A stretch of DNA of 51,242 nucleotides from a virus. Taxonomy: Duplodnaviria; Caudoviricetes. Positions within the stretch are counted from its first letter, which is position 1, and each line of letters starts with the position of its first letter. The stretch is taken from the IMG/VR virus record IMGVR_UViG_3300021080_000001, positions 1 through 51,242 of that record; one strand, 5' to 3'. The notes under the pieces were generated by a model. That model saw nothing but the letters and a program-made list of their open reading frames with translations. It was not told the origin of the DNA and did no database searches. Below, one piece after another: positions 1-51,242 of this stretch. Made by a program: the position numbers and the translations under genes.

Positions 1-127
1 AAAATGCTCACGTGGATGTCTCCCGAAATATCCAAGCCTTGAGTGCAACGGGCCACGATCCTCTGGTTGACCTGGAGCGTTGCGGTAAAAGTCGTCTCCG
101 CTGATTGCGCAGGGTCGACCGAGAGCG
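1..127. repeat. Terminal direct repeat, left copy (circular assembly overlap)
   Basis: 1-127 is identical to 51116-51242. 127 bp is a common assembler k-mer size, and an ORF reads cleanly through the join. Confidence 0.95.
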
Positions 128-308
128 GTTGCACGTTCACGTCGGTGAGGTTGCCGGCATCGCGTTGCGCGATCTCGATTGTCGCAGGCTCGCGTTCGAC
201 CCATGCGAGCACGGTTACAGCGAGGGTCGTAGCGAGCATGGGACCGGTGTCGGCGAGAATTGCAGCCTTGCCCGGATTGGTGACTCTGCCGGCGGTGAAC
301 CATCCCAT
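1..308 (-). CDS. 104-aa hypothetical protein spanning the circular junction (continues 51115..51109); probable virion accessory protein
   Basis: Manual translation from ATG 308 (AAGGA about 10 nt upstream): MGWFTAGRVTNPGKAAILADTG...GDIHVSIFA*, with TGA at 51111-51109. Absent from the ORF track because it crosses the ends. Confidence 0.75.
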   Translation of the reverse strand, partial: MGWFTAGRVTNPGKAAILADTGPMLATTLAVTVLAWVEREPATIEIAQRDAGNLTDVNVQPLSVDPAQSAETTFTATLQVNQRIVARCTQGLDISGDIHVSI

Positions 309-328
309 TTGCGAATCGTCCTTTTCAT

Positions 329-1549
329 CTAGCTCGTGAACTCGGTCATGCGCGCGACCCCGGCGATCGTGGTCGATTGCAGACGGCCGCGCACGGCGCC
401 CGTGTAGGGTGGTAGGCCGCCCGCCATGCCGAAGGAGACCCCAGCGCCCGCCGGGATCTGCCAGTCGTAGGCGGTGGAGCTCACGAGCACGGTCGATAGG
501 CCGATGTAGAGGAGCGAGCCGGTCGTTTCGTTAAAGATCGTGCGGCCGAGCGAGTTTGCGTTCGCGGCAAAAAGGGCAACGTCGACTGAGGTGGCGGCGG
601 AGGTCCTCGAGGCCGACACGGCGTTCCGGTGGACGATCGGGCTCGCCGAGGAGATCATCACGGTCCCCACCATGTTGGCGCTCGAGCCCGCAAGAAGGGC
701 GACGGAGCCTGCAGTGATCGCGGTGGTGCCGGAGCTCAGCACGACCGTGCCGATCATGTTCGCGCTCGACCCGGCCGAGGAGCCGACGAAGTACCACGGT
801 TGGGTCGAGGACCCTGCTGAACCTTGGACGACGGTGCCGATGGTCTGGGTGCCCGAGCTCAACGCCACCGCCCCGATCTGAACGGCCGAGCTCGACAAGA
901 GGACCGTACCGATAGTCTGGGTGCCCGAGCTGATGAGGACAGAGCCCGTGATCGGCCATGGGCCGGTGGAGGAGGCGGCAGTGCCTTGGCCCACCGTGCC
1001 GATGTTTAGCTGCCCGGACGAGAGGGCGACCGTGCCCACGAGCTTGGTGGATCCAGCGCTCGTCAGGTTAGCGTCGACGGCGGTGCTGCCCGCGCCGCCG
1101 CCCGTGCTGATCACCCACCAGGGGGAGTTGGAGGAGCCGGCGGAGCCTTGGGCGACCGTCCCTATCAGGGCGGTGCTCGCCGCGAGGGTTACGCTGCCCG
1201 AGGAGACGCTCACCGAGCCTGCGAAGAACCAGGGGCTCGCCGAGGATCCAGGGGTTCCCTGCGCGACGGTGCCGATCGCGGCGGTGCTCGGATCCAGGGA
1301 CACCGCTCCGACGATGACCCAGGGTGCGGCCTGATCCACTGCTTGGATCCCGCCTGGGATGTTGCGGGTCACGAGGCCCAGCGCGCTTGACTCTGGGGTG
1401 GTGGAGGCGCCGATGAACCCCCGGGTCTGGCCGGCCGTTCCGTCGGCGATCTTCACCCACTGAAACTCATCGCCCGCGATACGCTCGGTCGCGACCGAGG
1501 CGGTCGTGTCTCCGGAGCCGGTGAGAGGAAGGGCAACCCGATCGACCAT
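329..1549 (-). CDS. Ser/Thr/Gly-rich repetitive protein, putative head fibre/whisker
   Basis: 406 aa with repeated IGTV(A/G/V)QG..SS..PW and IGTV.LSSG units and few charged residues; abuts neighbours in the late operon. Confidence 0.75.
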   Translation of the reverse strand: MVDRVALPLTGSGDTTASVATERIAGDEFQWVKIADGTAGQTRGFIGASTTPESSALGLVTRNIPGGIQAVDQAAPWVIVGAVSLDPSTAAIGTVAQGTPGSSASPWFFAGSVSVSSGSVTLAASTALIGTVAQGSAGSSNSPWWVISTGGGAGSTAVDANLTSAGSTKLVGTVALSSGQLNIGTVGQGTAASSTGPWPITGSVLISSGTQTIGTVLLSSSAVQIGAVALSSGTQTIGTVVQGSAGSSTQPWYFVGSSAGSSANMIGTVVLSSGTTAITAGSVALLAGSSANMVGTVMISSASPIVHRNAVSASRTSAATSVDVALFAANANSLGRTIFNETTGSLLYIGLSTVLVSSTAYDWQIPAGAGVSFGMAGGLPPYTGAVRGRLQSTTIAGVARMTEFTS

Positions 1550-2029
1550 CTATTTCCCCTGGGGGGTCGCGATGATTTCGCGGATGTTGCCCACCCCGTC
1601 CCGGTGCACTTCCATCTTCCAGGGCGTGGCGGGGGTAGGCGGTGCGGGTTTCGGGGGCGGCGGGGGTTTCATGGCCGCGAGCTTCGTGTTGGTTGCCTGG
1701 GCATTGGCGAGGGCACTTCGCAGGCCCGCGGTTGCGCCTTCGGCTTCCCCCGCCCGCACCGCCGCCTCTAGGGCGCGCTGCTCGGCTTGGCGAGCGCGGT
1801 CTTCGGCTTGAGCAATCTCGCCCTCGGCCTGGGTTCGGCGGCTGCGCTCGGCCTGGAGTTCTGCGCGTAGCACAGCCGCGTCCTGGAGGGCCTCGGTCAT
1901 GCGCTGCTCGCGCGCTTGGGTTTCAGCGCGCATCCGGGTGAGCTCCGGATCGTGCCGGGGGGCCTGCGCGGGCCGGGGCGGGGTCGCTTGCAGGCGCCCG
2001 GTCAAGTGGCTGTAGATTTTCGCGGCCAT
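1550..2029 (-). CDS. Coiled-coil protein with Pro-rich linker and C-terminal 'HRDGVGNIREI' motif
   Basis: ATG 2029 overlaps the upstream stop (TGATG); A/E/Q/R-rich heptad region. Confidence 0.7.
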   Translation of the reverse strand: MAAKIYSHLTGRLQATPPRPAQAPRHDPELTRMRAETQAREQRMTEALQDAAVLRAELQAERSRRTQAEGEIAQAEDRARQAEQRALEAAVRAGEAEGATAGLRSALANAQATNTKLAAMKPPPPPKPAPPTPATPWKMEVHRDGVGNIREIIATPQGK

Positions 2030-4623
2030 CAATCCCCCAGGAGGCACTGGGCGGCCGAGCGCACGAGCTGCGCGTCTTCTTCGGCGCGAGCGCGAGCTTC
2101 GCGCGCTTGGGTGAGCACTTCTGCCGCGCGCTGCCGGATCGGGGTGCCGTCGGCGTTCTGGCCCACGGTGAGTTCCAGATCCGGGTGCTGGAGGACGAAG
2201 CGGTCGGCTGCGGCAGCGAGAGGGTCCTTGGGCTCAGCCTGGATGGCTTCCCTTTCCATCAGGCGTTCGACGGCGCCCGGCCCGTACTGGTGCAGGCGTT
2301 CTTCTGCCAGGGGGAGGAGGTAGTCCATCGCGCGCTGCTCTTGTTTCCTGAGCGGCTCGCCTTGGGTGGCCTTGTCGATTGCTCGGCGCAGTTCCACTTC
2401 GTTCAGCTTCGCGCCCGGGGTGCGCACGAAGTCCGTCCACCACTCGGCTTTCGGGACCCATTTGGTGAAGGCGGGGGTGCCGAGCTTCTCCGGGTCTGCC
2501 AAGCGCGACATATCCAGGCGCCCGCCCATCTCGAGCCAGCCCGCCTCGCGGCCGAGCTCCCGGAGGGCGAAGGCCTGTTCTGCGCTTACCTCGACTATTT
2601 GGCCAGTTGTCCGCGCTTTGGGACGCGCCGGCGCCGGGAATTCCCCGGCGGCGGCAGGAGGGGGGGCGGCGGGGCCGCCCGCGGGGGGCGCTTGGGCGAT
2701 CGGGGCTTCTCCGGGGGCTGGGGTCTCCGGCGTCGCGAGTGGCTCCTGGGTGATCCTAGCGGGTCCTGGGCCCGTTTCCGCCGGGGGCGGCTCGGTCGGG
2801 TGTTCTCCGCCCAGCATGCGCGCCATGACCCCGCGCACCTCATCTGAGATGGGGGCGTTCAGCTTGGTGAGGCTTTCGTAGATCGCGAGCAGCCATTCCT
2901 TGAAGCGCTCGAACACCGCTTTCAGGCCGGGGGTTGGGGCGACGCCCTCCCCGAGGTAGGTCTCGAAGCCCCGGGCGAACTGCTCGTGGTAGGGGCGGCG
3001 GGCTTCCAGGTTCATCTGGTCCCAGGTCACCCCGTCCTTCACGCCGAACCAGGTGAGCAGGGTGTCCCGGTCGGCGGCAATGTCGGGGTGCCCTTCGCCC
3101 GCGAGCTCGTTCAGGACGTCCAGGTAGAAATGCCCCGATTCGTGGAGGAAGGTGGACCGGTCGGTGTGCTCAAGTGCGCCCACCACCGCCACGCGCCCGC
3201 CCGTCACCTCGAGCGGATAGCGCTCGTAGAGCTGCTCGGGGGTGAGCCCAGCGCGCTTCGCGGTGGCCTCATAGAACGCTTGCGTCAGGTCCTGGTAGGC
3301 CTGGCGCTCCTCGGGCCCGAGTTGCGGGGTGGCGCGTTCGATCTGGGCTTCGAGGGTTTTCGGTTCAGGTGCCCCCTCCGATGGAGTGCGCAGCTCCTCA
3401 CGGATCCTCGCCACTTCGGCGTCGAGAACGGGGGCTTGTTCAGGTGTAGCCAGATCGCGCTCGAAGGCGATCTCCTGCAGGCGCTCTCGCCGGGCCATCT
3501 CCGGGGTGATTTCAAAGGGCACGCGCCCGTGCGCGATTTCGTAGGGGGTTTCCAGGGTGGCTGCCTCGGTGATCGCGCGCTCGAGATCGTCGGGGTGGGG
3601 CAGTCGTTCTTCCTGGCGCACGCGTTCGGCTTCCGCCTGGAGCTCGCGGAAGCGTTGCTCGAGCGCGGCGGTTTCTTCCGGGGTCGCGCGTTCGACGTCA
3701 GGAGCAGGATGGTCGGTCACTTCCACAGGCCGATCCTTGGCGAGCTGGTCGATGGCGGTTTTCATGCGCTCGACGTGCGCGATCACGTCCTCGGGCCCGA
3801 CCGGCTTGCCGGGTGCGCTGTCGACGTTTAGGTGTTCGGCCTGGCGCAGCGCCGCGATCGCGTCCAGGTCCGATGGGTTCAGGCGCTCAGCCCAGGTGCG
3901 GATCCGGTCCCAGGCCGCCGCGCCTTGCGCCCTCGCTTCCGGGGACACGTGGGCCAAGCTCCCGAAGGCCATGCCGAGGAGGGCGTCCAGGGTCATCGCT
4001 TCGGGGTCGAAGGCGCGGAAGTCTTTCGCGGCCTCGGTATCGGCGAGGATGAGCTGGCTCGCCCCGCGGGTGGCCACCCCTTGAGTGACGTTGTAGCCGG
4101 CGCCGCCCACCAGGAGCCGCTCCCAGAGGTTGCGGCCGAGGATGGGAACCCAGAGCCCGAGGCCGGTTGCGGTACCCTGGATCGCTCCCACGGTGAGCGC
4201 CTTGGCCGGTGGCACACCCTTGGCTACGAGTTCCTCGCCCGCGCTCAGTTGCTCGGAGCCGACAGCCAAGCCGGGGGAGAGGATCACCTTGGGGATGAGG
4301 GAGGCCAAGCCGCCCACGACTTGGCCGGCGACGCCTACTTCGTTCGGGCGCGGGGTCCAGTAGTCGACCGCGCTCCCGAATACTTCGTCGTGCTCGCGGA
4401 AGTAGCGGTCCTGGGCCTCGGTGCCGCCGGTGAAGGCGTCTTGTGCGATCGGGCCCACGGCGCCCAGCATGTCGATCGCGCGGGCGGTGGTGGCAAACCC
4501 GCGCATGGTGTAGGTCGCCGAGCCGCGTACGAAGCCGTCGAAGGCGCCCGCCTCGGGGTTCTCTACCGGAGGGAGCGACGAGAGCCGATCGAGGGTCTCG
4601 GAGCGGTACAGATCTAGGGGCAT
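2029..4623 (-). CDS. Internal virion (ejection) protein with embedded zincin-like HExxH domain
   Basis: 864 aa, located after the tail tube and small internal proteins; Gly/Ala helical N-half; TFLHESGH...HEQFARGFETYL motif. Confidence 0.75.
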   Translation of the reverse strand: MPLDLYRSETLDRLSSLPPVENPEAGAFDGFVRGSATYTMRGFATTARAIDMLGAVGPIAQDAFTGGTEAQDRYFREHDEVFGSAVDYWTPRPNEVGVAGQVVGGLASLIPKVILSPGLAVGSEQLSAGEELVAKGVPPAKALTVGAIQGTATGLGLWVPILGRNLWERLLVGGAGYNVTQGVATRGASQLILADTEAAKDFRAFDPEAMTLDALLGMAFGSLAHVSPEARAQGAAAWDRIRTWAERLNPSDLDAIAALRQAEHLNVDSAPGKPVGPEDVIAHVERMKTAIDQLAKDRPVEVTDHPAPDVERATPEETAALEQRFRELQAEAERVRQEERLPHPDDLERAITEAATLETPYEIAHGRVPFEITPEMARRERLQEIAFERDLATPEQAPVLDAEVARIREELRTPSEGAPEPKTLEAQIERATPQLGPEERQAYQDLTQAFYEATAKRAGLTPEQLYERYPLEVTGGRVAVVGALEHTDRSTFLHESGHFYLDVLNELAGEGHPDIAADRDTLLTWFGVKDGVTWDQMNLEARRPYHEQFARGFETYLGEGVAPTPGLKAVFERFKEWLLAIYESLTKLNAPISDEVRGVMARMLGGEHPTEPPPAETGPGPARITQEPLATPETPAPGEAPIAQAPPAGGPAAPPPAAAGEFPAPARPKARTTGQIVEVSAEQAFALRELGREAGWLEMGGRLDMSRLADPEKLGTPAFTKWVPKAEWWTDFVRTPGAKLNEVELRRAIDKATQGEPLRKQEQRAMDYLLPLAEERLHQYGPGAVERLMEREAIQAEPKDPLAAAADRFVLQHPDLELTVGQNADGTPIRQRAAEVLTQAREARARAEEDAQLVRSAAQCLLGD

Positions 4624-7208
4624 CAGAGCGCCGCGCCTTCCATCATCTCCGCCGGGGTGGGCACGCGCTCAGGGGGCACGGTGCCGACAGCTTTGTTGAA
4701 GTCGATCAGGACCGGGCGCAAGGGGGGGGCGCCTGAGTAGGGCTGCATCTTCTTGCCGGTTGAGCGTGCTCTGGCCGCGGTGACCGCTGCGTCGACGGTG
4801 TCATGGCTGGGCAGATTCGCGCCCGCTTTCACGCGTTCGGCGGCGCGTTTGATGGCGATGTCTTCCTGGGCTTGGCTCGGTGCGCCGCCCTCCTGGAGCG
4901 CCGGGACGTCGACCTGGCCTTTTACCAGGGTCGGGATGTTGGTGGGCTTGCCCTGGTTCAGGCGCTTGTCGGTCACGGTGATGGAGAGCTCGGTCGTGGC
5001 CTCGCCTTTCTTGTTGTAGAGGACCCCGAGTTCGCCTCGCAGGGCATCGTCTTTCTCGCGCGAGACGAGCACCCCGTCGCCGGCGCGAAAGACGTAGCGC
5101 CCGTCGCCCACGCTCTCCAGGGGCAGGTCGCGCATGCGGCCCACCGTCATCCCTGCCGGGAGCTGCCCGCTTGCCTCGAGCTCGTCGATCCGGGCGCGCA
5201 CTCCGTCTTTAAACTGCCCGTAGGGCACCCCCCAGGGCAGGACGACGGAGCGCCCGTTGTAGCGGTCGATGCCGCCGGTGGCAAGACGGATTGAATCCTT
5301 CCAGCGGGTGCTGTCAACCACGCCACTCGCGTCCCCCGCTTCGGTTGATTTGGCGGCGTAGATGGCGAGCGCCGCCTGGTAGTGGGCGCTGCGAGCTTGC
5401 GGGTGGCCGGCGAAGGCGTCGCGCTCGTAGTCGGAGAAAAGCTGGTGCATCGTCTTCTCGTCCTGGCCTTGCGGCATGGGCCAGAGCTTGCCCTTGTCCG
5501 GGCTCCCGTCTTCTTTGCGGTTGGGGTGGAGGATCGCTTGGCCGCGCAGGATCAGGTCCGCCACTTGGTTGCCCTTCTCATCCTGGATCCCGCGCCCGGC
5601 GTAGATTCCGGCGATCGCGGTGACCGGGTCGTCGGGGGCGATCTGGCCCATGATGGCCGAGTAGGCTTCGGTGTCCTCCCCCGTGGCGCGCGCAAGCGAG
5701 GCGAAGTAGTCGCGCCGCTGCCGCACCGGCGCTTGGTGGATCGCCCCCACCAGGAGGTCCTTCTGTTCCTTCGTCAGGATCTTCATGGGGGCCTGGTAGA
5801 GGCCCGCCATCGTCCGGGCTCGGGAGGCGGCCTCGGCCAACTCGGGGGCGGCATCCTCGGGTTTGGCGAGGTTGATGGCGAGGGGCTGGGCGAGGCCCTG
5901 TCTCACCATGAATGATTGCGGGTCGTCTGCGATCAGGCGTTGCTGGTTGTTGTAGATCTCGCGCAGTTTGCCGACCATGGTCACGTCGAACTTGGTCGGA
6001 TCCTTGCGGATCGCCGCCTCGAGGTTCGACAGGTAGGATTCCTGCTGGGCGGGGAGCGCCTGGCGAAAGCGCCGGGTGGTCTCGGCGGTGGCGACCATTT
6101 GCGCTGCGGCCTGCTCAAGATCGGTCCCCTTGGCGGCGTCGATCAGGGGTTGCATCTGCTCCACGGTGGGCTCGAACCCGTGCAGGGTCATCGAGTTCAC
6201 CTGGTCGATACCGCGCTGGATCACCTTCTCCTGGCGCCGCGCTTCGGCCTCGGCGCGGCGCTCCAGGGTGTCCTGGCGGGAGAGGATGCGTCCGATGAGG
6301 AGGTTCTTCCTGCCTTCGTCCAGGCGCTCGTCCTTGGTCACGCGCTCCTCCAGAAACCCGAGCAGCTTCGGGTCGTCGCGCGCGCTCAAGAAGTCCGTCT
6401 GGTAGGTGTTGGAGAGGGTCTTTTGCTCCCCGTCCTTGATCACCTTCAGGAGCGAGTTCTGGGTGGCGAGGTCCATGTCCTTGCGGTTGGCGTCGTAGTA
6501 GTTCTGGGCGTACTCGACGTCGCCGTTCGCGACCGCGCTCCCGACCACGGCGGTGGCGATCTCGGTATCCGCGTTCTGCCTGACGGCGGCGGTTTCCTCC
6601 GGTCCCCAGCCGTGCTGCTTTTGCATGCTGTCGATCGCGGCGCCGATCCGGTCTTTCGAGATCTGCACGGCGTAGGGGTCATCCCAGCTCACCTGGGCGT
6701 TCCGCACCTCGGTCTTCACGGTACCCTCGAGCACTTGTTTCCCGTAGACGAGCGACTCGGAGTAGACGTGTTTTAGGATGTCCTGCTTGTACTGGATCTC
6801 GGCCACCCCCGCGCGCCGATTGAATTTCTCCCGTTGGCGGTCGTTCTGGAGGCCTTCGGCGATCGAGCCTTGGGCGTCCTTGAACTTCTGGCCGTAGTCT
6901 GCGAGGAGCGGCTGGGTGACGGCGGCGGCGCCCTTTTTCGTGGCGAACCCCTCGTCGCCCACGGAGAGGTCCACTTTTTTCTGCTGCAGCTGGTTGAACG
7001 CATCTTCCGCGCGCAGCGTGTCGAAGTGGTCCTGGGCGACGGCGATGTCGTTTGCGCCGGCGATGAGGTGCTGGCCCGCGGCGACTTCGGCGCGATCAAC
7101 CGCGAGGGGGGCATCGAGCCCCTGGGTGTCGATCTTCGCGACGCCGTAGCTCGGCCGTGGTTCTGCGGTGTCCCCCAGCGCGGTGCGGGTGGGCAGGGGC
7201 TTAACCAT
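4623..7208 (-). CDS. Internal virion (ejection) protein
   Basis: 861 aa, helical and A/Q/E-rich; synteny with podovirus ejectosome genes. Confidence 0.7.
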   Translation of the reverse strand: MVKPLPTRTALGDTAEPRPSYGVAKIDTQGLDAPLAVDRAEVAAGQHLIAGANDIAVAQDHFDTLRAEDAFNQLQQKKVDLSVGDEGFATKKGAAAVTQPLLADYGQKFKDAQGSIAEGLQNDRQREKFNRRAGVAEIQYKQDILKHVYSESLVYGKQVLEGTVKTEVRNAQVSWDDPYAVQISKDRIGAAIDSMQKQHGWGPEETAAVRQNADTEIATAVVGSAVANGDVEYAQNYYDANRKDMDLATQNSLLKVIKDGEQKTLSNTYQTDFLSARDDPKLLGFLEERVTKDERLDEGRKNLLIGRILSRQDTLERRAEAEARRQEKVIQRGIDQVNSMTLHGFEPTVEQMQPLIDAAKGTDLEQAAAQMVATAETTRRFRQALPAQQESYLSNLEAAIRKDPTKFDVTMVGKLREIYNNQQRLIADDPQSFMVRQGLAQPLAINLAKPEDAAPELAEAASRARTMAGLYQAPMKILTKEQKDLLVGAIHQAPVRQRRDYFASLARATGEDTEAYSAIMGQIAPDDPVTAIAGIYAGRGIQDEKGNQVADLILRGQAILHPNRKEDGSPDKGKLWPMPQGQDEKTMHQLFSDYERDAFAGHPQARSAHYQAALAIYAAKSTEAGDASGVVDSTRWKDSIRLATGGIDRYNGRSVVLPWGVPYGQFKDGVRARIDELEASGQLPAGMTVGRMRDLPLESVGDGRYVFRAGDGVLVSREKDDALRGELGVLYNKKGEATTELSITVTDKRLNQGKPTNIPTLVKGQVDVPALQEGGAPSQAQEDIAIKRAAERVKAGANLPSHDTVDAAVTAARARSTGKKMQPYSGAPPLRPVLIDFNKAVGTVPPERVPTPAEMMEGAAL

Positions 7209-7770
7209 AAGAGGGATCGGCGGGGGTGCCGCCCGTGTAGGTGAATTCGTTGATCGGAGTCATGGCGGGGCTGTTGTAGCCGTAGCGGGCGTAGAGCGAA
7301 CCGCCGGTACCGAGGATCTTGCCCGTAGTTTCGGTGGCGATCGCGCGGCCCTGAGCGAGGCTTGCGGCGGCGCCGATCTCCCCGCTCAGGCGGTCGGCGG
7401 CGGCCGACAGGCGCAGCTGGCGGGCTTTCTCCTCCCCCTGATAGAGGGCGAGATTCTGGCGGTAGGCGCCTTCACTTGCGATCCCGGCCACGATGTTCAC
7501 CACGGTCGGGTCGCTTGCGGAGCCGCCGCTTGCGGCGGCGAGGGCGATCGCCCGGGACTGGACGAGCTTGCTTTGCCTCACCTCGGAAAACACAGTGCGC
7601 TGGGAAGCGGCGATCGCCTGGCCCGCCTGCTGCTCGAGCTGGCCTGCTTCGAACTCGGCTGCAGCGCGCTTGCGGGCGGCGATCGCTTTTGCATCGGCGA
7701 GCGCGCGCGAGGCGCCCTCGGCTTGGAGGGCGAGACCGGCTGCGGAGACGGCTACGGCCGCAAACGCCAC
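7201..7770 (-). CDS. Small internal virion protein (T7 gp14-like position)
   Basis: 189 aa, Ala/Gly-rich, AAASGG motif; synteny. Confidence 0.65.
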   Translation of the reverse strand: MAFAAVAVSAAGLALQAEGASRALADAKAIAARKRAAAEFEAGQLEQQAGQAIAASQRTVFSEVRQSKLVQSRAIALAAASGGSASDPTVVNIVAGIASEGAYRQNLALYQGEEKARQLRLSAAADRLSGEIGAAASLAQGRAIATETTGKILGTGGSLYARYGYNSPAMTPINEFTYTGGTPADPSYG

Positions 7771-8114
7771 GTCGGCCTCCAGTAGAGTTCTTGCTCGACG
7801 TGCTCGAAACCCAAGGCGAGGAGCGTACGGGCGGATCCCGGGATATCGGGTTGGGCGAGCGCAACGACGGGGGCGCGCAGGCGATCCGCGGCGGCCATCG
7901 TCATGCGGGCGCAGCGGAGGATCAGCTTTTTCCAGCGCCTCAATTCGGGAGTGACCCGGGCGTAGAGCACGAGGCGGCCGTGGTCCTGGTAGTAGCCGCA
8001 GACCCCGAGTGTTCTGCCCTCCAGGATGACGGCGTAGGCGCGCCCGGTGCCCTTGGGGCGCTCGCCCAGCTCCTGGAGCATCGCTTGCGTGGCGGGGACG
8101 ATGGTGGGGTTCAT
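7752..8114 (-). CDS. GNAT-fold-like protein (T7 gp13-like position)
   Basis: Likely start ATG 8114 overlapping the tube B stop (ATGA); C-terminal SARTLLALGF resembles GNAT C-termini. Confidence 0.6.
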   Translation of the reverse strand: MNPTIVPATQAMLQELGERPKGTGRAYAVILEGRTLGVCGYYQDHGRLVLYARVTPELRRWKKLILRCARMTMAAADRLRAPVVALAQPDIPGSARTLLALGFEHVEQELYWRPTWRLRP

Positions 8115-10837
8115 TGCTTTTCGTTCGTTTCGACCGTGCCGGTGAGGGCGAGGAGCGTGCAGGCGCGGGGGGCCATCGCCTGCAGGCAGATCCTCGAGTC
8201 GGTATCCCACTCGCCGGGAAACTCGAAGGAGGCTTTGTCGTACTCGGGCCAGATGTAATCGGGGTCGACCGGGCCTCCGTCTTCGATTTGCGGGAGCGGA
8301 TCCAGGGTGTCGAAGTCCGGACCGTATTTGAGGCCCCGCGCGTGGGTGTTTCGCATGATCACCCCCAGGCCGTCGACCTTCTTTTTCTGGTTGAGCGCCG
8401 TGCCCAGCTGTGCAGCGTAGGCGAGTTTCGCGCTTTGCCATTTTCCCATGTAGGGCAGGCCGACCACGATGGTGGAGGCGGGAACGCTGAGATCCGGGGC
8501 GAGGAATCCTCCGGTCACCGTATAGATGAGGTTGTCGTCGTCGTCGTAGCCGACGTCCACGCCGTCGGCCCAGACCACGACCTGTTTGCCCTCCAGGTGG
8601 GCGACGGGCACATGGGCGATCGCCGGCCCCTGGTAGAGGATGAAGGCGTCGGCGAGCTTGGTGACCGCGGCGCCGCGGCATTCTACCTCGAGCGCCCAGC
8701 GTTCCAGGGAGCGCTTGGTCACCGAGTTGATGGTGCGCTTGACCGCGTAGTAGACCTGGTCCTCCACCGTTCCCGGCAGAATCACCACGTCCTCGACGTC
8801 GCCGTCGGTTTCGTAGTCGAGCCAGCAGATCACGTTCTCCAGGCGATCGAAGATCGCGATGGCGACGGTGCCGTCGGCGCGCACCGCGTGGATCCGCGTG
8901 TCGGGTTTTCTCTGGACCCCGAGGCGCACGATGGAGAGGTCGTTCGCGATGTTGGCTTCATCTTCGAACAGATCGGGCACGATCGCGGTGAGCTCTTGGG
9001 TAACGTAGTCGCCGCTGGTCGGGTCGAGCCCCAGGTCGAAAACGCGCGTTCCGCCGCGGGCGGCGAAGATGGCGTGGGTGTCGATCTTCTGTCCTGCCAC
9101 CAGGTGGGAGCCTTGGGTCGAGGCGGGCCGGATGCCGAAGTTGATCGGGGTGATCGGTTCATCGAGGCTCGAGGTGACCGCCTGTTGCTCGGCCATGTCG
9201 GCGCCGAGTAAGAGGCGCTGCAGCCCAAGGATCCAGTTGATGTTGTCGACGGGGCCTGAGCCGATCGAGCGCGCGAAGGTGCCCGAGTCGCCCTCGACGG
9301 TATCGTCGAAACTGTAGAAGCCGTCTGAGATCGAGCCCCACAGGAAGCCCTTGCCTGCCCAGCACAGGCGCCCGCTGTGAAAGCCGACCGCGCTTGGGTA
9401 GCCCCTGAAGATTGACCAGGTGCCCTCGGCCCACACGGCGGTTGCGGAGGTTCCTCCGAGGGCTTTCAGGACCTGGACGCTCACGTTTACCGTACTCACG
9501 AAAGCGGTCACCCGGACGACGCCGGTGATCGATCCGGTGGGAATGCTCAATTCCATGTTCGTGTTGCCGGCGCCCCCGATCACCGAGATCCGCAAGCGGT
9601 AGAAGACGATCTGGTTATCCAGGCCGTCGGTGAAGGCCACGGTGATGGCTGCGATCCAGGTTTCTCCTGGTACCGCGCTCCAGGCGGCGTTGTCGAAGCT
9701 GCGCTCGAGGATGATGGTGCGCACGCCGTCGAAAAATCCCGAGAGGATGATGGTGATCGCGCGATCGCTGCCCACTCCGGTCACGCGTATCGCGTCGGTC
9801 GCGTCGTTCAGGGCGGCGCCGACCTTGATCACATCCTGCCCGACCGAGGTGATTCTAAAAAGCGCGCCGACGTGGCTCGTCCGGAAGAGCGCCTTGGAGG
9901 CGATCACCGTGGTGTCGCCTGTGATCGTAGATGGCGTGAGCGTGATCGGCCCGATATTTTCGACCAGGAACGGGCCGTCTTCCGGCTGGTAGAGGACGAT
10001 CGACCAGGAGTGGGCGGCGCGTCGTTCGATCGCGCGCTGCTGATAGGTGCCCTTGCAGGCGATGAAGATGATGTCGCCCGACGTGTCGTAGCGGATGCGC
10101 GGCAGATCGGCGGCGAGCCAGGGGGTGGGGAGCACGAGATCGCCCGCCGCCTCGATCGTGCACTGGCCGACGAAAGCAAGAGGGATGCGGCGCGTGAAGA
10201 AGCGGATCCAGATATCGGTTGAGGGTGTGAGGGCGAGCGAATGGCTGCCCGTATCGAGCACGGTCTCGTTGATGTAGGTGTCGTCACCCAGAGCGTTCCC
10301 GATGCGCAAGGTCACCGGACCGCGCTCGATCACGATCCGCAGGGCGTGTTCTTTCCCGAGATCGCCGGCGGCGACGACCACCTGCTGATCGCGGATCGCC
10401 GCATTGGTGCCGGTGCCCTGCAGGGAGAGGCTCCCGCCGAACGCCCCGGACCAGGCCGAGACCGCTCCGGCCTCGTCGTTGTCGGTCCAGCCTGCGACGT
10501 CCGCAGCGAAGTTGCCGTTGGTGACGGCGGTCGCCACGGCGACGCGTTGCAGCACGGCGTCGTTGATCCAGATCCGCAGGTTCTGGTCGGTGAGCTCGAC
10601 CAGCGCCTTGTCGGTGAGGCTGAAGACGAATTCGAGGTAGAACGGTTTCGCGTCGGCTCGGGTGTTGCCGAGCCACCCTGAGCCGGGCCGCAGCATCATG
10701 CTGCCCAGGACCCGCGCTATCCAGTTGGTGAAGACCTCGGCGGAGAGCGCGGTGCGCTTGATGTCCACGCGCGCCAAGCCGTGCTTGGACACGAGCCCAC
10801 GGTTAAAAGCCAAAAGCGGGACGTTTTCTACGGCCAC
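8111..10837 (-). CDS. Tail tubular protein B / nozzle
   Basis: 908 aa; N-terminal AFNRGLVS..RVD and GYPSAVGFHSGRLCW motifs; beta-rich; follows tube A. Confidence 0.85.
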   Translation of the reverse strand: MAVENVPLLAFNRGLVSKHGLARVDIKRTALSAEVFTNWIARVLGSMMLRPGSGWLGNTRADAKPFYLEFVFSLTDKALVELTDQNLRIWINDAVLQRVAVATAVTNGNFAADVAGWTDNDEAGAVSAWSGAFGGSLSLQGTGTNAAIRDQQVVVAAGDLGKEHALRIVIERGPVTLRIGNALGDDTYINETVLDTGSHSLALTPSTDIWIRFFTRRIPLAFVGQCTIEAAGDLVLPTPWLAADLPRIRYDTSGDIIFIACKGTYQQRAIERRAAHSWSIVLYQPEDGPFLVENIGPITLTPSTITGDTTVIASKALFRTSHVGALFRITSVGQDVIKVGAALNDATDAIRVTGVGSDRAITIILSGFFDGVRTIILERSFDNAAWSAVPGETWIAAITVAFTDGLDNQIVFYRLRISVIGGAGNTNMELSIPTGSITGVVRVTAFVSTVNVSVQVLKALGGTSATAVWAEGTWSIFRGYPSAVGFHSGRLCWAGKGFLWGSISDGFYSFDDTVEGDSGTFARSIGSGPVDNINWILGLQRLLLGADMAEQQAVTSSLDEPITPINFGIRPASTQGSHLVAGQKIDTHAIFAARGGTRVFDLGLDPTSGDYVTQELTAIVPDLFEDEANIANDLSIVRLGVQRKPDTRIHAVRADGTVAIAIFDRLENVICWLDYETDGDVEDVVILPGTVEDQVYYAVKRTINSVTKRSLERWALEVECRGAAVTKLADAFILYQGPAIAHVPVAHLEGKQVVVWADGVDVGYDDDDNLIYTVTGGFLAPDLSVPASTIVVGLPYMGKWQSAKLAYAAQLGTALNQKKKVDGLGVIMRNTHARGLKYGPDFDTLDPLPQIEDGGPVDPDYIWPEYDKASFEFPGEWDTDSRICLQAMAPRACTLLALTGTVETNEKQ

Positions 10838-10839
10838 TG

Positions 10840-11355
10840 GTGTACGATTCGATCTGGGGAGGTCATGTGGGAATTCCGCGGCATGGGCACAGTTGGGCGG
10901 GCGGGAAATCCCCGACGTACCGCTCTTGGGGCAGCATGGTCGCCCGCTGCACCCAGCCCTCGAATCCGGCCTTTGAGCACTATCGCAAACGCGGGATCAC
11001 AATGTGCTCTCGCTGGCGGTCGTTCGACAATTTCCTTGCTGATATGGGCGAGCGGCCCTCGCTGGCCTCCACGATCGAGCGCGTCGAGAACGGCGGAAAT
11101 TACGAGCCTGGGAACTGCCGCTGGGCGACTCGCCAAGAGCAGGCGAACAACCGGATCACGAACGTGCATTTTGAATATCGGGGTCGCCGCGTGACATTCG
11201 CTGAGCTGGTCAGGGAAACCGGAATCGGGAAAGAGCTGCTGCGTTCCAGGCTGCTCCGCGGCAAAGGCGGCCCTTGGACTGTCGACGCAGTTATCGCCAC
11301 CCCAGCGCGCAAGGGTCACCGCACGGATCTGCTGGGGCCCATGAGCAGCGCGTAG
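10840..11355 (+). CDS. HNH homing endonuclease (free-standing, antisense to late operon)
   Basis: Y.SW..M..RC, RGITMC.RW.SF.NFLADMGERP, IERVEN.GNYEPGNCRWAT..EQANN. The start may be GTG 10867 after GGAGG. Confidence 0.85.
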   Translation: MYDSIWGGHVGIPRHGHSWAGGKSPTYRSWGSMVARCTQPSNPAFEHYRKRGITMCSRWRSFDNFLADMGERPSLASTIERVENGGNYEPGNCRWATRQEQANNRITNVHFEYRGRRVTFAELVRETGIGKELLRSRLLRGKGGPWTVDAVIATPARKGHRTDLLGPMSSA

Positions 11356-11365
11356 CCTCACGGGG

Positions 11366-12013
11366 CTAGCCGATCAGGCTGCCGCGGTTGCCTCTGTCAG
11401 GCCAGGAGGAGCGCATGCCGCGGCGGGACGAAGTCCACGCGCCTTCGGCGGGGAAGGTGGTCGGGTCGGCCATCGCGGCCTTTGATTTGGCGTCCTTCAG
11501 GGCTTTGGACCTGTAGGCCTCGGCGAGCACGACCTTTTTCTTGTCGGAGGTGAGGACGAGCGCGGTGAGGAAGGCGAGGTGGCCTTTCAGGTATTCGACG
11601 AAGGTTCCCGGCCAGAGCGAGAAGTCCATGCCGAACGCCGTGTCGTTGGAGACGTAGCGCACGTAGATGGGATCTAGGTCGCTGTACCAGAACCCGGCTT
11701 CCTCGCGGTAGCCCAAGAGCGGCACGTTGAACATCTCGTCCTGGCACACGGCGCAGGTGCGGATGTGGTCCTCGGGGACTTCGAAGACCTTGCGGTAGCC
11801 CCAGTCCGGGGTGATGCTCGGGTCGGAGGTGATCCTTACCGAGCGCATGGCAAAGTACCACTGGCCCGCCTCGAGCGCGGCGTCAACGGCGCCATCATCC
11901 CAGGCAAGGTCGAGCTGCCGGCGGCTCTCGCGGTTCTCGGTCAATGCGCCGAGCTGGCGCTGGCCGAGGATGGCAAGAGCCCCGTTGTAGAGCTTGAGTT
12001 TGCTGGTGGTCAC
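11366..12013 (-). CDS. Tail tubular protein A / adaptor
   Basis: 215 aa; YNGALAILG, WYFA and YVRYVS motifs; synteny. Confidence 0.8.
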   Translation of the reverse strand: MTTSKLKLYNGALAILGQRQLGALTENRESRRQLDLAWDDGAVDAALEAGQWYFAMRSVRITSDPSITPDWGYRKVFEVPEDHIRTCAVCQDEMFNVPLLGYREEAGFWYSDLDPIYVRYVSNDTAFGMDFSLWPGTFVEYLKGHLAFLTALVLTSDKKKVVLAEAYRSKALKDAKSKAAMADPTTFPAEGAWTSSRRGMRSSWPDRGNRGSLIG

Positions 12014-12036
12014 GCGCGGCGATCAGCCGGGGTCGG

Positions 12037-12603
12037 CTACGCCGGGACGACCTTCAGGTGTTCTCGCAGCCAGGTCTGGGCGTCTTCGGCGGTCTGGGCG
12101 TCGCGGTGCATGAGCTGCCGGTCGGCCTTACGGACCACGTGCCAGCGCAGAGTCGGGTTGTGTTTCACCTCGTAGGCCGAAGCGGCAGGCATCATCGCAG
12201 CCGTCATGGACACGTCCTGGGTGGTGAGATCGTCCCAGCGCAGGACGTGCATCCGGGCCCAGGTGCGATCGCAGGCGAGGACGAGGAGCTCGCCATAGTA
12301 GGTGCCGTCTTCCGCGCGCACCTCGATCTTCGCCCAGGGCATGAGTTTCGGGGCGACGTGGGCCCAGTAGGCGGGGGAGAGCATGTGCTCGAGGGTGTGG
12401 CCTGCGGGCGGGTTTGCGGTGTGCACGACGCGGTCGAACTCGGCGCCTTTCAGGCGGTCGGCCGTGAGGATCGGGGCCTCGGGTTTTTTGCCTAGGGCGG
12501 TCGCGGTGGTGGCAGCAGCGGCTTCCTGGGCGCGCTCGAGGTTGCGTTCGGCCACTTCCACGCGGGTGTCGACCGGGCGTTTCGGGGGTTGTTTGGGGGT
12601 CAT
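12037..12603 (-). CDS. Hypothetical protein of the virion module
   Basis: 188 aa with AGGAG RBS, between decoration genes and tube A. Confidence 0.7.
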   Translation of the reverse strand: MTPKQPPKRPVDTRVEVAERNLERAQEAAAATTATALGKKPEAPILTADRLKGAEFDRVVHTANPPAGHTLEHMLSPAYWAHVAPKLMPWAKIEVRAEDGTYYGELLVLACDRTWARMHVLRWDDLTTQDVSMTAAMMPAASAYEVKHNPTLRWHVVRKADRQLMHRDAQTAEDAQTWLREHLKVVPA

Positions 12604-12700
12604 GGGCGCTTCTCCTGATTGATGGTCTTTCTCTCAAACGTGCAAACGGCCGAGGCCTCGGCCCCGGGCCTTGGGTACTGCCTTTTCCCTTGCGCCCGAC

Positions 12701-13078
12701 TTAGAGGCTCGAGGCCCGCGTCGAGGTAATCATACCCAGCGTCGTGAGGTTGAAGCCTGCCGAGCTGTTGGTGGTCGTCAGCACCCCCTGGGACATAATG
12801 AAGCTCGAGCCTGCCGAGGTGTATTGCACCGCCAAGAGGATGTCCCCCACTTGCATTCCGAGCGCCGCGCCCTCGGTGAAAAAGCCCGGGCTGGTCAGGT
12901 CGGTGGTGAGGTTGGTGGAGATGTACTGCCACATCCCCAGCCCCGCCGCGCGAGTGACCCCGGAGCTCCAAGCGGTCAGTCCAGAACTGCCGAGGATCGA
13001 GCGAGAGCCGGCGGTCCTGGACAGCAGTACCGGCGGATTGCTGACCGAAGAGGCCGCGGTGGTGCCGACATACGCCAT
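12701..13078 (-). CDS. Ser/Thr-rich putative capsid decoration protein (paralog 2)
   Basis: 125 aa, about 31% S+T by hand count; N-terminus MAYVGTTAASSVSNPPV shared with its neighbour. Confidence 0.75.
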   Translation of the reverse strand: MAYVGTTAASSVSNPPVLLSRTAGSRSILGSSGLTAWSSGVTRAAGLGMWQYISTNLTTDLTSPGFFTEGAALGMQVGDILLAVQYTSAGSSFIMSQGVLTTTNSSAGFNLTTLGMITSTRASSL

Positions 13079-13087
13079 GGGCCCTCC

Positions 13088-13474
13088 CTACGAGGTCCCT
13101 TGGATGTTCGACGCCGTCGAGAAGGAGGCGCCGCTCGTGCTCACCGCCGCCACCACGTTCAAGCGCAGCATCTGGCTCGATCCGAGGGTGCTCCCTTGCT
13201 GGACGAAGAAGAAGATGTCGCCGGGGCGCACGCCGAGTTGCGCGGCGTCGGTGAAGTAGTTCGCCGCGAGGACGGCCGAGGTCATGTCGGTGGTGTGGTA
13301 CACCCAGCCCTGCTGGCCGAAGCCCTTGCCTGCGGGGTTGGTGCCGCCGAGTCCGGAGATGTAGAGGGTGGAGCCGCCGGTGATGTGCGCGTCCGCGCCG
13401 CCGCCCATGCCGCCCCAGATCCTGACCGGGGGGTTGCTGACGCTTGAGGCTTGCGTGGTGCCGAGATATGCCAT
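13088..13474 (-). CDS. Ser/Thr-rich putative capsid decoration protein (paralog 1)
   Basis: 128 aa, about 22% S+T, directly after the capsid gene; MAYLGTTQASSVSNPPV and YFTDA..LGVRPGD. Confidence 0.75.
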   Translation of the reverse strand: MAYLGTTQASSVSNPPVRIWGGMGGGADAHITGGSTLYISGLGGTNPAGKGFGQQGWVYHTTDMTSAVLAANYFTDAAQLGVRPGDIFFFVQQGSTLGSSQMLRLNVVAAVSTSGASFSTASNIQGTS

Positions 13475-13514
13475 GGCATTGTCTCCTGTAGGTGGGTCCT
13501 AGCAGACCATCGGG

Positions 13515-14495
13515 TTACGCGTAGGCCGATCCGTCGTGGGTGAAGACGACGTCGCCTGCGTTTTGCAGGAGCTTGGCCGCCATGAAGATCGAGCACCGAG
13601 CATAGCTGTAGTTCTGCTCATCGTTGAACCCGAGCGCGGTGTCCACTTCGCCCGTATTCGCTGCGTGGCCGATCGCCGACTTGTGGAAGAGGAACGACTT
13701 CTCGCTCGCGGTGCCCTTGCCGGGGAGGTTCGGATGCATGACGATGAGCGTGTTCCTCCAGCGGTAGCCCATGGGCGCGTCGCGCCAGTCGGGGGTGTCG
13801 CCGGCGAAGGGCCGGATGTCCACGTACTGGGCGTTGGCGAACTCGGGGGCTTGCTCGAGGTAGGCGAGCATCGACGGCTGGCACAGGAACGTGATGTTCG
13901 AGTCCCAGGGGACCGAGGCGTTTTGCAGCTTCACCGCTCCGTTCTGGAACAGGCTCACGTTGGGCACCTGACCCGCGCCGCCCACGGCGACGGTGCCTGA
14001 GTTCAGCTCCTGGATGACGGTGTCGTCGATCTTCCGGTTGATCACGCCCATCGCGGTGATCTGCATGATGCGGCGCTGGTCGCCCTGGCTTGCGAAGATG
14101 TTGAAGCCGGTCTTCCTCACCAAGTCGTGCCATTCCTGCAGCACGGCCGAGTTCTGGGTGAGGTTGTCCGGGCGGGCGGGGATCAGGCCGTTCACGCCGC
14201 GGGTGACGGCGGACGCGCCGCCTGAGTCGGCTACGAGGAACACCGCGGTCTGTCCCTTGATGACGGCCTCGGTGGTGACGCAGGGCCGCAGTAGCGTCGC
14301 GTGGGCTTCGAAGCCCTGCACAAACTCCTGCCGATACTGGGTCTGGTAGGCGGTGTCGAGCTCGAGCAGGAGCCCTTGCCGGGTGAGGAAGGTGTAGCAC
14401 CAGCGATCGAGCGGCTCGAAGAACGACCGGGCGAGCGATCCGGCCAGGACGAGCGCGAGCTGGACTTTCGCGATGAGGCGGTTCAGCTTGGCCAT
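13515..14495 (-). CDS. Major capsid protein
   Basis: GGAGG RBS before ATG 14495; QYRQEF..GFE, AVTRG.NG.IP and INRKID motifs; follows the scaffold gene. Confidence 0.85.
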   Translation of the reverse strand: MAKLNRLIAKVQLALVLAGSLARSFFEPLDRWCYTFLTRQGLLLELDTAYQTQYRQEFVQGFEAHATLLRPCVTTEAVIKGQTAVFLVADSGGASAVTRGVNGLIPARPDNLTQNSAVLQEWHDLVRKTGFNIFASQGDQRRIMQITAMGVINRKIDDTVIQELNSGTVAVGGAGQVPNVSLFQNGAVKLQNASVPWDSNITFLCQPSMLAYLEQAPEFANAQYVDIRPFAGDTPDWRDAPMGYRWRNTLIVMHPNLPGKGTASEKSFLFHKSAIGHAANTGEVDTALGFNDEQNYSYARCSIFMAAKLLQNAGDVVFTHDGSAYA

Positions 14496-14528
14496 GATGG
14501 ACCTCCTTTGCACGTGCGGTTGTACGAA

Positions 14529-14700
14529 CCGTCGCTCGGGGTGTCCATCGATGCCGTCGCCAGGGGTGTCCCCTTTCGGGGGGCCGGCGCGCGACCCGCT
14601 TGGGGCCTCGCTACCTGGTGTTGATCTCGAGCCCGGGCCGCGCCTTTCGTTTTCGCGGGTCCTCCGGGTCTTGGTGCTGCATCCTACGCGCCTCCTCCGG
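14529..14700 (-). promoter_or_regulatory. Putative structured leader of capsid mRNA
   Basis: 18-nt direct repeat (16/18 identical) at 14529-14546 and 14554-14571, plus a CCCC-GAAA-GGGG GNRA hairpin on the minus strand. Confidence 0.45.
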
Positions 14701-14714
14701 CGCGCACAAGTGCC

Positions 14715-15776
14715 CTACTTCTGGGGCTTGCTGCGGTCGCGGGCGCCGTAGAGTTCGCGCAGGCGCGCCTGGTTCTTCTCGGCTTTCGCCTTGTCGTGGG
14801 TTTTGCCGCCCCAGTAGTCGCTGTTCTTGTCGCCCATCTGGCCTTCCCACTTGGTGATCTCGTCGTCGATCGCCATGCCGATGTCGCCGGTTGCTCCGGG
14901 GACGACGGTCGATACGGGGTTGATCTGGAAGGCGACGTGCTGCAGCCAGTTGACGACTTCCCAGTCGTTGAGGAGCGCTCGGTCCTCGGGTCCGCGCGCT
15001 CCTTTCAGCTTGGCGGCCACAGTCGGGGGGGCGCTTTCGATCAGGGCGTTCACCATGTTCTTGTTGCGGTCCTTGTCCTTGCCCCAGTTGGCGACCATCG
15101 CCTCGACCGTTTCGATGCGGTGCTCATCATCCTGCTTCACCAGGGCCTCGAGCTGCGCCTCGCGATCGGCGTGGTACCAAGCGAGGGCCTCTTTCACCAC
15201 CGCCGGGTGGGCCTGGATGCCGTGCATGTGGGTGAGGAAACTGTCGATGAAGGGCTTGTCGTCCTCACCGAATAGCACGCCCTCGGGCATCGGGTAGTCG
15301 AGCGCTTTCTCAGGGATGCCGGCGGCGGCGCGGTAGGCGGCGATTTCCGCAGCGGATGCGCCCTCTTTCAGGGCGGGTTTCAGCTCGCCCGATGAAATTC
15401 TGTTCTGGGCTGCGAAGAGGGCGTTGATCGCGGCCTGGGGGCTCGCGTAGCGTTCCAGGCGTTTGAGCAGCTTCGCGTCCCCGCCCACCATCTGGTCGCG
15501 CCAGTCGTCGGGCCACAGCTGGGTGGGAGCTGCCCCGGGTTCGCCCCCGGGTTCGTCCGGGGCACCGTCGAGCGCCGTGCCCGCTGCGGGGGCGCCAGCG
15601 GGTTTGGGTGCTCCCGGTGCCCCAGCTGCAGGGGCCGGCGCGCCTGGCGCCCCGGCTGCGGGCTTGGGCGGGGCGCCTGCGGCGGGAGCGCCCGCTGCAG
15701 GTTTGACGGGTCCGGGTGCTGCAGCGGCAGGAGCTGCGGGGGCGGCGGCCGCTCGGGGCGCGGGGGCTGGGCTCAT
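14715..15776 (-). CDS. Capsid assembly scaffolding protein
   Basis: 353 aa; Pro/Ala-rich N-terminus (PKPAAGAP), WPDDWR motif, helical C-part; lies between portal and capsid. Confidence 0.8.
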   Translation of the reverse strand: MSPAPAPRAAAAPAAPAAAAPGPVKPAAGAPAAGAPPKPAAGAPGAPAPAAGAPGAPKPAGAPAAGTALDGAPDEPGGEPGAAPTQLWPDDWRDQMVGGDAKLLKRLERYASPQAAINALFAAQNRISSGELKPALKEGASAAEIAAYRAAAGIPEKALDYPMPEGVLFGEDDKPFIDSFLTHMHGIQAHPAVVKEALAWYHADREAQLEALVKQDDEHRIETVEAMVANWGKDKDRNKNMVNALIESAPPTVAAKLKGARGPEDRALLNDWEVVNWLQHVAFQINPVSTVVPGATGDIGMAIDDEITKWEGQMGDKNSDYWGGKTHDKAKAEKNQARLRELYGARDRSKPQK

Positions 15777-15783
15777 GATCGTC

Positions 15784-16128
15784 TTACCTCTTTCGGAAAA
15801 GTTCCAGGTTCAAGCGCCCGAGTTTTATGATCTGGGCTCCCACGAAGCGTCGCCCTTCGGCGAAGCTCGTGTCCCTGTCTCCTCCTGGACCCGGGCGGTA
15901 AGAAAGGTCGTAGAGGACGCAGGCGCCGTCGAGGATCCACTTCAGAGCCGTTTGCTGCTGATCCTTCGAGGCGGTGCCGTCAAAGAGGGCTTGAATGGCT
16001 GCGGCTTGGTGGTTATCCCACGGGGCCGGATCCCAGGCGTTCTTGGGTTTGGGGGCCGGCGCACGCGATTTAGAGCGAGGTTGCTCACTGGGCTCCTGTG
16101 CGCCTTTCGCTCGGGGTTGCTCGTTCAC
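15784..16128 (-). CDS. Bbp19-like small head-module protein
   Basis: 114 aa; SY.PG...T.FAEGRRFVG motif; follows the portal. Confidence 0.7.
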   Translation of the reverse strand: MNEQPRAKGAQEPSEQPRSKSRAPAPKPKNAWDPAPWDNHQAAAIQALFDGTASKDQQQTALKWILDGACVLYDLSYRPGPGGDRDTSFAEGRRFVGAQIIKLGRLNLELFRKR

Positions 16129-17777
16129 GGCACCATCGCCGGTTGTTGGGCAGCAGCGACGTTCTTCTGGGACTCGCTGATGGTCTTCGCGACATCTGCA
16201 CCGCCTTGGGCGGCCTGCAGGAATTGGGCGGTCTGTTGGGCGTCCGCCTTTTGCTTGGCCCTCGCGTCGACTTCGGTTTCGCTGCGGGTCCAGGCCGCCG
16301 GCACGCCGATCCCGGTGAGCGCATCCCGGAGCGCGGTGATCGCGTCGGGCACGTCCATCGCGCTCTGGTCCAGGGCCACGGCCTCGGCGGTGAGCTGCTT
16401 CATCTGCAGGAAGAGCGTGGATTTCATCTGGTCGATCGAGTCGTGCAGGGGCGACTTGAACTTGAATTGGATCTGTTTTCCGGCGATCGCCATTCTCAGC
16501 TTCTTCGGCATCACGAGGGTGGGCCCAAACGTGCCCGCGCGCAGCAGGCGCCCGAAGGTCATCTCGCAGATGGAGCCGTTGCGCTCGGCCTCCATCGGCT
16601 CAAAGAGCGGAAGGGCTTTGCGGATGTAGTCCTGGACGATTTGCCCCGCCTGGAAAGCGGTCATCTGCGGATCGGTCGATGGGTTGAACGGGCGAAGCGC
16701 GTTCAGGTAAAAGGCGTCCGAGATGATCCGTTGGCAGCGGTCCTGCTGTTTCTCTCCCATCGGGAGTCCACTCTTGTCGTGGACCATCACCTGCATGTGA
16801 TCTTGGATGCGCGCGTCGCCGTCGAAGTCCGCCCAGGTCAAACCGCCTGCGTACATGGCGACATCCGAGCGGAAGATGTTCTGGTCAAGGGCCCAGGGCG
16901 GGTTGGTGGCCTTCTCGCCTGCCTCGAGCAAGGTGTAGGTCATCGCCTGCAGCAGGCGCGCTTCGGGGAGCGCGGCGACGGTGGCGGGGGAGAATGCGTA
17001 CTGGGAGCCGGAGACCGTCATCCAGCGCTCGATCGAGTAGATGGTGTCGAAACTGGGGACCGCTTCCAGCAGCGTCTGGTGATCGATGTCGTAGTACACC
17101 GAGGTGTAGGGGGTGTGCACGGTGAGGTCGTACAGGTCGCCCTCGACCACCATGTGGATGCAGTTCACTTCGTGCATCGGATCGCGCTCGGCTTCGGCCG
17201 CGGTGCGCTCGCTCACGGTCTTGGGGAAGAGGCGCCGCAGCTCCCGGACGCCTGGCTTCCACTTCCTGAACACGGCGCTGATCGCACCGTCCTCGTTCTC
17301 CGTCCACGCCATATCGCGAAGGTGCCAGCAGTTGTACTGCAGGCCGTTCGCGTAGCGATTCAGTTGGGCTGAGATCGCGTCCTGGCCGAAGGCGGCGAAG
17401 TCGTGGTCGCCTTGCTTCTCCGCCTTGTTGAACATCGCGGCGCGGTCGTACATGGCGCGGCGCTGGACGGTGGTCATCCACTCAATCCATTGGCGCACCT
17501 CGTTGTCCATCAGGCGCTCGTCGATCATCGCCATGTGGAACCAGGGTTTTTCGGTGGGCCGCAGCATCATGCCGATCTGGTCTCCCAGCTCGCGGCGAAC
17601 GAGCAACGGGTAGCTCGTCATCAGGTTCGCGGCGAAGTCGGTGCCGAGGGAGCGCTGGAACGTGAAGTCCGCCCGCTCGGGGTAGAAGTTCATCGCGATC
17701 TCCTGCTGCAGGGAGACCAGGCCCAGCTTCTTCGCGAACGTTTTCTCGGCGAAGTCGTGGAGCTTTTTCGCGTCCAT
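16125..17777 (-). CDS. Portal (head-tail connector)
   Basis: 550 aa; P..PWF, D.AAFG, RW...SGSQY..SP, MTA and SPL motifs of T7/BPP-1-type connectors. Confidence 0.9.
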   Translation of the reverse strand: MDAKKLHDFAEKTFAKKLGLVSLQQEIAMNFYPERADFTFQRSLGTDFAANLMTSYPLLVRRELGDQIGMMLRPTEKPWFHMAMIDERLMDNEVRQWIEWMTTVQRRAMYDRAAMFNKAEKQGDHDFAAFGQDAISAQLNRYANGLQYNCWHLRDMAWTENEDGAISAVFRKWKPGVRELRRLFPKTVSERTAAEAERDPMHEVNCIHMVVEGDLYDLTVHTPYTSVYYDIDHQTLLEAVPSFDTIYSIERWMTVSGSQYAFSPATVAALPEARLLQAMTYTLLEAGEKATNPPWALDQNIFRSDVAMYAGGLTWADFDGDARIQDHMQVMVHDKSGLPMGEKQQDRCQRIISDAFYLNALRPFNPSTDPQMTAFQAGQIVQDYIRKALPLFEPMEAERNGSICEMTFGRLLRAGTFGPTLVMPKKLRMAIAGKQIQFKFKSPLHDSIDQMKSTLFLQMKQLTAEAVALDQSAMDVPDAITALRDALTGIGVPAAWTRSETEVDARAKQKADAQQTAQFLQAAQGGADVAKTISESQKNVAAAQQPAMVP

Positions 17778-17782
17778 CGGGG

Positions 17783-18160
17783 CTATCCTCCGAGCGGTTC
17801 AGGCTGGCCTTGGCTCAGGATGGTCGACATGCGGCCCCGGCGCGCGAGCTGCGCCTGGATGGAGCGCCGGCGCGCGGCGATGCTGCCCAGGCTGGAGAGG
17901 TCCGGATCCGGCATGGGAGTGGGCGGGGGGATCACCGGGGGCTCAGGCGGTGGTACGTACCCGGGATCACCTTGGCTCGGGGGCACACCGAACCCTTCGT
18001 CCAGTTGGCGACGGATTTTGGGGCTGAGGGTAACGGGTCCCAGCGGACCTGACGCGGCTCGGCCTCCGCCGGGGCGCCCGAACGCGATCGCCGTGGCCGT
18101 AGACATCTTGCTGCTGAGCTCGTCAAGTTTCCGGGTCACGCTGCTGAAGGTACTCGCCAT
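17783..18160 (-). CDS. Pro-rich small protein before portal
   Basis: 125 aa; C-terminal RRGRMSTILS...LGG, typical of pre-portal genes in such podoviruses. Confidence 0.65.
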   Translation of the reverse strand: MASTFSSVTRKLDELSSKMSTATAIAFGRPGGGRAASGPLGPVTLSPKIRRQLDEGFGVPPSQGDPGYVPPPEPPVIPPPTPMPDPDLSSLGSIAARRRSIQAQLARRGRMSTILSQGQPEPLGG

Positions 18161-18162
18161 GG

Positions 18163-19815
18163 CTATCGCCCTCGTCCGGTGAGCGGCGCTCGGCCGCCCA
18201 TCACTGCCCTCGGCAGTCTTCCGAGGGGCCGGCGCAGCGCCCGTGCTTCGCGCTGCTCAGCCCATGCGAGGGCGTCTGTGACCTCTTTCGGTCCTGCCCA
18301 CCACGCCATGATAACCGCATCGCCCTTGTTGGTCGAACGTCCTAGGCGCGCGGTGACATCTTCTTTCGATTCGACCTTGATGCCGTTCGGCGTCGGCTCG
18401 AATATGGGGGTGGTGAGATCGGCCACGAGCTCGGGATCCTCGGGGAGCGCGATCGGGGAGCCGCCGGGCTGGTCCGGATCCAGCGCTTCGCGAAAGACCC
18501 AGTGTGCTGCGCTCCTCACGTTCACGAAGCGCAGCTTCTTGTCCCCGCTGCGTCGCTCGGTGCCTTCGGCTCCCTTGTAGGGGTAGGCCTCGATGTCGTT
18601 CGCCTTGCAGTGTTCGTAGGTTGAGCCGCCGTAGCCCCCGCCCATGTCGATCACCACGAGCGCCCGATCGCGGCGGTAGGAGACGATCACGCCGGTTGAG
18701 TAGCTGCCGATCCGCTCGATGGGCATTTCCTTTCCGGGGATTTCGAGGAGCTCGTCGTACCAGCCGTCATAGCGCCGGGCGAGAAGGAGAGGATCGTTGC
18801 CGCCGCCGGTGCAGTCCACGCCGATCGCGCACATCGGCACGTGCTCGGGGTGTCCGTCCGGCCAGCGCGCTTGGGCGAGTTTCACCCAGCTGGTGGGGAT
18901 GGTCTGGTTCGGCGCATCGCGCAGGGAGGCTTCGAACGAGCCCTGCAGGTAGGCGACGCGCAGCTCCTCGGGGAGACCTGCCAGGCGGCCCTCGTAGCCG
19001 GTGTTGGCGAGATCGGGGTTCTCCCACAGGTGCCCGCGGATGAAGGTGCGGCTTTTCGCTTTGACCCATTTGCCGTCGACCAGGTGGGGGCCGACGTCTT
19101 CCACCTCGGTGTCCTGGCCTTCGACGGTGGTGTACCAGCGGAGCTCGCCCGACTCGGCCGGCTTGTAGTGCTTGGGGTCGAGCCACGGGGCGAAGCGCCG
19201 GATGACCCACAGGCCCAGGGGACGCGTGGGCGGGTTGAGGGTGCTTATGATCCTGCAGCGCGCGCGCGGATTGGTTGAGCGGTTCCAGCCGATGATGAAG
19301 GTGTACTGGGTTTCGGTGAAGTCCTCCAGCTGGTCAAAGACGATCAGGTCGTGCGGGTCGCCCTTGTATTTCTGTTTGTCGCTTTCCAGCTGCACCCCAC
19401 CGATGTCGACCTGGATCTGGTGGGGGATGCGCGCGCGCTGGCCGGCGAGATCGAACTGCGTGCCCGCATCGATCTTCCAGGCGTTGGTGGGGGAGCCGTG
19501 CCACCCCTCGCGTGTTCCCAGGATCTCCTCCATCCGGGGCTGCAGCTTCCCCGATTCCTTGTTCGTGCGGCGCAGGATGAGACTGCGGTAGTGCTCGGTC
19601 AAGGCGAGGCCGATCGCGAGGTCGGTCTTCCCCGGACCTGCTTCCCCGCCGCAGCCGACCTCATCGGCTTCGGAGAAGAACGTGTCGGTCTGGAAGCCCG
19701 GGTTGGGGACCCATACCATCTTGGCCGTGGCGCGGCGCGCATCGCGCGCGACGCGTTTGCGCTGCGCTGGGCTCATCTTGTCCAGCCGGTCGATGATCTC
19801 CTCGAGCGCGCCCAT
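18163..19815 (-). CDS. terL: Terminase large subunit
   Basis: Walker A GGEAGPGKT, Walker B-like LIVFDQ, TLNPP; nuclease motifs IGVD and D.GGG.G, GDA. Confidence 0.9.
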   Translation of the reverse strand: MGALEEIIDRLDKMSPAQRKRVARDARRATAKMVWVPNPGFQTDTFFSEADEVGCGGEAGPGKTDLAIGLALTEHYRSLILRRTNKESGKLQPRMEEILGTREGWHGSPTNAWKIDAGTQFDLAGQRARIPHQIQVDIGGVQLESDKQKYKGDPHDLIVFDQLEDFTETQYTFIIGWNRSTNPRARCRIISTLNPPTRPLGLWVIRRFAPWLDPKHYKPAESGELRWYTTVEGQDTEVEDVGPHLVDGKWVKAKSRTFIRGHLWENPDLANTGYEGRLAGLPEELRVAYLQGSFEASLRDAPNQTIPTSWVKLAQARWPDGHPEHVPMCAIGVDCTGGGNDPLLLARRYDGWYDELLEIPGKEMPIERIGSYSTGVIVSYRRDRALVVIDMGGGYGGSTYEHCKANDIEAYPYKGAEGTERRSGDKKLRFVNVRSAAHWVFREALDPDQPGGSPIALPEDPELVADLTTPIFEPTPNGIKVESKEDVTARLGRSTNKGDAVIMAWWAGPKEVTDALAWAEQREARALRRPLGRLPRAVMGGRAPLTGRGR

Positions 19816-19820
19816 GGGGC

Positions 19821-20825
19821 CTAGCGGCGGCGTTTCGCCCTGGAGCGGGAGGTGGGTCGTATCTTGGGAGGCGTGGCCGGGACGGGGCCCGGTCCAGGTC
19901 CGGGTGGGGGGTCGACCGGCAGCGGCGGCGCTCCCTCTAGCAGCACAGGCGGATCGAGCTCGAGCATGGGCGGGATCGTGGATTCGGTGAAGCGGTGGAG
20001 GGCTGCCTCGATCGCCACGGAGCGCCCGGCGACGATCGCCGAATGGGCGATGGCTTCCGAGAGCGCGAGGCCCGGGTCGGTGTCGTCGGTCCAGGTGGAG
20101 AGGATGTAGTCGAGGTTGTCGATCGCGCCTTTGCAGAATTCCACCTGCGGCTGATTCATCGCGACGTTCTGCTGGTGCATGTTCATGCGGTTCACGAGCT
20201 CGGCGCGGCGGATGAGGAGCTTCGCGTGGCGCGGGTGGTTTTCGATCTTGCCGTAGGGGGTGGGCGGTTGCAGGAGGTCCGATTCAAGGGGCACCACGAC
20301 CTTGATCCCGAGTGCGGCTGCGATGCCGAGGAAGTTCTGGCAGCCCGGGCGCTGGAAGGCGTACTCGGAGTGGGCGGCCATGTCGACGCCCCACAGGCCG
20401 ATCGCCCGGGGGCGCAGCTTGATCGCCAGGGCGAGCATGTAGGCCATGCTCGAGGTCCAGAAATAGGGCCCGAACTCGGCCGACATCTCGTCGAAGGGGT
20501 AGACCACGCAGTTCTTGACGGTGGGCACCTGCTCGGCCATGTAGACCGGGCCCTCGTGCAGCTCGAGGAAGCGCACGTATTCCGGGGAGAACCAGGGCTT
20601 GTTGGCGGCGTTCCGCGGGTCCCCGGGTGCGGCAGGTTCCCAGCGGTGGATCTCGAAGAAGACGTCGGAGCGCCCTGGAGGGATCTCCCCGTAAGCGCCG
20701 GGTGAGCAGCCCCAGATGGCCCATGACTGGTCGGTGTAGGGCGCGAGCCTGACTGAGCTCGGGGCGGAGCCGATGATGGCGATCTTGTCAAAGCCGGGCG
20801 GGCCTAGATCCTTCGCGGCGATCAT
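19821..20825 (-). CDS. Putative CMP-nonulosonate (sialyl/pseudaminyl) transferase, CstII/Maf-like fold
   Basis: [18 protein letters not shown] and [12 protein letters not shown]...IGLWGVDM....YAF parallel the CstII motifs as I recall them; C-terminal coiled coil and Pro-rich tail. Confidence 0.6.
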
Positions 20826-21220
20826 AGGATCGCCCCCTCGCGCATGGTGCGGGCGGCCTCACCGTGGACCCCAAGGTGGCATGCCCTGCACAACCATCGG
20901 ACCTCAAGCGGTTTATTGTAGTCGTCGTGATGCTTCTCGGCGGAGAGGTTGCCGCAGTTCTCGCACGGTTTGCGTGCCAGCTTCCCGCGCCGCTGATAGA
21001 CGTTCGCGTAAGAGCGCGACTTTGACGCCTGGCGCTGAGCGCTCGGCAGGTCGGCGTAGCGACGGCGCGTCCTACGCGCATGCGCCGCGTGGCAATTCAG
21101 GCAATATCTTTGTCCTTGTCGGCGGACTTTCTCGCGACACTTTGAACAGAGTTTCACGTGAAACCTCTCTTTCTGATCTCGCGCGGTTTCGCGCGCTGGA
21201 GTTGCCTGGATGCTGAACAC
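20822..21220 (-). CDS. Zn-finger HNH-like endonuclease
   Basis: CxxC pairs and [20 protein letters not shown]. True start probably GTG near 21157. Confidence 0.7.
21150..21165. promoter_or_regulatory. parS-like palindrome
   Basis: aGTTTCACGTGAAACc: perfect 14-bp core, 14/16 match to TGTTTCACGTGAAACA. Confidence 0.55.
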
Positions 21221-21249
21221 CCGTACTCGGAAGTTTTCCCCAGGTTTTA

Positions 21250-21492
21250 TCAGTGCGGCCAGTCCCAGCAGGGGAAATCATCGCCCACGTCGCCCTTGTG
21301 GCAGATGTCGAGGTGGGTTTGTTCTTCACCCTGCACCTCTGCCGCGAGAGCGATGTGGGGATGCTCGCCCTCGCCGTTCGGGACGGCTAGGACCTCGGCC
21401 CGGTGGAGCCTTGCTTCCGGAGGGGCGTCTAGGGCCACTTCGCCTGCGGCCAGGCGGTAGATGACCGTGTCGCCGATGCGCGGGCGGGCCAT
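21250..21492 (-). CDS. Hypothetical protein
   Basis: 80-aa ORF, in operon spacing with its neighbours. Confidence 0.6.
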
Positions 21493-21496
21493 GGCT

Positions 21497-21958
21497 TTAG
21501 GTCGTTGCCGCGCGGCTGATGGCGCTCGTGCCGTTGGTGAGCAGGCCCCACAGGGCGGTGGTGAGCCCGATCAGCTCGACCACGCACCCGGTCAAGGTGG
21601 AGGAGATCACCGTGGCGATGGTGCTGTCGGCGCTCGTCCTGAAGGTTTCCGCGTTCTGGGTCCTCAAGTACTGCGGCGTGTTCGCCGAGGAGAAGATGAT
21701 CGTCTTCCTTACCCCTGGGATCGGGGGCTCGAGCACGTAGACGCTCGAGCTCGCGGCGGAGGTGCCGGCGAGGAACGAGCATCCCCAGGCGGGGACCGTG
21801 ACGAGGGTGGTTTCCGCGGTGGTCACGCCGCGGCGCAGGTCCTCCGGGCCGACCAGCACTTCGGAGGGTTGCCGGCCGCCGAACTGCGCGGTCGACAGGG
21901 GCTGCAGGCCGAGCCTGCGGCCATAGATGGAGGTGAGGATGTTGCTGTTGTAGGACAT
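21497..21958 (-). CDS. Ser/Thr-rich putative virion protein
   Basis: 153 aa, about 27% S+T, beta-strand pattern, AGGAG RBS. Confidence 0.7.
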   Translation of the reverse strand: MSYNSNILTSIYGRRLGLQPLSTAQFGGRQPSEVLVGPEDLRRGVTTAETTLVTVPAWGCSFLAGTSAASSSVYVLEPPIPGVRKTIIFSSANTPQYLRTQNAETFRTSADSTIATVISSTLTGCVVELIGLTTALWGLLTNGTSAISRAATT

Positions 21959-21971
21959 CGCGTGCTCTCCT

Positions 21972-22358
21972 TTATATTTGCTCGCCTGAATGGCTGCTGC
22001 GGAGATTGCCGGCGTTCGCGCCGGCGGGTTGCGCGGGCTTCTCTTTCACATCCCGTGCGGTTTCCTTGGCGCCGTTCTTGCCGAGCGCCATCTTGGTGAT
22101 CTGCAGTTCGACGTTGCGGTCGCCCTTGTTCTGCACCGAGGACGACTCGCTCACGCGGGTCACCTTCACCGTGGCCTCGAGCTCGAGCTCCTCGCCCACA
22201 TTGGGCAGCTTCATCTTCAAGGCGTCCAGTTCGAAGTTCTCCAGGCGCACGGTGAGGCCGTAGCCGTAGTACGGCTCGTTCGGTGAGCCTGGCATCGCGA
22301 GCTCTGCGGTGCCGTCCTTGCGGCGCGGGCGCTTCATGCTCACCAGGGCGGCGGCCAT
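21972..22358 (-). CDS. Capsid staple/cement protein (epsilon15 gp10-like)
   Basis: Y.YGL.VRL...EL..L...LP.VG......ATVKV...S....R.VELQITKM pattern. Confidence 0.6.
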   Translation of the reverse strand: MAAALVSMKRPRRKDGTAELAMPGSPNEPYYGYGLTVRLENFELDALKMKLPNVGEELELEATVKVTRVSESSSVQNKGDRNVELQITKMALGKNGAKETARDVKEKPAQPAGANAGNLRSSHSGEQI

Positions 22359-22360
22359 GG

Positions 22361-22726
22361 CTACTTGCCCCAGACCTCGACGCTCACCACCCCAGAGGAG
22401 GCCGCGGCGAGGGAGAAGCCGGTGGAGGTCCCGGGGATCTGGAAGTCACGCGAGCCGACCACGTAGGAGGAGAGGCCCGAGGACTGGCTGGTGCCGCTGG
22501 TGAAGCTCGAGTCGGCGGCGCTCGATGCCTTGGTCGAGCCGTCGTTGAAGTAGAAGGCGAGCGGGCCGCCCAGGGTGGTGACCCCGGTCACGCGCGCGAT
22601 GTCGGACCCTGCTGGCCAGTCGGCGGCGAGCGGTGTGTTGGCGGCGAGGGGGAACTTTGCTTGGACGTCCGACGGGATCGGGATGTTGTTCGCGTCGGTG
22701 GGGTGCAGCACTCCTGCGGTTCGCAT
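22361..22726 (-). CDS. Ser/Thr-rich putative virion protein
   Basis: 121 aa, about 25% S+T (SSAADSSFTSGTSQSSGLSS); C-terminal GVVSVEVW strand. Confidence 0.7.
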   Translation of the reverse strand: MRTAGVLHPTDANNIPIPSDVQAKFPLAANTPLAADWPAGSDIARVTGVTTLGGPLAFYFNDGSTKASSAADSSFTSGTSQSSGLSSYVVGSRDFQIPGTSTGFSLAAASSGVVSVEVWGK

Positions 22727-22738
22727 CGTGGGTCCTTT

Positions 22739-22936
22739 TCAGTAGCCCATCGCGGTGTGGCGGGGCGCGCTCGGGCGAGTGCGGTTCATCCTGGCTTTCT
22801 TCAGGCCCTTTGCGGTAGGTTTGCTGCCGTGCATGAGCCCGATCTTGTTCAGCGTTCCGTAGACGGCGTGGGCGTTGGAGCCGTAGCGGGCTTTCAGTTT
22901 CGCTTCGACGTGGGCGACAGCGGTTCCTGCGGGCAT
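22739..22936 (-). CDS. Small basic protein
   Basis: 65 aa from ATG 22936 after AAGGGA; K/R-rich. Confidence 0.55.
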   Translation of the reverse strand: MPAGTAVAHVEAKLKARYGSNAHAVYGTLNKIGLMHGSKPTAKGLKKARMNRTRPSAPRHTAMGY

Positions 22937-23087
22937 CGCGGGTCCCTTCGCGCGGGAGTGTAGGCGCTTCGGAAGCAGCGCACAAGAGGCGCACTCGGAA
23001 ACCCGTGTCAAGCATTATTTTTCGGGGCCACGCTCGCGCTAAGTCCTTGATGGTTCGTTCGGGAACGCGAATTCCGGAAAGTCGGTT

Positions 23088-23096
23088 TGGTAAAAT
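23088..23096 (+). promoter_or_regulatory. Extended -10 promoter element
   Basis: TGgTAAAAT upstream of the antisense gene at 23175. Confidence 0.45.
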
Positions 23097-23174
23097 ATGG
23101 GTAGCGGTAGGAGGATCCTGCCGCCGCCGGGAGGGGATCCCGGCAGCGTTCTTTCACAACAACTGGAGGTCATC

Positions 23175-23711
23175 ATGGTATCACGAAGGCAGTGGTACGA
23201 GCGGGTCAATGCGGCCTGGCCCGCCGAGGTTCCTGAGCTCACCGCTCCGGAGGCTGTTCGGGCGGTTCGGCGGTTGTACCGATTCGTGCGGAAGCGCAAG
23301 CTCGAGCTCCCGATCAAGATCACTTCGGGCAATCGCTACACGGGGCGCGGTCGCGGCGGGGTGGTGCTGGTCAACCCCGCGCCCGGGGATCCGCGACAGG
23401 GCTACAAGCGGCATGGCGGAGGCTGGCAGGCGCTGGTCCACGACCTGTCGCACTGGCTCGGAGGGGGTCACTCGAAGGACCACGCGCGGCTTGAGCGCAG
23501 AATGATCCGCGAGGTCGTGCGCCGGGGTTGGCTCAGCGGTGTGCTAAAAATAGCACAGAAGCCGGCGCCAGCTCCGGTCGATGTTCAAGCCGAGCGCCAT
23601 CGCAGCATCCTGGCGCGGATCGATCGATGGCTCGCGAAGAAGAAGCGCGCCAATCGCGCTCTGATGAAGCTTGCGCGGCAGCGCAGGTATTACGAGCGGC
23701 TCGCGGCGTAG
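23175..23711 (+). CDS. Moron-like zincin-motif protein (HDLSH) with basic coiled-coil tail
   Basis: GGAGG RBS before ATG 23175; LVHDLSHW...GHSKDH; opposite strand to its flanks. Confidence 0.7.
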   Translation: MVSRRQWYERVNAAWPAEVPELTAPEAVRAVRRLYRFVRKRKLELPIKITSGNRYTGRGRGGVVLVNPAPGDPRQGYKRHGGGWQALVHDLSHWLGGGHSKDHARLERRMIREVVRRGWLSGVLKIAQKPAPAPVDVQAERHRSILARIDRWLAKKKRANRALMKLARQRRYYERLAA

Positions 23712-23713
23712 TT

Positions 23714-23731
23714 GGGTTCGGGGCCCTTTTT
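23714..23731 (+). terminator. Possible intrinsic terminator
   Basis: Short GGGTT..GGCCC hairpin followed by T5, at the convergence with terS. Confidence 0.35.
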
Positions 23732-24257
23732 ATTCATCCAGCGCGGTCTTGGGCTTCGGCTTGGGTTTGCCCTGGCGCCCGGCGAGGGTGAGCGTGAAGG
23801 CGATCCGGCGCGCCAAGTCCTTCACGTCCTCGGGCCCCTCGGGTTGGAATTCGCCGTCGCCCAGTCCTGGCAGCACTTCGAACTCCGCGGTTTCCTTCAT
23901 GTGCAGGCGCACCTTCGCCCAGAAGATGGCGGCGGCGGCGCTCTTGGCGGTCAGGCGCAGCAGGTTCTGGCCGGCGGTGAGGTCGGCTTTCAACAGGCCC
24001 CGGTCCAGCTCCTCGCGGAAGTGCTTCCGGAGGGTGACAGGGGAGATGGGGCGCTTGGTGGCCGGGTTGATGACGAGGATGGTCATCCTGTCCTCGGGGA
24101 TCCCCAGGCCCGCCATCGCCTCCACCATATTCGATTGCTCGGGGTTCGGTTTGAAGCCCCCGCCTGGAGGTCGGCCGGCGCGGCGTTTACGCTTTGGCCT
24201 TGGCTGGCTTCGCGCGGCGGGTGGCGATCTCGTCGAAGCTGCGGTGTTCTTTTGCAT
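23730..24257 (-). CDS. terS: Terminase small subunit-like protein
   Basis: V..MAG.G.P...I, IS..TL.KHF.EEL..G and AAIFW.K pattern; follows a methyltransferase remnant, as is common in phages. Confidence 0.65.
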   Translation of the reverse strand: MQKNTAASTRSPPAARSQPRPKRKRRAGRPPGGGFKPNPEQSNMVEAMAGLGIPEDRMTILVINPATKRPISPVTLRKHFREELDRGLLKADLTAGQNLLRLTAKSAAAAIFWAKVRLHMKETAEFEVLPGLGDGEFQPEGPEDVKDLARRIAFTLTLAGRQGKPKPKPKTALDE

Positions 24258-24465
24258 GGACGGCGTGCCTCTTGGTGGTGTCCTGCCAGCGGCGCACGCT
24301 CACATCGCAGTAGAGCGGGTCGAGCTCGAGCGCGTAGCAGATGCGGCCTTGCTGCTCGGCCGCCATGAGGGTACTCCCGGATCCGGCAAACATGTCGAGG
24401 ACGATCTCGCCCTCGGCACTTGAGTTAGCGAGCGCTTTGCGGGCGAGTTCGACCGGCTTCTGGTT
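24187..24465 (-). pseudogene. C-terminal remnant of N4/N6 DNA methyltransferase
   Basis: NQKPVEL, VLDMFAGSGST (motif I) and ELDP.YCDV...RW are present. The catalytic DPPY half is absent; the gene is cut exactly at an IS-like inverted repeat. Confidence 0.8.
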
Positions 24466-25259
24466 GGGATTTATATACTTAACTTCCTTCATATCGCCAT
24501 CTCCGCTTGCCGCTGTTCCTCAGCGATGCGGTCGCTAAACTCAAGCGCCTCGCGGTAGTTATTCGGATTCCTGCCTTTGGCGCGGGCGGAGAAACTCCAT
24601 GCCATAGAATCTGCCGAGTGCAAATAACTGCGGATGATCGGATTGGATAGGGCTGTAGTTTTCAGGCCGAACCCGTGCAGGCGCAGGTCTGGCCTTTCTG
24701 TCTTGATGGCCGACAGCACGTGCCAGATCGCTGCGGGATCGCCATTGCGCTTGCAGATGGAGCCGACGCCCACCCAAGCGCCCTGCGCGAGCCGTGCGCC
24801 GTACTGGCTAACGTGGGACACGTAATCCTCCGGGGCATGGCCTTGCAGCACCGGCATGATGTAGACACCCGAATGGCACGCCAGCAGCGCGTCGTAGCGC
24901 TCGATGGTGAGCCGCTGGTGATCGGCAACGGTAAGCCCAGTCTTGGCGAGCATCCACGACTCGCACATGTAGTCTTGAGCCACCACGGCAAGCAGGTTTC
25001 CGTGCATTTGCCGCCCGCAGATTGCGCGGATATCAGCAGCGTATGCCTCCACCGGCATCGGGTAGCCGCCGTGCTTTGCAATCGTGGTGAACGCCCCGCT
25101 GTCCATGATCCAGTCGCCCACCTTGAAACTGCTTTTCCGGTTACGCAGACGGTTGACCGACACGAACGCAGCATTAAAATGCTGCGCGTCGCTCGGTTGG
25201 TGCAGTCCGGTGAAAAATCTCATCTATTCCTCGGTTGGGGAGTTAAGTATGTAATTCCC
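24466..25259. mobile_element. Transposase-less IS1595-type insertion cassette carrying a dpdA-like gene
   Basis: 22-bp TIRs at 24466-24487 and 25238-25259 (19/22 match); lower-GC interior; no target duplication. Confidence 0.75.
24489..25223 (-). CDS. dpdA: DpdA/TGT-like 7-deazaguanine DNA transglycosylase
   Basis: DSGAF, QDYMCE, PVLQG, GVGSIC.R, LHGFG.K and SADSMAWS motifs of TGT-fold phage proteins. Confidence 0.75.
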   Translation of the reverse strand: MRFFTGLHQPSDAQHFNAAFVSVNRLRNRKSSFKVGDWIMDSGAFTTIAKHGGYPMPVEAYAADIRAICGRQMHGNLLAVVAQDYMCESWMLAKTGLTVADHQRLTIERYDALLACHSGVYIMPVLQGHAPEDYVSHVSQYGARLAQGAWVGVGSICKRNGDPAAIWHVLSAIKTERPDLRLHGFGLKTTALSNPIIRSYLHSADSMAWSFSARAKGRNPNNYREALEFSDRIAEEQRQAEMAI

Positions 25260-25271
25260 TTTTTATAGACG

Positions 25272-26351
25272 TCACGCAATGCTGCCGGGCGGGCGGGGGT
25301 CGGGCTTGCGGAGGAGCTCCCAGGTGAGGGGTTCGCCTGGGGCGATGTCGCGCGCGGCGGCGACGCCGAGGAAGTGGTGCAGTTCCCTGGGCGGCAAGCC
25401 GTCCGCGGGTCTGAGCGGGCGCACGTTGTGGCCGCTGAACGGTTCTCCCGCTTTCATCGCGCGTATCACGTGGAGCGTGCGGCGCAGAGCGTAGGTTGAG
25501 CGCTCGGATTCGGTGGGCCCGAAGCGCTCCTCGCCGATCGCATCCATCGCCGCGTGCACGGCGTCGATCATGTCGCGCAGGTCCGCCGGTTCGGCGGAGA
25601 ATTCCGCGTCGAGGCCCCCTGCGGCGCGATCGAGCGTGAAGTGCTTCTCGATCATATCGACGCCGTAGAGGGCGGCGGCGATCGCCACGGTGCTCCCGCG
25701 GGTGTGATCTGAGAGGCCCACTTTGCAGCCGTAGTGCTCGCGCAGGTTGTTCAGGGTTTCAAGGTTGGCCTCGGCCGCCGGCGCGGGGTAGGCCGCGGTG
25801 CACTTCAGCAGCGTGATCTGGTTGGTGTCCAGGGCGCTCGTGGCAGCGGCGACCGCCTCATCGATCTCAGCTAAGGTAGCCATCCCGGTGGAGATGACCA
25901 TGGGCTTTCGGGTCGCAGCGGCGACCCGGATGAGATCCAGGTCGAGGATCTCGCAGGAGGCGATCTTGTACATGGGGCAGCCCAGGCGCTCAAGGAAAGG
26001 CACGGCGTCCGGTTCGAACACGCTCGCAAAGGCGAGAATGCCGCGCTCGCGGGCCTGGGTAAAGAGCGCCTGGTGCCAGCTCCAGGGGAGCGCGCCGCGC
26101 CGGTATAGATCGTAGAGGTCCTCGCCGTCCCACTGCCCGCCCTCGATCCGGTGCCGGGTGCCGGGATAGATCATGCCCTCGGGGGTGTAGGTCTGCACCT
26201 TGATCGCGTCGGCGCCGGCTGCGGCTGCGGCGGTCACGGTGGCGAGGGCGAGATCGAGATCCTGGTTGTGGTTCGCTCCGAGTTCTGCGACCACGAACGG
26301 GTAAAAATCGAAGGGCTCCTTCGCCCTGCGCAGCTCACCAGGGAGGATCAC
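25272..26351 (-). CDS. pseI: Pseudaminic acid synthase (NeuB family with SAF domain)
   Basis: VAELGANH, GADAIKVQTY, YKIAS.E, ISTGMA, LLKCT..YPA, GLSDHT, IEKHFTL.R, RR.L...RP..GL.P. Confidence 0.9.
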   Translation of the reverse strand: MILPGELRRAKEPFDFYPFVVAELGANHNQDLDLALATVTAAAAAGADAIKVQTYTPEGMIYPGTRHRIEGGQWDGEDLYDLYRRGALPWSWHQALFTQARERGILAFASVFEPDAVPFLERLGCPMYKIASCEILDLDLIRVAAATRKPMVISTGMATLAEIDEAVAAATSALDTNQITLLKCTAAYPAPAAEANLETLNNLREHYGCKVGLSDHTRGSTVAIAAALYGVDMIEKHFTLDRAAGGLDAEFSAEPADLRDMIDAVHAAMDAIGEERFGPTESERSTYALRRTLHVIRAMKAGEPFSGHNVRPLRPADGLPPRELHHFLGVAAARDIAPGEPLTWELLRKPDPRPPGSIA

Positions 26352-26872
26352 GTGCGCGCCCAGAGCTCGAGGGCGCGGGCGACCTCCTCCAAGGTGCTCG
26401 AGCTAAAGTCCCCGGCGGTGGCCGCGCGCCTCAGTTCCGAGGCCCAGGCTGGGAGGTTCCTTTTCACGACCTGGATCTGGCGGGCGAGCTCTCCGCGCGC
26501 GTAGTCCTCGGCGTTATTTTCCACGGGCTTCAGCGCGTCGTGGGTGCCGCGCTCAACCAGCCCCACGATCACGTAGGGGCGCGGGGGTTCAGCGGCCCGC
26601 CCCGGGATCGCGCGCCGGGTGCCCGAGGCGGGGATCGCGGCTTGGGCGGGGCGTCCCTCCGGTCGATGGATGAGGATGTCGGGGGTCACCTTCTGGTAGC
26701 GCATGCACTCGTCGAACCCGTGCAGGTCCGCTTCGGTGATGAGGACCGTCATCTCCGGGTTCTGATGACGGTTTTTCCACAGGAGAAGCTGCAGGGCGCG
26801 CGCGCCGCCCGCTTCGGCGAATTGGTCGAGGGCGTCCTTAGTCTTCGCGCGGGGCGCTTTGGCCTTCGCCAT
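26348..26872 (-). CDS. Hypothetical protein
   Basis: ATG 26872 after AGGAG; stop overlaps the pseI start. Confidence 0.65.
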   Translation of the reverse strand: MAKAKAPRAKTKDALDQFAEAGGARALQLLLWKNRHQNPEMTVLITEADLHGFDECMRYQKVTPDILIHRPEGRPAQAAIPASGTRRAIPGRAAEPPRPYVIVGLVERGTHDALKPVENNAEDYARGELARQIQVVKRNLPAWASELRRAATAGDFSSSTLEEVARALELWART

Positions 26873-27332
26873 GGTCTTCTCCTGGTTGTGGCAAGCGATA
26901 GGTGCTCTGGATATGCTTCGCCCCGAGGCTTTCGAAAAGGGCGATCGAGGCGACGTTTGCAGGATTGACATTGGCGACGAAGAACCCGGGGATCTCCCCT
27001 GGCACCCCTGGCAGGGGCGTAATCATGCCTATTATGCGCTTGACCGCTTTTCGCCCCCAGCCGTGCCCGCGGTGCTCGGGGACGATGTGCACGCCGATCT
27101 CGTTCCGCTTGGAGACGGAGACCGTCCCGATCCATGTCTCCGCCAAGCTGATGAGGTACCAGGCCCGGTAGGGATGGTCATCGACATAGGCGAGGTGCTC
27201 GCGCAGGCTCGGCATCCTGACGTGGCTGATGTTCATTTGCGGGTTCCTGCCCCGCTCGAGCAAGAGTTGCCACAGGAACTCGACGTGCCCTGAGCGGCGC
27301 GCCTCCACCGGGATCAGGCTGATGTCGGCCAT
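26838..27332 (-). CDS. pseH: GNAT N-acetyltransferase, PseH-like
   Basis: EIG..I.PEHRGHGWG and V...N.ASIALFESLG; lies within the Pse cluster. Confidence 0.7.
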   Translation of the reverse strand: MADISLIPVEARRSGHVEFLWQLLLERGRNPQMNISHVRMPSLREHLAYVDDHPYRAWYLISLAETWIGTVSVSKRNEIGVHIVPEHRGHGWGRKAVKRIIGMITPLPGVPGEIPGFFVANVNPANVASIALFESLGAKHIQSTYRLPQPGEDHGEGQSAPRED

Positions 27333-27508
27333 CGGGTGCGCCCAAATCCCATGATAACCCAGCAGCCCGTGCACGCCCAGATGGGCCCGCGTCCGTAGCA
27401 GGCTTCCACCCCGCACGCTTGGCACGCCCTCGCGAGGAGGGTGCCGTCAGCGTTCATGCCCGCCACGTTGGCCTTGGCGAGGTCCGCGGGAAGGTGGTGC
27501 TGCATCAA
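27314..27508 (-). CDS. Small Cys-rich (Zn ribbon) protein
   Basis: 64 aa with CxxC...C...CxxC; ATGA-coupled to the upstream gene. Confidence 0.5.
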   Translation of the reverse strand: MMQHHLPADLAKANVAGMNADGTLLARACQACGVEACYGRGPIWACTGCWVIMGFGRTRWPTSA

Positions 27509-28266
27509 GCGCGGATCCTTGTCTCGATGCCGTGTTCGGCCAGGTAGCGCGCGGCGTCTTCGGGGGTCTGGTCGGTGAACTGAAACATGGCACCGGCGGC
27601 GACTGCGTCCGCGCCCGCCTCGATCGCTTCGCGCATGTGCTCGTAGCTCCCGCAGCCGCCGTGGGCGATGACCGGGATGGGGAGGTTGGGGGCGATCCTG
27701 TGGATCAACTCGAGATCGTACCCCGCCAGAGTGCCCTCGCGGGAGATGGAGGTCAGCAGCAGTTCCCCCGCGCCGCGCGCCGCGAGGAAGGCGGCGACGG
27801 AAAGCGCTGGGCCGCAGAGGGGCTCTGGCGGGTGGTGGTGGCCGTTTCGGGAGCGCACGGTGCCGTCGGCCGCAACGTCTAAGGCGACTACGATCGCCTG
27901 GGATCCGACCACCCGGGCGCAGCGGGTGACGAGGTACGGCTGCTCGAGCGCCGCGCTGCCGATCACCACCTTGTCGGCGCCAGCTCGGAGGAGCGCGATC
28001 ACCTGCTCGAGCGAGCGCACGCCGCCCCCCACGGCAAGGGGCATGAAGCAGTCGGTGGAGAGCTCGGAGACGAGTTCGAGATCGGGGCCACGGCCCTCCG
28101 CGGTTGCCGCGATGTCAAGGAGCACGAGTTCATCTACGCCGCGCAGTTGGTGGACGCGCACCGCTTGCGCGGCGAGGCCGACCGAGCGCCAGGCGTCGAA
28201 CCGTACGCCCTTCACCATCTGCCGACCACGGGTGAGGATCGTGGGGATGATGCGTTTGGAGATCAC
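27505..28266 (-). CDS. HisF-like cyclase (WbuZ-type partner of sugar amidotransferase)
   Basis: KRIIP.IL, KG..F, DEL..LDI.A, PL.VGGG, GADKV, GAGELLLTSI.REGT..GYD, A.GG.G. Likely GTG start at 28266. Confidence 0.85.
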   Translation of the reverse strand: MISKRIIPTILTRGRQMVKGVRFDAWRSVGLAAQAVRVHQLRGVDELVLLDIAATAEGRGPDLELVSELSTDCFMPLAVGGGVRSLEQVIALLRAGADKVVIGSAALEQPYLVTRCARVVGSQAIVVALDVAADGTVRSRNGHHHPPEPLCGPALSVAAFLAARGAGELLLTSISREGTLAGYDLELIHRIAPNLPIPVIAHGGCGSYEHMREAIEAGADAVAAGAMFQFTDQTPEDAARYLAEHGIETRIRA

Positions 28267-28454
28267 CCGGCCAACCTCGGCGGTGCGCTCTCGGGCCACA
28301 GTGACAAGCGATTCTGCCGGCGCAGGCGCTGCAGTTCCTCGCGCTCGGCCGGGGACTTCTTCGGCAGCTTTCGGGGCGCGCGCGGCGGCGCGAGCTCGGG
28401 GCCGCTTGATGGTGGCGGCTTAGATTCGCCGGTCTCCAAGCGATGACCCAGCAT
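28263..28454 (-). CDS. Hypothetical protein
   Basis: 63 aa; fills the gap and overlaps the HisF-like start (GTGA). Confidence 0.4.
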   Translation of the reverse strand: MLGHRLETGESKPPPSSGPELAPPRAPRKLPKKSPAEREELQRLRRQNRLSLWPESAPPRLAG

Positions 28455-28471
28455 CGGGCCGAGATATGCGC

Positions 28472-29590
28472 TCAGGCGAATTCCTTCAGGATCGGGCGGT
28501 CATCGAGAACCCGGCCGAAGAGGTCCCAGTTGGTAAAGCGCTTGAGCACGTCGAAGAGTTGTCGCTCGGTCATTTCGATGCGCTCCAGAACCTGCTCCAG
28601 ATCCACCCCAGCATACTCGTGCGGGAAGAGGCCATCGCAACCGCGCACAACCTCCAGGGCGTCGCTGCGCGTAATGCGGCCGTTGCGGATGTCGACCGAA
28701 GCCTGGGCTGCGGCGCGCCCGTAGCCGTACTTGCAGTACATGGCGAAGTCGTGCAGTCCCGTCATGGCGTTGTCGAGATTCTCGTGGGCCCACCAGTTCG
28801 CCTCGCTGGGGAACTTCTGGCGCATGCCGTGCTCGGCGGCCACTTGGGCGTTCCGGTGCGAGTCCCAGGGGAAGTAGGCGCCCATGAAGTGGACCTCGAC
28901 GCCGGCCGCCTCCATCGCCTGGGCGTCCATCGGCATGTAGGGACGCATGTCGGTGAGGCTGAAGCCGTGATCCCCGGAGAGCAGGTCCTGGGCGCGCAAT
29001 CCGAGGAAGCCGCCGAACTCGGTCACCCAGCGCCGGGTCATCTGCTTCGCTTGCTCGGTACCTGGGGGCCCTCCGTAGGCTTCTTGGGGGTTTTCGCCGT
29101 ATAAAACCAGCTGCACCCCGAGCGCCGCAGCGATGCTCCACGGGGTGCTGAAGATCGTGGCGTGCTCGGGCCAGCTGATGTCGCCCACGAGCTCAAGGCC
29201 CAGGCGGTTCAGCTTCGCGCGCACGCTGCGGTTGGGCGTCACCTCGATCGTCGGGGCGAAGCGAGCGAGGTTGTCCAGGTTCGCCCGGCCGATCAGGGTG
29301 AGCATGCAGGTCGAGGCGGTGACGAGGAGCGGCCGGTAGCCCAGTTCGATCACTTTCAGCGCGATCCAGTGGCTGTCCTTGCCTCCTGAGCTCGCCACGA
29401 TGCAATCGTAGGGGGCGAGCGAGTAGGCGCGAGCGCTGTAGTTCGCCATCAGCTCGTGGAATTCGAGCTCGCGCGCGGCCCAGTCCACTGCCGGCCGTCT
29501 GGTGAAGGAGCGGCAAGCCGAGCACACGCCGTCCTCGAAGGGGGTGTCCGGGCGGGTGTCGGGGATGACGCAGAGTCGGCAGCGGTTCAT
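28472..29590 (-). CDS. N-acetyl sugar amidotransferase (PseA/WbuX-like)
   Basis: CxxC..PDTRP...GVC.AC, YDCIV..SGGKDS (PP-loop), YGEN...YGG, K.GYGR...QAS.DIR.G.ITR. Confidence 0.88.
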   Translation of the reverse strand: MNRCRLCVIPDTRPDTPFEDGVCSACRSFTRRPAVDWAARELEFHELMANYSARAYSLAPYDCIVASSGGKDSHWIALKVIELGYRPLLVTASTCMLTLIGRANLDNLARFAPTIEVTPNRSVRAKLNRLGLELVGDISWPEHATIFSTPWSIAAALGVQLVLYGENPQEAYGGPPGTEQAKQMTRRWVTEFGGFLGLRAQDLLSGDHGFSLTDMRPYMPMDAQAMEAAGVEVHFMGAYFPWDSHRNAQVAAEHGMRQKFPSEANWWAHENLDNAMTGLHDFAMYCKYGYGRAAAQASVDIRNGRITRSDALEVVRGCDGLFPHEYAGVDLEQVLERIEMTERQLFDVLKRFTNWDLFGRVLDDRPILKEFA

Positions 29591-30309
29591 GGATGCTTCT
29601 GCATCAAAAACCAGGTCAGGTCGTCCTGGGGAAAATGGTCGCGGTGATAGATGAAGCCGTAGTCGAGAAGCTCAACGTTCGGATACTGTCCCATCAGCTC
29701 GCCCGCAAAATCGCGCCGCCACAGTGCCCGGGTGTAGCCCCGGTACTGGATCACCTGGGGCGTGGGGTTGTAGTACTCGGCCATGAGGATGTAGCGCTTG
29801 GAGCAGCGGTAGAGGGTCTCGTAGGCCGCGGCGATGTAGTCGGGGGCAATGTGGATCAGGACGCCCTTGGTGAAGGCCATGTCCCACAGGCGATCGGGCT
29901 CGAACCCGAGGAGGCTCCCCCGGATGGTGTAGTCGGCCACGCGTTCGAGGAGCGCGCGCGCTTTGGGGTTGATCTCGAGGCCGGTCGTTTCGATGTCCCG
30001 GTCGATGTCCTTGATCGCCTGGAGGTTGGAGCCTGCGCCCGCGCCGAGCTCGATCACCGACCACAGGGGGTAGTCGATCAGGGCGAGGATCTTGGCGAAG
30101 AGCGCGCGGTTGTTCTCCAGGCCCCCGAGGTTCCGGTCGGTGTACTCGTCCCCGAAGGGCCCCGCCCACAGGCGCTCCTGGAAGTTCCTCGGGCTCACTT
30201 GCATGATGTCGGGCAGGTGCGCTCCCAAGCGCGCCCTCATGCGCTCGACCAGCTCGGCCATTCCCGGGCCGAAGAGGGTGCGCGCGAAGCGGACGATGCT
30301 CTCGTTCAC
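29587..30309 (-). CDS. Pseudaminic acid biosynthesis-associated SAM methylase
   Basis: QE..W.G.FGDEY..RN, ELGAG.G.NL, TKGVLIHI.P, AEYYNP.P, RDFAGE, DYGF.YHRD..PQDD.TWFL. Likely start GTG 30309 overlapping the pseF stop. Confidence 0.85.
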   Translation of the reverse strand: MNESIVRFARTLFGPGMAELVERMRARLGAHLPDIMQVSPRNFQERLWAGPFGDEYTDRNLGGLENNRALFAKILALIDYPLWSVIELGAGAGSNLQAIKDIDRDIETTGLEINPKARALLERVADYTIRGSLLGFEPDRLWDMAFTKGVLIHIAPDYIAAAYETLYRCSKRYILMAEYYNPTPQVIQYRGYTRALWRRDFAGELMGQYPNVELLDYGFIYHRDHFPQDDLTWFLMQKHP

Positions 30310-30926
30310 AGGATCTGCCTGGGTTGGGGTACGCCGTCGGTATCGCCCTCGAGTCTGCGGCGCCAGGCGGCGTACATCTGCTTGGCGTGGATCCAGTCCT
30401 CCTCGGTGTTGATGTCGATGTAGCGCCCGGTGAGTCCCATCATCAAATAATGGGGGCTCTCCCCGAGCGGCGTTCGCGCGAGAAACGCGCCGACACTGCC
30501 CCAGTAGTACCAGCCCGGCACGAACGCCCACGTTATCCACGGCTGCTCGTCCAGGAGCTTGCGGCCCGTGCGCAGGTCCTCCGGGGTCATCATGGGGGCG
30601 GTCGGGTAGATGCAGCAAGCGTGCTCGATGCCTGGGCCGCAGCCGTTCAGGGCGTCCCTGGTCACCTCCTGGGTGCCGGTGTCGTCATCGGCGAGGCGGC
30701 TGTGGCGCCGCAGATAGCTCGCCCCGTAGTCCATGGCGATCGCGCCGATCAGGTCGGAGTCGGTCGAGACGATGATCCGGGCGAAGAGGCCACTCGCCTT
30801 CGCCGCGAGGATCGAGTAGGCGATGATCGGCTTGCCGTGAAACAAGCGGATGTTCTTTTCCGGGATTCTCTTGCTGCCGGCCCGGGCGGGGATGATGGCG
30901 ATCGCGCTCATTTTGTGGGCCACCAC
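30306..30926 (-). CDS. pseF: CMP-pseudaminate synthetase (acylneuraminate cytidylyltransferase)
   Basis: AIIPARAGSKRIP.KNI..F.GKPIIAYSI, VSTD, CCIYPTAP, DINTEEDW. Confidence 0.88.
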   Translation of the reverse strand: MVAHKMSAIAIIPARAGSKRIPEKNIRLFHGKPIIAYSILAAKASGLFARIIVSTDSDLIGAIAMDYGASYLRRHSRLADDDTGTQEVTRDALNGCGPGIEHACCIYPTAPMMTPEDLRTGRKLLDEQPWITWAFVPGWYYWGSVGAFLARTPLGESPHYLMMGLTGRYIDINTEEDWIHAKQMYAAWRRRLEGDTDGVPQPRQIL

Positions 30927-31399
30927 GCGGGCGCGCGGACGGCATCGAGCCCGATGAGCCTGGCAATCTCCTCGGGGGACTCCAGCACGCTCACCCTGGC
31001 GAGCATGACCCCGTGTTCCAGGCCGGTGCCGCAGGCCAAGCTCACGCAGGTGCAGGCGATCTCGTCGTGGTAGGCCTCGATCGAGGATCTCGCGACCAGT
31101 CCATGGGCCGCGTTCAGCGCCGCGGCGGCTTCGCGCGTGCGCATGTAGGAGTTGATCGCCCGTTCGGACTGTTCGCTGTCGACCACCATGGAGGGCGGGT
31201 TCGCGGCCTCGGCGCTCACCCGCAGCACTTCGTCGTGGAGGCTGCTGATGGCTTGGCGCCAGGCTTCGCCGCTCCCCTTTTTCACGGGACGCGTGATGCT
31301 TGCTTCGATCAGGAGCACCCGCGTGGGGTCGATATAGACGGGGCTCGATCTGCCGCCGTTTATGTCGGGGTTGGGGATTCCGGTGAGCTTGATCAGCAT
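30908..31399 (-). CDS. Hypothetical protein
   Basis: 163 aa with GAGG RBS; C-terminal V.ES.EEI..LI. Confidence 0.6.
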   Translation of the reverse strand: MLIKLTGIPNPDINGGRSSPVYIDPTRVLLIEASITRPVKKGSGEAWRQAISSLHDEVLRVSAEAANPPSMVVDSEQSERAINSYMRTREAAAALNAAHGLVARSSIEAYHDEIACTCVSLACGTGLEHGVMLARVSVLESPEEIARLIGLDAVRAPAWWPTK

Positions 31400-31402
31400 G
31401 GG

Positions 31403-32056
31403 CTACCTCGGTTTTCCTCGCTCGCGTTCCGGGTCTACGATCAGGCGGATGTCGTCGTAGCCGTAGACCGAGTGGCTTTTCACCAGGTGATACTGGGCGA
31501 AGATGTCGCAGTCCTCACTCGCTGTCACGCGGATGCCGCGGCCTTCAGCGACGCCGCACCAGTATTCCAGGCACGCCCGGGCGCTGATCGGCTCCTCCCG
31601 CCAGCTGTCCAGGGCGAGACCGATGCCGTGGAGCGCGATCTCGGCCGCGCCCTCGAGGATGGCGTAGGCGACCAGCATGTCGAAGCTACCGGCGTGATAG
31701 CGCCCTCCGCGGGGGGTCAAACGGGCGAGCGAGGCCACCGGGAACAAACGCTCGCGCTCTAGGAGCCCGTGCCAGGTGTCAATCACGTAGATCGGGATCT
31801 GGGGGTTTGCTTTGGACCAGGCGGTATCCCACAGGATGTACTGGTAGGCGTCCCGGTTCAGGTGCTCGAAGCGGTGCAGGTTGAACATGCGCGCCCAGCG
31901 GATGGGTTGCCAGCCCTTTTCGCGGCCGTCCGGGCGGATGCTGTTTAAACCCCAGATCTCCCAGCCGGGACCCTCGTGCTGGCCGAGGAATTGTTCTTCG
32001 CGCGCGGCCCCGCCGATGATGGCGACTTTGAGTTTGCGTCGGTTCAGGATCTTCAC
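31403..32056 (-). CDS. Second CstII/Maf-like glycosyltransferase-fold protein (paralog of 19821..20825)
   Basis: KVAIIG, WEIWGLN, FNLH, GS..MLVAYAI.EGA.EIALHGI, R.C.EYW.G.A..RGI.V and YGY align in order with the 334-aa protein. Confidence 0.6.
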   Translation of the reverse strand: MKILNRRKLKVAIIGGAAREEQFLGQHEGPGWEIWGLNSIRPDGREKGWQPIRWARMFNLHRFEHLNRDAYQYILWDTAWSKANPQIPIYVIDTWHGLLERERLFPVASLARLTPRGGRYHAGSFDMLVAYAILEGAAEIALHGIGLALDSWREEPISARACLEYWCGVAEGRGIRVTASEDCDIFAQYHLVKSHSVYGYDDIRLIVDPERERGKPR

Positions 32057-32060
32057 GTGG

Positions 32061-32432
32061 CTACCTCGAGGCGAGTTCGGTCACGGCTTCGAGCACCGCA
32101 TCGATGATGTGGCTGGCAATGTAGGCGGGCTTTTTGCCCTCCTGCTCCATGCTCGTGAACATGATGGTGGCCCGGGTGATGAGCATATCGCGAAGGCGGT
32201 TCGCAGCGTAGTGCAGGCGCTCCTCGCGGGTTACCAGGCGCTGGATCCGGTCGGCTTCGGCGGTCATGGCGTCGGCCACGTTGCGGGCGCCGGCCGGGTC
32301 GAAGGCAATCCACAGTTTAGGCTCGGGGAAGCGCAGGATCACCTTGCCGCGCTCTGAGAGGACGCCCACGCTCGTCGGTCCGTCACCGCCCTCGGCAATG
32401 AGGGGGCTCGGGGTATCGTCGCTGCCGTTCAT
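32061..32432 (-). CDS. Hypothetical protein
   Basis: ATG 32432 overlaps the upstream stop; G.V.L.F..P...I.FD...A motif. Confidence 0.6.
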   Translation of the reverse strand: MNGSDDTPSPLIAEGGDGPTSVGVLSERGKVILRFPEPKLWIAFDPAGARNVADAMTAEADRIQRLVTREERLHYAANRLRDMLITRATIMFTSMEQEGKKPAYIASHIIDAVLEAVTELASR

Positions 32433-32674
32433 CCCCACTTGAGCTCCTGCGCGACCTTGATGCCGATGTGCTTGCAGGCGTTGAGGAGGTCGGTGACGAT
32501 CGATTTGGCCTGCTCGCGGTTGAACTGCAGGTGGTCGCTCGGATGGGTGAACTTCAGGAACACCATGCCGGTGGGGGCGTTCGCGTAGGTTTCCACCTTC
32601 TGGTCCATCACGATCGGGGGGCGTTGCTTTGCCTTCAGGGCGTCGCGCAGTTGCTCGGGTTTCATCGGAAGCAC
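32429..32674 (-). CDS. Hypothetical protein (possible paralog of neighbour)
   Basis: GMVFLKFTHP...LQFN...A resembles the neighbour's GKVILRFPEP..IAFD...A. Confidence 0.55.
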   Translation of the reverse strand: MLPMKPEQLRDALKAKQRPPIVMDQKVETYANAPTGMVFLKFTHPSDHLQFNREQAKSIVTDLLNACKHIGIKVAQELKWG

Positions 32675-33345
32675 TCCATCTGGGAGAGATCGGGATAATC
32701 ATCGTTCAGCAGGTCCGGATTGTCATCGGGCAGGAAGGACAGGCGCACCAGGCCCTCGGCCGCGATTTCCGGGGACATGTAGGCGTGCCAGCCGGCGAAG
32801 CTGAAGGTGTCATCCTTGGGTGCCACGTTCTCGGTGCGCCCGTCAAAGCGCGCCCGGCGTAGCCACGCGTCGGCTTCCTTGCTCGAGTGCAGGATCGCCC
32901 CGCCCTGCTGGATGCCGAGGATCTTGGACCAGTGGAACGAGAGGCACACCATTTCGTCGTTCAGGGACGGCGCGTTCTCGTTCCTGTCGCTCCAGCGCGA
33001 GCTCCAAGAGTACATGTTGCTCCGGAGGCGCCTGGCGCTGTCGTAGATCGGCAGCGGGTTCAGGCGGTAGGCGCCTTGCCAGTTCTCGTCCCTGAAGGTG
33101 GGACGGGCCCCGGCGTGGATGATGCTCATCGGCACGCTCACGTAGGTGCGCCGCGGGATGTCGATCACCGGGCGGCCGACCCAGGGGCGATCGCGCAGAG
33201 GGAGCTCGCGCAGGTGGTAGGCGATCGCGAGGAGGAGTGCCATGGTGCAGCTGGAGACGGCCACGCAGTAGGGGGCGCCGGCGTACTCGGCGACGGCTTG
33301 CTCGAACTCCTGGACGACCTGGAAGGGGTTGTGGCGCTGTTTCAC
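32662..33345 (-). CDS. pseC: DegT/DnrJ-family PLP sugar aminotransferase, PseC-like, short form
   Basis: FEQAVAEY.GA.Y.VAVSSCT.AL, P..TYVS, DSA, SFH..K (PLP lysine), GGAI. Confidence 0.8.
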   Translation of the reverse strand: MKQRHNPFQVVQEFEQAVAEYAGAPYCVAVSSCTMALLLAIAYHLRELPLRDRPWVGRPVIDIPRRTYVSVPMSIIHAGARPTFRDENWQGAYRLNPLPIYDSARRLRSNMYSWSSRWSDRNENAPSLNDEMVCLSFHWSKILGIQQGGAILHSSKEADAWLRRARFDGRTENVAPKDDTFSFAGWHAYMSPEIAAEGLVRLSFLPDDNPDLLNDDYPDLSQMECFR

Positions 33346-34226
33346 AGCTTCGCCAGTTCCATGCGCAGCGCTTCGATCGTCATCCGGGGCGCGTCGTAGG
33401 AACGCCGCGGGCCGCCGGGTTCGCCGTAGGCGAGGAGCGATTCGTGGGTCTTTTCGTCGGTGCCGAGCTCGTCGTTCACTTCGACGTCGAGGTCCGCCTC
33501 GGGCAGCATGGCGAGGGCGAGGTCGCCCAGGCGATAGGCGGGGAGAGTGGGCACGAGTAGGGTTCCCCCTGGGAGCGTGTTCACCTGCAGGACGAGGGCC
33601 ACGGCTTGGGGGGCTGTGATCCAGAAGCGTGTCGCCTCGGGGTTCCTCACCGTGATCTTGCGTCCTGCGGCGAGGGCTTCACGCCAGATGGGGATCACCG
33701 AGCCCGTGCTGCCGGCGACGTTGCCGTAGCGGGTTGCGCTGAATTTCGGAGCTAGATAGTGGCCGACCGTGTTGCTTGCGCCGAGGAAGAGCTTCTCGGC
33801 GAGCAGTTTCGTGGCCCCGTAGCAGTTCAGGGGTTCGACCGCCTTGTCGGTGGAGATGAGGATGGCCGAGTGGACCCCGGCATCGATGGCGGCCTCGATC
33901 ACGTTCTGGGTCCCGAGCACGTTGGTTTTCATCATCTCGGCCGGGTTGTAGACCCCGACCTCGATGCGCTTCAAGGCGGCCGCGTGGACCACGGTGTTCA
34001 CCGACTCCATGGCCCAGCGCAGGCGCGGCTTGTCGCGCACGTCCCCGATGAACCAGCGCAGGCGCGGGTCGTCGTTGAACTCGGCCCGCATGGCAGCCTG
34101 AGCCGCCTCGCTGCGGGAAAAGATGCACACCCGCGCCTCGCCCTGGTCGAGGAGTTCGCGCGCAAGCGCGCGCCCCAGGAACCCTGTGCCGCCGGTGATG
34201 AGCCAGCCGATATGCGCGGGTTTCAT
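33342..34226 (-). CDS. pseB: UDP-GlcNAc 4,6-dehydratase (inverting)
   Basis: ITGGTG.LG, IGDVRD..RL, HAAALK, YNP.E..KTN..G, STDKA..P.N.YGATK, RYGNV.GS.GSV, TRFWI. Confidence 0.9.
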   Translation of the reverse strand: MKPAHIGWLITGGTGFLGRALARELLDQGEARVCIFSRSEAAQAAMRAEFNDDPRLRWFIGDVRDKPRLRWAMESVNTVVHAAALKRIEVGVYNPAEMMKTNVLGTQNVIEAAIDAGVHSAILISTDKAVEPLNCYGATKLLAEKLFLGASNTVGHYLAPKFSATRYGNVAGSTGSVIPIWREALAAGRKITVRNPEATRFWITAPQAVALVLQVNTLPGGTLLVPTLPAYRLGDLALAMLPEADLDVEVNDELGTDEKTHESLLAYGEPGGPRRSYDAPRMTIEALRMELAKL

Positions 34227-34230
34227 GGGC

Positions 34231-34267
34231 AAAAAGAAGCCGCGCCACCCGGCAGAGTGAGCGCGGC
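34231..34267 (-). terminator. Intrinsic terminator immediately upstream of pseB
   Basis: Minus strand GCCGCGC-TCAC...GTG-GCGCGGC followed by TTCTTTTT. Confidence 0.65.
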
Positions 34268-34308
34268 CTGGAGGTTGGGCTGGGAGCCCAATGCAGAGAA
34301 GAGCCGCG

Positions 34309-34314
34309 ATTGTA
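34309..34314 (-). promoter_or_regulatory. -10 element of putative late promoter
   Basis: TACAAT just after the ruvC stop; no consensus -35. Confidence 0.4.
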
Positions 34315-34320
34315 CCGCAA

Positions 34321-34830
34321 TCACGCGTGCTCCTCGTAGCCGTAGCGGGCGAGCATGATGGCCTCGGCGCGGTTGTGGTCCTTCACGCGGGTGAGGGGCG
34401 CCTCGGGGTAGAGCCGCTGGGCGCGCGAGCGCACCACCCCTTTGTTCTTCGCCCCGCCCGGTAGCTTGAGGGCCTTTTTCCAAACGCCCGGCGTGACCTC
34501 GCGGTGGGGAAGGCCGAGCGCCACAACGACACCCTCAAGGATCCCTGCGGTATGCCCCAGGCTGAAAGTACTCGAGCTCCCCTGCGGCTTATCGCCCGCA
34601 ATCCGGAAAGGGGCCTGATGCTCCAGCACCACAAGAACGGCGACCTTGTCGTGGTCATGGGTCCATTCCTTCAGTAGCTGGGTGACGGCGGCGCCGTTCA
34701 CCTGGTTTTTCACCTTGCCCCGCGCAAGCGCCCGCTGCATCACCGGCATGTCTTCCACCTTTTGCAGACCGCGGTGGTCGATCGCGGCGAGGGCCCCGGT
34801 AAGGCCTGGATCGATTCCGATCACGAGCAT
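34321..34830 (-). CDS. ruvC: RuvC-like Holliday junction resolvase
   Basis: IGIDPG.TG, VLE, F..G...G, P..WKK, DHNRAEA. Confidence 0.85.
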   Translation of the reverse strand: MLVIGIDPGLTGALAAIDHRGLQKVEDMPVMQRALARGKVKNQVNGAAVTQLLKEWTHDHDKVAVLVVLEHQAPFRIAGDKPQGSSSTFSLGHTAGILEGVVVALGLPHREVTPGVWKKALKLPGGAKNKGVVRSRAQRLYPEAPLTRVKDHNRAEAIMLARYGYEEHA

Positions 34831-34851
34831 TGTGACTTGTTCAAACGCTCG

Positions 34852-35652
<801 letters not shown>

Positions 35653-35799
35653 AAAATGCTCCTCAATCGAGAGACTACTTTTTCGCCTTTGGGGGTCTTG
35701 GTATGTGGATGTCGGTCGCGTAGATCAGGTCGATCGGACACTCGCAGCGCGGCCAGTGACAGGGCGACCCGCCACCTCTGGCGCGACATCTTATGGGAA

Positions 35800-35961
35800 T
35801 TATATACATGAGTCCCTCTGAATCTTGCGCCGCACCCGCTGGCGCTTCTTCGCCGGTTTGCTCTTGGGCTTCGGGCGGTAGGCGAGTACCTCGTCGGCTG
35901 TCATGTTCAATACAGCACGAACTCTGGCAATCACTTCTGCCGGGCTGTAGGGGTGCTTCAT
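35800..35961 (-). CDS. 53-aa basic peptide inside the cassette
   Basis: MKHPYSPAEV...VLAYRPKPKSKPAKKRQR...; resembles small ORFs I recall at IS1595 element ends; ATGA-coupled. Confidence 0.55.
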   Translation of the reverse strand: MKHPYSPAEVIARVRAVLNMTADEVLAYRPKPKSKPAKKRQRVRRKIQRDSCI

Positions 35962-36164
35962 GGACCTTCCTCGCATGAACTTGAATCCTCATATACGAGA
36001 TTTGCCGTGCTTTCCGGAACATGGTCCCATTGCTGGCCGTTCGAATGATAGAGCGCACCATGCTGGTCAACAAATCGTCCTTTCCCCATCCAACCCTTTA
36101 CGAGGCGTATCTCAATCAAATCGCCGCGCCCGTTCCAATAGCGTTTCCCCGCTTCAATATTCAT
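35958..36164 (-). CDS. 68-aa passenger protein inside the cassette
   Basis: ATG 36164 overlaps the transposase-remnant stop. Confidence 0.55.
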   Translation of the reverse strand: MNIEAGKRYWNGRGDLIEIRLVKGWMGKGRFVDQHGALYHSNGQQWDHVPESTANLVYEDSSSCEEGP

Positions 36165-36454
36165 GCGATCAGCCCCGCGTAAGTCAGCCGCTTGCCAGAC
36201 GTGGCCGCGGGAGTTAAGGATATAATTCCCCATCTTATCTTTGCCTCGGGTGCGACGCGCTCCCCTTTTGCTTCAATCTTTTGCTCGTGGCTCATGAGGC
36301 GGCGCTCATCGGGCGATCCACTCCGCGAGCAGCGCGCCCAAGGTGTAGCCGAGGGCGAGGGCGCTCGCGAGCACGATCCCCACGCCCCAGATCCAGACCG
36401 CGTCGAGGGCGTCCTCACGCCGGCGCAGGTGCTCCAATTTCTCGTATTCCCATC

Positions 36455-37198
36455 TCATGGCTGCTCGCGGAGCTCGCGCTCGATGTCCGCGCCCTCGCGC
36501 TCGACCTGGACGCGATGGGCGTGGCTGGGCAGGAACTTGCCTGCGGCCTGCTGCTTCGCGATATGCAGGAAGAAGGCGACCGGGTCCCGGACGGCGTTCT
36601 CGCGCATGACCCCCTCCAGCTCGTCCAGGAGCTGCTGCTGGGAGTTGGAGCTCGGGTTCGCCTTTAGGTAGTGCTCGATGGCTGCGCGCTGGCCGTGGGG
36701 TAGGTTGTGGGGCCAGATCAAATCCGGCGCCGCCGCGCCTTGCCTGTGGATAACTGGGGCCTCGCTGGTAGTATTCGGGACCACCTGGGCGGCGGCGGTG
36801 GGTTCCTTAATGGTTCTTAATGGTTCCGTGTCCCGTTTTTGGGACTGTTTCGCGGAAAAACGGGTCTGTTTGCGCGGAGATTTGGGACCCTTCTCACGGG
36901 CCTGTGAGTAAGCCGTGCGCAACGATACCAATTTCGGGACTGTTATTCTGTACACCTTGATTTGCCGTGTTTTGCCCTCGCGCTCGCCGCTGTCCTCTAA
37001 GATCCCGTCGGCCTCGAGGCTCGCGATGGCGGCGATGATGGTTTTACGATCGAGGCCGGTCTTGTGGATAAGATGCTGGAGCGAGGGCCAGCAGAGGTCG
37101 GTGTCGTCCCGGGCGTTGTCGGCCAAGGCGAGGGCGACCAGCTTCCGGGTGGAGGCGAGGGAGGCCGCCCAGACGTGGGCCATGATGCGGATGCTCAT
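36455..37198 (-). CDS. Replication initiator (N-terminal winged HTH)
   Basis: From ATG 37198: KLV.LALAD.A....CWPS...L...TG..RKTI..AI..LE..G; directly downstream of cro. Confidence 0.8.
   Translation of the reverse strand: MSIRIMAHVWAASLASTRKLVALALADNARDDTDLCWPSLQHLIHKTGLDRKTIIAAIASLEADGILEDSGEREGKTRQIKVYRITVPKLVSLRTAYSQAREKGPKSPRKQTRFSAKQSQKRDTEPLRTIKEPTAAAQVVPNTTSEAPVIHRQGAAAPDLIWPHNLPHGQRAAIEHYLKANPSSNSQQQLLDELEGVMRENAVRDPVAFFLHIAKQQAAGKFLPSHAHRVQVEREGADIERELREQP
36801..36945. other. Probable iteron-type replication origin within the initiator gene
   Basis: GGG(A/T)C(T/C)(G/C)TT units at 36841, 36862, 36884 and 36936 (21-22 bp spacing for the first three), next to AT-rich TTAATGGTTC x2. 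Confidence 0.5.
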
Positions 37199-37389
37199 GC
37201 GCGCTTTGCCTTGCGGTAGAGCGCTGGGTCGACCTTCAGCTTGTCGTTCGTCAGGACCTGGAGTTTGTAGGCGCTGCGCTCGGGGACGACCTCGCCCCAC
37301 TGCTCGACCGCCTGGCGCGTGATGCCCAGCACCTCGGCCACCTTGTAGATGTCGTTGTCGAAGTGCTCGAGGACGTCGGCGGTCTTCAC
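37195..37389 (-). CDS. cro: Cro-family HTH regulator
   Basis: From GTG 37389: K.ADVLEHF....KVAEVLGITRQAVEQWGEVVPERSAYKLQVLTN.KLK.D..LY (P22/N15 Cro-like). Confidence 0.85.
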   Translation of the reverse strand: MKTADVLEHFDNDIYKVAEVLGITRQAVEQWGEVVPERSAYKLQVLTNDKLKVDPALYRKAKRA

Positions 37390-37398
37390 GGCTCGGGT

Positions 37399-37462
37399 AC
37401 TGTACCTGTGTTTTCGGCCGATGGCAAGGGCACTTGCAATGCGCGGATTCGTATGCGATGAT
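37399..37462. promoter_or_regulatory. Back-to-back divergent sigma70-type promoters with palindromic operator
   Basis: Leftward TTGCCA-N17-TACAGT (37427..37399); rightward TTGCAA-N17-GATGAT (37434..37462); GCAAG-N4-CTTGC at 37424-37437. Confidence 0.6.
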
Positions 37463-37510
37463 GGTTTCGTGGCGTCCCGATCCCCGGGGCGTAGAAACTG
37501 GAGATACCTC

Positions 37511-37876
37511 ATGGCCACCCTCGAAAATCGCAAGGACGAAATTCGCACCACCTCGACCAATCACAAACCCGCTACGGCGCTGCCGTTCAAGCTGCCGTTC
37601 ACGTTTGACGGGAAATACGTCTATGACGCTGACGAGCGCGTTGTGGTGCGCTTGCATCCGGGGCAAGACTCGATCTTGCCGTACATCGCCCACGCCGCCA
37701 ACGCCTACCCGAAGCTGGTGGAGGCGCTGCGCGATCCAATGGTTGTCTATGCGCTTGGGTACGTCGCGGAATTTGCTGGCGACGGTGGCGACCACACAGC
37801 CCAGGACGGCGATACCGCTCTGAAGGCACAGCGTCGGATCGAGACCCTTCTGCGCGAACTCGGGGAGGCGTCATGA
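37511..37876 (+). CDS. Hypothetical early protein
   Basis: GGAG RBS; IAHAANAYPKLVEAL motif common in small phage early proteins. Confidence 0.7.
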   Translation: MATLENRKDEIRTTSTNHKPATALPFKLPFTFDGKYVYDADERVVVRLHPGQDSILPYIAHAANAYPKLVEALRDPMVVYALGYVAEFAGDGGDHTAQDGDTALKAQRRIETLLRELGEAS

Positions 37877-38274
37877 GCGCCCCCACCTGCATCCGCTGCA
37901 ATCGCCCTCTGACGAACCCCGCGTCTATCCTCGCCGGCATCGGCCCGGTGTGTGCTGCGCGCCGCGCGATCGAGGACCGTGGTGTCGCTGGCGTGGTGCG
38001 CTCGAAGTTCCGGCTCGTGCGCGTGGACGAGGATATCGTCTGGATCGAGGATATCGGCACCGATTGCTGCTCGGTCACCAACGACGCCGAGGCGGTGGTC
38101 GCCGCGCTCAGCGCCGAGTACGGCGATCGGCGCATCATCTATCGGGATTCGATGGGGGCCTGGGACGAGCTGCAGCACCGGGGTCCGGTCTTCGGCGGCT
38201 TCAAGGCCGCCCGCGACATGTCCCCCGAGGCGGTTCCGACCTATGCGATGCGCTCAGCTGGGGTGCTCTCGTGA
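37873..38274 (+). CDS. DUF6011-like Zn-finger fusion protein
   Basis: C..C.R.LT.P.S...GIGPVC; C-terminal SVTNDAE.VV...IIYRDS.G.WDEL. Confidence 0.7.
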   Translation: MSAPTCIRCNRPLTNPASILAGIGPVCAARRAIEDRGVAGVVRSKFRLVRVDEDIVWIEDIGTDCCSVTNDAEAVVAALSAEYGDRRIIYRDSMGAWDELQHRGPVFGGFKAARDMSPEAVPTYAMRSAGVLS

Positions 38275-38579
38275 GCGCCGCCGGGGTCTTACTGGTCCAG
38301 AAGCTCGCCACGTTGCCGCTTTCGTTCCCGGGCCAGGACCGCTGGCTGCGGGAGAACGGCACGGAGCAGGCGATTCGGCTCTTTGATGAGTTCGGCTGGC
38401 GCGCCGACTGGGTGCGGCTCACCGAGATCGGGGCGTTCCTATTCCCGGATCTCGCGGCGTCCACCCAGCACAACTACACCTTGGCGCTCATCAACATGCT
38501 GGTGGCCGAAGGGCGCGCGACGCGTTCCCCGCAGCTCTTGTACCGGCACGGGAAGGTCTCATTCGAGGTGACGCCATGA
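38271..38579 (+). CDS. Hypothetical early protein
   Basis: Probable GTG start overlapping the upstream stop; coupled to the downstream gene. Confidence 0.55.
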   Translation: MSAAGVLLVQKLATLPLSFPGQDRWLRENGTEQAIRLFDEFGWRADWVRLTEIGAFLFPDLAASTQHNYTLALINMLVAEGRATRSPQLLYRHGKVSFEVTP

Positions 38580-38821
38580 TCAATCGTGCCATGCTACGAA
38601 AGCTGAGCCGGGGCGAGTGCATCGACCTTTCGGAATGCGAGCGCACGCCCGAAGGCTTCTACGTCTTGGCCGAGTTCGAGGAGGACGTGGACTATGCGGA
38701 CGTTCAGGCCGGGCGCTGGATTTGGTCGATCGGTCGGCGCAACACCGATGGGGTCATCCTCGCGTCCCAGGATTCGCTGTTCTACCAGAACCCCGATTTC
38801 ACATGCTTGTTCCTGCGGTGA
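38576..38821 (+). CDS. Hypothetical early protein
   Basis: 81 aa, GAGG RBS, ATGA coupling. Confidence 0.65.
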   Translation: MINRAMLRKLSRGECIDLSECERTPEGFYVLAEFEEDVDYADVQAGRWIWSIGRRNTDGVILASQDSLFYQNPDFTCLFLR

Positions 38822-38921
38822 GCACCGTGAGCGCCCTTTACCACGTGCTTTCTCCGGAGCTCGCCGACTGGGTCGTGCTGTGGGTAGGCCTGCTCGTCAT
38901 GGGCTTGGTCTGGAGGGCGCG

Positions 38922-39281
38922 ATGAGTTTCCTGCGCTTGGTTGAGCGGCAGGATCCCACGCCCGATCAGCTTGGCTCATCGCTCGCCTGGGCCACGGGCT
39001 TCGTCGCTTTGGCCTCGCTCGCGCTCTCCGTGGTCGCGATATGCTGGACGCTGGACGCGCGCGCACAACGTGCTGAGAATCAGAAGCTGCGCGAGGCGTT
39101 CGCGGTCATGCGCGAGCGCTTGAAGTGGTCCTGCGACGTCGATGAGGGCGAGCGGATCATCTGCGCGGTCAAGGAGGGGACGCTGTCGCGGCTCGCGCTC
39201 AGCGAGCGCGATCAGGTCGTGTCGGCGAACGGGCTCGCCTCCCCGCTCGGGAAGGTCGCAAAGAAGAGGGGAAAGAGATGA
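38922..39281 (+). CDS. Single-pass membrane protein
   Basis: ATG 38922 after GGAGG; hydrophobic LAWATGFVALASLALSVVAICW. Confidence 0.55.
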   Translation: MSFLRLVERQDPTPDQLGSSLAWATGFVALASLALSVVAICWTLDARAQRAENQKLREAFAVMRERLKWSCDVDEGERIICAVKEGTLSRLALSERDQVVSANGLASPLGKVAKKRGKR

Positions 39282-39487
39282 AGACGAAGCAGCGTGCCGT
39301 GTTCGGTCTTTGGTCCGACGTCCGGATCGGTGATCTCAATCGGCTACTCAAGCCCTATGGCGTGCGGCTCGTGCTCAAGAGCTCGCGCGACTGGGGCGAT
39401 CAGGTGAGCGTGACCGCGCATCCGCTCGAGACGGACATGTACATCGTCACGCCGGGGATCGGGACCAGATTCGAGGACAAATCGTGA
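39278..39487 (+). CDS. Hypothetical protein
   Basis: 69 aa, overlap-coupled on both sides. Confidence 0.55.
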   Translation: MKTKQRAVFGLWSDVRIGDLNRLLKPYGVRLVLKSSRDWGDQVSVTAHPLETDMYIVTPGIGTRFEDKS

Positions 39488-39738
39488 AGGGCGCCCTCAC
39501 CCCGGTCATGCGGCGTTGCCTCTACAATCTGCAGCGCGAGGGCGGCGTGCTCGAGCGGCGTAGCGAGGGAAAGTGGACCTCTGCGACTCAGCCTAATCCG
39601 CCCGCCTGGACGGTCCCGTCGAATTCGGTCGAGGCGCTCATCGCCCGCGGGCAACTCGTGGTCACCAAGACCCAGCCGACCGGGTACTCGCGTCCTTATC
39701 CGACCCAGTGCGCTCTGGCTGCGGGGGCCCGTGGCTGA
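39484..39738 (+). CDS. Hypothetical protein
   Basis: 84 aa, overlap-coupled. Confidence 0.55.
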   Translation: MKGALTPVMRRCLYNLQREGGVLERRSEGKWTSATQPNPPAWTVPSNSVEALIARGQLVVTKTQPTGYSRPYPTQCALAAGARG

Positions 39739-40879
39739 GCAGCTGCGCGTCACCCGGGCTGAGCGCCACCAGGCGCGGCTGCGCTTTGCCGTGTGTGCGT
39801 CTTCCAACGGCGGGAAGACCTGGACGTCGATCGAGCTCGCCTTTGGCATCGTCGAGGAGCTTATCTCCCGCTCGGTGCTCTCAGGCACCCTCGCCGGGAA
39901 GGTGGGCTTGATCGACACCGAGCGGTCCTCAGCCAAGCTCTACGCTCATCTGGGCCCGTTTGACACCGTGGATCTGGGGCCGCCGTACACCGTGGCCCGG
40001 TATGTCGAGGCGCTGCAGCTCCTGGAGCGCGCCGGGTGCGCGGTCATCATCGTCGACTCGATCTCTCACGCCTGGGCGGGGGTCGGGGGCGTGCTCGCCC
40101 TCCTTGACCGCTTCGAGACGGGCGCCCGGTTCTCTGCCTTCGGGACGGCGGTCAACCCCGCGCAGGACGAGTTCGTCGACGCGATGCTGCGCTCCCCTTG
40201 CCACGTGATCGCGACCATGCGCTCGAAGACCGCCTGGGTGCTGGAGGACGTGGAGAAACGCACGAGCTCTGGGGGGGTGCGCACGGTCAAGGCCCCGCGG
40301 AGGATCGGCATGGCCCCGATCCAGCGCCCGGGGATCGAGTACGAGTTCACGACCATGGTGGATCTTGACACCGACTCTCACCAGGCGCGGGTGGTGAAGA
40401 ACCGCTGCCCGGTTTTCAGCGCTTGGACGCCGAAGGTTCTCACGCGGGAGCACGGCCGGCAGCTCGCCGCCTGGCTCATGGAGGGGGCACCCTCGCCGGC
40501 TGAGCCCATTTCGGGGTCGCCGCTGGAAAGGGCCCAGGCTGTGCACGCAGCGGGCCTACGCGCCTTTGAACGGGCGCAGACGTTGCCTGACCTCGCCGTG
40601 GCCTTCGATGCCGCCCAGCGCGATCTGAGGGCTTTCCCGCCCTCGGTCCCTGTTGAGGAGATTCGGCCCCTGCTCGAGGCGCTCATCGCTGCCAAGGAGG
40701 CGAGGAAGGATGGGCTGCGGCCGAAGTTGAGCCCGACCGGGGATCTGCCGCCTGGCCCGGCCAAGGTTCAGCCCGCGCCCGCCGGCCCGAAGCAGGTGCT
40801 TGACCAGACGATCGAGAAGATCGCCGCGAAACGGGGCGGGTTCCCGTTCTCCGATATGCCCGACGATGTTCCCTTTTGA
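39731..40879 (+). CDS. Sak4/AAA_24-like recombination ATPase with SSB-like C-terminal tail
   Basis: Walker A ASSNGGKT, LIDTE.SS..LY, IIVDSISHAW.G.GG, P.QR.G.EYEF; ends DDVPF. Confidence 0.8.
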   Translation: MAEQLRVTRAERHQARLRFAVCASSNGGKTWTSIELAFGIVEELISRSVLSGTLAGKVGLIDTERSSAKLYAHLGPFDTVDLGPPYTVARYVEALQLLERAGCAVIIVDSISHAWAGVGGVLALLDRFETGARFSAFGTAVNPAQDEFVDAMLRSPCHVIATMRSKTAWVLEDVEKRTSSGGVRTVKAPRRIGMAPIQRPGIEYEFTTMVDLDTDSHQARVVKNRCPVFSAWTPKVLTREHGRQLAAWLMEGAPSPAEPISGSPLERAQAVHAAGLRAFERAQTLPDLAVAFDAAQRDLRAFPPSVPVEEIRPLLEALIAAKEARKDGLRPKLSPTGDLPPGPAKVQPAPAGPKQVLDQTIEKIAAKRGGFPFSDMPDDVPF

Positions 40880-41392
40880 ATGGAGGTCCTGATGGAGTTC
40901 ACCCTGGAGCGCGCGAAGGTGCGCCTGATGCACAAAAACGACCGGCTGGAGAAGCATGGCGACGAGGATGTCCTCGCCTGCGATCTTGATTTCCAGTACG
41001 ACACCTCGAACGCGGTGCTGGGGCAGTTCAACCCGGATCTGCGCACCGCCCTCTATAAGCGCCCGGACTCACCGCAAGGGGAGCTGGTCGAGGACTCCGA
41101 TCACCTGTCGGCGCTGCGGATCCCCGAGCTCGGTCTGCTCAAGCTCTCGGGCAAGAGGAAGGGCGAAATCGTCATCGGGAGCGGCGGGAAGAAGAACCTT
41201 ACCTTCGCCGAGGCCACTTTGACCAAGTTCCGCGTTGACTGCAAGGATGGCGGCACGGTGGTCGTACACTTCCAGGCGCAGGTGCGGCCCGATGAGACCC
41301 AGTCGGGGCGCCTGTCGTCCCTCCTGCAGGACAAGTACTGCGTGATCACGCTCAAGCCCGAGGAGGGTTCGCAGCCCCCTTTGGCCGACTGA
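40880..41392 (+). CDS. Conserved-looking phage hypothetical protein
   Basis: R.EKHGDE...A.D and GGTV motifs. Start probably 40892 after GGAGG. Confidence 0.7.
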   Translation: MEVLMEFTLERAKVRLMHKNDRLEKHGDEDVLACDLDFQYDTSNAVLGQFNPDLRTALYKRPDSPQGELVEDSDHLSALRIPELGLLKLSGKRKGEIVIGSGGKKNLTFAEATLTKFRVDCKDGGTVVVHFQAQVRPDETQSGRLSSLLQDKYCVITLKPEEGSQPPLAD

Positions 41393-41420
41393 CCCGGACC
41401 GCACTCAATCCGTCCTTGGG

Positions 41421-41936
41421 TTGGCCATTCCCCGCTACGCGAAAGACCCCATGAACCGTTGGCAGCGCGGCTATCTGATGCGGACTCTTTCTCCGGCGAA
41501 GCGTCTTGCCTACTACCTGGAGCCAGGGCCGAATGGCTGCGTCGTATGGCGCGGCGATAGGGACCATACGGGCTACGGGCGAATCCGTGTCGCCGGGAAG
41601 CACCTTGGGGCGCACCGTCTCGCTTGGACCGTTGCATTCGGTGCGATCCCGGCGGGGAGGTTCGTTCTACATCGCTGCGATAATCCAGCTTGCTGCAATG
41701 TCGAGCATCTATTCGTGGGGACTCACGCCGACAACATGTCAGACATGGCGAAAAAGGGACGCGCCGCTGCCGGAGCGAATAACGGAGCTGCAAAGCTCGA
41801 TGCAGCCGTTGTTCTGGAAATTCGCATCTCGCCAGACAGTCAACGCAGCATCGCTCGTCGCCTCGGGATATCGAAGTCACTCGTCGGCAATATCCGTCGC
41901 GGCGAAGCCTGGCGCCATCTTCTGGCCCGCCAATGA
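41421..41936 (+). CDS. HNH endonuclease with C-terminal HTH
   Basis: C..W.G....GYG, AHR.AW, VLHRCDNP.C.N.EHL..GT..DN..D...KGR. Confidence 0.88.
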   Translation: MAIPRYAKDPMNRWQRGYLMRTLSPAKRLAYYLEPGPNGCVVWRGDRDHTGYGRIRVAGKHLGAHRLAWTVAFGAIPAGRFVLHRCDNPACCNVEHLFVGTHADNMSDMAKKGRAAAGANNGAAKLDAAVVLEIRISPDSQRSIARRLGISKSLVGNIRRGEAWRHLLARQ

Positions 41937-42145
41937 GCACAGTCGAAGGGAGCCCGGGGAGCCGGGACGTAACTCTGGAGGAGCAGATCGCCTGTGTCGA
42001 GCGGGAGCTCTCGTTCCGGGCGCGGGTGTACCCACGCTGGGTGGCGGACAAGAAGCTCCTGCAGCTGACAGCGGATCTCGAGATGGCGAGGATGCGCGCA
42101 GTGCTCGTCACCTTGCAGGGGCTTCTGGCCCCGAAGCTGTTGTGA
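41933..42145 (+). CDS. Small phage hypothetical protein
   Basis: QI.CVERE...R.RVYPRWV...K...A..E...M.A; ATGA coupling. Confidence 0.65.
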   Translation: MSTVEGSPGSRDVTLEEQIACVERELSFRARVYPRWVADKKLLQLTADLEMARMRAVLVTLQGLLAPKLL

Positions 42146-42557
42146 GGGGGGTCGACGCGGCGGGGATCCACTGGACGGGCGGGGTCGGGATGTTCGCGCT
42201 GCTCGAGCGCCAGATGCTCACCGGCGTATTGCTCGTGGCGCTCGCCCAGTTGGCCTATTGGCTGCTCTCGAGGCGGCGGCCATGAGGCCCTGGTGGGACC
42301 TTCAGCCTGGCGAGCGGCTGCTCGCGATCTCGAGGGATTCCTGGGGCTGGATCCGTCCGCGGTTTAAGACGATCTGCATGGCCCGCGGCGCAGCCGGGCC
42401 CGCCTTATCTTGTCCGCTTCAAAGCCGGAGATCTCGCCTGGCTCTACGACGGGACGGTGTGCTGGCGCGCGCCTGATCTTACCGATCTGATTGAAGGACC
42501 CATGGTCTTGACCCGTCGGGCGCGCTGCTGGCTCGATGAACGCCCGGGCACAACTCG

Positions 42558-43517
42558 TCAGCGATAGACGACGGTCAGAGACGGGCGGTTGCCCGCGAGC
42601 GGGTCCTCGCTGCTGCTGAAGAAGCGGTAGTTCCCGAAGGGCTTCGACGGATCGGAGTTCACCAGCAGGCCGAAGTTCGTGGCGGGGCTGTTGAGCCAGC
42701 CCTGCACGAGGGAGCCCACCTCCCAGGTTTTGAAGCCCAGCGCCTTGTCGATCGCCTTCGTGTCCACAGGTGCGCTGATGTCGGCTTGCGCGAGCGGCAC
42801 GCCGGCGTTGCAGCAGGTGCTCGGGGTCCATGGGTTGACGCCGTCGTAGGTAAAGCCCGTCGCCAGCACAATAACCGGCTTCTTGTTGATGATGCGGTGC
42901 ACGGTGACCGTGTAGGTCGGTTCCGCGTGCGTGTCGCTTTCGATGAGGTTGAGCCGCAGCGTGGCGCTCACGATGGTCGACCCTGCCGGGATGCCCGCGA
43001 GATCGAACGTCATCACGATGGCGTTAGCGATCTTGAGGTCGGGCCAGGTATAGAGATTGAGCGCCGCGGCGGCTGAGTTGTTGACCTGGTCGAGGTTCAG
43101 ATAGGTGTCTCCGGTCGGAGACAGCACTGCGCTTCGCGTGGCCGGCGGAGCCACGGTTGTCACCAGGCGCAGGTTGACCGGCGCGGCTGGGATCGGCGCC
43201 GGGCTCGGGACATCCACGATGAAGGCGACCGTGTTGGAGTCGGGCGAGCAACCGAGCGCCACGGTGCATGCCCGCACCACCGCCGAGTGGGAGCCTACGA
43301 GAGCTGGATCACCGGGCAGGGTATAGGTGCCCGCCGCAAAAGCGGGCAACCCGACGCTGACATAGGCCCCCGCGTCCAGCTTCAGCTCGAAGCGATCCGC
43401 AGCCCCAGCCACGTAGTCCCAGGCGTAGCTGAACTTCCCCTGCTTGACGTGGGTCTGCGCGGCTGCGGCTCCCGACAAGAGCGCAGCGAGAAGCAGCCAT
43501 CTTCTCATGGCGTTCAT
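42558..43517 (-). CDS. Secreted protein: FN3/Ig-like domain plus DNRLRE-like (CBM) domain
   Basis: Signal peptide MRRWLLLAALLSGAAAA; DTYLN, FDL..IP.G.TI.SATLRL, V.GW......NFGL, F.SSE.....RP.L.V.Y. Confidence 0.7.
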   Translation of the reverse strand: MNAMRRWLLLAALLSGAAAAQTHVKQGKFSYAWDYVAGAADRFELKLDAGAYVSVGLPAFAAGTYTLPGDPALVGSHSAVVRACTVALGCSPDSNTVAFIVDVPSPAPIPAAPVNLRLVTTVAPPATRSAVLSPTGDTYLNLDQVNNSAAAALNLYTWPDLKIANAIVMTFDLAGIPAGSTIVSATLRLNLIESDTHAEPTYTVTVHRIINKKPVIVLATGFTYDGVNPWTPSTCCNAGVPLAQADISAPVDTKAIDKALGFKTWEVGSLVQGWLNSPATNFGLLVNSDPSKPFGNYRFFSSSEDPLAGNRPSLTVVYR

Positions 43518-43548
43518 TTCCAGCTGCAGCCCTTGGCAGCGGTACAGG

Positions 43549-43899
43549 TTATGGTGTCAGCCTGAGTCCACTGGGTGCGGGCGGGAGGCCCGACAAAGGC
43601 GGTCGCACGAAGGCTAAAGGGAGCGATTTCACGGATTCGCCGCCTCCTCCCCACACGGGGTCCGGGGCTGCGGTCGTGGTCACCGCCGCGTTGTGCGACC
43701 CGACGGCTAAAGCCGCGAGGTCGAACTGGCACATATTGCCGGTAGCGGGCGCGCTCGCCACGACCACGGGCACCGTCACTCCCGGGACCGCGTCCATGTA
43801 GAGCGTGCAGAGCGTTCCGGTCACCGGATTGGTAATCAGAAACGGCGCGCCGCGCGCAAGCGAGGCGAGCATCACAAGAGCCAGGGCAAACCATTTCAT
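43549..43899 (-). CDS. Small secreted Ig-like protein
   Basis: AGGAG RBS; signal peptide MKWFALALVMLASLARG; Cys pair; ES.KS.P..F.RP...P..P.GLRL. Confidence 0.7.
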   Translation of the reverse strand: MKWFALALVMLASLARGAPFLITNPVTGTLCTLYMDAVPGVTVPVVVASAPATGNMCQFDLAALAVGSHNAAVTTTAAPDPVWGGGGESVKSLPLAFVRPPLSGLPPAPSGLRLTP

Positions 43900-44142
43900 G
43901 GGGTTTCTCCTTTCAAAAAATCCTTCGCACGCACAGCATCGTTTCCGTTGCCGACAGCCCCTTCCTGGCGCACTGGAAGCCGATGAGAAGCGCGAGTGCT
44001 GTGATCTCGCGCTTTTGCTTCTCGCTTTCGACAATCCAGGATTTGAGCAGGTCGGAGCTGAAGGGGATCTGCGTTCCTTTTCTGAACCGGCGATAGGGCT
44101 TCGCCGCCCGGGGGGTCGTTTGCACTTCGAGCCCGGCCTGCT

Positions 44143-44346
44143 CTATGCGGGCTTCGAGTCGTCCGGCAGGCTGTCGATCGCCTTGTCGCGCGCCTGCACC
44201 GACTCAGCGTACATGGCGTCCAGGATCGAGGGGATCTGCTCAGGGGGCACGCCTTTCACGCGCTCCTCGACTTTGTTCCATTCGATCTTGGCGGTCCCGA
44301 GCATGAAGGCGCCGCGCAGCAGTAGGATGATGAGTTCTTCGGCCAT
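44143..44346 (-). CDS. Small protein of the lysis region
   Basis: 67 aa with hydrophobic N-terminus, following the lipoprotein. Confidence 0.55.
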   Translation of the reverse strand: MAEELIILLLRGAFMLGTAKIEWNKVEERVKGVPPEQIPSILDAMYAESVQARDKAIDSLPDDSKPA

Positions 44347-44349
44347 GGG

Positions 44350-44736
44350 TTAGGTCCCTTTCTTGGCGCGCGAGAGCAACTGGCGCTGAAATTCGGCCAG
44401 TGCTTTCTCGATCAGTTCGGCCTGGCCCTTGGCGAGGATGTCCTTGCCGTCCCCGAGCAGTGCTTGGGCGTCTTTCACCTGCTTCCAGTAGTTGTCGATC
44501 ACCGTGCGCGCGGCCAGCGCCTCGGACTTGAGCATCAGGCCTTCGCTCGCCTGTTGGGCCACGGTGTTGTTGGCGACGATCAGGCCCACTTTGATGCCGT
44601 TGATGAGCTTGGCGGCCTCCTGCCCGGTCTGCGAGAGCGTGGTGGGTACGGCGAGCTCCTGGCCGGGGCCGAACGGGTTCATGCCCGCGCAGCCTGAGAG
44701 GAGCAAAACAGCGAGGGTTAGACCGATGGCTTTCAT
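44350..44736 (-). CDS. Lipoprotein (possible spanin-type lysis accessory)
   Basis: Lipobox LLSG-C after a hydrophobic stretch; helical body. Confidence 0.7.
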   Translation of the reverse strand: MKAIGLTLAVLLLSGCAGMNPFGPGQELAVPTTLSQTGQEAAKLINGIKVGLIVANNTVAQQASEGLMLKSEALAARTVIDNYWKQVKDAQALLGDGKDILAKGQAELIEKALAEFQRQLLSRAKKGT

Positions 44737-44999
44737 GCGGGTCCTTTCGTTTCAAGAGGTGGGGGTGGGGCGGGGCTCGCGTCCGATCCGCGCTGGGAGC
44801 CCCGGCTTTGCATGATGCTCGAGGCGAAGTAGAAGTTGAGGACGAGAAGGAGCGCGGCATCGAGCGTGCCGAGGATCCGCCCGATCAGGACATCGGGAAT
44901 GATGGCGGGGGTGCCGAGGAAGAGGTACACGGTTTCCGCCGCCAGGGTGGCCACTACGACGAGGAGCGCGATGATGTGGAGCTGCCACGGGGTCCTCAT
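44733..44999 (-). CDS. Putative holin
   Basis: 88 aa, two TM segments, ILGTL......V..FYF.SS pattern. Confidence 0.65.
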   Translation of the reverse strand: MRTPWQLHIIALLVVVATLAAETVYLFLGTPAIIPDVLIGRILGTLDAALLLVLNFYFASSIMQSRGSQRGSDASPAPPPPLETKGPA

Positions 45000-45358
45000 T
45001 TACGTTTCCCGAGGGGGATGTCCCTTCGGATTTCCTCGATCTGGGCGCGGTTGACCGTGGTGATCCAGTAGATCAGGAGCTGCCCGACCACGGTCACGAG
45101 GAGAAGGATCAGGCTGATGATAACACCGGTTCGCACCTGCCTGCGCGCGGCCGTGGTTTGCACCTTTTGCTCCTGGAGTTCTTTCAGAAGCACCTGCAGC
45201 GCGCGATGCTCGGTCTTGTGCTGCTCGCCGTTCTGGCCTATGTATTCCTCGACGGCAGCGTCCATCGCCTGTTGCAGGTGCGGTCGCATCGCCTCGGCAA
45301 GGAGGCGCGCGAAACCGCGGCGCTCACTCGGCGGGTAGCTATCGAAGGGCTCACTCAT
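44996..45358 (-). CDS. Membrane protein (holin/antiholin-like)
   Basis: Coiled region, then TM GVIISLILLLVTVVGQLLIYWI. Confidence 0.6.
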   Translation of the reverse strand: MSEPFDSYPPSERRGFARLLAEAMRPHLQQAMDAAVEEYIGQNGEQHKTEHRALQVLLKELQEQKVQTTAARRQVRTGVIISLILLLVTVVGQLLIYWITTVNRAQIEEIRRDIPLGKRK

Positions 45359-45533
45359 CCGGATGCTTGCCTTGTCCGGGGGCGAGGATCCGCTCGTGGG
45401 TACGTAAGCTCGCGCCGGCGACAGAGAGGAGTTCTGCCAGCTTCAATTGCCCCGGGGGTTCGGCGAGGACTGAGCGCACGCGCTCGGGGTCGACTTGGCG
45501 CGTGCGCGGATTGATGACCTCGGCGAGGTTCAT
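45351..45533 (-). CDS. Hypothetical protein
   Basis: 60 aa, ATGA-coupled to the endolysin. Confidence 0.45.
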   Translation of the reverse strand: MNLAEVINPRTRQVDPERVRSVLAEPPGQLKLAELLSVAGASLRTHERILAPGQGKHPDE

Positions 45534-46135
45534 GCGAGCGCCTCCTTCGCAGCCGCCCAGTGGGCGAGGCGCTCCTCCTGGCCGTTCAGCCCCCCGTTCA
45601 CGGCGAGGGTGATTCCCTTGAAGTCCGCGCGGTCGGCGAGCTCGTTCAGGTTCACCCCGACCGGCACCCCGTACTGGCGAGCTGCGACCGAGAGGCGCTG
45701 GCCTGCACCCGCGGTCCAGAACCAGCCGGCCGACCGGGTGGCGGGCTCGATCTCCTCCAGGAGCTCCGGGGTCTCCTCGAGCGCGAGCGCGAGGGCCTCG
45801 CCGCAGGCGGCGTAGTTCGCGCGGCCGGTGATCTGGATCAGGCCCCGGCCGCGGTACTTGAAGCCATCCCCGGCTTGGGTGTTCCCCAGGTCCTGGGCCT
45901 TCCTCGAAGGCGGCTCGTAGGCCTTCTGGGCGGGCGTGGGGCCCCAGATCTCGCGCATCCAGAGAAACCCGTTCGATTCGTGGGAGACCTGGGCGAGGAA
46001 CGCCGCCTGACGCTCGGCGGTATCGATCGCGAACTCCGCGAAGAGCATGTTGAGCGGTCCCACGAATAGGCCTAGGCGCACGTGGCTTGTCTTCGGGGCC
46101 ACGGCCTGGAGATCATCGAGCGTAATGGGTTCCAT
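45530..46135 (-). CDS. GH19 chitinase-like endolysin
   Basis: AAFLAQ..HES, LGN...GDG..YRGRGLIQITGR.NY, SAGWFW, VNGG.NG..ER. Confidence 0.92.
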   Translation of the reverse strand: MEPITLDDLQAVAPKTSHVRLGLFVGPLNMLFAEFAIDTAERQAAFLAQVSHESNGFLWMREIWGPTPAQKAYEPPSRKAQDLGNTQAGDGFKYRGRGLIQITGRANYAACGEALALALEETPELLEEIEPATRSAGWFWTAGAGQRLSVAARQYGVPVGVNLNELADRADFKGITLAVNGGLNGQEERLAHWAAAKEALA

Positions 46136-46140
46136 GGTGT

Positions 46141-48132
46141 TCACGTTGTGATGAGCGCCACCCAAGCACCCGCTTGTTTGTGATAGACGACCGTGTTGCC
46201 CGCCTGGGTACCGTCACCGCGGAAGTAAAAATCGCCGTTGGCCCCGTTGGCGTTGTTCGGGACACCATTGCCGGCGAAAATCCCAGCCACCACTTGATTG
46301 GCTCCCGCATCGGTCGCAGGATAGATTTTGCCTGTGGTCAAATCAAAGCCCACACGGGCTGCAACGCCATCGTCTGACACGTAGACAATATCCGCGCTCT
46401 GCGCGAGAGCGCCGGTCTTGGTTGCCCCTCCCCCGGTAGGCGCGAAAAGGACTTTGGGGCCTGCGACGCCGCCGATTCGAACTATGCCGCCGTGCGTATC
46501 AGAAAACCCATTGTTGCCGAAGACGGTCGGTATGCCTCCCGCCGCCACCGCGATCGCGGTGGCACCTACGGGCATGTCGTTGCCAGCAATGAGCACGCCC
46601 AAGCAAGCGCTCGCCACGTTGACAGCTTTGGCATCGAAGCGATTTCCCCCCACGATCGCCACACCCTGGCAGCCGTCCAGCTGAATCGCGTAATCGCCCG
46701 CCCCCGCGCCAGCGGTCCCGAAATAATTGCCGGCGACCGACATGCCGAGAGCTTTCGCGTGGATCCAGTACAGGCCGCCGGCCACGCTCACGTCCCCGAA
46801 CCAGTTTCCGATGAAGGTGAGGCCTTCGATGAAGGCCGCCACGCCCATGTCGAAAGCCGATGCCTTGCCGTTCACGAGCCTCTCAAACGTGCAGCCCTTG
46901 AATGTGATCGCCTGGCACGTTGACGTACCGTCGAATTTCACATTGAACGCCGTGAGTATCTGGAAGGTGCAGTCCTCCACGGTGAGGACGTTCGTGTAGC
47001 CGGTGCCGGTGCGGATGCCGGCGGCGGCGTTCTTGAACGTGCATTTGTGGACGCGCTCAATGATCGAGAGGTCGGACAAGAAGAGGCTGTTGGCCCCCAC
47101 GGCGGCACCTTCACCTGTCAGCACGCAGCGGTCCATGGTGAACCCCGCGGTGTCCGTGGCCAGCGCGGAATGCCCGGTGCGGACCAAGTCGCCGGCGTAG
47201 GCGGCGTTGTTGTAGGTCAGCGCGATCTTCTCGATCGAAACACCGTAGGAAGATTTGACCGAGATCCCGATGCCGGCGGCCGCCGAGGTGCAGCGCAAGG
47301 TCGAGCAGTGCGCGAAACTCGTCGCCCCGAGGGGATCGACCTCTCCGATGATGGATAAGCCATCGACCACGCCGTCGCAGTCGAGGGCAGTGTACTGGAA
47401 AACGCCGACAGGGACGATGATCTTGTTGTGGCCCGGAGAAGCCTTGGCATAGTTGATCTGGGCCTGAATAAATGCCGTATCATCGGCTGCGCCATCGCCC
47501 TTCGAGCCAAACTGCCGGAGACTGATTCCGTTGCTCTGGACGATGAGATTCCAGCGGCCTGCTCCTGCATTCGGAGCGATGACCGTCCCGCCGTTGTCGA
47601 CCGTTGCGTCGGCAACGTTCCAACGGTACATACCACCGCCACCATCGTTCACGGCATAGTATCCGCGCACGAAGTAGGTGATCGAGGTGGCCCCAGGGTT
47701 CGCCAGCGCCTTCAGGGCTGCAATCGTGTCGATGATCTGGATGAAGGAGGAGAGCCCTACCGGAACCTGTGTGGAGAGCTCAAAGGTGATCGCGCTCGTG
47801 CCGAAGATGATCGGCGCTGCGGTGGTGAGCCTGTAGAACCGACCCAGAGCCGATCCTTCGTTGACGAGGATGAGCGTGCCCCTGGTAGCATCATAGGTAC
47901 CATCGAAGTCCTGGGCGCGCGCCCAGGCTCCTGTGCTCACGAGGTAGATGCCGTTGTCGGCTTGGTCGACTTGGTCTTTCACGAGAATTCGGTCATTGGC
48001 CACAAGCACCACGCCGTCGACCGTCTGTAGGCCGTTCAGGATAAGGGGGCCAGCGCTCGCCACGACACAGGGGACCTTGATGGCCAGGGCCGGGTTAAGG
48101 GTTTGCTGCCGATCTTCGGTGATGGAGCTCAT
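46141..48132 (-). CDS. Tailspike / depolymerase with beta-helix
   Basis: N-terminal DG......DRILVK.Q.....NGIY domain; V.GYY...DGGGG domain; FG.KGDG..DDT..IQ pectate-lyase-3 cap; beta-helix repeats. Confidence 0.85.
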   Translation of the reverse strand: MSSITEDRQQTLNPALAIKVPCVVASAGPLILNGLQTVDGVVLVANDRILVKDQVDQADNGIYLVSTGAWARAQDFDGTYDATRGTLILVNEGSALGRFYRLTTAAPIIFGTSAITFELSTQVPVGLSSFIQIIDTIAALKALANPGATSITYFVRGYYAVNDGGGGMYRWNVADATVDNGGTVIAPNAGAGRWNLIVQSNGISLRQFGSKGDGAADDTAFIQAQINYAKASPGHNKIIVPVGVFQYTALDCDGVVDGLSIIGEVDPLGATSFAHCSTLRCTSAAAGIGISVKSSYGVSIEKIALTYNNAAYAGDLVRTGHSALATDTAGFTMDRCVLTGEGAAVGANSLFLSDLSIIERVHKCTFKNAAAGIRTGTGYTNVLTVEDCTFQILTAFNVKFDGTSTCQAITFKGCTFERLVNGKASAFDMGVAAFIEGLTFIGNWFGDVSVAGGLYWIHAKALGMSVAGNYFGTAGAGAGDYAIQLDGCQGVAIVGGNRFDAKAVNVASACLGVLIAGNDMPVGATAIAVAAGGIPTVFGNNGFSDTHGGIVRIGGVAGPKVLFAPTGGGATKTGALAQSADIVYVSDDGVAARVGFDLTTGKIYPATDAGANQVVAGIFAGNGVPNNANGANGDFYFRGDGTQAGNTVVYHKQAGAWVALITT

Positions 48133-48359
48133 GGTGTTCTCCTAAAATGTCCGGATGCGGCCTTGGCGGCGAGCAGCGTCGTGGCGATCCCGGCGGTGAC
48201 CGCCAGGAGCCCGATCGCGTACCAGGCCCAGGCGGAGTCTGAAAATTGCGGGGCGATATGCCCCAGGGCGAGCCCGAGCCACAGCACCACGGCGGCGCCA
48301 GCGATGTTCGCAGCAGCAAGCGCCACGTTGACGGCGACGAAGGCGAGGAGCGTTTTCAT
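48129..48359 (-). CDS. Small two-TM membrane protein
   Basis: 76 aa, almost wholly hydrophobic, ATGA-coupled on both sides. Confidence 0.55.
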   Translation of the reverse strand: MKTLLAFVAVNVALAAANIAGAAVVLWLGLALGHIAPQFSDSAWAWYAIGLLAVTAGIATTLLAAKAASGHFRRTP

Positions 48360-50944
48360 CGCGCGAGCGCCTTTCGCATGTCGGGGGGGCGTTCTGGCTC
48401 GAGCTCTCCCGGCCGCCACCACCAGTCCTGGCCGTATTCGCGCTGGGTGCGCTCCCTGATCGTGGCGAGGTACCCGGGGGAGAGAGCCTCGAGCACGTTC
48501 TGCCAGATGAGGTGATCCAGGGCGGCCTTGGTGTACCAGATGTTGCTCCCGGGGATGAAACCTTTCACGTCCTGCACCATCTTCGCGGCGAGGTGGGTGT
48601 CCTTGCCCTCCATGGCTTGCTTGGCGGCGGTGAGGGGCTGGACGATGCCAAGGGAGAGGATGGGCCCCATGGTGGGCCCGGCGAGGGCCTCCAGGGGGCC
48701 TGATCCGTAGCGGGTCTGGTTCACCGAGTAGAGAAAGTCACCGTAGATGCCCAGTGCTCCTCCCTGCAGGAAGGCCGCGCCCCAGAACTTCCACCAGTTT
48801 TCGTCCCCCATGGTGCGGGGATCCTTGCCGGTGAGCATCTCGCGCGTCTGCATGATCATGGCGCCGGCGATCGTGGTCGAGGCGACCAGATACGCGACCA
48901 TGCCCGCCTTGGAGGCGGCGGTGTCCTGGTTTGCGACCATGTCCATGCCGCGCTGCAGATAGGCCCAGGGGAAGCTCTTGAACTGCAGGACCGAGCGTGC
49001 GATCTCGCCTTTGATCGTGCCGCGCTGCAGGTCCCCGTAGAAGGTGCTCCTCTCGCGCCAGCCCGGATAGACGATGGCGAACTCGCTTTCGGTGTTGACC
49101 ACCCCGAGGAGCTTCACGATGGCGTCCCTGCGCGCGGCGTGCGCGGCCTCCGGCTCCTCGGCCGGGCCGAGGATGTGAACGGCCTTGAGTTCGTCGTCCG
49201 TGATGCGCGCGATCGCGTCGGGCATGAGGAGATTGTCAGTGCCACGCCAGCTCTGCAGTTTCGCGAGCTGCCAGGTCTTCCAATCGGTTTCGTTGATGCC
49301 GAAGTTCCGCAGCGCCCGCACGTCGGATTCGGGCAGCTGGGCGAACTCGCGGCCGGCACCGAGTTCGTTCCCGATCGCGGCGAACATGTTCAGGCCGAAG
49401 GCGCCCTTCCTGATGTCGTTGATCGCGTTCATGCCGGTGATGCGCATCACGGCGTTGGCGATCCGGCCGGTGAGGGTCGATTTTCCCAGGCCCTCGTAGA
49501 AGCGCTGCAGCCCCGAGCGGATGTTGTCGAGCATCAGGCCCTGGGTCTGGATCAAGCGCCGCTCCTCCGGGTTCATGGGATTGAGCAGGGTGAGCTCGTT
49601 CCGCCAGCGCTGCAGCACCGGCATGTCGTTCATGTGCGACACCGCTTCCATGGTTGCCTTGTCGCCGTAGAGCGACGCCCACATCGCCCCGCCCAGTTTG
49701 GCGGCGACGTTCAGGTGGGCGATCGAGTCGGCGATCCCCGACATCGCGATCGAGGCGGTCGGTTTCATCCGGCCGGCGGCGTACTGGTAGAGGTTATCGA
49801 GGTTCACCGCCTCGCCCTCCAACTCGGGGGTGCGGATGGGCTCGGCCACCGTGGCATCCCGGAGTGCTGCATCTCGCAGGGTCTGGTAGGTCGTGTTCGG
49901 GTTGGGGCCGAAGTGCTCGAGGAAGGCGATGTCGCGCGCCATGGTGCCCACGTGACCGTCGAGGATCTCCATGGCGGTCCTCTCCCCGAACGCGTTCCAG
50001 TAGTCGATCACGCTTTGCGCGTCCTTGAAGTGGATCTGGCGGTGCTCGGCATGGGCGTTCGCGCGCGCGCCGTGGCCGCTCCCTTGCCCGGGGATGATGT
50101 TCGCGTGGCCGTTGGTGGCGATTGTGTCCCAGGCGTGCCCCAGAAATTCGCGCATCTGGGCGTCGGTGAACCCGTTCCCGAGGTCATCCGCGTAGCGGGT
50201 GCGCTCGAGCATGGGGAGGATCGTGTCGATCCACATGTCTTTGCCGACTGCGGCGACCTTCCCCTGGCTGTGGTGCTGAGGCATGCCCCAGTCGTCCAGG
50301 CGGCCCACGTCCCCGCCCGCGGCATTGAAGGCCGTGCGGGCTTCCTCGGCGATGTCGTGGAAGGCCTTCGCCCCTTTTGCCGCCACCGCATCACCGGTTG
50401 ACTCACCACGCAGTTCACGCACGAGTAGGAGGAGCTTCTGGCGATCCTGGAAGAATCCGAGCCAGTCGTTTCCGAGCGCATCCCAGGCTGGCAGCAGCTT
50501 CGATTCGTAGTAGGCCTTGTTGCCAGCGACTCTCTGTTCCAGGCTCTCCACGGCGCTTCGGCCTGAGTAGTCGCGGGCGAGGGTGTTGCGCACCGCATCA
50601 AAGTCCTTCAGCCCTGCGGCCTTCATGATCTGGACGTCGCCCATCCTTGCTGCGAGTTTCGCCATCTGCAGGTTGGCGTTCCGCTCGGCGATGATGCCCT
50701 CGTGCTCCAACTCGGAGGCGGCCTGTTCGGCGGCACGCTCGATTACGCTCTGGACCTCGGTTTCCCGCCCCTGGACGCCGAGTTCTGCGGTGGTCTTGGC
50801 GCTCATCTTGGCCGGGGTTCGGCCCGCCTTGATGTCCAGGGCCGCTTTGTGGATGCGCTCATAGATGGCGATCATTTCGTCGTTGGACAGCTCCCGACCC
50901 GCCGCGCGGGCGAGGCTGGCGAGGCACTGGGCGTAGTCAGCCAT
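48356..50944 (-). CDS. Large internal virion (ejection) protein, BPP-1/epsilon15-like
   Basis: 862 aa; DWGMPQ.H, HRQIHFKDA, GEI.RS..QFKSFP, GGALGIYGDFL, N.WYTKAALDH, SPGYL...G...WW.PG. Confidence 0.85.
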   Translation of the reverse strand: MADYAQCLASLARAAGRELSNDEMIAIYERIHKAALDIKAGRTPAKMSAKTTAELGVQGRETEVQSVIERAAEQAASELEHEGIIAERNANLQMAKLAARMGDVQIMKAAGLKDFDAVRNTLARDYSGRSAVESLEQRVAGNKAYYESKLLPAWDALGNDWLGFFQDRQKLLLLVRELRGESTGDAVAAKGAKAFHDIAEEARTAFNAAGGDVGRLDDWGMPQHHSQGKVAAVGKDMWIDTILPMLERTRYADDLGNGFTDAQMREFLGHAWDTIATNGHANIIPGQGSGHGARANAHAEHRQIHFKDAQSVIDYWNAFGERTAMEILDGHVGTMARDIAFLEHFGPNPNTTYQTLRDAALRDATVAEPIRTPELEGEAVNLDNLYQYAAGRMKPTASIAMSGIADSIAHLNVAAKLGGAMWASLYGDKATMEAVSHMNDMPVLQRWRNELTLLNPMNPEERRLIQTQGLMLDNIRSGLQRFYEGLGKSTLTGRIANAVMRITGMNAINDIRKGAFGLNMFAAIGNELGAGREFAQLPESDVRALRNFGINETDWKTWQLAKLQSWRGTDNLLMPDAIARITDDELKAVHILGPAEEPEAAHAARRDAIVKLLGVVNTESEFAIVYPGWRERSTFYGDLQRGTIKGEIARSVLQFKSFPWAYLQRGMDMVANQDTAASKAGMVAYLVASTTIAGAMIMQTREMLTGKDPRTMGDENWWKFWGAAFLQGGALGIYGDFLYSVNQTRYGSGPLEALAGPTMGPILSLGIVQPLTAAKQAMEGKDTHLAAKMVQDVKGFIPGSNIWYTKAALDHLIWQNVLEALSPGYLATIRERTQREYGQDWWWRPGELEPERPPDMRKALAR

Positions 50945-51107
50945 GGGGGTCTCCTGTGATCACGCGCAGCAACATGGTGCAAAGCGTAATCGCTTCGTCG
51001 TCATCGCGCTCAGGAGTCTTCGCGCGCGGCCGTTGCCCGTCCGTATCGGGCGGAGGTGGGCGGGGTCCCGCCGTGCTGCGCGGGTGCCACAGGAGGAGGA
51101 ACGGCAT
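50937..51107 (-). CDS. 56-aa peptide with DDDEAI..LL C-terminal motif
   Basis: Manual translation: ATG 1 nt after the junction-gene stop; its stop overlaps the next start. Confidence 0.5.
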   Translation of the reverse strand: MPFLLLWHPRSTAGPRPPPPDTDGQRPRAKTPERDDDEAITLCTMLLRVITGDPHG

Positions 51108-51115
51108 GTCAAGCG

Positions 51116-51242
51116 AAAATGCTCACGTGGATGTCTCCCGAAATATCCAAGCCTTGAGTGCAACGGGCCACGATCCTCTGGTTGACCTGGAGCGTTGCGG
51201 TAAAAGTCGTCTCCGCTGATTGCGCAGGGTCGACCGAGAGCG
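51116..51242. repeat. Terminal direct repeat, right copy
   Basis: Identical to 1-127. Confidence 0.95.

Follow-up and report, generated by a model that had tools for sequence, protein, structure and literature searches.

In bacteria, the PseBCHGIF enzymes of the pseudaminic acid (Pse) pathway are accompanied by a PseA-type amidotransferase. Maf enzymes, which normally act on flagellin, are soluble, cytoplasmic and genetically tied to this pathway. The Campylobacter enzymes Cst-I and Cst-II, members of CAZy family GT42, sialylate lipooligosaccharide sugars and not proteins. In mycobacteriophages, virion glycosylation involves phage transferases linked to structural genes, and C-terminal glycans are described on capsid and tail tube subunits (Freeman et al. 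2023, as cited in PMC12619734). Other phage genes act on pseudaminic acid itself: epaAB of an Acinetobacter prophage converts capsule Pse to 8-epi-Pse (PMC12053666, in part), and capsule nonulosonates are substrates of phage O-acetyltransferases (PMC6586298, in part). Such tailoring genes of temperate elements perform single steps on a host capsule sugar.

The window analysed here, 51,242 nucleotides long, is the full 51.2 kb genome, with terminal repeats, of an uncultured podovirus from freshwater sediment. It also contains genes acting on pseudaminic acid, but these form a near-complete pathway with a transferase candidate (GT1) and a partner protein (ST153), and no integrase was found among the encoded proteins. 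We propose, with a probability of about one half, that the locus is a self-contained cytoplasmic cassette for protein pseudaminylation, whose acceptor, probably ST153, would end up on the virion. No characterised tailed phage of this kind was known to the preliminary description. This agrees with our searches, which found no pse module among 50,697 GenBank phage records and no such phage there or in the literature searched. The GT1-ST153 pairing and its shared inheritance with Pse genes are new.

The sugar cluster (34232-25272, minus strand) consists of the following co-oriented genes:

33342..34232, minus strand: PseB-like UDP-GlcNAc 4,6-dehydratase (Pfam Polysacc_synt_2, E 2.3e-70)
32662..33345, minus strand: short DegT/PseC-like aminotransferase, 227 aa (Pfam DegT, E 3.9e-14, 53.1 bits)
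32429..32674, minus strand: p81, small conserved protein (true frame within the mechanical 'p213' ORF)
32061..32432, minus strand: p123, conserved protein between PseC and GT2/PseF (tblastn matches in 14 related loci)
31403..32056, minus strand: GT2, Maf/Cst-fold transferase candidate (AF2 pLDDT 84.3)
30908..31399, minus strand: p163, conserved protein (tblastn matches inside the cluster of L004, L005, L007, L008 and L009)
30306..30926, minus strand: PseF-like CMP-nonulosonate synthetase (Pfam CTP_transf_3, E 1.1e-22)
29587..30300, minus strand: pseudaminic-acid-biosynthesis-associated methylase (TIGR03587, E 1.2e-60, 205.2 bits vs 112.05)
28472..29590, minus strand: WbuX-type N-acetyl sugar amidotransferase (TIGR03573, E 2.5e-72, 244.2 bits vs 203.2)
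27505..28299, minus strand: WbuZ/HisF2 acetamidino-modification protein (Pfam His_biosynth, E 1.4e-52)
26838..27425, minus strand: GNAT acetyltransferase, possible PseH analogue (Pfam Acetyltransf_3 and Acetyltransf_1)
26348..26872, minus strand: p174 ('p207' read from Met34), conserved protein between GNAT and PseI (40-61% in L002-L009)
25272..26351, minus strand: PseI pseudaminic acid synthase (TIGR03586, E 1.5e-115, 385.9 bits vs 340.25)

The genes named in the preliminary description are present here, on one strand and co-oriented. Their family assignment was held to the curated (equivalog) cut-offs of NCBIfam. PseI, which also matches Pfam NeuB and SAF, the amidotransferase WbuX and the methylase of the Pse family clear these cut-offs and keep their names. 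The methylase has its true start at ~30300; the mechanical ORF extends to 30618, and TIGR03587 covers ORF residues 147-341. PseB, PseF and the HisF-like WbuZ find a Pse or amidation family as their best match, yet remain below its cut-off. PseB reaches E 1.4e-80 and 270.6 bits (cut-off 407.75), PseF E 3.8e-47 and 160.8 bits (cut-off 205.7) with a match limited to its N-terminal half, and WbuZ 226 bits (cut-off 299.7), with E 2.2e-67 for NF038364 and E 4.1e-67 for TIGR03572. The proposed PseC belongs to DegT by Pfam, but spans 227 aa against 380 positions in the bacterial family profile and scores 32.9 bits with NCBIfam PseC, where the cut-off is 423.5. Two of its segments, including an FSFxxNK stretch, align with solved sugar aminotransferases, the second being non-significant on its own; conservation in relatives is 42-67%. 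The proposed PseH is a GNAT protein, but a generic one with no PseH family match in NCBIfam.

The phage thus shares PseB, PseC-like, GNAT, PseI and PseF homologs with the bacterial pathway, plus WbuX, WbuZ and the methylase. Neither PseG nor a WbuY/HisH glutaminase was found among its genes, and its cluster is interspersed with the conserved proteins p123, p163 and p174. p123 adjoins PseC in every one of the 14 matched loci, and neither it nor its full ORF matches a Pfam or PADLOC family. p163 has no family match in Pfam, NCBIfam, PHROGs or PADLOC searches, and p174 has none in Pfam, NCBIfam, PADLOC and other profile searches, nor a usable Atlas match. p81 is kept in 4 related loci. The position of p174 is that of PseG in the canonical gene order. 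The gene assignments support a phage-encoded pathway comprising most of the steps to CMP-pseudaminic acid, with acetamidino and methyl tailoring; the earlier suggestion that the phage makes its own activated nonulosonate holds to this extent, but not for PseG. The exact sugar is uncertain because PseG is absent, the protein resembling PseC is truncated, and equivalog cut-offs are missed by several enzymes.

The cluster contains no predicted membrane segments, and those of the genome are confined to lysis genes. No flippase or Gtr family (Pfam, NCBIfam) and no ligase component (Pfam, NCBIfam, membrane-segment prediction) was detected among the encoded proteins, as the preliminary description had stated for flippase, GtrABC and membrane transferases. 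The cluster adjoins DNA-modification genes, namely DpdA and a DNA methylase remnant.

At the packaging and structural module lie the proposed transferase and its partner:

18163..19815, minus strand: large terminase, terL, where the module begins (phrog_979, E 8.8e-24)
19821..20825, minus strand: GT1, Maf/Cst-fold transferase candidate (AF2 pLDDT 79.9)
21497..21958, minus strand: ST153, 153-aa Ser/Thr-rich (27%) protein, proposed GT1 acceptor or partner by co-occurrence with GT1
21972..22358, minus strand: Gp10-like capsid decoration protein homolog (Pfam PF21628, E 7e-8, 33.1 bits vs 27)
22361..22726, minus strand: ST121, small Ser/Thr-rich protein (25% S+T by composition count)

TerL shares 37-40% identity with its counterparts in phages AP1, DC33 and BPP-1. 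The decoration protein homolog also matches PDB 3j40 chain N ('gp10', E 1.4e-4), and this epsilon15-gp10-like gene adjoins ST153. The label terS, given earlier to 23730-24257, derives from position alone; profile searches of the encoded proteins returned no family for it.

On profile comparison, GT1 and GT2 are true remote paralogs (hhalign probability 98.1%, E 9e-14, 188 columns), as proposed earlier from a shared sialyltransferase motif. In the GT1 model, residues 1-186 form the core; an extended helix (198-244) and a basic, Pro-rich tail of low confidence follow. Its closest structure in VIA-align is Maf of Magnetospirillum magneticum AMB-1 (PDB 5mu5; Z 10.9, rmsd 3.1, 159 aligned), followed by MptE HPPK (Z 9.8) and CstI (Z 9.0). 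GT2 matches 5mu5 with Z 10.5 and CstI (2p56) with Z 10.0. Maf is the best match of both models in the non-Foldseek search, with CstI and mammalian sialyltransferases next, and Foldseek ranks CstII at the top for both (Cst-I/Cst-II E 3e-4 to 7e-4). These predicted models support a shared Maf/Cst sialyltransferase fold, which bears out the fold expected from the motif, an N-terminal strand and Gly-rich loop also present in Cst-I and Cst-II. The same fold occurs in MptE-type and thiamine pyrophosphokinases and in SteA (Z 9.8-9.3), and fold alone is therefore no proof of a glycosyltransferase.

The likeness to Maf covers ~160 residues of its central catalytic domain. Maf has 632 aa, against 217 for GT2 and 334 for GT1, and the phage versions keep only a core of ~190 residues. 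In profile and sequence searches, neither candidate matched PF01973 or any of the solved sialyltransferases at the sequence level; the similarity to the Cst enzymes lies at the level of the fold. As with Maf, the presumed acceptor is Ser/Thr-rich, but instead of flagellin the partner of GT1 is a phage-encoded protein of ~150 aa in virion modules. GT2 is syntenic in L002-L009 and absent in 11/11 other GT1-bearing relatives with both PseC and PseF in the stretch examined, and is an optional extra transferase candidate.

The inheritance of these genes was compared across 137 distinct related loci and the window. Of the 92 loci, window included, that extend at least 2.5 kb upstream of terL, 58 carry GT1 together with ST153 and 34 carry neither; none is discordant. 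For Pse genes, 50 loci with at least 7.5 kb upstream of terL were considered: at least three are present in 25 of the 28 that carry GT1, and 0/22 GT1-lacking loci carry any. The remaining GT1-bearing loci have two in the stretch examined (L071, L075) or, in L039, GT1 and ST153 with no Pse gene within 10 kb. The co-occurrence anticipated in the preliminary description is thus strongly borne out. On the terL tree, GT1 and ST153 each require a minimum of 9 state changes and the Pse genes 8. Independent contrasts agree for ST153 with GT1 in 7/7 cases (p = 0.016) and for Pse with GT1 in 5/5 (p = 0.06). The three parts switched state jointly on at least 5-7 independent occasions, a number that mosaicism could inflate, as terL adjoins the module; the tree was made with FastTree only.

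TerL follows GT1 in 67/68 loci. The ST153-GT1 pair is also embedded in other virion gene modules, in several layouts. In distant loci ST153 lies immediately upstream of GT1-like genes: the pair directly precedes tail tubular proteins A and B in L110, is close to a tail fibre gene in L012 and lies before the head-tail adaptor in L025.

Mean S+T content is 11% (SD 5%). The preliminary description proposed at least five Ser/Thr-rich proteins; p406 (27%), ST153 (27%), ST121 (25%) and p128 (22%) exceed the mean by more than 2 SD, and a fifth, p125 (18%), lies within 2 SD. High Ser/Thr content is also common in beta-rich fibre and decoration proteins. The strongest candidate for the acceptor is ST153, the constant companion of GT1, and not the group of five. 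Its family has 1038 representatives in clusters that are viral only. The best 150 of these are all 120-192 aa long, have a median S+T of 26% (10% for GT1 homologs) and end in S or T in 114 cases, which can be set beside the C-terminal glycans of mycobacteriophages. The present locus differs from those phages in encoding a whole activated-nonulosonate pathway and a sialyltransferase/Maf-fold transferase candidate. The acceptor candidate here is a small protein in its own right, and the major capsid protein, at 12% S+T, is not Ser/Thr-rich.

In the reading we favour, the soluble enzymes PseB, the short PseC-like aminotransferase, GNAT, PseI and PseF would convert UDP-GlcNAc to CMP-activated pseudaminic acid. 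An acetamidino group would probably come from WbuX and WbuZ, and a methyl group possibly from the methylase. The step in which PseG releases UDP might be performed by p174, p123 or p163, or borrowed from the host. GT1, as a minimal Maf-like transferase expressed late, would use the CMP-sugar donor in the cytoplasm to O-glycosylate the co-inherited ST153, possibly along with further Ser/Thr-rich proteins of the particle, before the acceptor is incorporated at the virion surface. GT2 might lengthen the glycan or act on a different acceptor.

The cassette could instead alter the host, by modifying flagellin, pilin or S-layer protein or by feeding host glycosyltransferases for LPS or capsule, with ST153 as an adaptor; this might mask receptors against superinfection or keep progeny off debris. 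Flagellin is the usual Maf target, and the tailspike has a pectate-lyase-like β-helix, which indicates that surface glycans matter to the phage. There are also precedents for phage genes acting on the host's pseudaminic acid (PMC12053666 and PMC6586298, each in part). We nevertheless consider a host target unlikely, given the missing integrase and membrane, flippase or ligase components, the constant association of GT1 with a phage protein of its own, and the position of the pair inside tail and head modules of unrelated genome layouts. A search of 185,579 species genomes placed GT1 on just 6 MAG contigs; this speaks against lysogenic conversion and, like the missing integrase, fits a lytic setting. 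It is also possible, if distinctly improbable, that ST153 is glycosylated but stays inside the cell or is released instead of joining the particle, for instance as a decoy, as an anti-defence factor or to help assembly. All 34 loci of this terL lineage that lack GT1 also lack ST153, and 13/13 of those that extend far enough keep the scaffold gene and MCP, so ST153 is not needed for building the particle. It matches no structural family in Pfam, PHROGs or GenBank phages, so that no proteome places it in the particle, and no longer fused form was found, which is weak evidence. Against this stand its position amid virion genes in several distinct arrangements, the lack of a PADLOC family match and, as a lead only, an Atlas model resembling the Mtd_N and T4 gp9/10 N-domain clusters of fibre and spike attachment domains (TM 0.58-0.62).

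We give little weight to the Pse genes being an auxiliary metabolic set that boosts or redirects host nonulosonate, with GT1 and ST153 in an unrelated packaging or assembly role. A GT1 homolog does precede terS-terL in a Microcystis phage whose 9 kb examined contain no Pse cluster, L039 is similar in lacking nearby Pse genes, and pseI appears among marine phage auxiliary genes in a review table (PMC6359870, in part). However, Pse genes were never seen in the 22 loci without GT1, all five contrasts point in the same direction, GT2 sits within the sugar cluster, and 8/16 more distant GT2-like loci (L010-L025) show a NeuB-like or PseF-like match. Least probable of all is a target other than protein, with the sugar transferred to DNA or a small molecule, or with GT1 and GT2 acting as MptE-like pyrophosphokinases. 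The neighbouring DpdA and methylase remnant and the structural closeness of MptE HPPK and thiamine pyrophosphokinases would fit. However, DpdA occurs in this genome only among 67 relatives and has the appearance of a cassette inserted separately, and no genes for hydroxymethylated bases or preQ0 synthesis were found in the genome. Among the fold matches, sialyltransferases and Maf prevail, and the tie to ST153 would have no place in such a scheme.

ST121, the other small Ser/Thr-rich protein listed beside terL, is unrelated to ST153. It is found in 11/42 GT1-bearing loci and in 0/25 GT1-lacking loci.

The record is a whole virus genome of 51,242 bases with direct terminal repeats, a completeness rating of 100% and a G+C content of ~66%. 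The genes at issue are almost all on the minus strand. The genome is arranged as in a podovirus: the large terminase gene terL is followed downstream by genes for the portal, a scaffold-like protein, the major capsid protein, tail tubular proteins A and B and the internal virion proteins, and then by the tailspike and the lysis cassette. The pectate-lyase-like tailspike points to a polysaccharide receptor. The sequence is present in DNA runs labelled freshwater sediment metagenomes, which may be the origin of the record.

Features of the genome discussed in the text
18163-19815, minus strand: large terminase terL, 37-40% identity to terL of Acidovorax phage AP1, Limnohabitans phage DC33 and Bordetella phage BPP-1
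19821-20825, minus strand: GT1, transferase candidate
20822-21492: HNH endonuclease (phrog_2340, E 3.3e-15) and the 80-aa ORF p80, between ST153 and GT1
21497-21958, minus strand: ST153, Ser/Thr-rich protein of 153 aa
23097-23711, plus strand: 204-aa ORF in the ~720-base gap between the possible small terminase gene and p90
24187-24492: 101-aa C-terminal remnant of a DNA methylase, all that is left of this gene in the window
24489-25223: DpdA (Pfam DpdA, E 1.9e-36)
34232-25272, minus strand: pseudaminic acid (Pse) gene cluster
31403-32056, minus strand: GT2, transferase candidate within the cluster
44350-48132: lysis/adsorption region, including p120 and p88, two small proteins with strong membrane segments
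44350-44736: spanin-like lipobox protein
45530-46165: endolysin
46141-48132: tailspike with a pectate-lyase-like beta-helix

The Pse cluster contains, in order, genes for a PseB-like dehydratase, a PseC-like aminotransferase, p81, p123, GT2, p163, a PseF-like cytidylyltransferase, a methylase, the amidotransferase WbuX, WbuZ/HisF2, a GNAT protein, p174 and PseI. The conserved proteins p81 and p123 are really two genes, called mechanically as a single 213-aa ORF. PseI scores 385.9 bits against TIGR03586 (NCBIfam cut-off 340.25) and 273 against NeuB_NnaB, below the cut-off of 399.65. WbuX and the Pse-associated methylase also exceed their NCBIfam cut-offs. The observation made in the preliminary description is confirmed and sharpened. 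The labels given there to single genes hold to different degrees. PseB (inverting 4,6-dehydratase, E 1.4e-80) and PseF (E 3.8e-47) are the top NCBIfam matches of their genes, as is the expected family for WbuZ, all three below the equivalog cut-offs. The "PseC" gene encodes a 227-aa member of the Pfam DegT family that reaches 32.9 bits against a PseC cut-off of 423.5 (NCBIfam). It keeps a segment that aligns, at a level not significant by itself, to the FSFxxNK stretch of solved sugar aminotransferases, which we take to be the site of the PLP lysine. The "PseH" gene has generic GNAT matches in Pfam and no NCBIfam match to the PseH family at E <= 0.001. Among the window ORFs tested, no family match to the UDP-sugar hydrolase PseG (Pfam, NCBIfam) and no HisH/WbuY-type glutaminase were found. 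Three conserved proteins of the cluster, p123, p163 and p174, are possible PseG analogues; the Atlas search with p174, for which the model is poor, returned no usable match.

GT1 (334 aa) and GT2 (217 aa) have no sequence match in Pfam (to E <= 10), NCBIfam, PHROG, PDB (phmmer) or PADLOC. The profile of PF01973 (DUF115, Maf/MptE-like) gives no match at E <= 10 by hmmscan or by a six-frame search of the whole genome, and the GT1 and GT2 profiles produce only insignificant coiled-coil matches in the PDB, to the GT1 helix. Compared with each other, the two profiles align over 188 columns with a probability of 98.1% (E 9e-14), so the proteins are remote paralogs, which bears out their earlier description as paralogs. 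We obtained AlphaFold models from 35-sequence alignments, with mean pLDDT values of 79.9 for GT1 and 84.3 for GT2. Campylobacter CstII is the top Foldseek match of both models, and a Pasteurella sialyltransferase is common to both; human ST6GALNAC2, ST8SiaIII and Maf come after in the case of GT2, and thiamine and MptE-type pyrophosphokinases are matched as well. Structural alignment against every one of 48,161 representative chains places the Magnetospirillum Maf glycosyltransferase (5mu5_A) at rank 1 for both GT1 (Z 10.9, rmsd 3.1, 159 aligned) and GT2 (Z 10.5, rmsd 3.2, 162 aligned), followed by MptE HPPK, SteA, Cst-I and mammalian sialyltransferases. These matches identify a Maf/sialyltransferase/MptE fold; the absence of a sialyltransferase fold, which the preliminary description held would speak against its reading, is seen in neither model. 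Beyond this core, the GT1 model has a long helix (198-244) and a proline-rich basic tail of low confidence. The nearest predicted viral structures are uncharacterised proteins of uncultured phages, including "MptE-like" proteins of ~700 aa, and a giant-virus DUF115 protein. GT1 and GT2 both belong to large unnamed families, with at least 784 protein clusters for GT1 (among 8,000 candidates scored) and 164 matches for GT2.

The proposed acceptor or partner of GT1, ST153, has a Ser+Thr content of 27%, where the genome averages 11%. Searched by profile, 1.84 billion representatives (50% identity) yielded 1038 relatives at E <= 0.001, of which 346 reach E <= 1e-10. The top 150 are all stand-alone proteins of 120-192 aa with a median Ser+Thr content of 26% (18.5-33%), compared to 10% in GT1 homologs. 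Of these 150, 114 end in Ser or Thr, and 106 carry a GRRxG-type N-terminal motif. Longer fused forms were not found, which is weak evidence, and the ST153 clusters in the Atlas are viral only. ST153 is unrelated to ST121, p128 and p406, three other Ser/Thr-rich proteins of the window. Its Atlas model (pLDDT 0.62) provides a lead, as it appears to resemble clusters of the Mtd N-terminal domain and the T4 gp9/10 N-domain (TM 0.58-0.62). In the window, ST153 neighbours ST121 and a Gp10-like gene that is above the cut-off of Pfam PF21628 and matches gp10 of PDB 3j40 (E 1.4e-4), presumably the decoration protein of the epsilon15 capsid. An ST153-like ORF also lies directly upstream of a GT1-like ORF in distant phages (L010, L012, L107, L108, L110 and L111), in which GT1 identity is ~27-35%. 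Tail tubular proteins A (phrog_394, E 4e-55) and B (phrog_376, E 2.5e-191) follow the pair in L110, and a tail fibre gene lies ~1.6 kb past it in L012. In L025 a head-tail adaptor gene comes after the GT1-like gene, and an ST153-like ORF was not detected.

GT1, ST153 and the Pse genes are inherited together. A scan with the GT1 alignment (80 loci kept of 149 relatives) revealed terL within 2.5 kb after GT1 in 67 of 68 loci, and at least three Pse genes in 22 of the 24 loci that extend 8 kb or more upstream (tblastn). An ST153 homolog lies at most 400 bases upstream of GT1 in 48/74, which indicates that the HNH endonuclease separating the two genes in the window is probably a homing-endonuclease insertion. 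To obtain phages free of the module, we scanned with the terL alignment (80 kept of 313 relatives). Of these, 26 loci extend 7.5 kb or more beyond terL on the upstream side. GT1, ST153 and at least five Pse genes are present in four of them and none of the three parts in 21; the last one has a GT1-like ORF 4.7 kb away and nothing else.

The two sets were pooled and identical terL sequences removed, leaving 137 loci and the window, in which families were detected with HMMs. Of the 92 loci with at least 2.5 kb upstream, 58 have both ST153 and a GT1 adjoining terL and 34 have neither, without a discordant case; because 80 loci had been chosen for GT1, the numbers of bearers and non-bearers do not give a prevalence, and only this lack of discordance counts. 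At least three Pse genes occur in 25/28 GT1-bearing vs 0/22 GT1-lacking loci (n=50, at least 7.5 kb upstream), and the latter have no Pse gene whatever. The three exceptions among GT1 bearers are L039 with no Pse gene, L071 with two in a short stretch, and L075, which has WbuX and WbuZ downstream of terL. Co-occurrence, proposed at the outset as a check on the glycosylation reading, is thus found across the related phages. On a FastTree tree of terL (138 rows), the minimum number of state changes is 9 for GT1, 9 for ST153 and 8 for Pse. In independent contrasts with GT1 on well-supported branches, ST153 changes in the same direction in 7/7 (sign test p = 0.016) and Pse in 5/5 (p = 0.06). The joint changes indicate that the three parts behave as one accessory module that was repeatedly gained or lost.

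GT2 is outside the minimal module: it is absent in all 11 GT1-bearing loci that have both PseC and PseF in the stretch examined. A scan of IMG/VR with its alignment gave 24 loci. Eight of them (L002-L009) keep the PseB-to-PseI order round GT2, eight hold a NeuB-like or PseF-like gene, and the remaining eight, mostly short contigs, have none of these genes. The Ser/Thr-rich p128, encoded after the capsid gene, occurs in 28/34 module-bearing vs 3/13 module-lacking loci; this enrichment may reflect distance alone and was set aside.

We propose that the cluster enzymes would convert UDP-GlcNAc to CMP-activated pseudaminic acid. WbuX, WbuZ and the methylase, judged by their family names, would add acetamidino and possibly methyl tailoring. 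GT1 would then transfer the sugar in the cytoplasm to Ser/Thr residues of ST153, and perhaps of other particle proteins, and the glycosylated product would be assembled onto the virion. We give this reading a probability of roughly one half. The gene identities, the folds, the co-inheritance and the placement are observed and partly support the flagellin-style virion glycosylation of the preliminary description; all of the chemistry we infer. It is somewhat less likely that the module constitutes a portable, self-sufficient protein-sialylation kit, in which a Pse pathway, the smallest known Maf-type transferase (~190-residue core) and its own 150-aa Ser/Thr-rich acceptor are swapped between head, tail and packaging modules, so that particles would be coated with a nonulosonate of bacterial type.

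The foremost alternative, and an unlikely one, is that host proteins or surface glycans are modified instead of the particle. Phage-borne tailoring of host pseudaminic acid is described for Acinetobacter prophages (PMC12053666, PMC6586298). Serotype-converting systems (GtrABC, O-antigen acetylases) combine a membrane transferase or flippase with a temperate lifestyle, whereas the cluster here has neither and no integrase is found among the ORFs scanned. Membrane-type hydrophobic segments are confined to the lysis genes among the window proteins; cluster proteins have none, and Gtr and flippase families have no match in Pfam or NCBIfam, in agreement with the preliminary description. Slightly less probable still is that ST153 is glycosylated and stays outside the particle. 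It seems improbable that the sugar genes serve metabolism alone, and about equally or marginally more improbable that the target is not a protein or that the function is that of a kinase. The GT1/GT2 fold is common to pyrophosphokinases and cannot separate them from transferases; the gene context does.

Cytoplasmic transfer to ST153 would have its closest mechanistic relatives in bacterial Maf flagellin glycosyltransferases and GT42 sialyltransferases (Cst-I/II), which GT1 and GT2 resemble in fold and not in sequence. Biologically, the nearest counterpart is the virion glycosylation of mycobacteriophages, as summarised in PMC12619734; the phage described here is known from metagenomes alone. 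We rate the system as a variant within Maf-type protein glycosylation and phage virion glycosylation that is widespread in metagenomes and unstudied. A search for GT1 in one genome each for 185,579 species found six contigs, all from MAGs, and no host. Among 50,697 GenBank phage records, GT1 has one distant match, ST153 none and PseI two remote NeuB-like matches. The GT1 homolog belongs to Microcystis phage Mvi-Yong1342-1 (PP496355.1, L106 8902-9705; 37% identity) and lies before terS-terL; the fold of the family suggests that its annotation as a "type 11 methyltransferase" is wrong. A review table gives pseI as an auxiliary gene of marine phages (PMC6359870). The literature searched, thin for subscription journals, contained no phage-encoded Pse pathway with a transferase and no nonulosonate on a phage particle. 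Both searches agree with the earlier statement that no characterised tailed phage is known to do this.

Judged by the size of the GT1 and ST153 families, the module would be common in environmental viromes, despite its absence from cultured phages. If the proposed glycosylation is correct, nonulosonic acids join the chemistry of phage particles, and viruses have miniaturised and mobilised a cytoplasmic O-glycosylation of the flagellin type. Particles with a charged sugar coat of bacterial type could differ in stability, in sorption to sediment and in how hosts, grazers or immune systems recognise them. Antibodies with pan-specificity for Pse have been described (bioRxiv 10.1101/2025.07.13.664564). 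Maf-type specificity, still called poorly understood in abstracts, could be tested directly on a minimal transferase that has its own small acceptor. A true kit would also mean the first phage particle decorated with nonulosonates, and its tag and enzyme would form a ready-made orthogonal pair for protein pseudaminylation.

Between PseI and terL the order is DpdA, the methylase remnant, a 175-aa gene, p90, ST121, the Gp10-like gene, ST153, p80, the HNH endonuclease and GT1. The 175-aa gene may be the small terminase by its position, which fits the terS placed at the cluster end in the preliminary description; family scans could not confirm the label. The 204-aa ORF matches no Pfam, NCBIfam, PHROGs or PADLOC family. 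A scan of 17700-36500 for promoters and terminators did not give clear operon boundaries. Contigs of an RNA library match parts of terL, GT1-HNH-p80-ST153, Gp10-like-ST121, PseI, WbuX, the methylase, PseF, p163, GT2 and PseC at >=99% identity (14 of 30 bins in all); they are no evidence of timing, because such libraries can contain DNA and contigs carry no information on levels, and the uncovered parts have no meaning either.

The DpdA region resembles an inserted cassette. A 22-nt AT-rich near-palindrome is present in inverted copies (24466-24487 and 25238-25259) that exactly flank the gene, and the motif occurs four times in the window, with none expected. DpdA is absent in 67/67 related loci. 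It occupies a site at which relatives have ~2 kb between PseI and a DNA methylase, and no preQ0 synthesis genes were found. The second inverted pair of this motif (35795-35816 and 36209-36230) lies around small ORFs (35958-36233 and 35675-36073) and may mark another cassette or a regulatory site. Nearby, a 266-aa ORF (34852-35652) contains a long alanine-rich low-complexity tract that reads as poly-Arg or poly-Gly in the other frames; it has a weak match to a PHROG of unknown function. In two DNA runs, contigs have loose ends at 23953, 24164, 24454 and 25784, as well as an alternative joint from 25571 to 24434 with 16 other letters between, which suggests that the population varies around DpdA and the methylase.

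Follow-up and report, generated by a model that had tools for sequence, protein, structure and literature searches.

We predict that gene X, which lies directly upstream of the gene for the large terminase subunit (TerL), encodes a minimal CMP-nonulosonate transferase of the Maf/GT42-like kind, with which a new family would begin; we assign this reading a probability of roughly 0.6. Positions refer to the window (i.e., the whole stretch of viral DNA that was analyzed; 51,242 nucleotides). A CMP-nonulosonate transferase related to CstII and Maf had been proposed in a preliminary description, and this proposal is supported by three independent computational lines (i.e., fold, profile alignments, and linkage to sugar cassettes). 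The suggestion that it stands outside the existing families also held, and the term "new family" is apt because gene X is not a member of GT42 or PF01973 according to the models of those families. The gene context is the strongest evidence for its function. Gene X and the genes on either side of it are as follows.

19821..20825 (including the stop codon), minus strand: gene X, a putative 334-aa Maf/GT42-like CMP-nonulosonate transferase (ORF, family, fold, and profiles)
20822..21220, minus strand: HNH endonuclease, inserted between g153 and gene X (phrog_2340, E = 3.3e-15)
18163..19815, minus strand: TerL, directly downstream of gene X (phrog_979, E = 8.8e-24)

The ORF begins with ATG and encodes 334 aa on the minus strand (ORF list and translation), and both of the motif strings quoted in the preliminary description are present letter for letter in its translation. 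Its start overlaps the stop of the HNH gene by 4 nt, and its stop lies 5 nt before the start of TerL (position 19815). The protein is divided as follows.

20241..20825, minus strand: residues 1 to 195, predicted Rossmann-like alpha/beta catalytic core (pLDDT and conserved columns)
20094..20234, minus strand: residues 198 to 244, a single long helix (DSSP; pLDDT, 85 to 92)
19824..20078, minus strand: residues 250 to 334, a Pro-rich tail with a basic C terminus, KRRR (pLDDT, 44 to 65)

The AF2 model has a pLDDT of 78.9 overall and of 87 to 95 over most of the core, in which strands alternate with helices. Residues conserved at a level of at least 85% in both subfamilies of the gene X family include G19, W38, F57, E58, H60, G146, D148, M149, E154, Y155, Q158, S182, and Y191. 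The GxD motif runs directly into a helix (residues 152 to 171) in the model; after this motif the invariant residues are E154 and Q158, and H152 of the window protein is variable in alignment A1. The long helix ends in a conserved GAxDNLxYxLxTW motif (invariant columns G233, Y240, and W245). The tail is predicted to be disordered and varies in length and sequence among the relatives, its basic end being kept only in the closer ones (alignment A1). The preliminary description had suggested that the coiled coil and this tail may dock the enzyme on assembling particles, a role that would be speculative given these features. No membrane segment was noticed in the protein.

The gene X family is very large and is found only in phages. 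Since 784 homologues were detected among 8000 scored candidates (E <= 1e-3) and 3028 cluster representatives were detected in a 50%-identity library (E <= 1e-3), gene X is a real gene. Its level of conservation is similar to that of TerL (45 to 60% identity), with enzyme-like invariant polar residues. Direct searches of gene X against Pfam (E <= 10), PHROG, NCBIfam, and the PDB sequences gave no match. When 76 family members were compared with Pfam, only scattered chance matches were obtained, with none to PF06002 at E <= 1. No PF01973 candidate emerged when the complete virus record was searched in all six frames, and hmmscan yielded none for gene X. Bridging via a 29%-identical family member (L086) reached 53 relatives, of which none carried a Pfam label, and a profile of 29 gene X sequences matched only coiled-coil proteins in the PDB, at an insignificant E of about 0.1. 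A protein atlas returned, as a lead only (score, 0.80), a viral cluster in which 16% of the members carry PF01973.

The preliminary description had called for a structural comparison with CstII. In a Foldseek search of the PDB with the AlphaFold core of gene X (residues 1 to 245), CstII (1ro8_B) was the top match (E = 2.3e-3; probability, 1.00; TM score, 0.42 on the target) and was followed by members of the same fold group, namely, the thiamine pyrophosphokinase of B. subtilis (3lm8; TM score, 0.45), the MptE-type HPPK of M. jannaschii (8sd5; TM score, 0.47), SteA, Cst-I (2p56), and a P. multocida sialyltransferase (9c08). These structural matches are uniformly weak (E >= 2e-3; TM scores, 0.42 to 0.47), and they do not separate the sialyltransferases from the pyrophosphokinases of the same fold. 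In a viral structure library, family members were followed by phage proteins of 685 to 700 aa named MptE-like and by a DUF115 protein.

The likeness between gene X and GT42 is below the detection limit of ordinary searches. Using hhalign, the gene X family aligned locally with GT42 over 162 columns with most of the GT42 motifs paired (score, 39.6; P = 7e-5), beating all 30 block-shuffled controls (maximum, 29.3) and a reversed alignment (14.8); the CstII-like resemblance noticed in the preliminary description is thus above chance. A second block covered 34 columns at 44% identity (P = 1e-4), and the global alignment with GT42 failed (score, -0.6). Global alignment with 17 alphaproteobacterial Maf PF01973 domains gave a score of 30.0 over 197 collinear columns (P = 1.2e-5), which was reached by none of 30 block-shuffles (maximum, 15.4; reversed alignment, 2.6). 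The positive control (i.e., Maf versus GT42) gave P = 5e-9. The hhalign probabilities for gene X were only 36 to 63%, and because that for PF01973 was only 60%, we regard the homology of gene X to PF01973 as remote. In a comparison of a 76-sequence profile with the PDB, GT42 chains were the best matches and accounted for 7 of the 10 matches listed (E = 0.28 to 1.2), spanning TSxxxMxAxAI...I.L.G.D..E..YA.

Like gene X, Maf has, in collinear order, a G-rich loop that follows strand 1, a motif of small residues behind strand 2, a conserved His after strand 3, and then a helix and the GxD motif. Both proteins are linked genetically to Pse/Leg/Neu biosynthesis genes and are, or would be, cytoplasmic, with Ser/Thr-rich acceptors expected. 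According to PMC11339370, Cst-II is similar to the central PF01973 domain of Maf. Most of the Maf open frames found in this analysis are 683 to 1219 aa long, with extra N- and C-terminal domains. In contrast, the 334-aa product of gene X has a single globular domain plus a long helix and a tail predicted to be disordered in place of a three-domain architecture of about 650 to 700 aa or more; the gene is carried by phages and not in flagellar loci, and it falls below the PF01973 model. GT42 (CstII, Cst-I, Lic3A, and the P. multocida sialyltransferase; PF06002) provides the best PDB fold and profile matches, and a CMP-activated nine-carbon sugar would be the donor for both. Unlike GT42, gene X lacks the lid insertion after GxD, the conserved catalytic His, and a PF06002 match, and its acceptor is suspected to be a protein, whereas GT42 enzymes act on lipooligosaccharide glycans.

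The consensus of GT42 alignment A4 (25 sequences) is IIAGNGPSL ... YDVFRCNQF ... RITSGIYMCAxAIALGYKxIYLTGIDFY...YAF, and residues 131 to 158 of CstII read TSG-VYMCAVAIALGYKEIYLSGIDFYQN in the PDB alignment; the CstII strings given in the preliminary description were accurate where compared with these two. The aligned positions (gene X/GT42) are G19/G8, P22/P11, S23/S12, C40/C30, F57-E58/F35-E36, T124-S125/T131-S132, G146-x-D148/G152-x-D154, and Y155-A-F/Y163-A-F, while the position of GT42 N31 is occupied by Ser in gene X. The CstII lid insertion and the catalytic His (H189 in A4 numbering, which we take to be H188 of CstII) have no conserved counterpart in gene X. By analogy with the invariant GT42 positions G8, T131-S132, G152-x-D154, and Y163, the G19 loop, T124-S125, G146-x-D148, and E154-Y155 would form the nucleotide-sugar site; residue roles in CstII are those given in the structure papers on that enzyme. 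Because the lid and catalytic His are absent, the general base would be H60, E58, or E154, which are invariant across the family.

Judging from its gene content, the window carries a pseudaminic acid-type pathway that includes a cytidylyltransferase.

25272..26351, minus strand: NeuB/PseI-type nonulosonate synthase with an SAF domain (PF03102, E = 9.5e-78; PF08666, E = 1.7e-8)
26838..27425, minus strand: GNAT acetyltransferase, with a possible PseH-like role (PF13302, E = 5e-7; PF00583, E = 2.4e-6)
27505..28299, minus strand: HisF-like cyclase, a putative WbuZ-type amidotransferase partner (PF00977, E = 1.4e-52)
28472..29590, minus strand: WbuX/PseA-type N-acetyl sugar amidotransferase (TIGR03573, E = 2.5e-72; 244 bits, cut-off 203)
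29587..30618, minus strand: pseudaminic acid biosynthesis-associated methylase (TIGR03587, E = 1.2e-60, residues 147 to 341)
30306..30926, minus strand: cytidylyltransferase (PseF/NeuA-like), 206 aa (PF02348 at 30570-30902; 80.5 bits, cut-off 22.6)
32662..33345, minus strand: PseC/DegT-like aminotransferase, remnant or divergent (PF01041, positions 25 to 92 and 164 to 236 only)
33342..34232, minus strand: PseB/FlaA1-like UDP-sugar 4,6-dehydratase (PF02719, E = 2.3e-70)

The cytidylyltransferase is 37% identical to a CTP_transf_3 protein of another phage locus (L191), and its residues 6 to 190 are conserved in the relatives. A frameshift fusing it to the methylase was considered and rejected, the 206-aa ORF being conserved end to end in relatives. 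Homology of the methylase to its relatives starts near residues 128 to 150, and its true start is probably internal. The PseC/DegT-like gene matches TIGR03588 at E = 3.2e-8, far below the cut-off. PseG was not found in the window. A gene for a DNA-modifying DpdA adjoins NeuB. Since homologues of DpdA and of the HNH endonuclease each occur in 0 of 80 related loci, neither belongs to the conserved module.

NeuB was present in 14 of the 15 near-complete relatives that carry gene X, compared with 2 of 50,697 GenBank phage records. Its frequency was 9 of 10 among the close-clade records that are at least 90% complete and 5 of 5 among such records of the divergent gene X subfamily. At least one cassette gene was found in 24 of the 25 related loci with at least 8 kb of sequence upstream of gene X. 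In two unrelated phage backbones, gene X lies inside the sugar cassette, within a head-morphogenesis block. The first of these (L191) has the order TerL, dehydrogenase, methyltransferase, HNH, NeuB, gene X, NeuC-like epimerase, cytidylyltransferase, and P22-like portal; it has the NeuC, NeuB, and NeuA steps and lacks no function other than a transferase. The second (L192) has the order TerL, Mu-like portal, gene X, cytidylyltransferase, hexapeptide acetyltransferase, and NeuB, followed further along by PseB, DegT, and MuF. Gene X is linked repeatedly with nonulosonate cassettes, and sometimes embedded in them, in three unrelated phage backbones. Because gene X is a core gene in the clade of the window (present in all 23 MCP-related loci whose upstream sequence is long enough), part of its co-occurrence with the pathway reflects shared ancestry. 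The link between gene X and the pathway is not strict; G003, a relative that is 96% complete, and Mvi-Yong1342-1, a complete Microcystis phage, both carry gene X, and neither NeuB nor the cytidylyltransferase was found in either.

These two phages bear on the possibility that gene X encodes a different nucleotide-dependent enzyme that shares this fold (i.e., a pyrophosphokinase or a nucleotide-sugar hydrolase or modifier, such as one for the PseG step), which we consider unlikely. The MptE-type 6-hydroxymethyl-7,8-dihydropterin pyrophosphokinase and thiamine pyrophosphokinase belong to the same alpha/beta fold group and, at TM scores of 0.45 (3lm8) and 0.47 (8sd5), score as well as CstII. The invariant acidic residues E58, D148, and E154 resemble those of metal-dependent phosphotransfer enzymes, and the missing PseG would leave a step to be filled. 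However, the PDB profile matches include GT42 chains and, among those listed, no pyrophosphokinase; the shared sequence motif is that of GT42 and Maf; and no thiamine or pterin genes were found among the scanned neighbors of gene X. Moreover, gene X is found with cassettes of the Pse type (PseB/PseC) and of the NeuC type, and beyond the need for a transferase these have nothing in common but the synthase and the cytidylyltransferase, the PseG step being irrelevant to the NeuC-type route.

In the mechanism that we propose, the gene X product would act as a cytoplasmic minimal glycosyltransferase of the Maf/GT42 (CstII) fold group. The donor would most likely be a CMP-activated nonulosonic acid. 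In the phage of the window, it would be a pseudaminic acid derivative, probably bearing methyl and acetamidino groups, that the phage synthesizes with its own cassette (PseB, the PseC-like protein, GNAT, NeuB/PseI, the cytidylyltransferase, the WbuX/HisF pair, and the Pse-associated methylase). Gene X would then move the sugar to hydroxyl groups of the acceptor, and the particles may leave the cell decorated with a sialic acid-like sugar. The small genes upstream of gene X are of interest in this respect.

21497..21958, minus strand: g153, an S/T-rich small beta protein, candidate virion surface protein and acceptor (S/T content, fold, and position)
21972..22358, minus strand: g128, a Gp10-like, major-coat-protein-like small protein (PF21628, E = 7e-8; 33.1 bits, cut-off 27; phrog_825)
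22361..22726, minus strand: g121, an S/T-rich (24.8%) small protein (homologues in 17 of 80 loci)

Tentatively, and at somewhat less than even odds, we suggest that the acceptor is a virion surface protein encoded in the same late gene block, with g153 and g121 as candidates. The S+T content of g153 is 26.8%, versus a mean of 11%. Of 80 loci, 58 have a g153 homologue upstream of gene X (median gap, 91.5 nt), as do two divergent ones (L138 and L173); the homologue is missing from some cassette-bearing lineages (L019, L051, and L057). The model of g153 (pLDDT, 73.4) has the capsid spike of Pseudomonas phage Pa223 as its best PDB fold (E = 3.6e-4), followed by N-terminal domains of tailspikes. 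A search of Pfam and PHROG gave no match for g121. An S/T-rich protein of 406 aa is also encoded in the window (329-1549). On a broader scale, the widespread, phage-only gene X family may act together with phage-encoded Pse/Leg/Neu-type pathways inserted in head-assembly blocks to O-glycosylate capsid spikes or other virion surface proteins, which we regard as possible but doubtful.

A model for such a role exists in mycobacteriophages, where phage-encoded glycosyltransferases near the capsid genes reportedly glycosylate the virions. As would apply to gene X, these transferases are encoded in the structural gene block and modify capsid or tail proteins. Mycobacteriophage virion glycosylation involves other glycosyltransferase families and host nucleotide-sugars and, to our knowledge, neither a nonulosonic acid nor a phage-encoded sugar pathway. 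In the abstract of a genome announcement, two putative glycosyltransferases were taken to suggest capsid glycosylation.

Instead of the virion, gene X might modify a host structure (i.e., flagellin, pilin, an LPS or capsule precursor, or a surface glycoprotein), for instance, for receptor masking or a superinfection block, with the virions left undecorated. All of the evidence for a CMP-nonulosonate transferase fits this equally well, and the characterized relatives use host-type acceptors (flagellin for Maf and lipooligosaccharide for GT42). Because a complex prediction with the gene X core and g153 made no call in either direction (score, 0.00), nothing ties the two proteins to each other. 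We nevertheless judge a host target to be improbable on positional evidence, since gene X and the cassettes are located in late head-morphogenesis blocks (bounded by TerL and portal or by portal and MuF) and gene X lies among small virion-like proteins in the window. The large domains at both ends of Maf have no equivalent in gene X, and no membrane segment was noticed.

Proximity to the terminase invites two further readings. A packaging factor (i.e., a small-terminase-like protein or terminase accessory acting in DNA recognition or motor assembly) would accord with the presence, in 77 of 80 loci, of a TerL homologue that follows gene X on its own strand (median gap, 156 nt), with the core status of gene X in the clade (23/23), with its long helix and basic C terminus, and with the fact that no model identified a small terminase in the window. 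The product of g175 (23730..24257), a tentative small-terminase candidate on the basis of a motif, had no Pfam match at E <= 1 and no GenBank phage match. Nevertheless, a small terminase is annotated between TerL and the gene X homologue of the Microcystis phage, four genes separate TerL from gene X in L191, and the portal gene does so in L192. Gene X matches no terminase model in PHROG or Pfam, and its fold is of the nucleotide-binding Rossmann type with enzyme-like invariant polar residues, which makes a packaging role very unlikely. Hypermodification of phage DNA with nonulosonate near the packaging step is highly improbable: gene X adjoins the terminase, the window has DpdA beside NeuB, and dedicated transferases are known to glycosylate phage DNA with other sugars (PMC13326640), but DpdA is absent from 80 of 80 related loci, the ORFs scanned showed no hydroxymethyl-pyrimidine genes or comparable genes for base activation, the cassettes lie in head-morphogenesis and not in nucleotide-metabolism blocks, and that source does not contain the terms NeuB, sialic, pseudaminic, MptE, GT42, or sialyltransferase.

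Few transferases of nonulosonic acids are known, according to PMC5420450. If gene X is a CMP-nonulosonate transferase, a core of about 200 residues that functions in the absence of Maf's accessory domains would define the smallest machinery required and, if active, would offer a compact glyco-engineering tool for pseudaminic or legionaminic acids. Many soil and water phages would then spend 8 to 10 kb on an activated sialic acid-like sugar, with the pathway and the transferase placed within their head-assembly genes. If the virion-glycosylation reading is true, many environmental phage particles would be coated with sialic acid-like sugars, a new kind of virion modification, and the enzyme would be a minimal catalytic version of Maf and GT42; such decoration would matter for phage adsorption and stability, for recognition by hosts and by grazers, and for the interpretation of viral "auxiliary" sugar genes in metagenomic data. 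The titles and abstracts surveyed (subscription journals being outside the scope) contained no description of the gene X family or of nonulosonate-modified phage particles. Naming the gene X family would annotate thousands of hypothetical proteins. The family extends to a divergent subfamily (alignment A3; about 30 to 35% identity) in which GFTDHR replaces the GxxPS loop.

The best-supported reading of ORF X (334 aa; 19821 to 20825, minus strand) is that it encodes a CMP-nonulosonate transferase belonging to a new, CstII- and Maf-related family (probability of about 0.6). The gene starts at an ATG that overlaps the stop codon of an HNH endonuclease gene (20822 to 21220), and the large terminase (TerL) gene (18163 to 19815; phrog_979) begins 5 nt past its stop. 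The window, 51,242 bp long, represents a complete virus record and has direct repeats at its termini; almost all of its genes are on the minus strand, and they include a T7-type structural module with tail tubular proteins, internal virion proteins, a major head protein, and a portal. The exact 127-bp direct repeat (positions 1 to 127 and 51116 to 51242) is consistent with the end structure of a complete T7-like genome. The HNH gene (minus strand) is inserted between ORF X and g153, a small Ser/Thr-rich ORF (21497 to 21958); since none of 80 related IMG/VR loci has a homologue, it probably encodes a homing endonuclease.

ORF X had no match in Pfam (E ≤ 10), PHROGs, NCBIfam, or PDB sequences. 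Its homologues numbered 784 (E ≤ 1e-3) among 8000 candidates scored, while a 50%-identity library held 3028 family representatives at E ≤ 1e-3 (1645 of them at ≤1e-10), and every source naming the homologues terms them hypothetical. There were only 5 X-family loci in 185,579 species genomes, all on MAG contigs. A single GenBank phage, Microcystis phage Mvi-Yong1342-1, carries a copy (37% identity; annotated as "type 11 methyltransferase"). Profile alignment leaves no doubt that a divergent subfamily, approximately 30 to 35% identical to ORF X, is homologous to it (hhalign probability, 100%; E = 3.3e-64). The residues kept at ≥85% in both subfamilies (G19, W38, F57, E58, H60, P110, M130, A134, G146, D148, M149, E154, Y155, Q158, G173, P179, S182, Y191, and G233) form an enzyme-like pattern. 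The literature searched at the title/abstract level described neither this family nor phage particles decorated with nonulosonates, and a term search of PMC13326640 gave no occurrence of NeuB, pseudaminic, or sialyltransferase.

An AlphaFold2 model built from a 29-row alignment had a mean pLDDT of 78.9, with an alpha/beta core mostly at 87 to 95, a single long helix (residues 198 to 244), and low confidence past residue 250. Nothing in the PDB matched it below E = 1e-3 by Foldseek, and the ranking is coherent despite the weak E values: CstII (1ro8_B) was first (E = 2.3e-3; probability, 1.00; TM, 0.42 on the target), followed by Bacillus subtilis thiamine pyrophosphokinase and a Methanocaldococcus jannaschii MptE-type HPPK (TM, 0.47), and further by SteA, Cst-I, and a Pasteurella multocida sialyltransferase. 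The viral-library matches that followed uncharacterised X-family members were "MptE-like" phage proteins of 685 to 700 aa and one DUF115 protein. These two rankings bear out the CstII/Maf-like fold group proposed in the preliminary description, and the three motif strings quoted there are all present in the translation; from the predicted structure alone, a sialyltransferase is not separable from a pyrophosphokinase. Because a conserved motif (G233, Y240, and W245) closes the long helix, the helix is probably a part of the enzyme. Disorder is predicted for the Pro-rich tail, whose basic end is kept only among close relatives; that this tail docks the enzyme on particles is hypothetical.

When a 76-sequence family profile was compared with the PDB, GT42 sialyltransferases were the best matches (7 of the 10 rows listed; E = 0.28 to 1.2), falling on TSxxxMxAxAI..I.L.G.D..E..YA. 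For comparison, we then took 17 Maf-type PF01973 domains encoded by alphaproteobacterial genomes and 25 GT42 proteins. The core of ORF X aligned collinearly and globally with Maf PF01973 over 197 columns (score, 30.0; P = 1.2e-5; local score, 34.5), while the maxima of 30 block-shuffles were 15.4 (global) and 29.4 (local), and the reversed alignment scored 2.6 and 12.4. Against GT42, the default run gave P = 1e-4 (34 columns; 44% identity) and a permissive local run gave P = 7e-5 (162 columns; shuffle maximum, 29.3; reversed score, 14.8); the global alignment failed (score, -0.6). As a yardstick, Maf versus GT42 gave P = 5e-9; the Maf PF01973 domain is described as resembling Cst-II in PMC11339370. 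All of these similarity statistics are modest, which weighs against the transferase reading. Based on the scores relative to the shuffled and reversed controls, ORF X is a remote relative of both Maf and GT42, and by those families' own models it belongs to neither. Unlike GT42 proteins, it has no lid insertion or conserved catalytic His (H152 varies among relatives, while E154 and Q158 are invariant), and unlike Maf it has no flanking domains. The divergent subfamily has another sequence in place of its G-x-x-P-S loop.

Gene context provides the strongest evidence for the transferase reading. On the minus strand of the window (25272 to 34232), this T7-like podovirus encodes a nearly complete predicted nonulosonate pathway of the pseudaminic acid type.

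Predicted nonulosonate biosynthesis region of the window
33342-34232, minus, PseB-like dehydratase
32662-33345, minus, partial DegT/PseC-like ORF (model positions 25-236 of 360 only)
30306-30926, minus, cytidylyltransferase
29587-30618, minus, Pse-associated methylase (TIGR03587)
28472-29590, minus, WbuX/PseA-type amidotransferase
27505-28299, minus, HisF-like protein
26838-27425, minus, GNAT
25272-26351, minus, NeuB with SAF domain
26348-26971, 30908-31399, 31403-32056, and 32061-32702, minus, ORFs without a model match

Neither PseG nor HisH was recognised in the window. The unmatched ORF at 32061 to 32702 overlaps the DegT/PseC-like ORF, and the region from 32061 to 33345 may represent an aminotransferase gene that is broken or has diverged strongly, or else a frameshift from assembly. 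Directly downstream of NeuB lies a DpdA-family 7-deazaguanine DNA transglycosylase gene (24489 to 25223, minus strand; PF23859, E = 1.9e-36), which looks like a recent acquisition since none of the 80 related loci has a homologue; the window ORFs scanned included no preQ0 synthesis genes.

At least one cassette gene occurs in 24 of the 25 related loci having at least 8 kb upstream of ORF X, and NeuB occurs in 26 of 41 whole related records (9 of the 10 that are ≥90% complete). In the divergent subfamily, whose flanks showed no detectable similarity to the window TerL, portal, or capsid save two weak TerL matches, NeuB occurs in 24 of 50 records (5 of the 5 that are ≥90% complete). With the window NeuB as the query, only 2 of 50,697 GenBank phage records matched, a base rate for GenBank phages and not for IMG/VR. 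Two complete genomes put ORF X within the cassette. The order in L191 (48.9 kb) is TerL (Terminase_6), 2-hydroxyacid dehydrogenase, methyltransferase, HNH, NeuB, X, UDP-GlcNAc 2-epimerase, cytidylyltransferase, and P22-like portal; in L192 (65.6 kb), TerL and a Mu-like portal precede X, cytidylyltransferase, hexapeptide acetyltransferase, and NeuB, with PIG-L, PseB-like, DegT, and MuF genes farther on. ORF X thus accompanies Pse-type and NeuC-type cassettes alike, in three head-module backgrounds, and a transferase is the sole function otherwise missing from these cassettes. The HNH gene in the L191 cassette is of the HNH_3 type. Another related locus (L060, 12613 to 14458) has WbuX and HisF homologues between TerL and portal, not upstream of X, and is another rearrangement retaining sugar genes inside the packaging/head block.

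Part of this co-occurrence is inherited, because ORF X is a core gene of the window clade (present in 23 of 23 MCP-related loci having room upstream). The preliminary proposal of a CMP-nonulosonate transferase, possibly of a new family, holds in part: ORF X falls outside the GT42 and PF01973 models as a new family, and fold, profiles, and cassette context favor the activity, while the occurrence of X without NeuB or cytidylyltransferase in two phages (a related record, G003, 96% complete, and the complete Microcystis phage) weighs against it. That ORF X is instead a terminase-related packaging factor, as its striking adjacency to TerL might suggest (a same-strand TerL homologue after X in 77 of 80 related IMG/VR loci; median gap, 156 nt), is very improbable, given the separate annotated small terminase after the Microcystis phage homologue, the separation of X from TerL in L191 and L192, and a conservation of X equal to that of TerL. 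A basic 175-aa protein, g175 (23730 to 24257, minus strand), has a middle resembling a helix-turn-helix and carries the motif AAIFWAKVR; it is reminiscent of small terminase subunits, and we suspect that it is the window's small terminase; it had no Pfam or GenBank phage match and hit only phrog_12540 (unknown function; E = 4.4e-5).

For the transferase, virion proteins are tentatively the most plausible acceptors, since g153 and g121 (22361 to 22726) are rich in Ser and Thr (26.8% and 24.8% versus a mean of 11%), g153 has a predicted spike-like fold, g128 (21972 to 22358) has a coat-protein-like domain (PF21628), and the cassettes lie in head-assembly blocks. Among fold matches of the g153 model (pLDDT, 73.4), the Pseudomonas phage Pa223 capsid spike ranked best (E = 3.6e-4), and tailspike N-terminal domains also matched. 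g153 precedes ORF X in 58 of the 80 related IMG/VR loci; no homologue was detected in some cassette-bearing lineages among them. Members of the g153 family, present in the window and as homologues in 60 loci, share the N-terminal motif TSIYGRRLGL, differ in their Ser/Thr-rich middle, carry the motifs PPxPGV and LxGxTTAxW, and end at the C terminus in Thr/Ser residues.

The GT42 comparison gene of locus L193 (1420 to 1500) opens with SINQ repeats derived from a tetranucleotide repeat, presumably as in phase-variable lic3A-type genes. Two more window proteins without a family match are Ser/Thr rich (329 to 1549, 27%; 41101 to 42171, 20%; both minus strand); the former is located where the tail gene block ends and might be a fibre.

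Follow-up and report, generated by a model that had tools for sequence, protein, structure and literature searches.

The IS1595 family of insertion sequences has reportedly been described by Siguier, Gagnevin and Chandler in 2009 and in ISfinder, and some of its members are said to carry passenger genes. Mobile insertion cassettes (MICs), of which MIC231 of Bacillus cereus is an example, contain the repeats of an insertion sequence around a passenger gene but no transposase, and are presumed to be moved in trans. The gain or swap of anti-restriction DNA modifications by phages is usually ascribed to recombination between phages. Besides, phage genomes are held to tolerate insertion sequences poorly, according to the available part of PMC3429520. 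The available part of PMC6884629 reports 76 phages with DpdA only, calls the modification status of such phages “difficult to predict”, and describes that dpdA expressed alone in E. coli put dPreQ0 into plasmid DNA; the DpdA of phage 9g was examined there by LC-MS/MS.

The window, that is, the whole stretch of DNA analysed here, is a complete phage of 51,242 bp. In this phage, a dpdA-like ORF fills the space between two 22-nt inverted repeats which are complementary at 19 of 22 positions (86%), an arrangement that the initial annotation had seen and placed to within one base. The features of this locus, together with a second cassette in the same phage, are as follows.

25272..26351, minus strand: upstream neighbour, NeuB-family sugar synthase gene, colinear with the relative G001
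25260..25267, no strand: right flank TTTTTATA, 8 of 8 A/T, without a copy on the left side
25238..25259, minus strand: right terminal inverted repeat GGGAGTTAAGTATGTAATTCCC, which reads GGGAATTACATACTTAACTCCC inward
25224..25237, minus strand: 14-nt leader CAACCGAGGAATAG between the repeat and the dpdA ATG, with a Shine-Dalgarno-like GAGGA
24489..25223 (stop codon included), minus strand: dpdA cargo gene, 244 aa, with PF23859, phrog_1279 and the TGT/DpdA fold
24466..25259, no strand: dpdA cassette, 794 bp, a transposase-less mobile insertion cassette assigned to the IS1595 family
24466..24487, plus strand: left terminal inverted repeat GGGATTTATATACTTAACTTCC; sequencing run X4 has the same end, letter for letter, beside a different flank
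24458..24465, no strand: left flank TTCTGGTT, within the methyltransferase reading frame
24187..24492, minus strand: chimeric ORF, 101 aa, made up of 9 codons contributed by the cassette end and then the methyltransferase remnant
24190..24465, minus strand: remnant of a ParB-N6/N4 DNA methyltransferase, last 92 codons, which keeps FAGSGST and is without the DPPY region
23730..24257, minus strand: downstream neighbour, 175-aa ORF of no known family, the query used to find relatives
35795..36230, no strand: second cassette, 436 bp, with ends at 35795-35816 and 36209-36230 and small ORFs as cargo

The dpdA gene starts 14 nt from the right repeat and its stop codon lies 1 nt from the left one, while GAGGA in the leader may serve as the ribosome site. 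The ATG of the chimeric ORF overlaps the dpdA stop (ATGA), and its product starts with MKEVKYINP/NQKPVEL (the slash marks the junction), the cassette end supplying the first nine residues. This bears out the earlier observation that the left repeat abuts the methyltransferase at P/NQKPVEL, and the two flanks indeed differ, with TTCTGGTT on the left vs TTTTTATA on the right. Since dpdA is oriented like all its neighbours, it is probably read within that operon.

The 22-nt repeats are real transposon ends. Allowing at most 3 mismatches, the 22-mer has 3 copies in the window vs none in each of 100 shuffles, and the consensus of the end has 4 copies vs none for a control pattern. A scan with a degenerate 22-mer gave matches in at least 120 contigs of viral and at least 120 of bacterial origin. 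In these, a pair was defined as a repeat on the plus strand with one on the minus strand after it, at most 5 mismatches each and 100-6000 nt apart. Among the matches listed, the viral loci contain 69 such pairs (the two of the window included), and the 8-bp target duplication is perfect in 49 of them and has one mismatch in another 3; for the bacterial contigs, also among the matches listed, it is perfect in 34 of the 51 pairs with both flanks. Inside the repeat pairs, 31 ORFs of about 305 aa form one family by clustering (among the matches listed). Profile runs on two of them, from loci L010 and L066, gave PF12762 (E 1e-38 and 3e-42), PF12760 and NF033547 (190 bits, cut-off 75), while PF12762 had no match anywhere in the whole phage in a profile search, dpdA cassette included. 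It turned out that the proposal of an IS1595-type cassette without transposase was right, and that the worry of ends matching no IS family, with a repeat-flanked dpdA found nowhere else, does not apply, the ends matching IS1595. In detail, the terminal inverted repeats of this family are present in the dpdA cassette (22 nt, 19 of 22), the DDE transposase and the IS1595-type zinc ribbon are present in elements sharing these ends and absent from the cassette itself, and the 8-bp target-site duplication, whose length we take to be that of the IS1595 family, is absent around the dpdA cassette and present around the second one. The contigs with repeat pairs range in GC from 0.34 to 0.72 and come from many bacterial phyla (among the matches listed). 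No close transposase was found in 50,697 GenBank phage records, the best one being 35% identical.

The second cassette has the duplication CATCTTAT at 35787-35794 and 36231-36238. Its two small ORFs have no match in PHROGs or Pfam, and no empty site was found in G001, which is without DNA homology between window positions 34829 and 37850. G001 contains a cassette of the same family of its own, at another site.

The cargo of the first cassette is matched to PF23859 (E 1.9e-36, 126 bits, cut-off 27) and phrog_1279 (E 2e-60), while the tRNA TGT family PF01702 gave no match at E up to 0.01. The predicted model of the protein has a pLDDT of 89.7 and a pTM of 0.89, and in a Foldseek search with it the top 50 listed consist entirely of TGT enzymes and DpdA; 7ui4 (“DNA preQ0 insertase DpdA”) is at rank 3 and has a TM score of 0.63 on the query. 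The window protein is shorter than the solved bacterial DpdA (244 vs 413 aa) and 15% identical to it, and a PDB sequence search with it found nothing at E up to 1. Judging from its sequence, the protein looks intact: all 44 columns invariant among 26 relatives are kept, among which are D41 (in DSGAF) and D205 (in ADSMAWS). We take these two as candidate catalytic aspartates after the roles known in TGT. The closest DpdA proteins are P0002 (84% identity) and P0003 (81%); Sinorhizobium phage phiLM21 has a homologue (57.5%), and so do 398 records of Mycobacterium phages (36-39% for the listed ones). The closest named homologues carry the annotation “queuine tRNA-ribosyltransferase”.

The phage was also compared with relatives having an intact methyltransferase, as had been suggested. 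G001 is a complete phage of 51,926 bp and colinear with the window. Between its NeuB gene and its homologue of the 175-aa ORF, it contains a 210-aa ORF and an intact 497-aa ParB_N + PF01555 protein, which covers positions 2-220 of the PF01555 profile and has DPPY, presumably the catalytic motif IV of the DNA methyltransferase. DpdA was not found in G001 by the same search that recovers the protein of the window. The methyltransferase region has been replaced at exactly this place, as the initial annotation claimed, with 2,190 bp of G001 standing against 924 bp in the window, and it was very probably an IS1595 cassette that displaced the methylase. The homology between the two phages ends after NeuB and picks up again at ..AT/CCCAACCAGAAG; the nearest relative has only 66-76% DNA identity around the site, so the right breakpoint is not placeable to the base. 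In two further loci, L191 and L192, the methylase likewise extends upstream. The truncation of the methyltransferase had been noticed before, but its extent is larger than the 5' half, about 404 of 497 codons being lost together with the neighbouring 210-aa ORF. The 101-aa ORF covers only positions 163-219 of the 221 of PF01555, which is not a complete domain, and profile searches of the phage found no further match to PF01555 and none to the other DNA methylase families PF00145 and PF02086. The remnant, which shares 76% protein identity with the C-terminus of the G001 methylase, can still be read as an open frame, yet it shows a dN about threefold the value for two intact relatives, and the earlier wording of a switch “caught in the act” is too strong.

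Overall, we consider it likely that an IS1595 mobile insertion cassette entered an A/T site and that a rearrangement of about 2.1 kb followed; DpdA may have replaced the protection given by the methylase. We infer the route by which the deletion arose as follows. A transposase acting in trans, from an autonomous copy in the host or a co-infecting phage, would have put the cassette into TTTTTATA, an A/T-only site just downstream of the NeuB gene. Among the matches listed, 82 perfect duplications average 6.5 of 8 A/T vs 45% A/T in their flanks, and TTTTTATA is probably the original target because it is 8 of 8 A/T like the usual target of the family, the left flank being coding sequence. A simple insertion is not the observed state, and the missing target duplication suggests that a rearrangement took place after insertion. 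Starting from the left end, it would have deleted about 2.1 kb, namely the 210-aa wHTH-like ORF and the first ~404 of 497 methyltransferase codons, and wiped out the left copy of the 8-bp duplication.

For the junctions themselves, two 2018 freshwater sediment runs, which may share one campaign, are informative. A contig of run X2 (3,308 nt) covers 23000-25809, both junctions included, with 0 differences, and in run X1 the whole stretch lies in one 7,391-nt piece. Apparent joins of 25571 to 24434 in these runs have sides of 21 nt on a 105-nt record and were taken for other organisms. Near-identical pieces of the 175-aa gene occur in run X3, whose contigs are only 151 nt, so it is uninformative on the cassette; none lies over 24340-24741.

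The same cassette was also sought elsewhere, and one other run, X4 (2025, sediment), has its end next to a different flank. Here a contig matches 24465-24646 with 9 differences, none of them before 24536; left of the repeat it has a different, A/T-rich sequence, and its coverage is that of the left junction only. After 24646 the contig continues with the repeat-like GGGATTTATATATTTGACTTGC, which may stem from a nested insertion or from a fork in the assembly. That this end is found at a different flank supports mobility of the dpdA cassette, in which the structure of a MIC appears to be present. In the viral and metagenome loci searched, the left junction of X4 apart, no second complete copy was found: the 22-nt repeat lies within 3 kb of DpdA relatives (35-70% identity) in 0 of 63 viral loci and near them in 1 of 80 metagenome loci, and DpdA homologues are present in 0 of 240 repeat-bearing loci (1.95 Mb; among the loci listed). 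The one metagenome locus is L363, a contig of 2,346 nt whose DpdA shares 78% identity with that of the window. At its first base it starts with a repeat-like 22-mer (3 mismatches), 1.6 kb away from dpdA, but it breaks off 13 nt past this gene and shows no second end, so we took it as a hint and not as a second dpdA cassette.

For the function, family membership suggests that DpdA would swap guanine in the phage DNA for 7-deazaguanine. As noted initially, the genes for preQ0 are missing: profile searches found no QueC, FolE or QueD in the complete phage, so preQ0 is most likely made by the host. QueC was above the cut-off in 1 of 48 records encoding DpdA relatives, a count over 48 of the 63 viral loci (L126, L132, L133, L135, L136, L137, L143, L149, L152, L153, L157, L179, L181, L182 and L185, mostly short contigs, were left out). 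On these genomes, a lone DpdA seems to be normal for this clade. The phage would have given up the one DNA methylase recognisable in it and acquired another kind of shield against restriction enzymes, and the predicted activity of DpdA would make this a switch of anti-restriction chemistry. We regard the chances that DpdA modifies the DNA of this phage as evenly balanced.

Several other explanations were weighed. An assembly chimera could in principle produce such junctions, since metagenome assemblies are often broken or wrongly joined at repeated elements, but the X2 contig crosses both junctions without a difference, the X1 piece holds the whole stretch, and the exact DpdA protein is recorded on two contigs, the longer of which is 51,427 bp, which makes a chimera extremely improbable. 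Hardly more credible is a native dpdA bracketed by promoter, operator or terminator sites of the phage. The repeat read outward has TATAAT-like hexamers, and a simple scan flags both repeats as terminator-like on the plus strand; however, this is the non-coding strand, and these hits were treated as by-products of the repeat plus a T-run. Between 23600 and 25600, where promoters and terminators were scanned for, a single promoter-like site came up, which lies within dpdA on the plus strand. The regulatory reading is contradicted by the 83 perfect 8-bp direct duplications around such pairs (49 viral, 34 bacterial; among the matches listed) and by the IS1595 transposases enclosed in them, and the GC range and the many phyla of the carrier contigs, the absence of dpdA from the complete relative G001 and the GC of the cassette (0.58 vs 0.67 in its flanks) also argue against it. 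More room has to be given to the way in which the deletion arose. Instead of a deletion made by the transposase, two ancestral cassettes may have recombined, the first lying downstream of NeuB and the second within the methyltransferase gene, or an exchange with another phage may have fused a cassette end to the methyltransferase where both share a short sequence. The lineage does carry multiple cassettes (two in the window, and one in G001 elsewhere), the left junction has 3-5 nt (ATCCC) common to the repeat end and the ancestral sequence, typical of illegitimate recombination, and 8 of 82 duplications (among the matches listed) show a flank with 5 of 8 A/T, so an insertion inside the methylase gene would be possible. 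No relative was found with two cassettes at these places, though, and the 3 differences in 22 nt between the repeats of the dpdA cassette fit either history. We consider recombination possible but somewhat doubtful; the evidence here is compatible with it as well as with an adjacent deletion made by the transposase. The adjacent deletion proposed in the initial annotation agrees with the AT-only right flank and the absent duplication, which are no proof of it, since cassette-cassette or phage-phage recombination leaves the same scar.

Even with the cassette accepted, it might be a selfish hitch-hiker, with the loss of the methylase as collateral damage and a DpdA-like protein that is inactive, without substrate or acting on tRNA. 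The lack of QueC, FolE and QueD, the tRNA annotation of the closest named homologues and the uncertain modification status of DpdA-only phages quoted above from the available part of PMC6884629 would agree with this, and the 210-aa ORF lost together with the methylase resembles unselected damage. On the other side are the intact dpdA ORF with all clade-invariant columns present, the score for PF23859 far above its cut-off with the tRNA TGT family silent, and the identical arrangement in two runs. Besides, DNA-modifying enzymes make up 14 of the 18 sister-cassette cargo proteins with a Pfam match (among the loci listed), and a cargo that is mostly DNA-modifying points to selection for DNA modification. 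A mere hitch-hiker is in our view unlikely.

The identified cargo of the sister cassettes is mostly DNA methylases, plus Mom (Pfam; among the loci listed). For the cargo tallies, 127 and 111 ORFs were scanned, called naively with antisense ORFs included, after removal of the ORFs clustering with the transposase, with its antisense frame and in two further overlapping clusters. Of 7 small cassette ORFs at other loci, only that of L021 had a match in PHROGs, to the C-terminal end of phrog_6978 (unknown function). The cassettes measured are trimmed closely. In 9 of 10, that of the window included, the start codon lies at most 19 nt past the inner edge of the repeat, one of these 9 starts being inside the repeat; in 8 of 10 the stop is at most 7 nt from the other repeat, one of these 8 stops being inside it. 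The cargo stop overlaps an ATG (ATGA) in 5 of the 10 and a GTG in 2 more, with most frames judged by eye. In the cassettes of the window and of G001, the ORF starting at this overlap is read out through the repeat and stays open, and in the window it enters the methylase remnant without a change of frame and heads for the following gene, so that translation restarted at the ATGA could continue into the remnant. We tentatively suggest that this IS1595 subgroup is a dedicated shuttle of DNA-modification genes among phages of many host phyla which spares downstream expression, a possibility below even chances. If it is true, the window records one cassette-driven turn from methylation to 7-deazaguanine.

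With near-identical ends in at least 120 contigs each from viruses and from bacteria, and with a cargo of mostly DNA methylases, with Mom and here DpdA, such cassettes would offer a concrete, testable vehicle for the rapid exchange of epigenetic counter-defence regardless of the relatedness of phages. The 22-nt end can also serve as a search handle for new DNA-modification or counter-defence genes among the cassettes whose cargo has no known family. In the literature searched, no description was found of IS1595-type cassettes in phages or of dpdA on a transposon, and PMC9145550 and PMC9229222, considered as prior descriptions, are irrelevant in their available parts. Within that literature, this is the first link found between dpdA and a transposable element.

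In comparison with known systems, the phage resembles the DpdA-only group of Hutinet et al. 2019 (PMC6884629, available part) in having PF23859, the TGT/DpdA fold and no QueC, FolE or QueD, but has its dpdA within a transposon cassette; neither “transposase” nor “mobile” appears in the available part of that paper, nor “transpos” in that of a 2023 preprint on DpdA subfamilies. The orphan ParB-methyltransferase fusions of phages are represented by the intact gene of G001, while the window keeps the last 92 codons and the part with DPPY is gone. By analogy only, integron gene cassettes are similar, for they also are promoterless-looking, single-gene and tightly trimmed and bring an adaptive gene into a resident operon; unlike them, the cassettes here have no attC or integrase and depend on DDE transposition, inverted repeats and 8-bp duplications. 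With IS1595 insertion sequences they share the zinc ribbon + DDE protein, the 8-bp duplications in A/T-rich targets and ends that start with GG. In contrast to those, the group here is found largely in uncultured phage contigs plus metagenome-assembled bacterial genomes of many phyla (among the matches listed), and many of its copies are one-gene cassettes without transposase whose identified cargo is mostly DNA-modification enzymes (among the loci listed). In structure the dpdA cassette is like MICs, as it combines the inverted repeats of an insertion sequence with a gene other than a transposase and contains no transposase, while it differs from them in its IS family, its phage carrier, its DNA-modification cargo instead of a metabolic or resistance one, and its very tight packing.

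The dpdA gene of this phage lies in a 794-bp cassette bounded by 22-nt inverted repeats, to the left of which remain the last 92 codons of a ParB-N6/N4 DNA methyltransferase. The genome (51,242 bp; direct terminal repeats; completeness rating 100% in the IMG/VR virus record) encodes a T7-type head-tail connector (PF12236), and all genes around the cassette are on the minus strand.

Features of the dpdA cassette and its surroundings
24187-24492, minus strand: ORF that runs into the methylase remnant; its start MKEVKYINP is encoded by the cassette end and followed by NQKPVEL...
24466-24487: left repeat, GGGATTTATATACTTAACTTCC
24489-25223, minus strand: 244-aa DpdA (PF23859, E 1.9e-36, 126 bits)
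25238-25259: right repeat, reverse complement of GGGAATTACATACTTAACTCCC
25272-34232, minus strand: apparent pathway for a nonulosonic-acid sugar of pseudaminic or legionaminic type (NeuB, GNAT, HisF-like cyclase, cytidylyltransferase, DegT-type aminotransferase piece, PseB-like dehydratase)
28472-29590, minus strand: 372-aa ORF with no Pfam match, taken by eye for an N-acetyl sugar amidotransferase
34852-35652, minus strand: 266-aa ORF with an extended low-complexity repeat rich in alanine (AAAAYAAA...); frames overlapping it are arginine or glycine runs
35795-35816 and 36209-36230: repeats of a second cassette, enclosing 436 bp

The dpdA cassette repeats are complementary at 19 of 22 positions, and the 22-mer with up to 3 mismatches occurs three times in the window vs none in 100 shuffles. 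The right repeat is 14 nt from the ATG, the stop is 1 nt from the left repeat, and the 8-nt flanks are unlike each other (TTCTGGTT vs TTTTTATA). Both junctions are real, since a 3,308-nt contig from run X2 spans 23000-25809 with zero differences; X2 and run X1, from which the record likely derives, share year and habitat (2018, freshwater sediment) and differ in sample and study code.

To the left, the remnant covers just profile positions 163-219 of 221 of PF01555, a family with no other match in the whole phage; C5 and D12-class methylases were not found in the window. The initial annotation had proposed comparing relatives with an intact methyltransferase, and the complete relative G001 (51,926 bp), which is colinear with the window, supplies one. 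The stretch of G001 between NeuB and its counterpart to the window's 175-aa ORF carries a 210-aa ORF that weakly matches a winged helix and, adjoining it, the gene for a 497-aa protein in which ParB_N is combined with PF01555 in full (profile 2-220; DPPY present). The methylase extends upstream in relatives L191 and L192 as well. No DpdA was found in G001 by a search that finds the window's DpdA. Window 24471-25394 (924 bp) stands in place of G001 16430-18619 (2,190 bp). Homology restarts at ..AT|CCCAACCAGAAG, therefore 3-5 nt are common to the repeat end and the ancestral sequence. Much of the sugar pathway is also common to G001.

A search of the window with the repeat consensus revealed the second cassette, which is flanked on each side by CATCTTAT, a perfect 8-bp duplication. 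Its two small ORFs (91 and 58 aa) have no match in Pfam or PHROG; the 58-aa ORF clusters with an ORF of another contig locus, L059. At least 120 contigs of viruses match the degenerate 22-mer, as do at least 120 of bacteria, these being mostly metagenome-assembled genomes of many phyla. Among the matches listed, the viral loci and the window hold 69 plus/minus repeat pairs (221-3,509 bp) with a perfect 8-bp direct duplication at 49 and one mismatch at 3 more, and a perfect duplication also borders 34 of the 51 bacterial pairs with both flanks. Within the listed pairs, 31 ORFs of about 305 aa form one family; the two members run against profiles both have an IS1595 DDE domain and zinc ribbon and match NF033547 at 190 bits (cut-off 75). 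No IS1595 transposase domain was found in the window phage by profile search. In calling the dpdA unit a transposase-less cassette of IS1595 type, the initial annotation was therefore right.

Near-identical ends occur, among the matches listed (L243-L362), in assemblies labelled Acidobacteriota, Alpha-, Beta- and Gammaproteobacteria, Planctomycetota, Dehalococcoidia, Flavobacteriales, Bifidobacteriaceae and a candidate-phyla-radiation bacterium; few IS subgroups would be expected to range so widely. L286 (metagenome-assembled Alphaproteobacteria genome) contains at 1140-2196 three miniature versions of the element, 347 bp each and arranged head to tail, with the 8-mer CAATTAAA common between them.

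For the cargo of sister viral cassettes, we scanned 127 candidate ORFs from 67 non-window pairs among the matches listed, after removing the transposase and ORFs overlapping it. 18 proteins match Pfam at E up to 1e-4, and 14 of them are DNA-base-modifying: 8 N6/N4, 3 C5 and 2 Dam methylases and 1 Mom. The others are 1 PAPS-reductase-like protein, 1 Eco29kI endonuclease, 1 TnpB and 1 DUF551. Methylases are again the commonest cargo of the bacterial set (111 ORFs among the matches listed; 3 N6/N4, 1 C5, 1 N6_Mtase), the rest being more mixed (MqsRA, dCTP-deaminase-like protein, HNH, DUF1643). Since TnpB (L043:2775-3920) and, in another element, an Eco29kI-type restriction endonuclease were found, the cargo of a cassette can also be a nuclease or a gene from a different mobile element. 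A cassette of 1,158 bp is present in G001 too, at a different site (L443 1501-2658 = G001 33763-34920), and its cargo is a 367-aa N6/N4 methylase. This cassette seems to interrupt a gene: its left end is entered by an 87-aa ORF, and at its right end a GTG reads MGVKYISP.. outward into a J-domain-like ORF.

Plain insertion of such an element would leave an 8-bp duplication, and its absence at the dpdA cassette indicates rearrangement after insertion on at least one side. Perfect duplications (82 among the matches listed) average 6.5 of 8 A/T vs 45% A/T in their surroundings; the right flank TTTTTATA, just downstream of NeuB, is 8/8 A/T, and the left flank lies within coding sequence. In the simplest order, the cassette would have inserted at TTTTTATA and about 2.1 kb would then have been lost leftwards. 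An adjacent deletion made by a transposase would leave this scar, and so would recombination between phages or between two cassettes.

The 92-codon remnant is still an open frame. Its dN/dS is 0.32 vs L189 and 0.22 vs L191, compared with 0.09 between the intact genes of these two relatives. With dS similar, dN is raised about threefold, which points to relaxed constraint rather than to prolonged decay. An ATG overlapping the dpdA stop (ATGA) opens a frame that crosses the repeat outward and continues in phase into the remnant. Among 10 cassettes examined (the window's dpdA cassette, L016, L056, L065, two in L087, L095, L096, L104 and L443), the cargo stop overlaps an outward-reading start as ATGA in 5 and GTGA in 2, and the stop is 1-7 nt from the repeat in 7. 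Through this overlap, cassettes may carry their own means of restarting translation of the downstream gene that they interrupt.

The initial annotation had also suggested looking for the same cassette at other loci, where it was mostly not found. None of the 63 viral loci that encode DpdA relatives of 35-70% identity had the repeat, 1 of 80 metagenome loci with DpdA relatives did, and none of the 240 repeat-bearing loci among the matches listed had a DpdA homologue. The one exception, L363, is a 2,346-nt contig that begins at a repeat-like 22-mer with its first base and ends after dpdA (78% identical DpdA). Adjoining its DpdA, a 309-aa protein (557-1486) joins an IS1595 zinc ribbon (PF12760) to an HNH_3 endonuclease instead of DDE. 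A small basic ORF just upstream of its dpdA resembles by eye the 58-aa ORF of the second cassette (common AYRPKPK..KPAKKR stretch). Run X4 (sediment, 2025) belongs to a different study and has a contig that agrees with 24465-24646 except at 9 positions, none of them before 24536. Since the sequence left of its repeat is different and A/T-rich, the same cassette end, with its two private changes, lies at another locus; X4 covers the left junction only. In X4, a contig that follows the dpdA 3' region as far as 24646 goes on with repeat-like sequence; this would be an assembly fork or, in part of that population, a further element nested in dpdA.

Our literature search yielded no paper that describes this group of elements from phages or a transposon-borne dpdA, and "transpos..." does not occur in the available text of PMC6884629 and of a 2023 preprint on DpdA subfamilies. 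The 50,697 GenBank phage records contain no close relative of the cassette-family transposase (best 35% identical).

The window DpdA keeps 44 of the 44 columns invariant in 26 relatives. Its structure model (pLDDT 89.7) is similar in fold to TGT enzymes and to 7ui4, the solved structure of the DNA preQ0 insertase DpdA (rank 3, TM 0.63). Over 7,300 homologues reached E values of 1e-10 or better; among the named ones are those of Sinorhizobium phage phiLM21 (identity 57.5%) and of 398 Mycobacterium phage records (36-39% in those listed). Searches of the phage found no QueC, FolE or QueD; QueC is above cut-off in 1 of 48 records encoding DpdA relatives, so its absence is usual for the clade. The available text of PMC6884629 lists 76 phages in which DpdA stands alone and which may draw on preQ0 made by the host. 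According to that paper, plasmid DNA acquired dPreQ0 when a phage dpdA was expressed by itself; it also rates the modification status of this group as hard to predict. The putative switch of chemistry, from methylation to 7-deazaguanine, is thus plausible.
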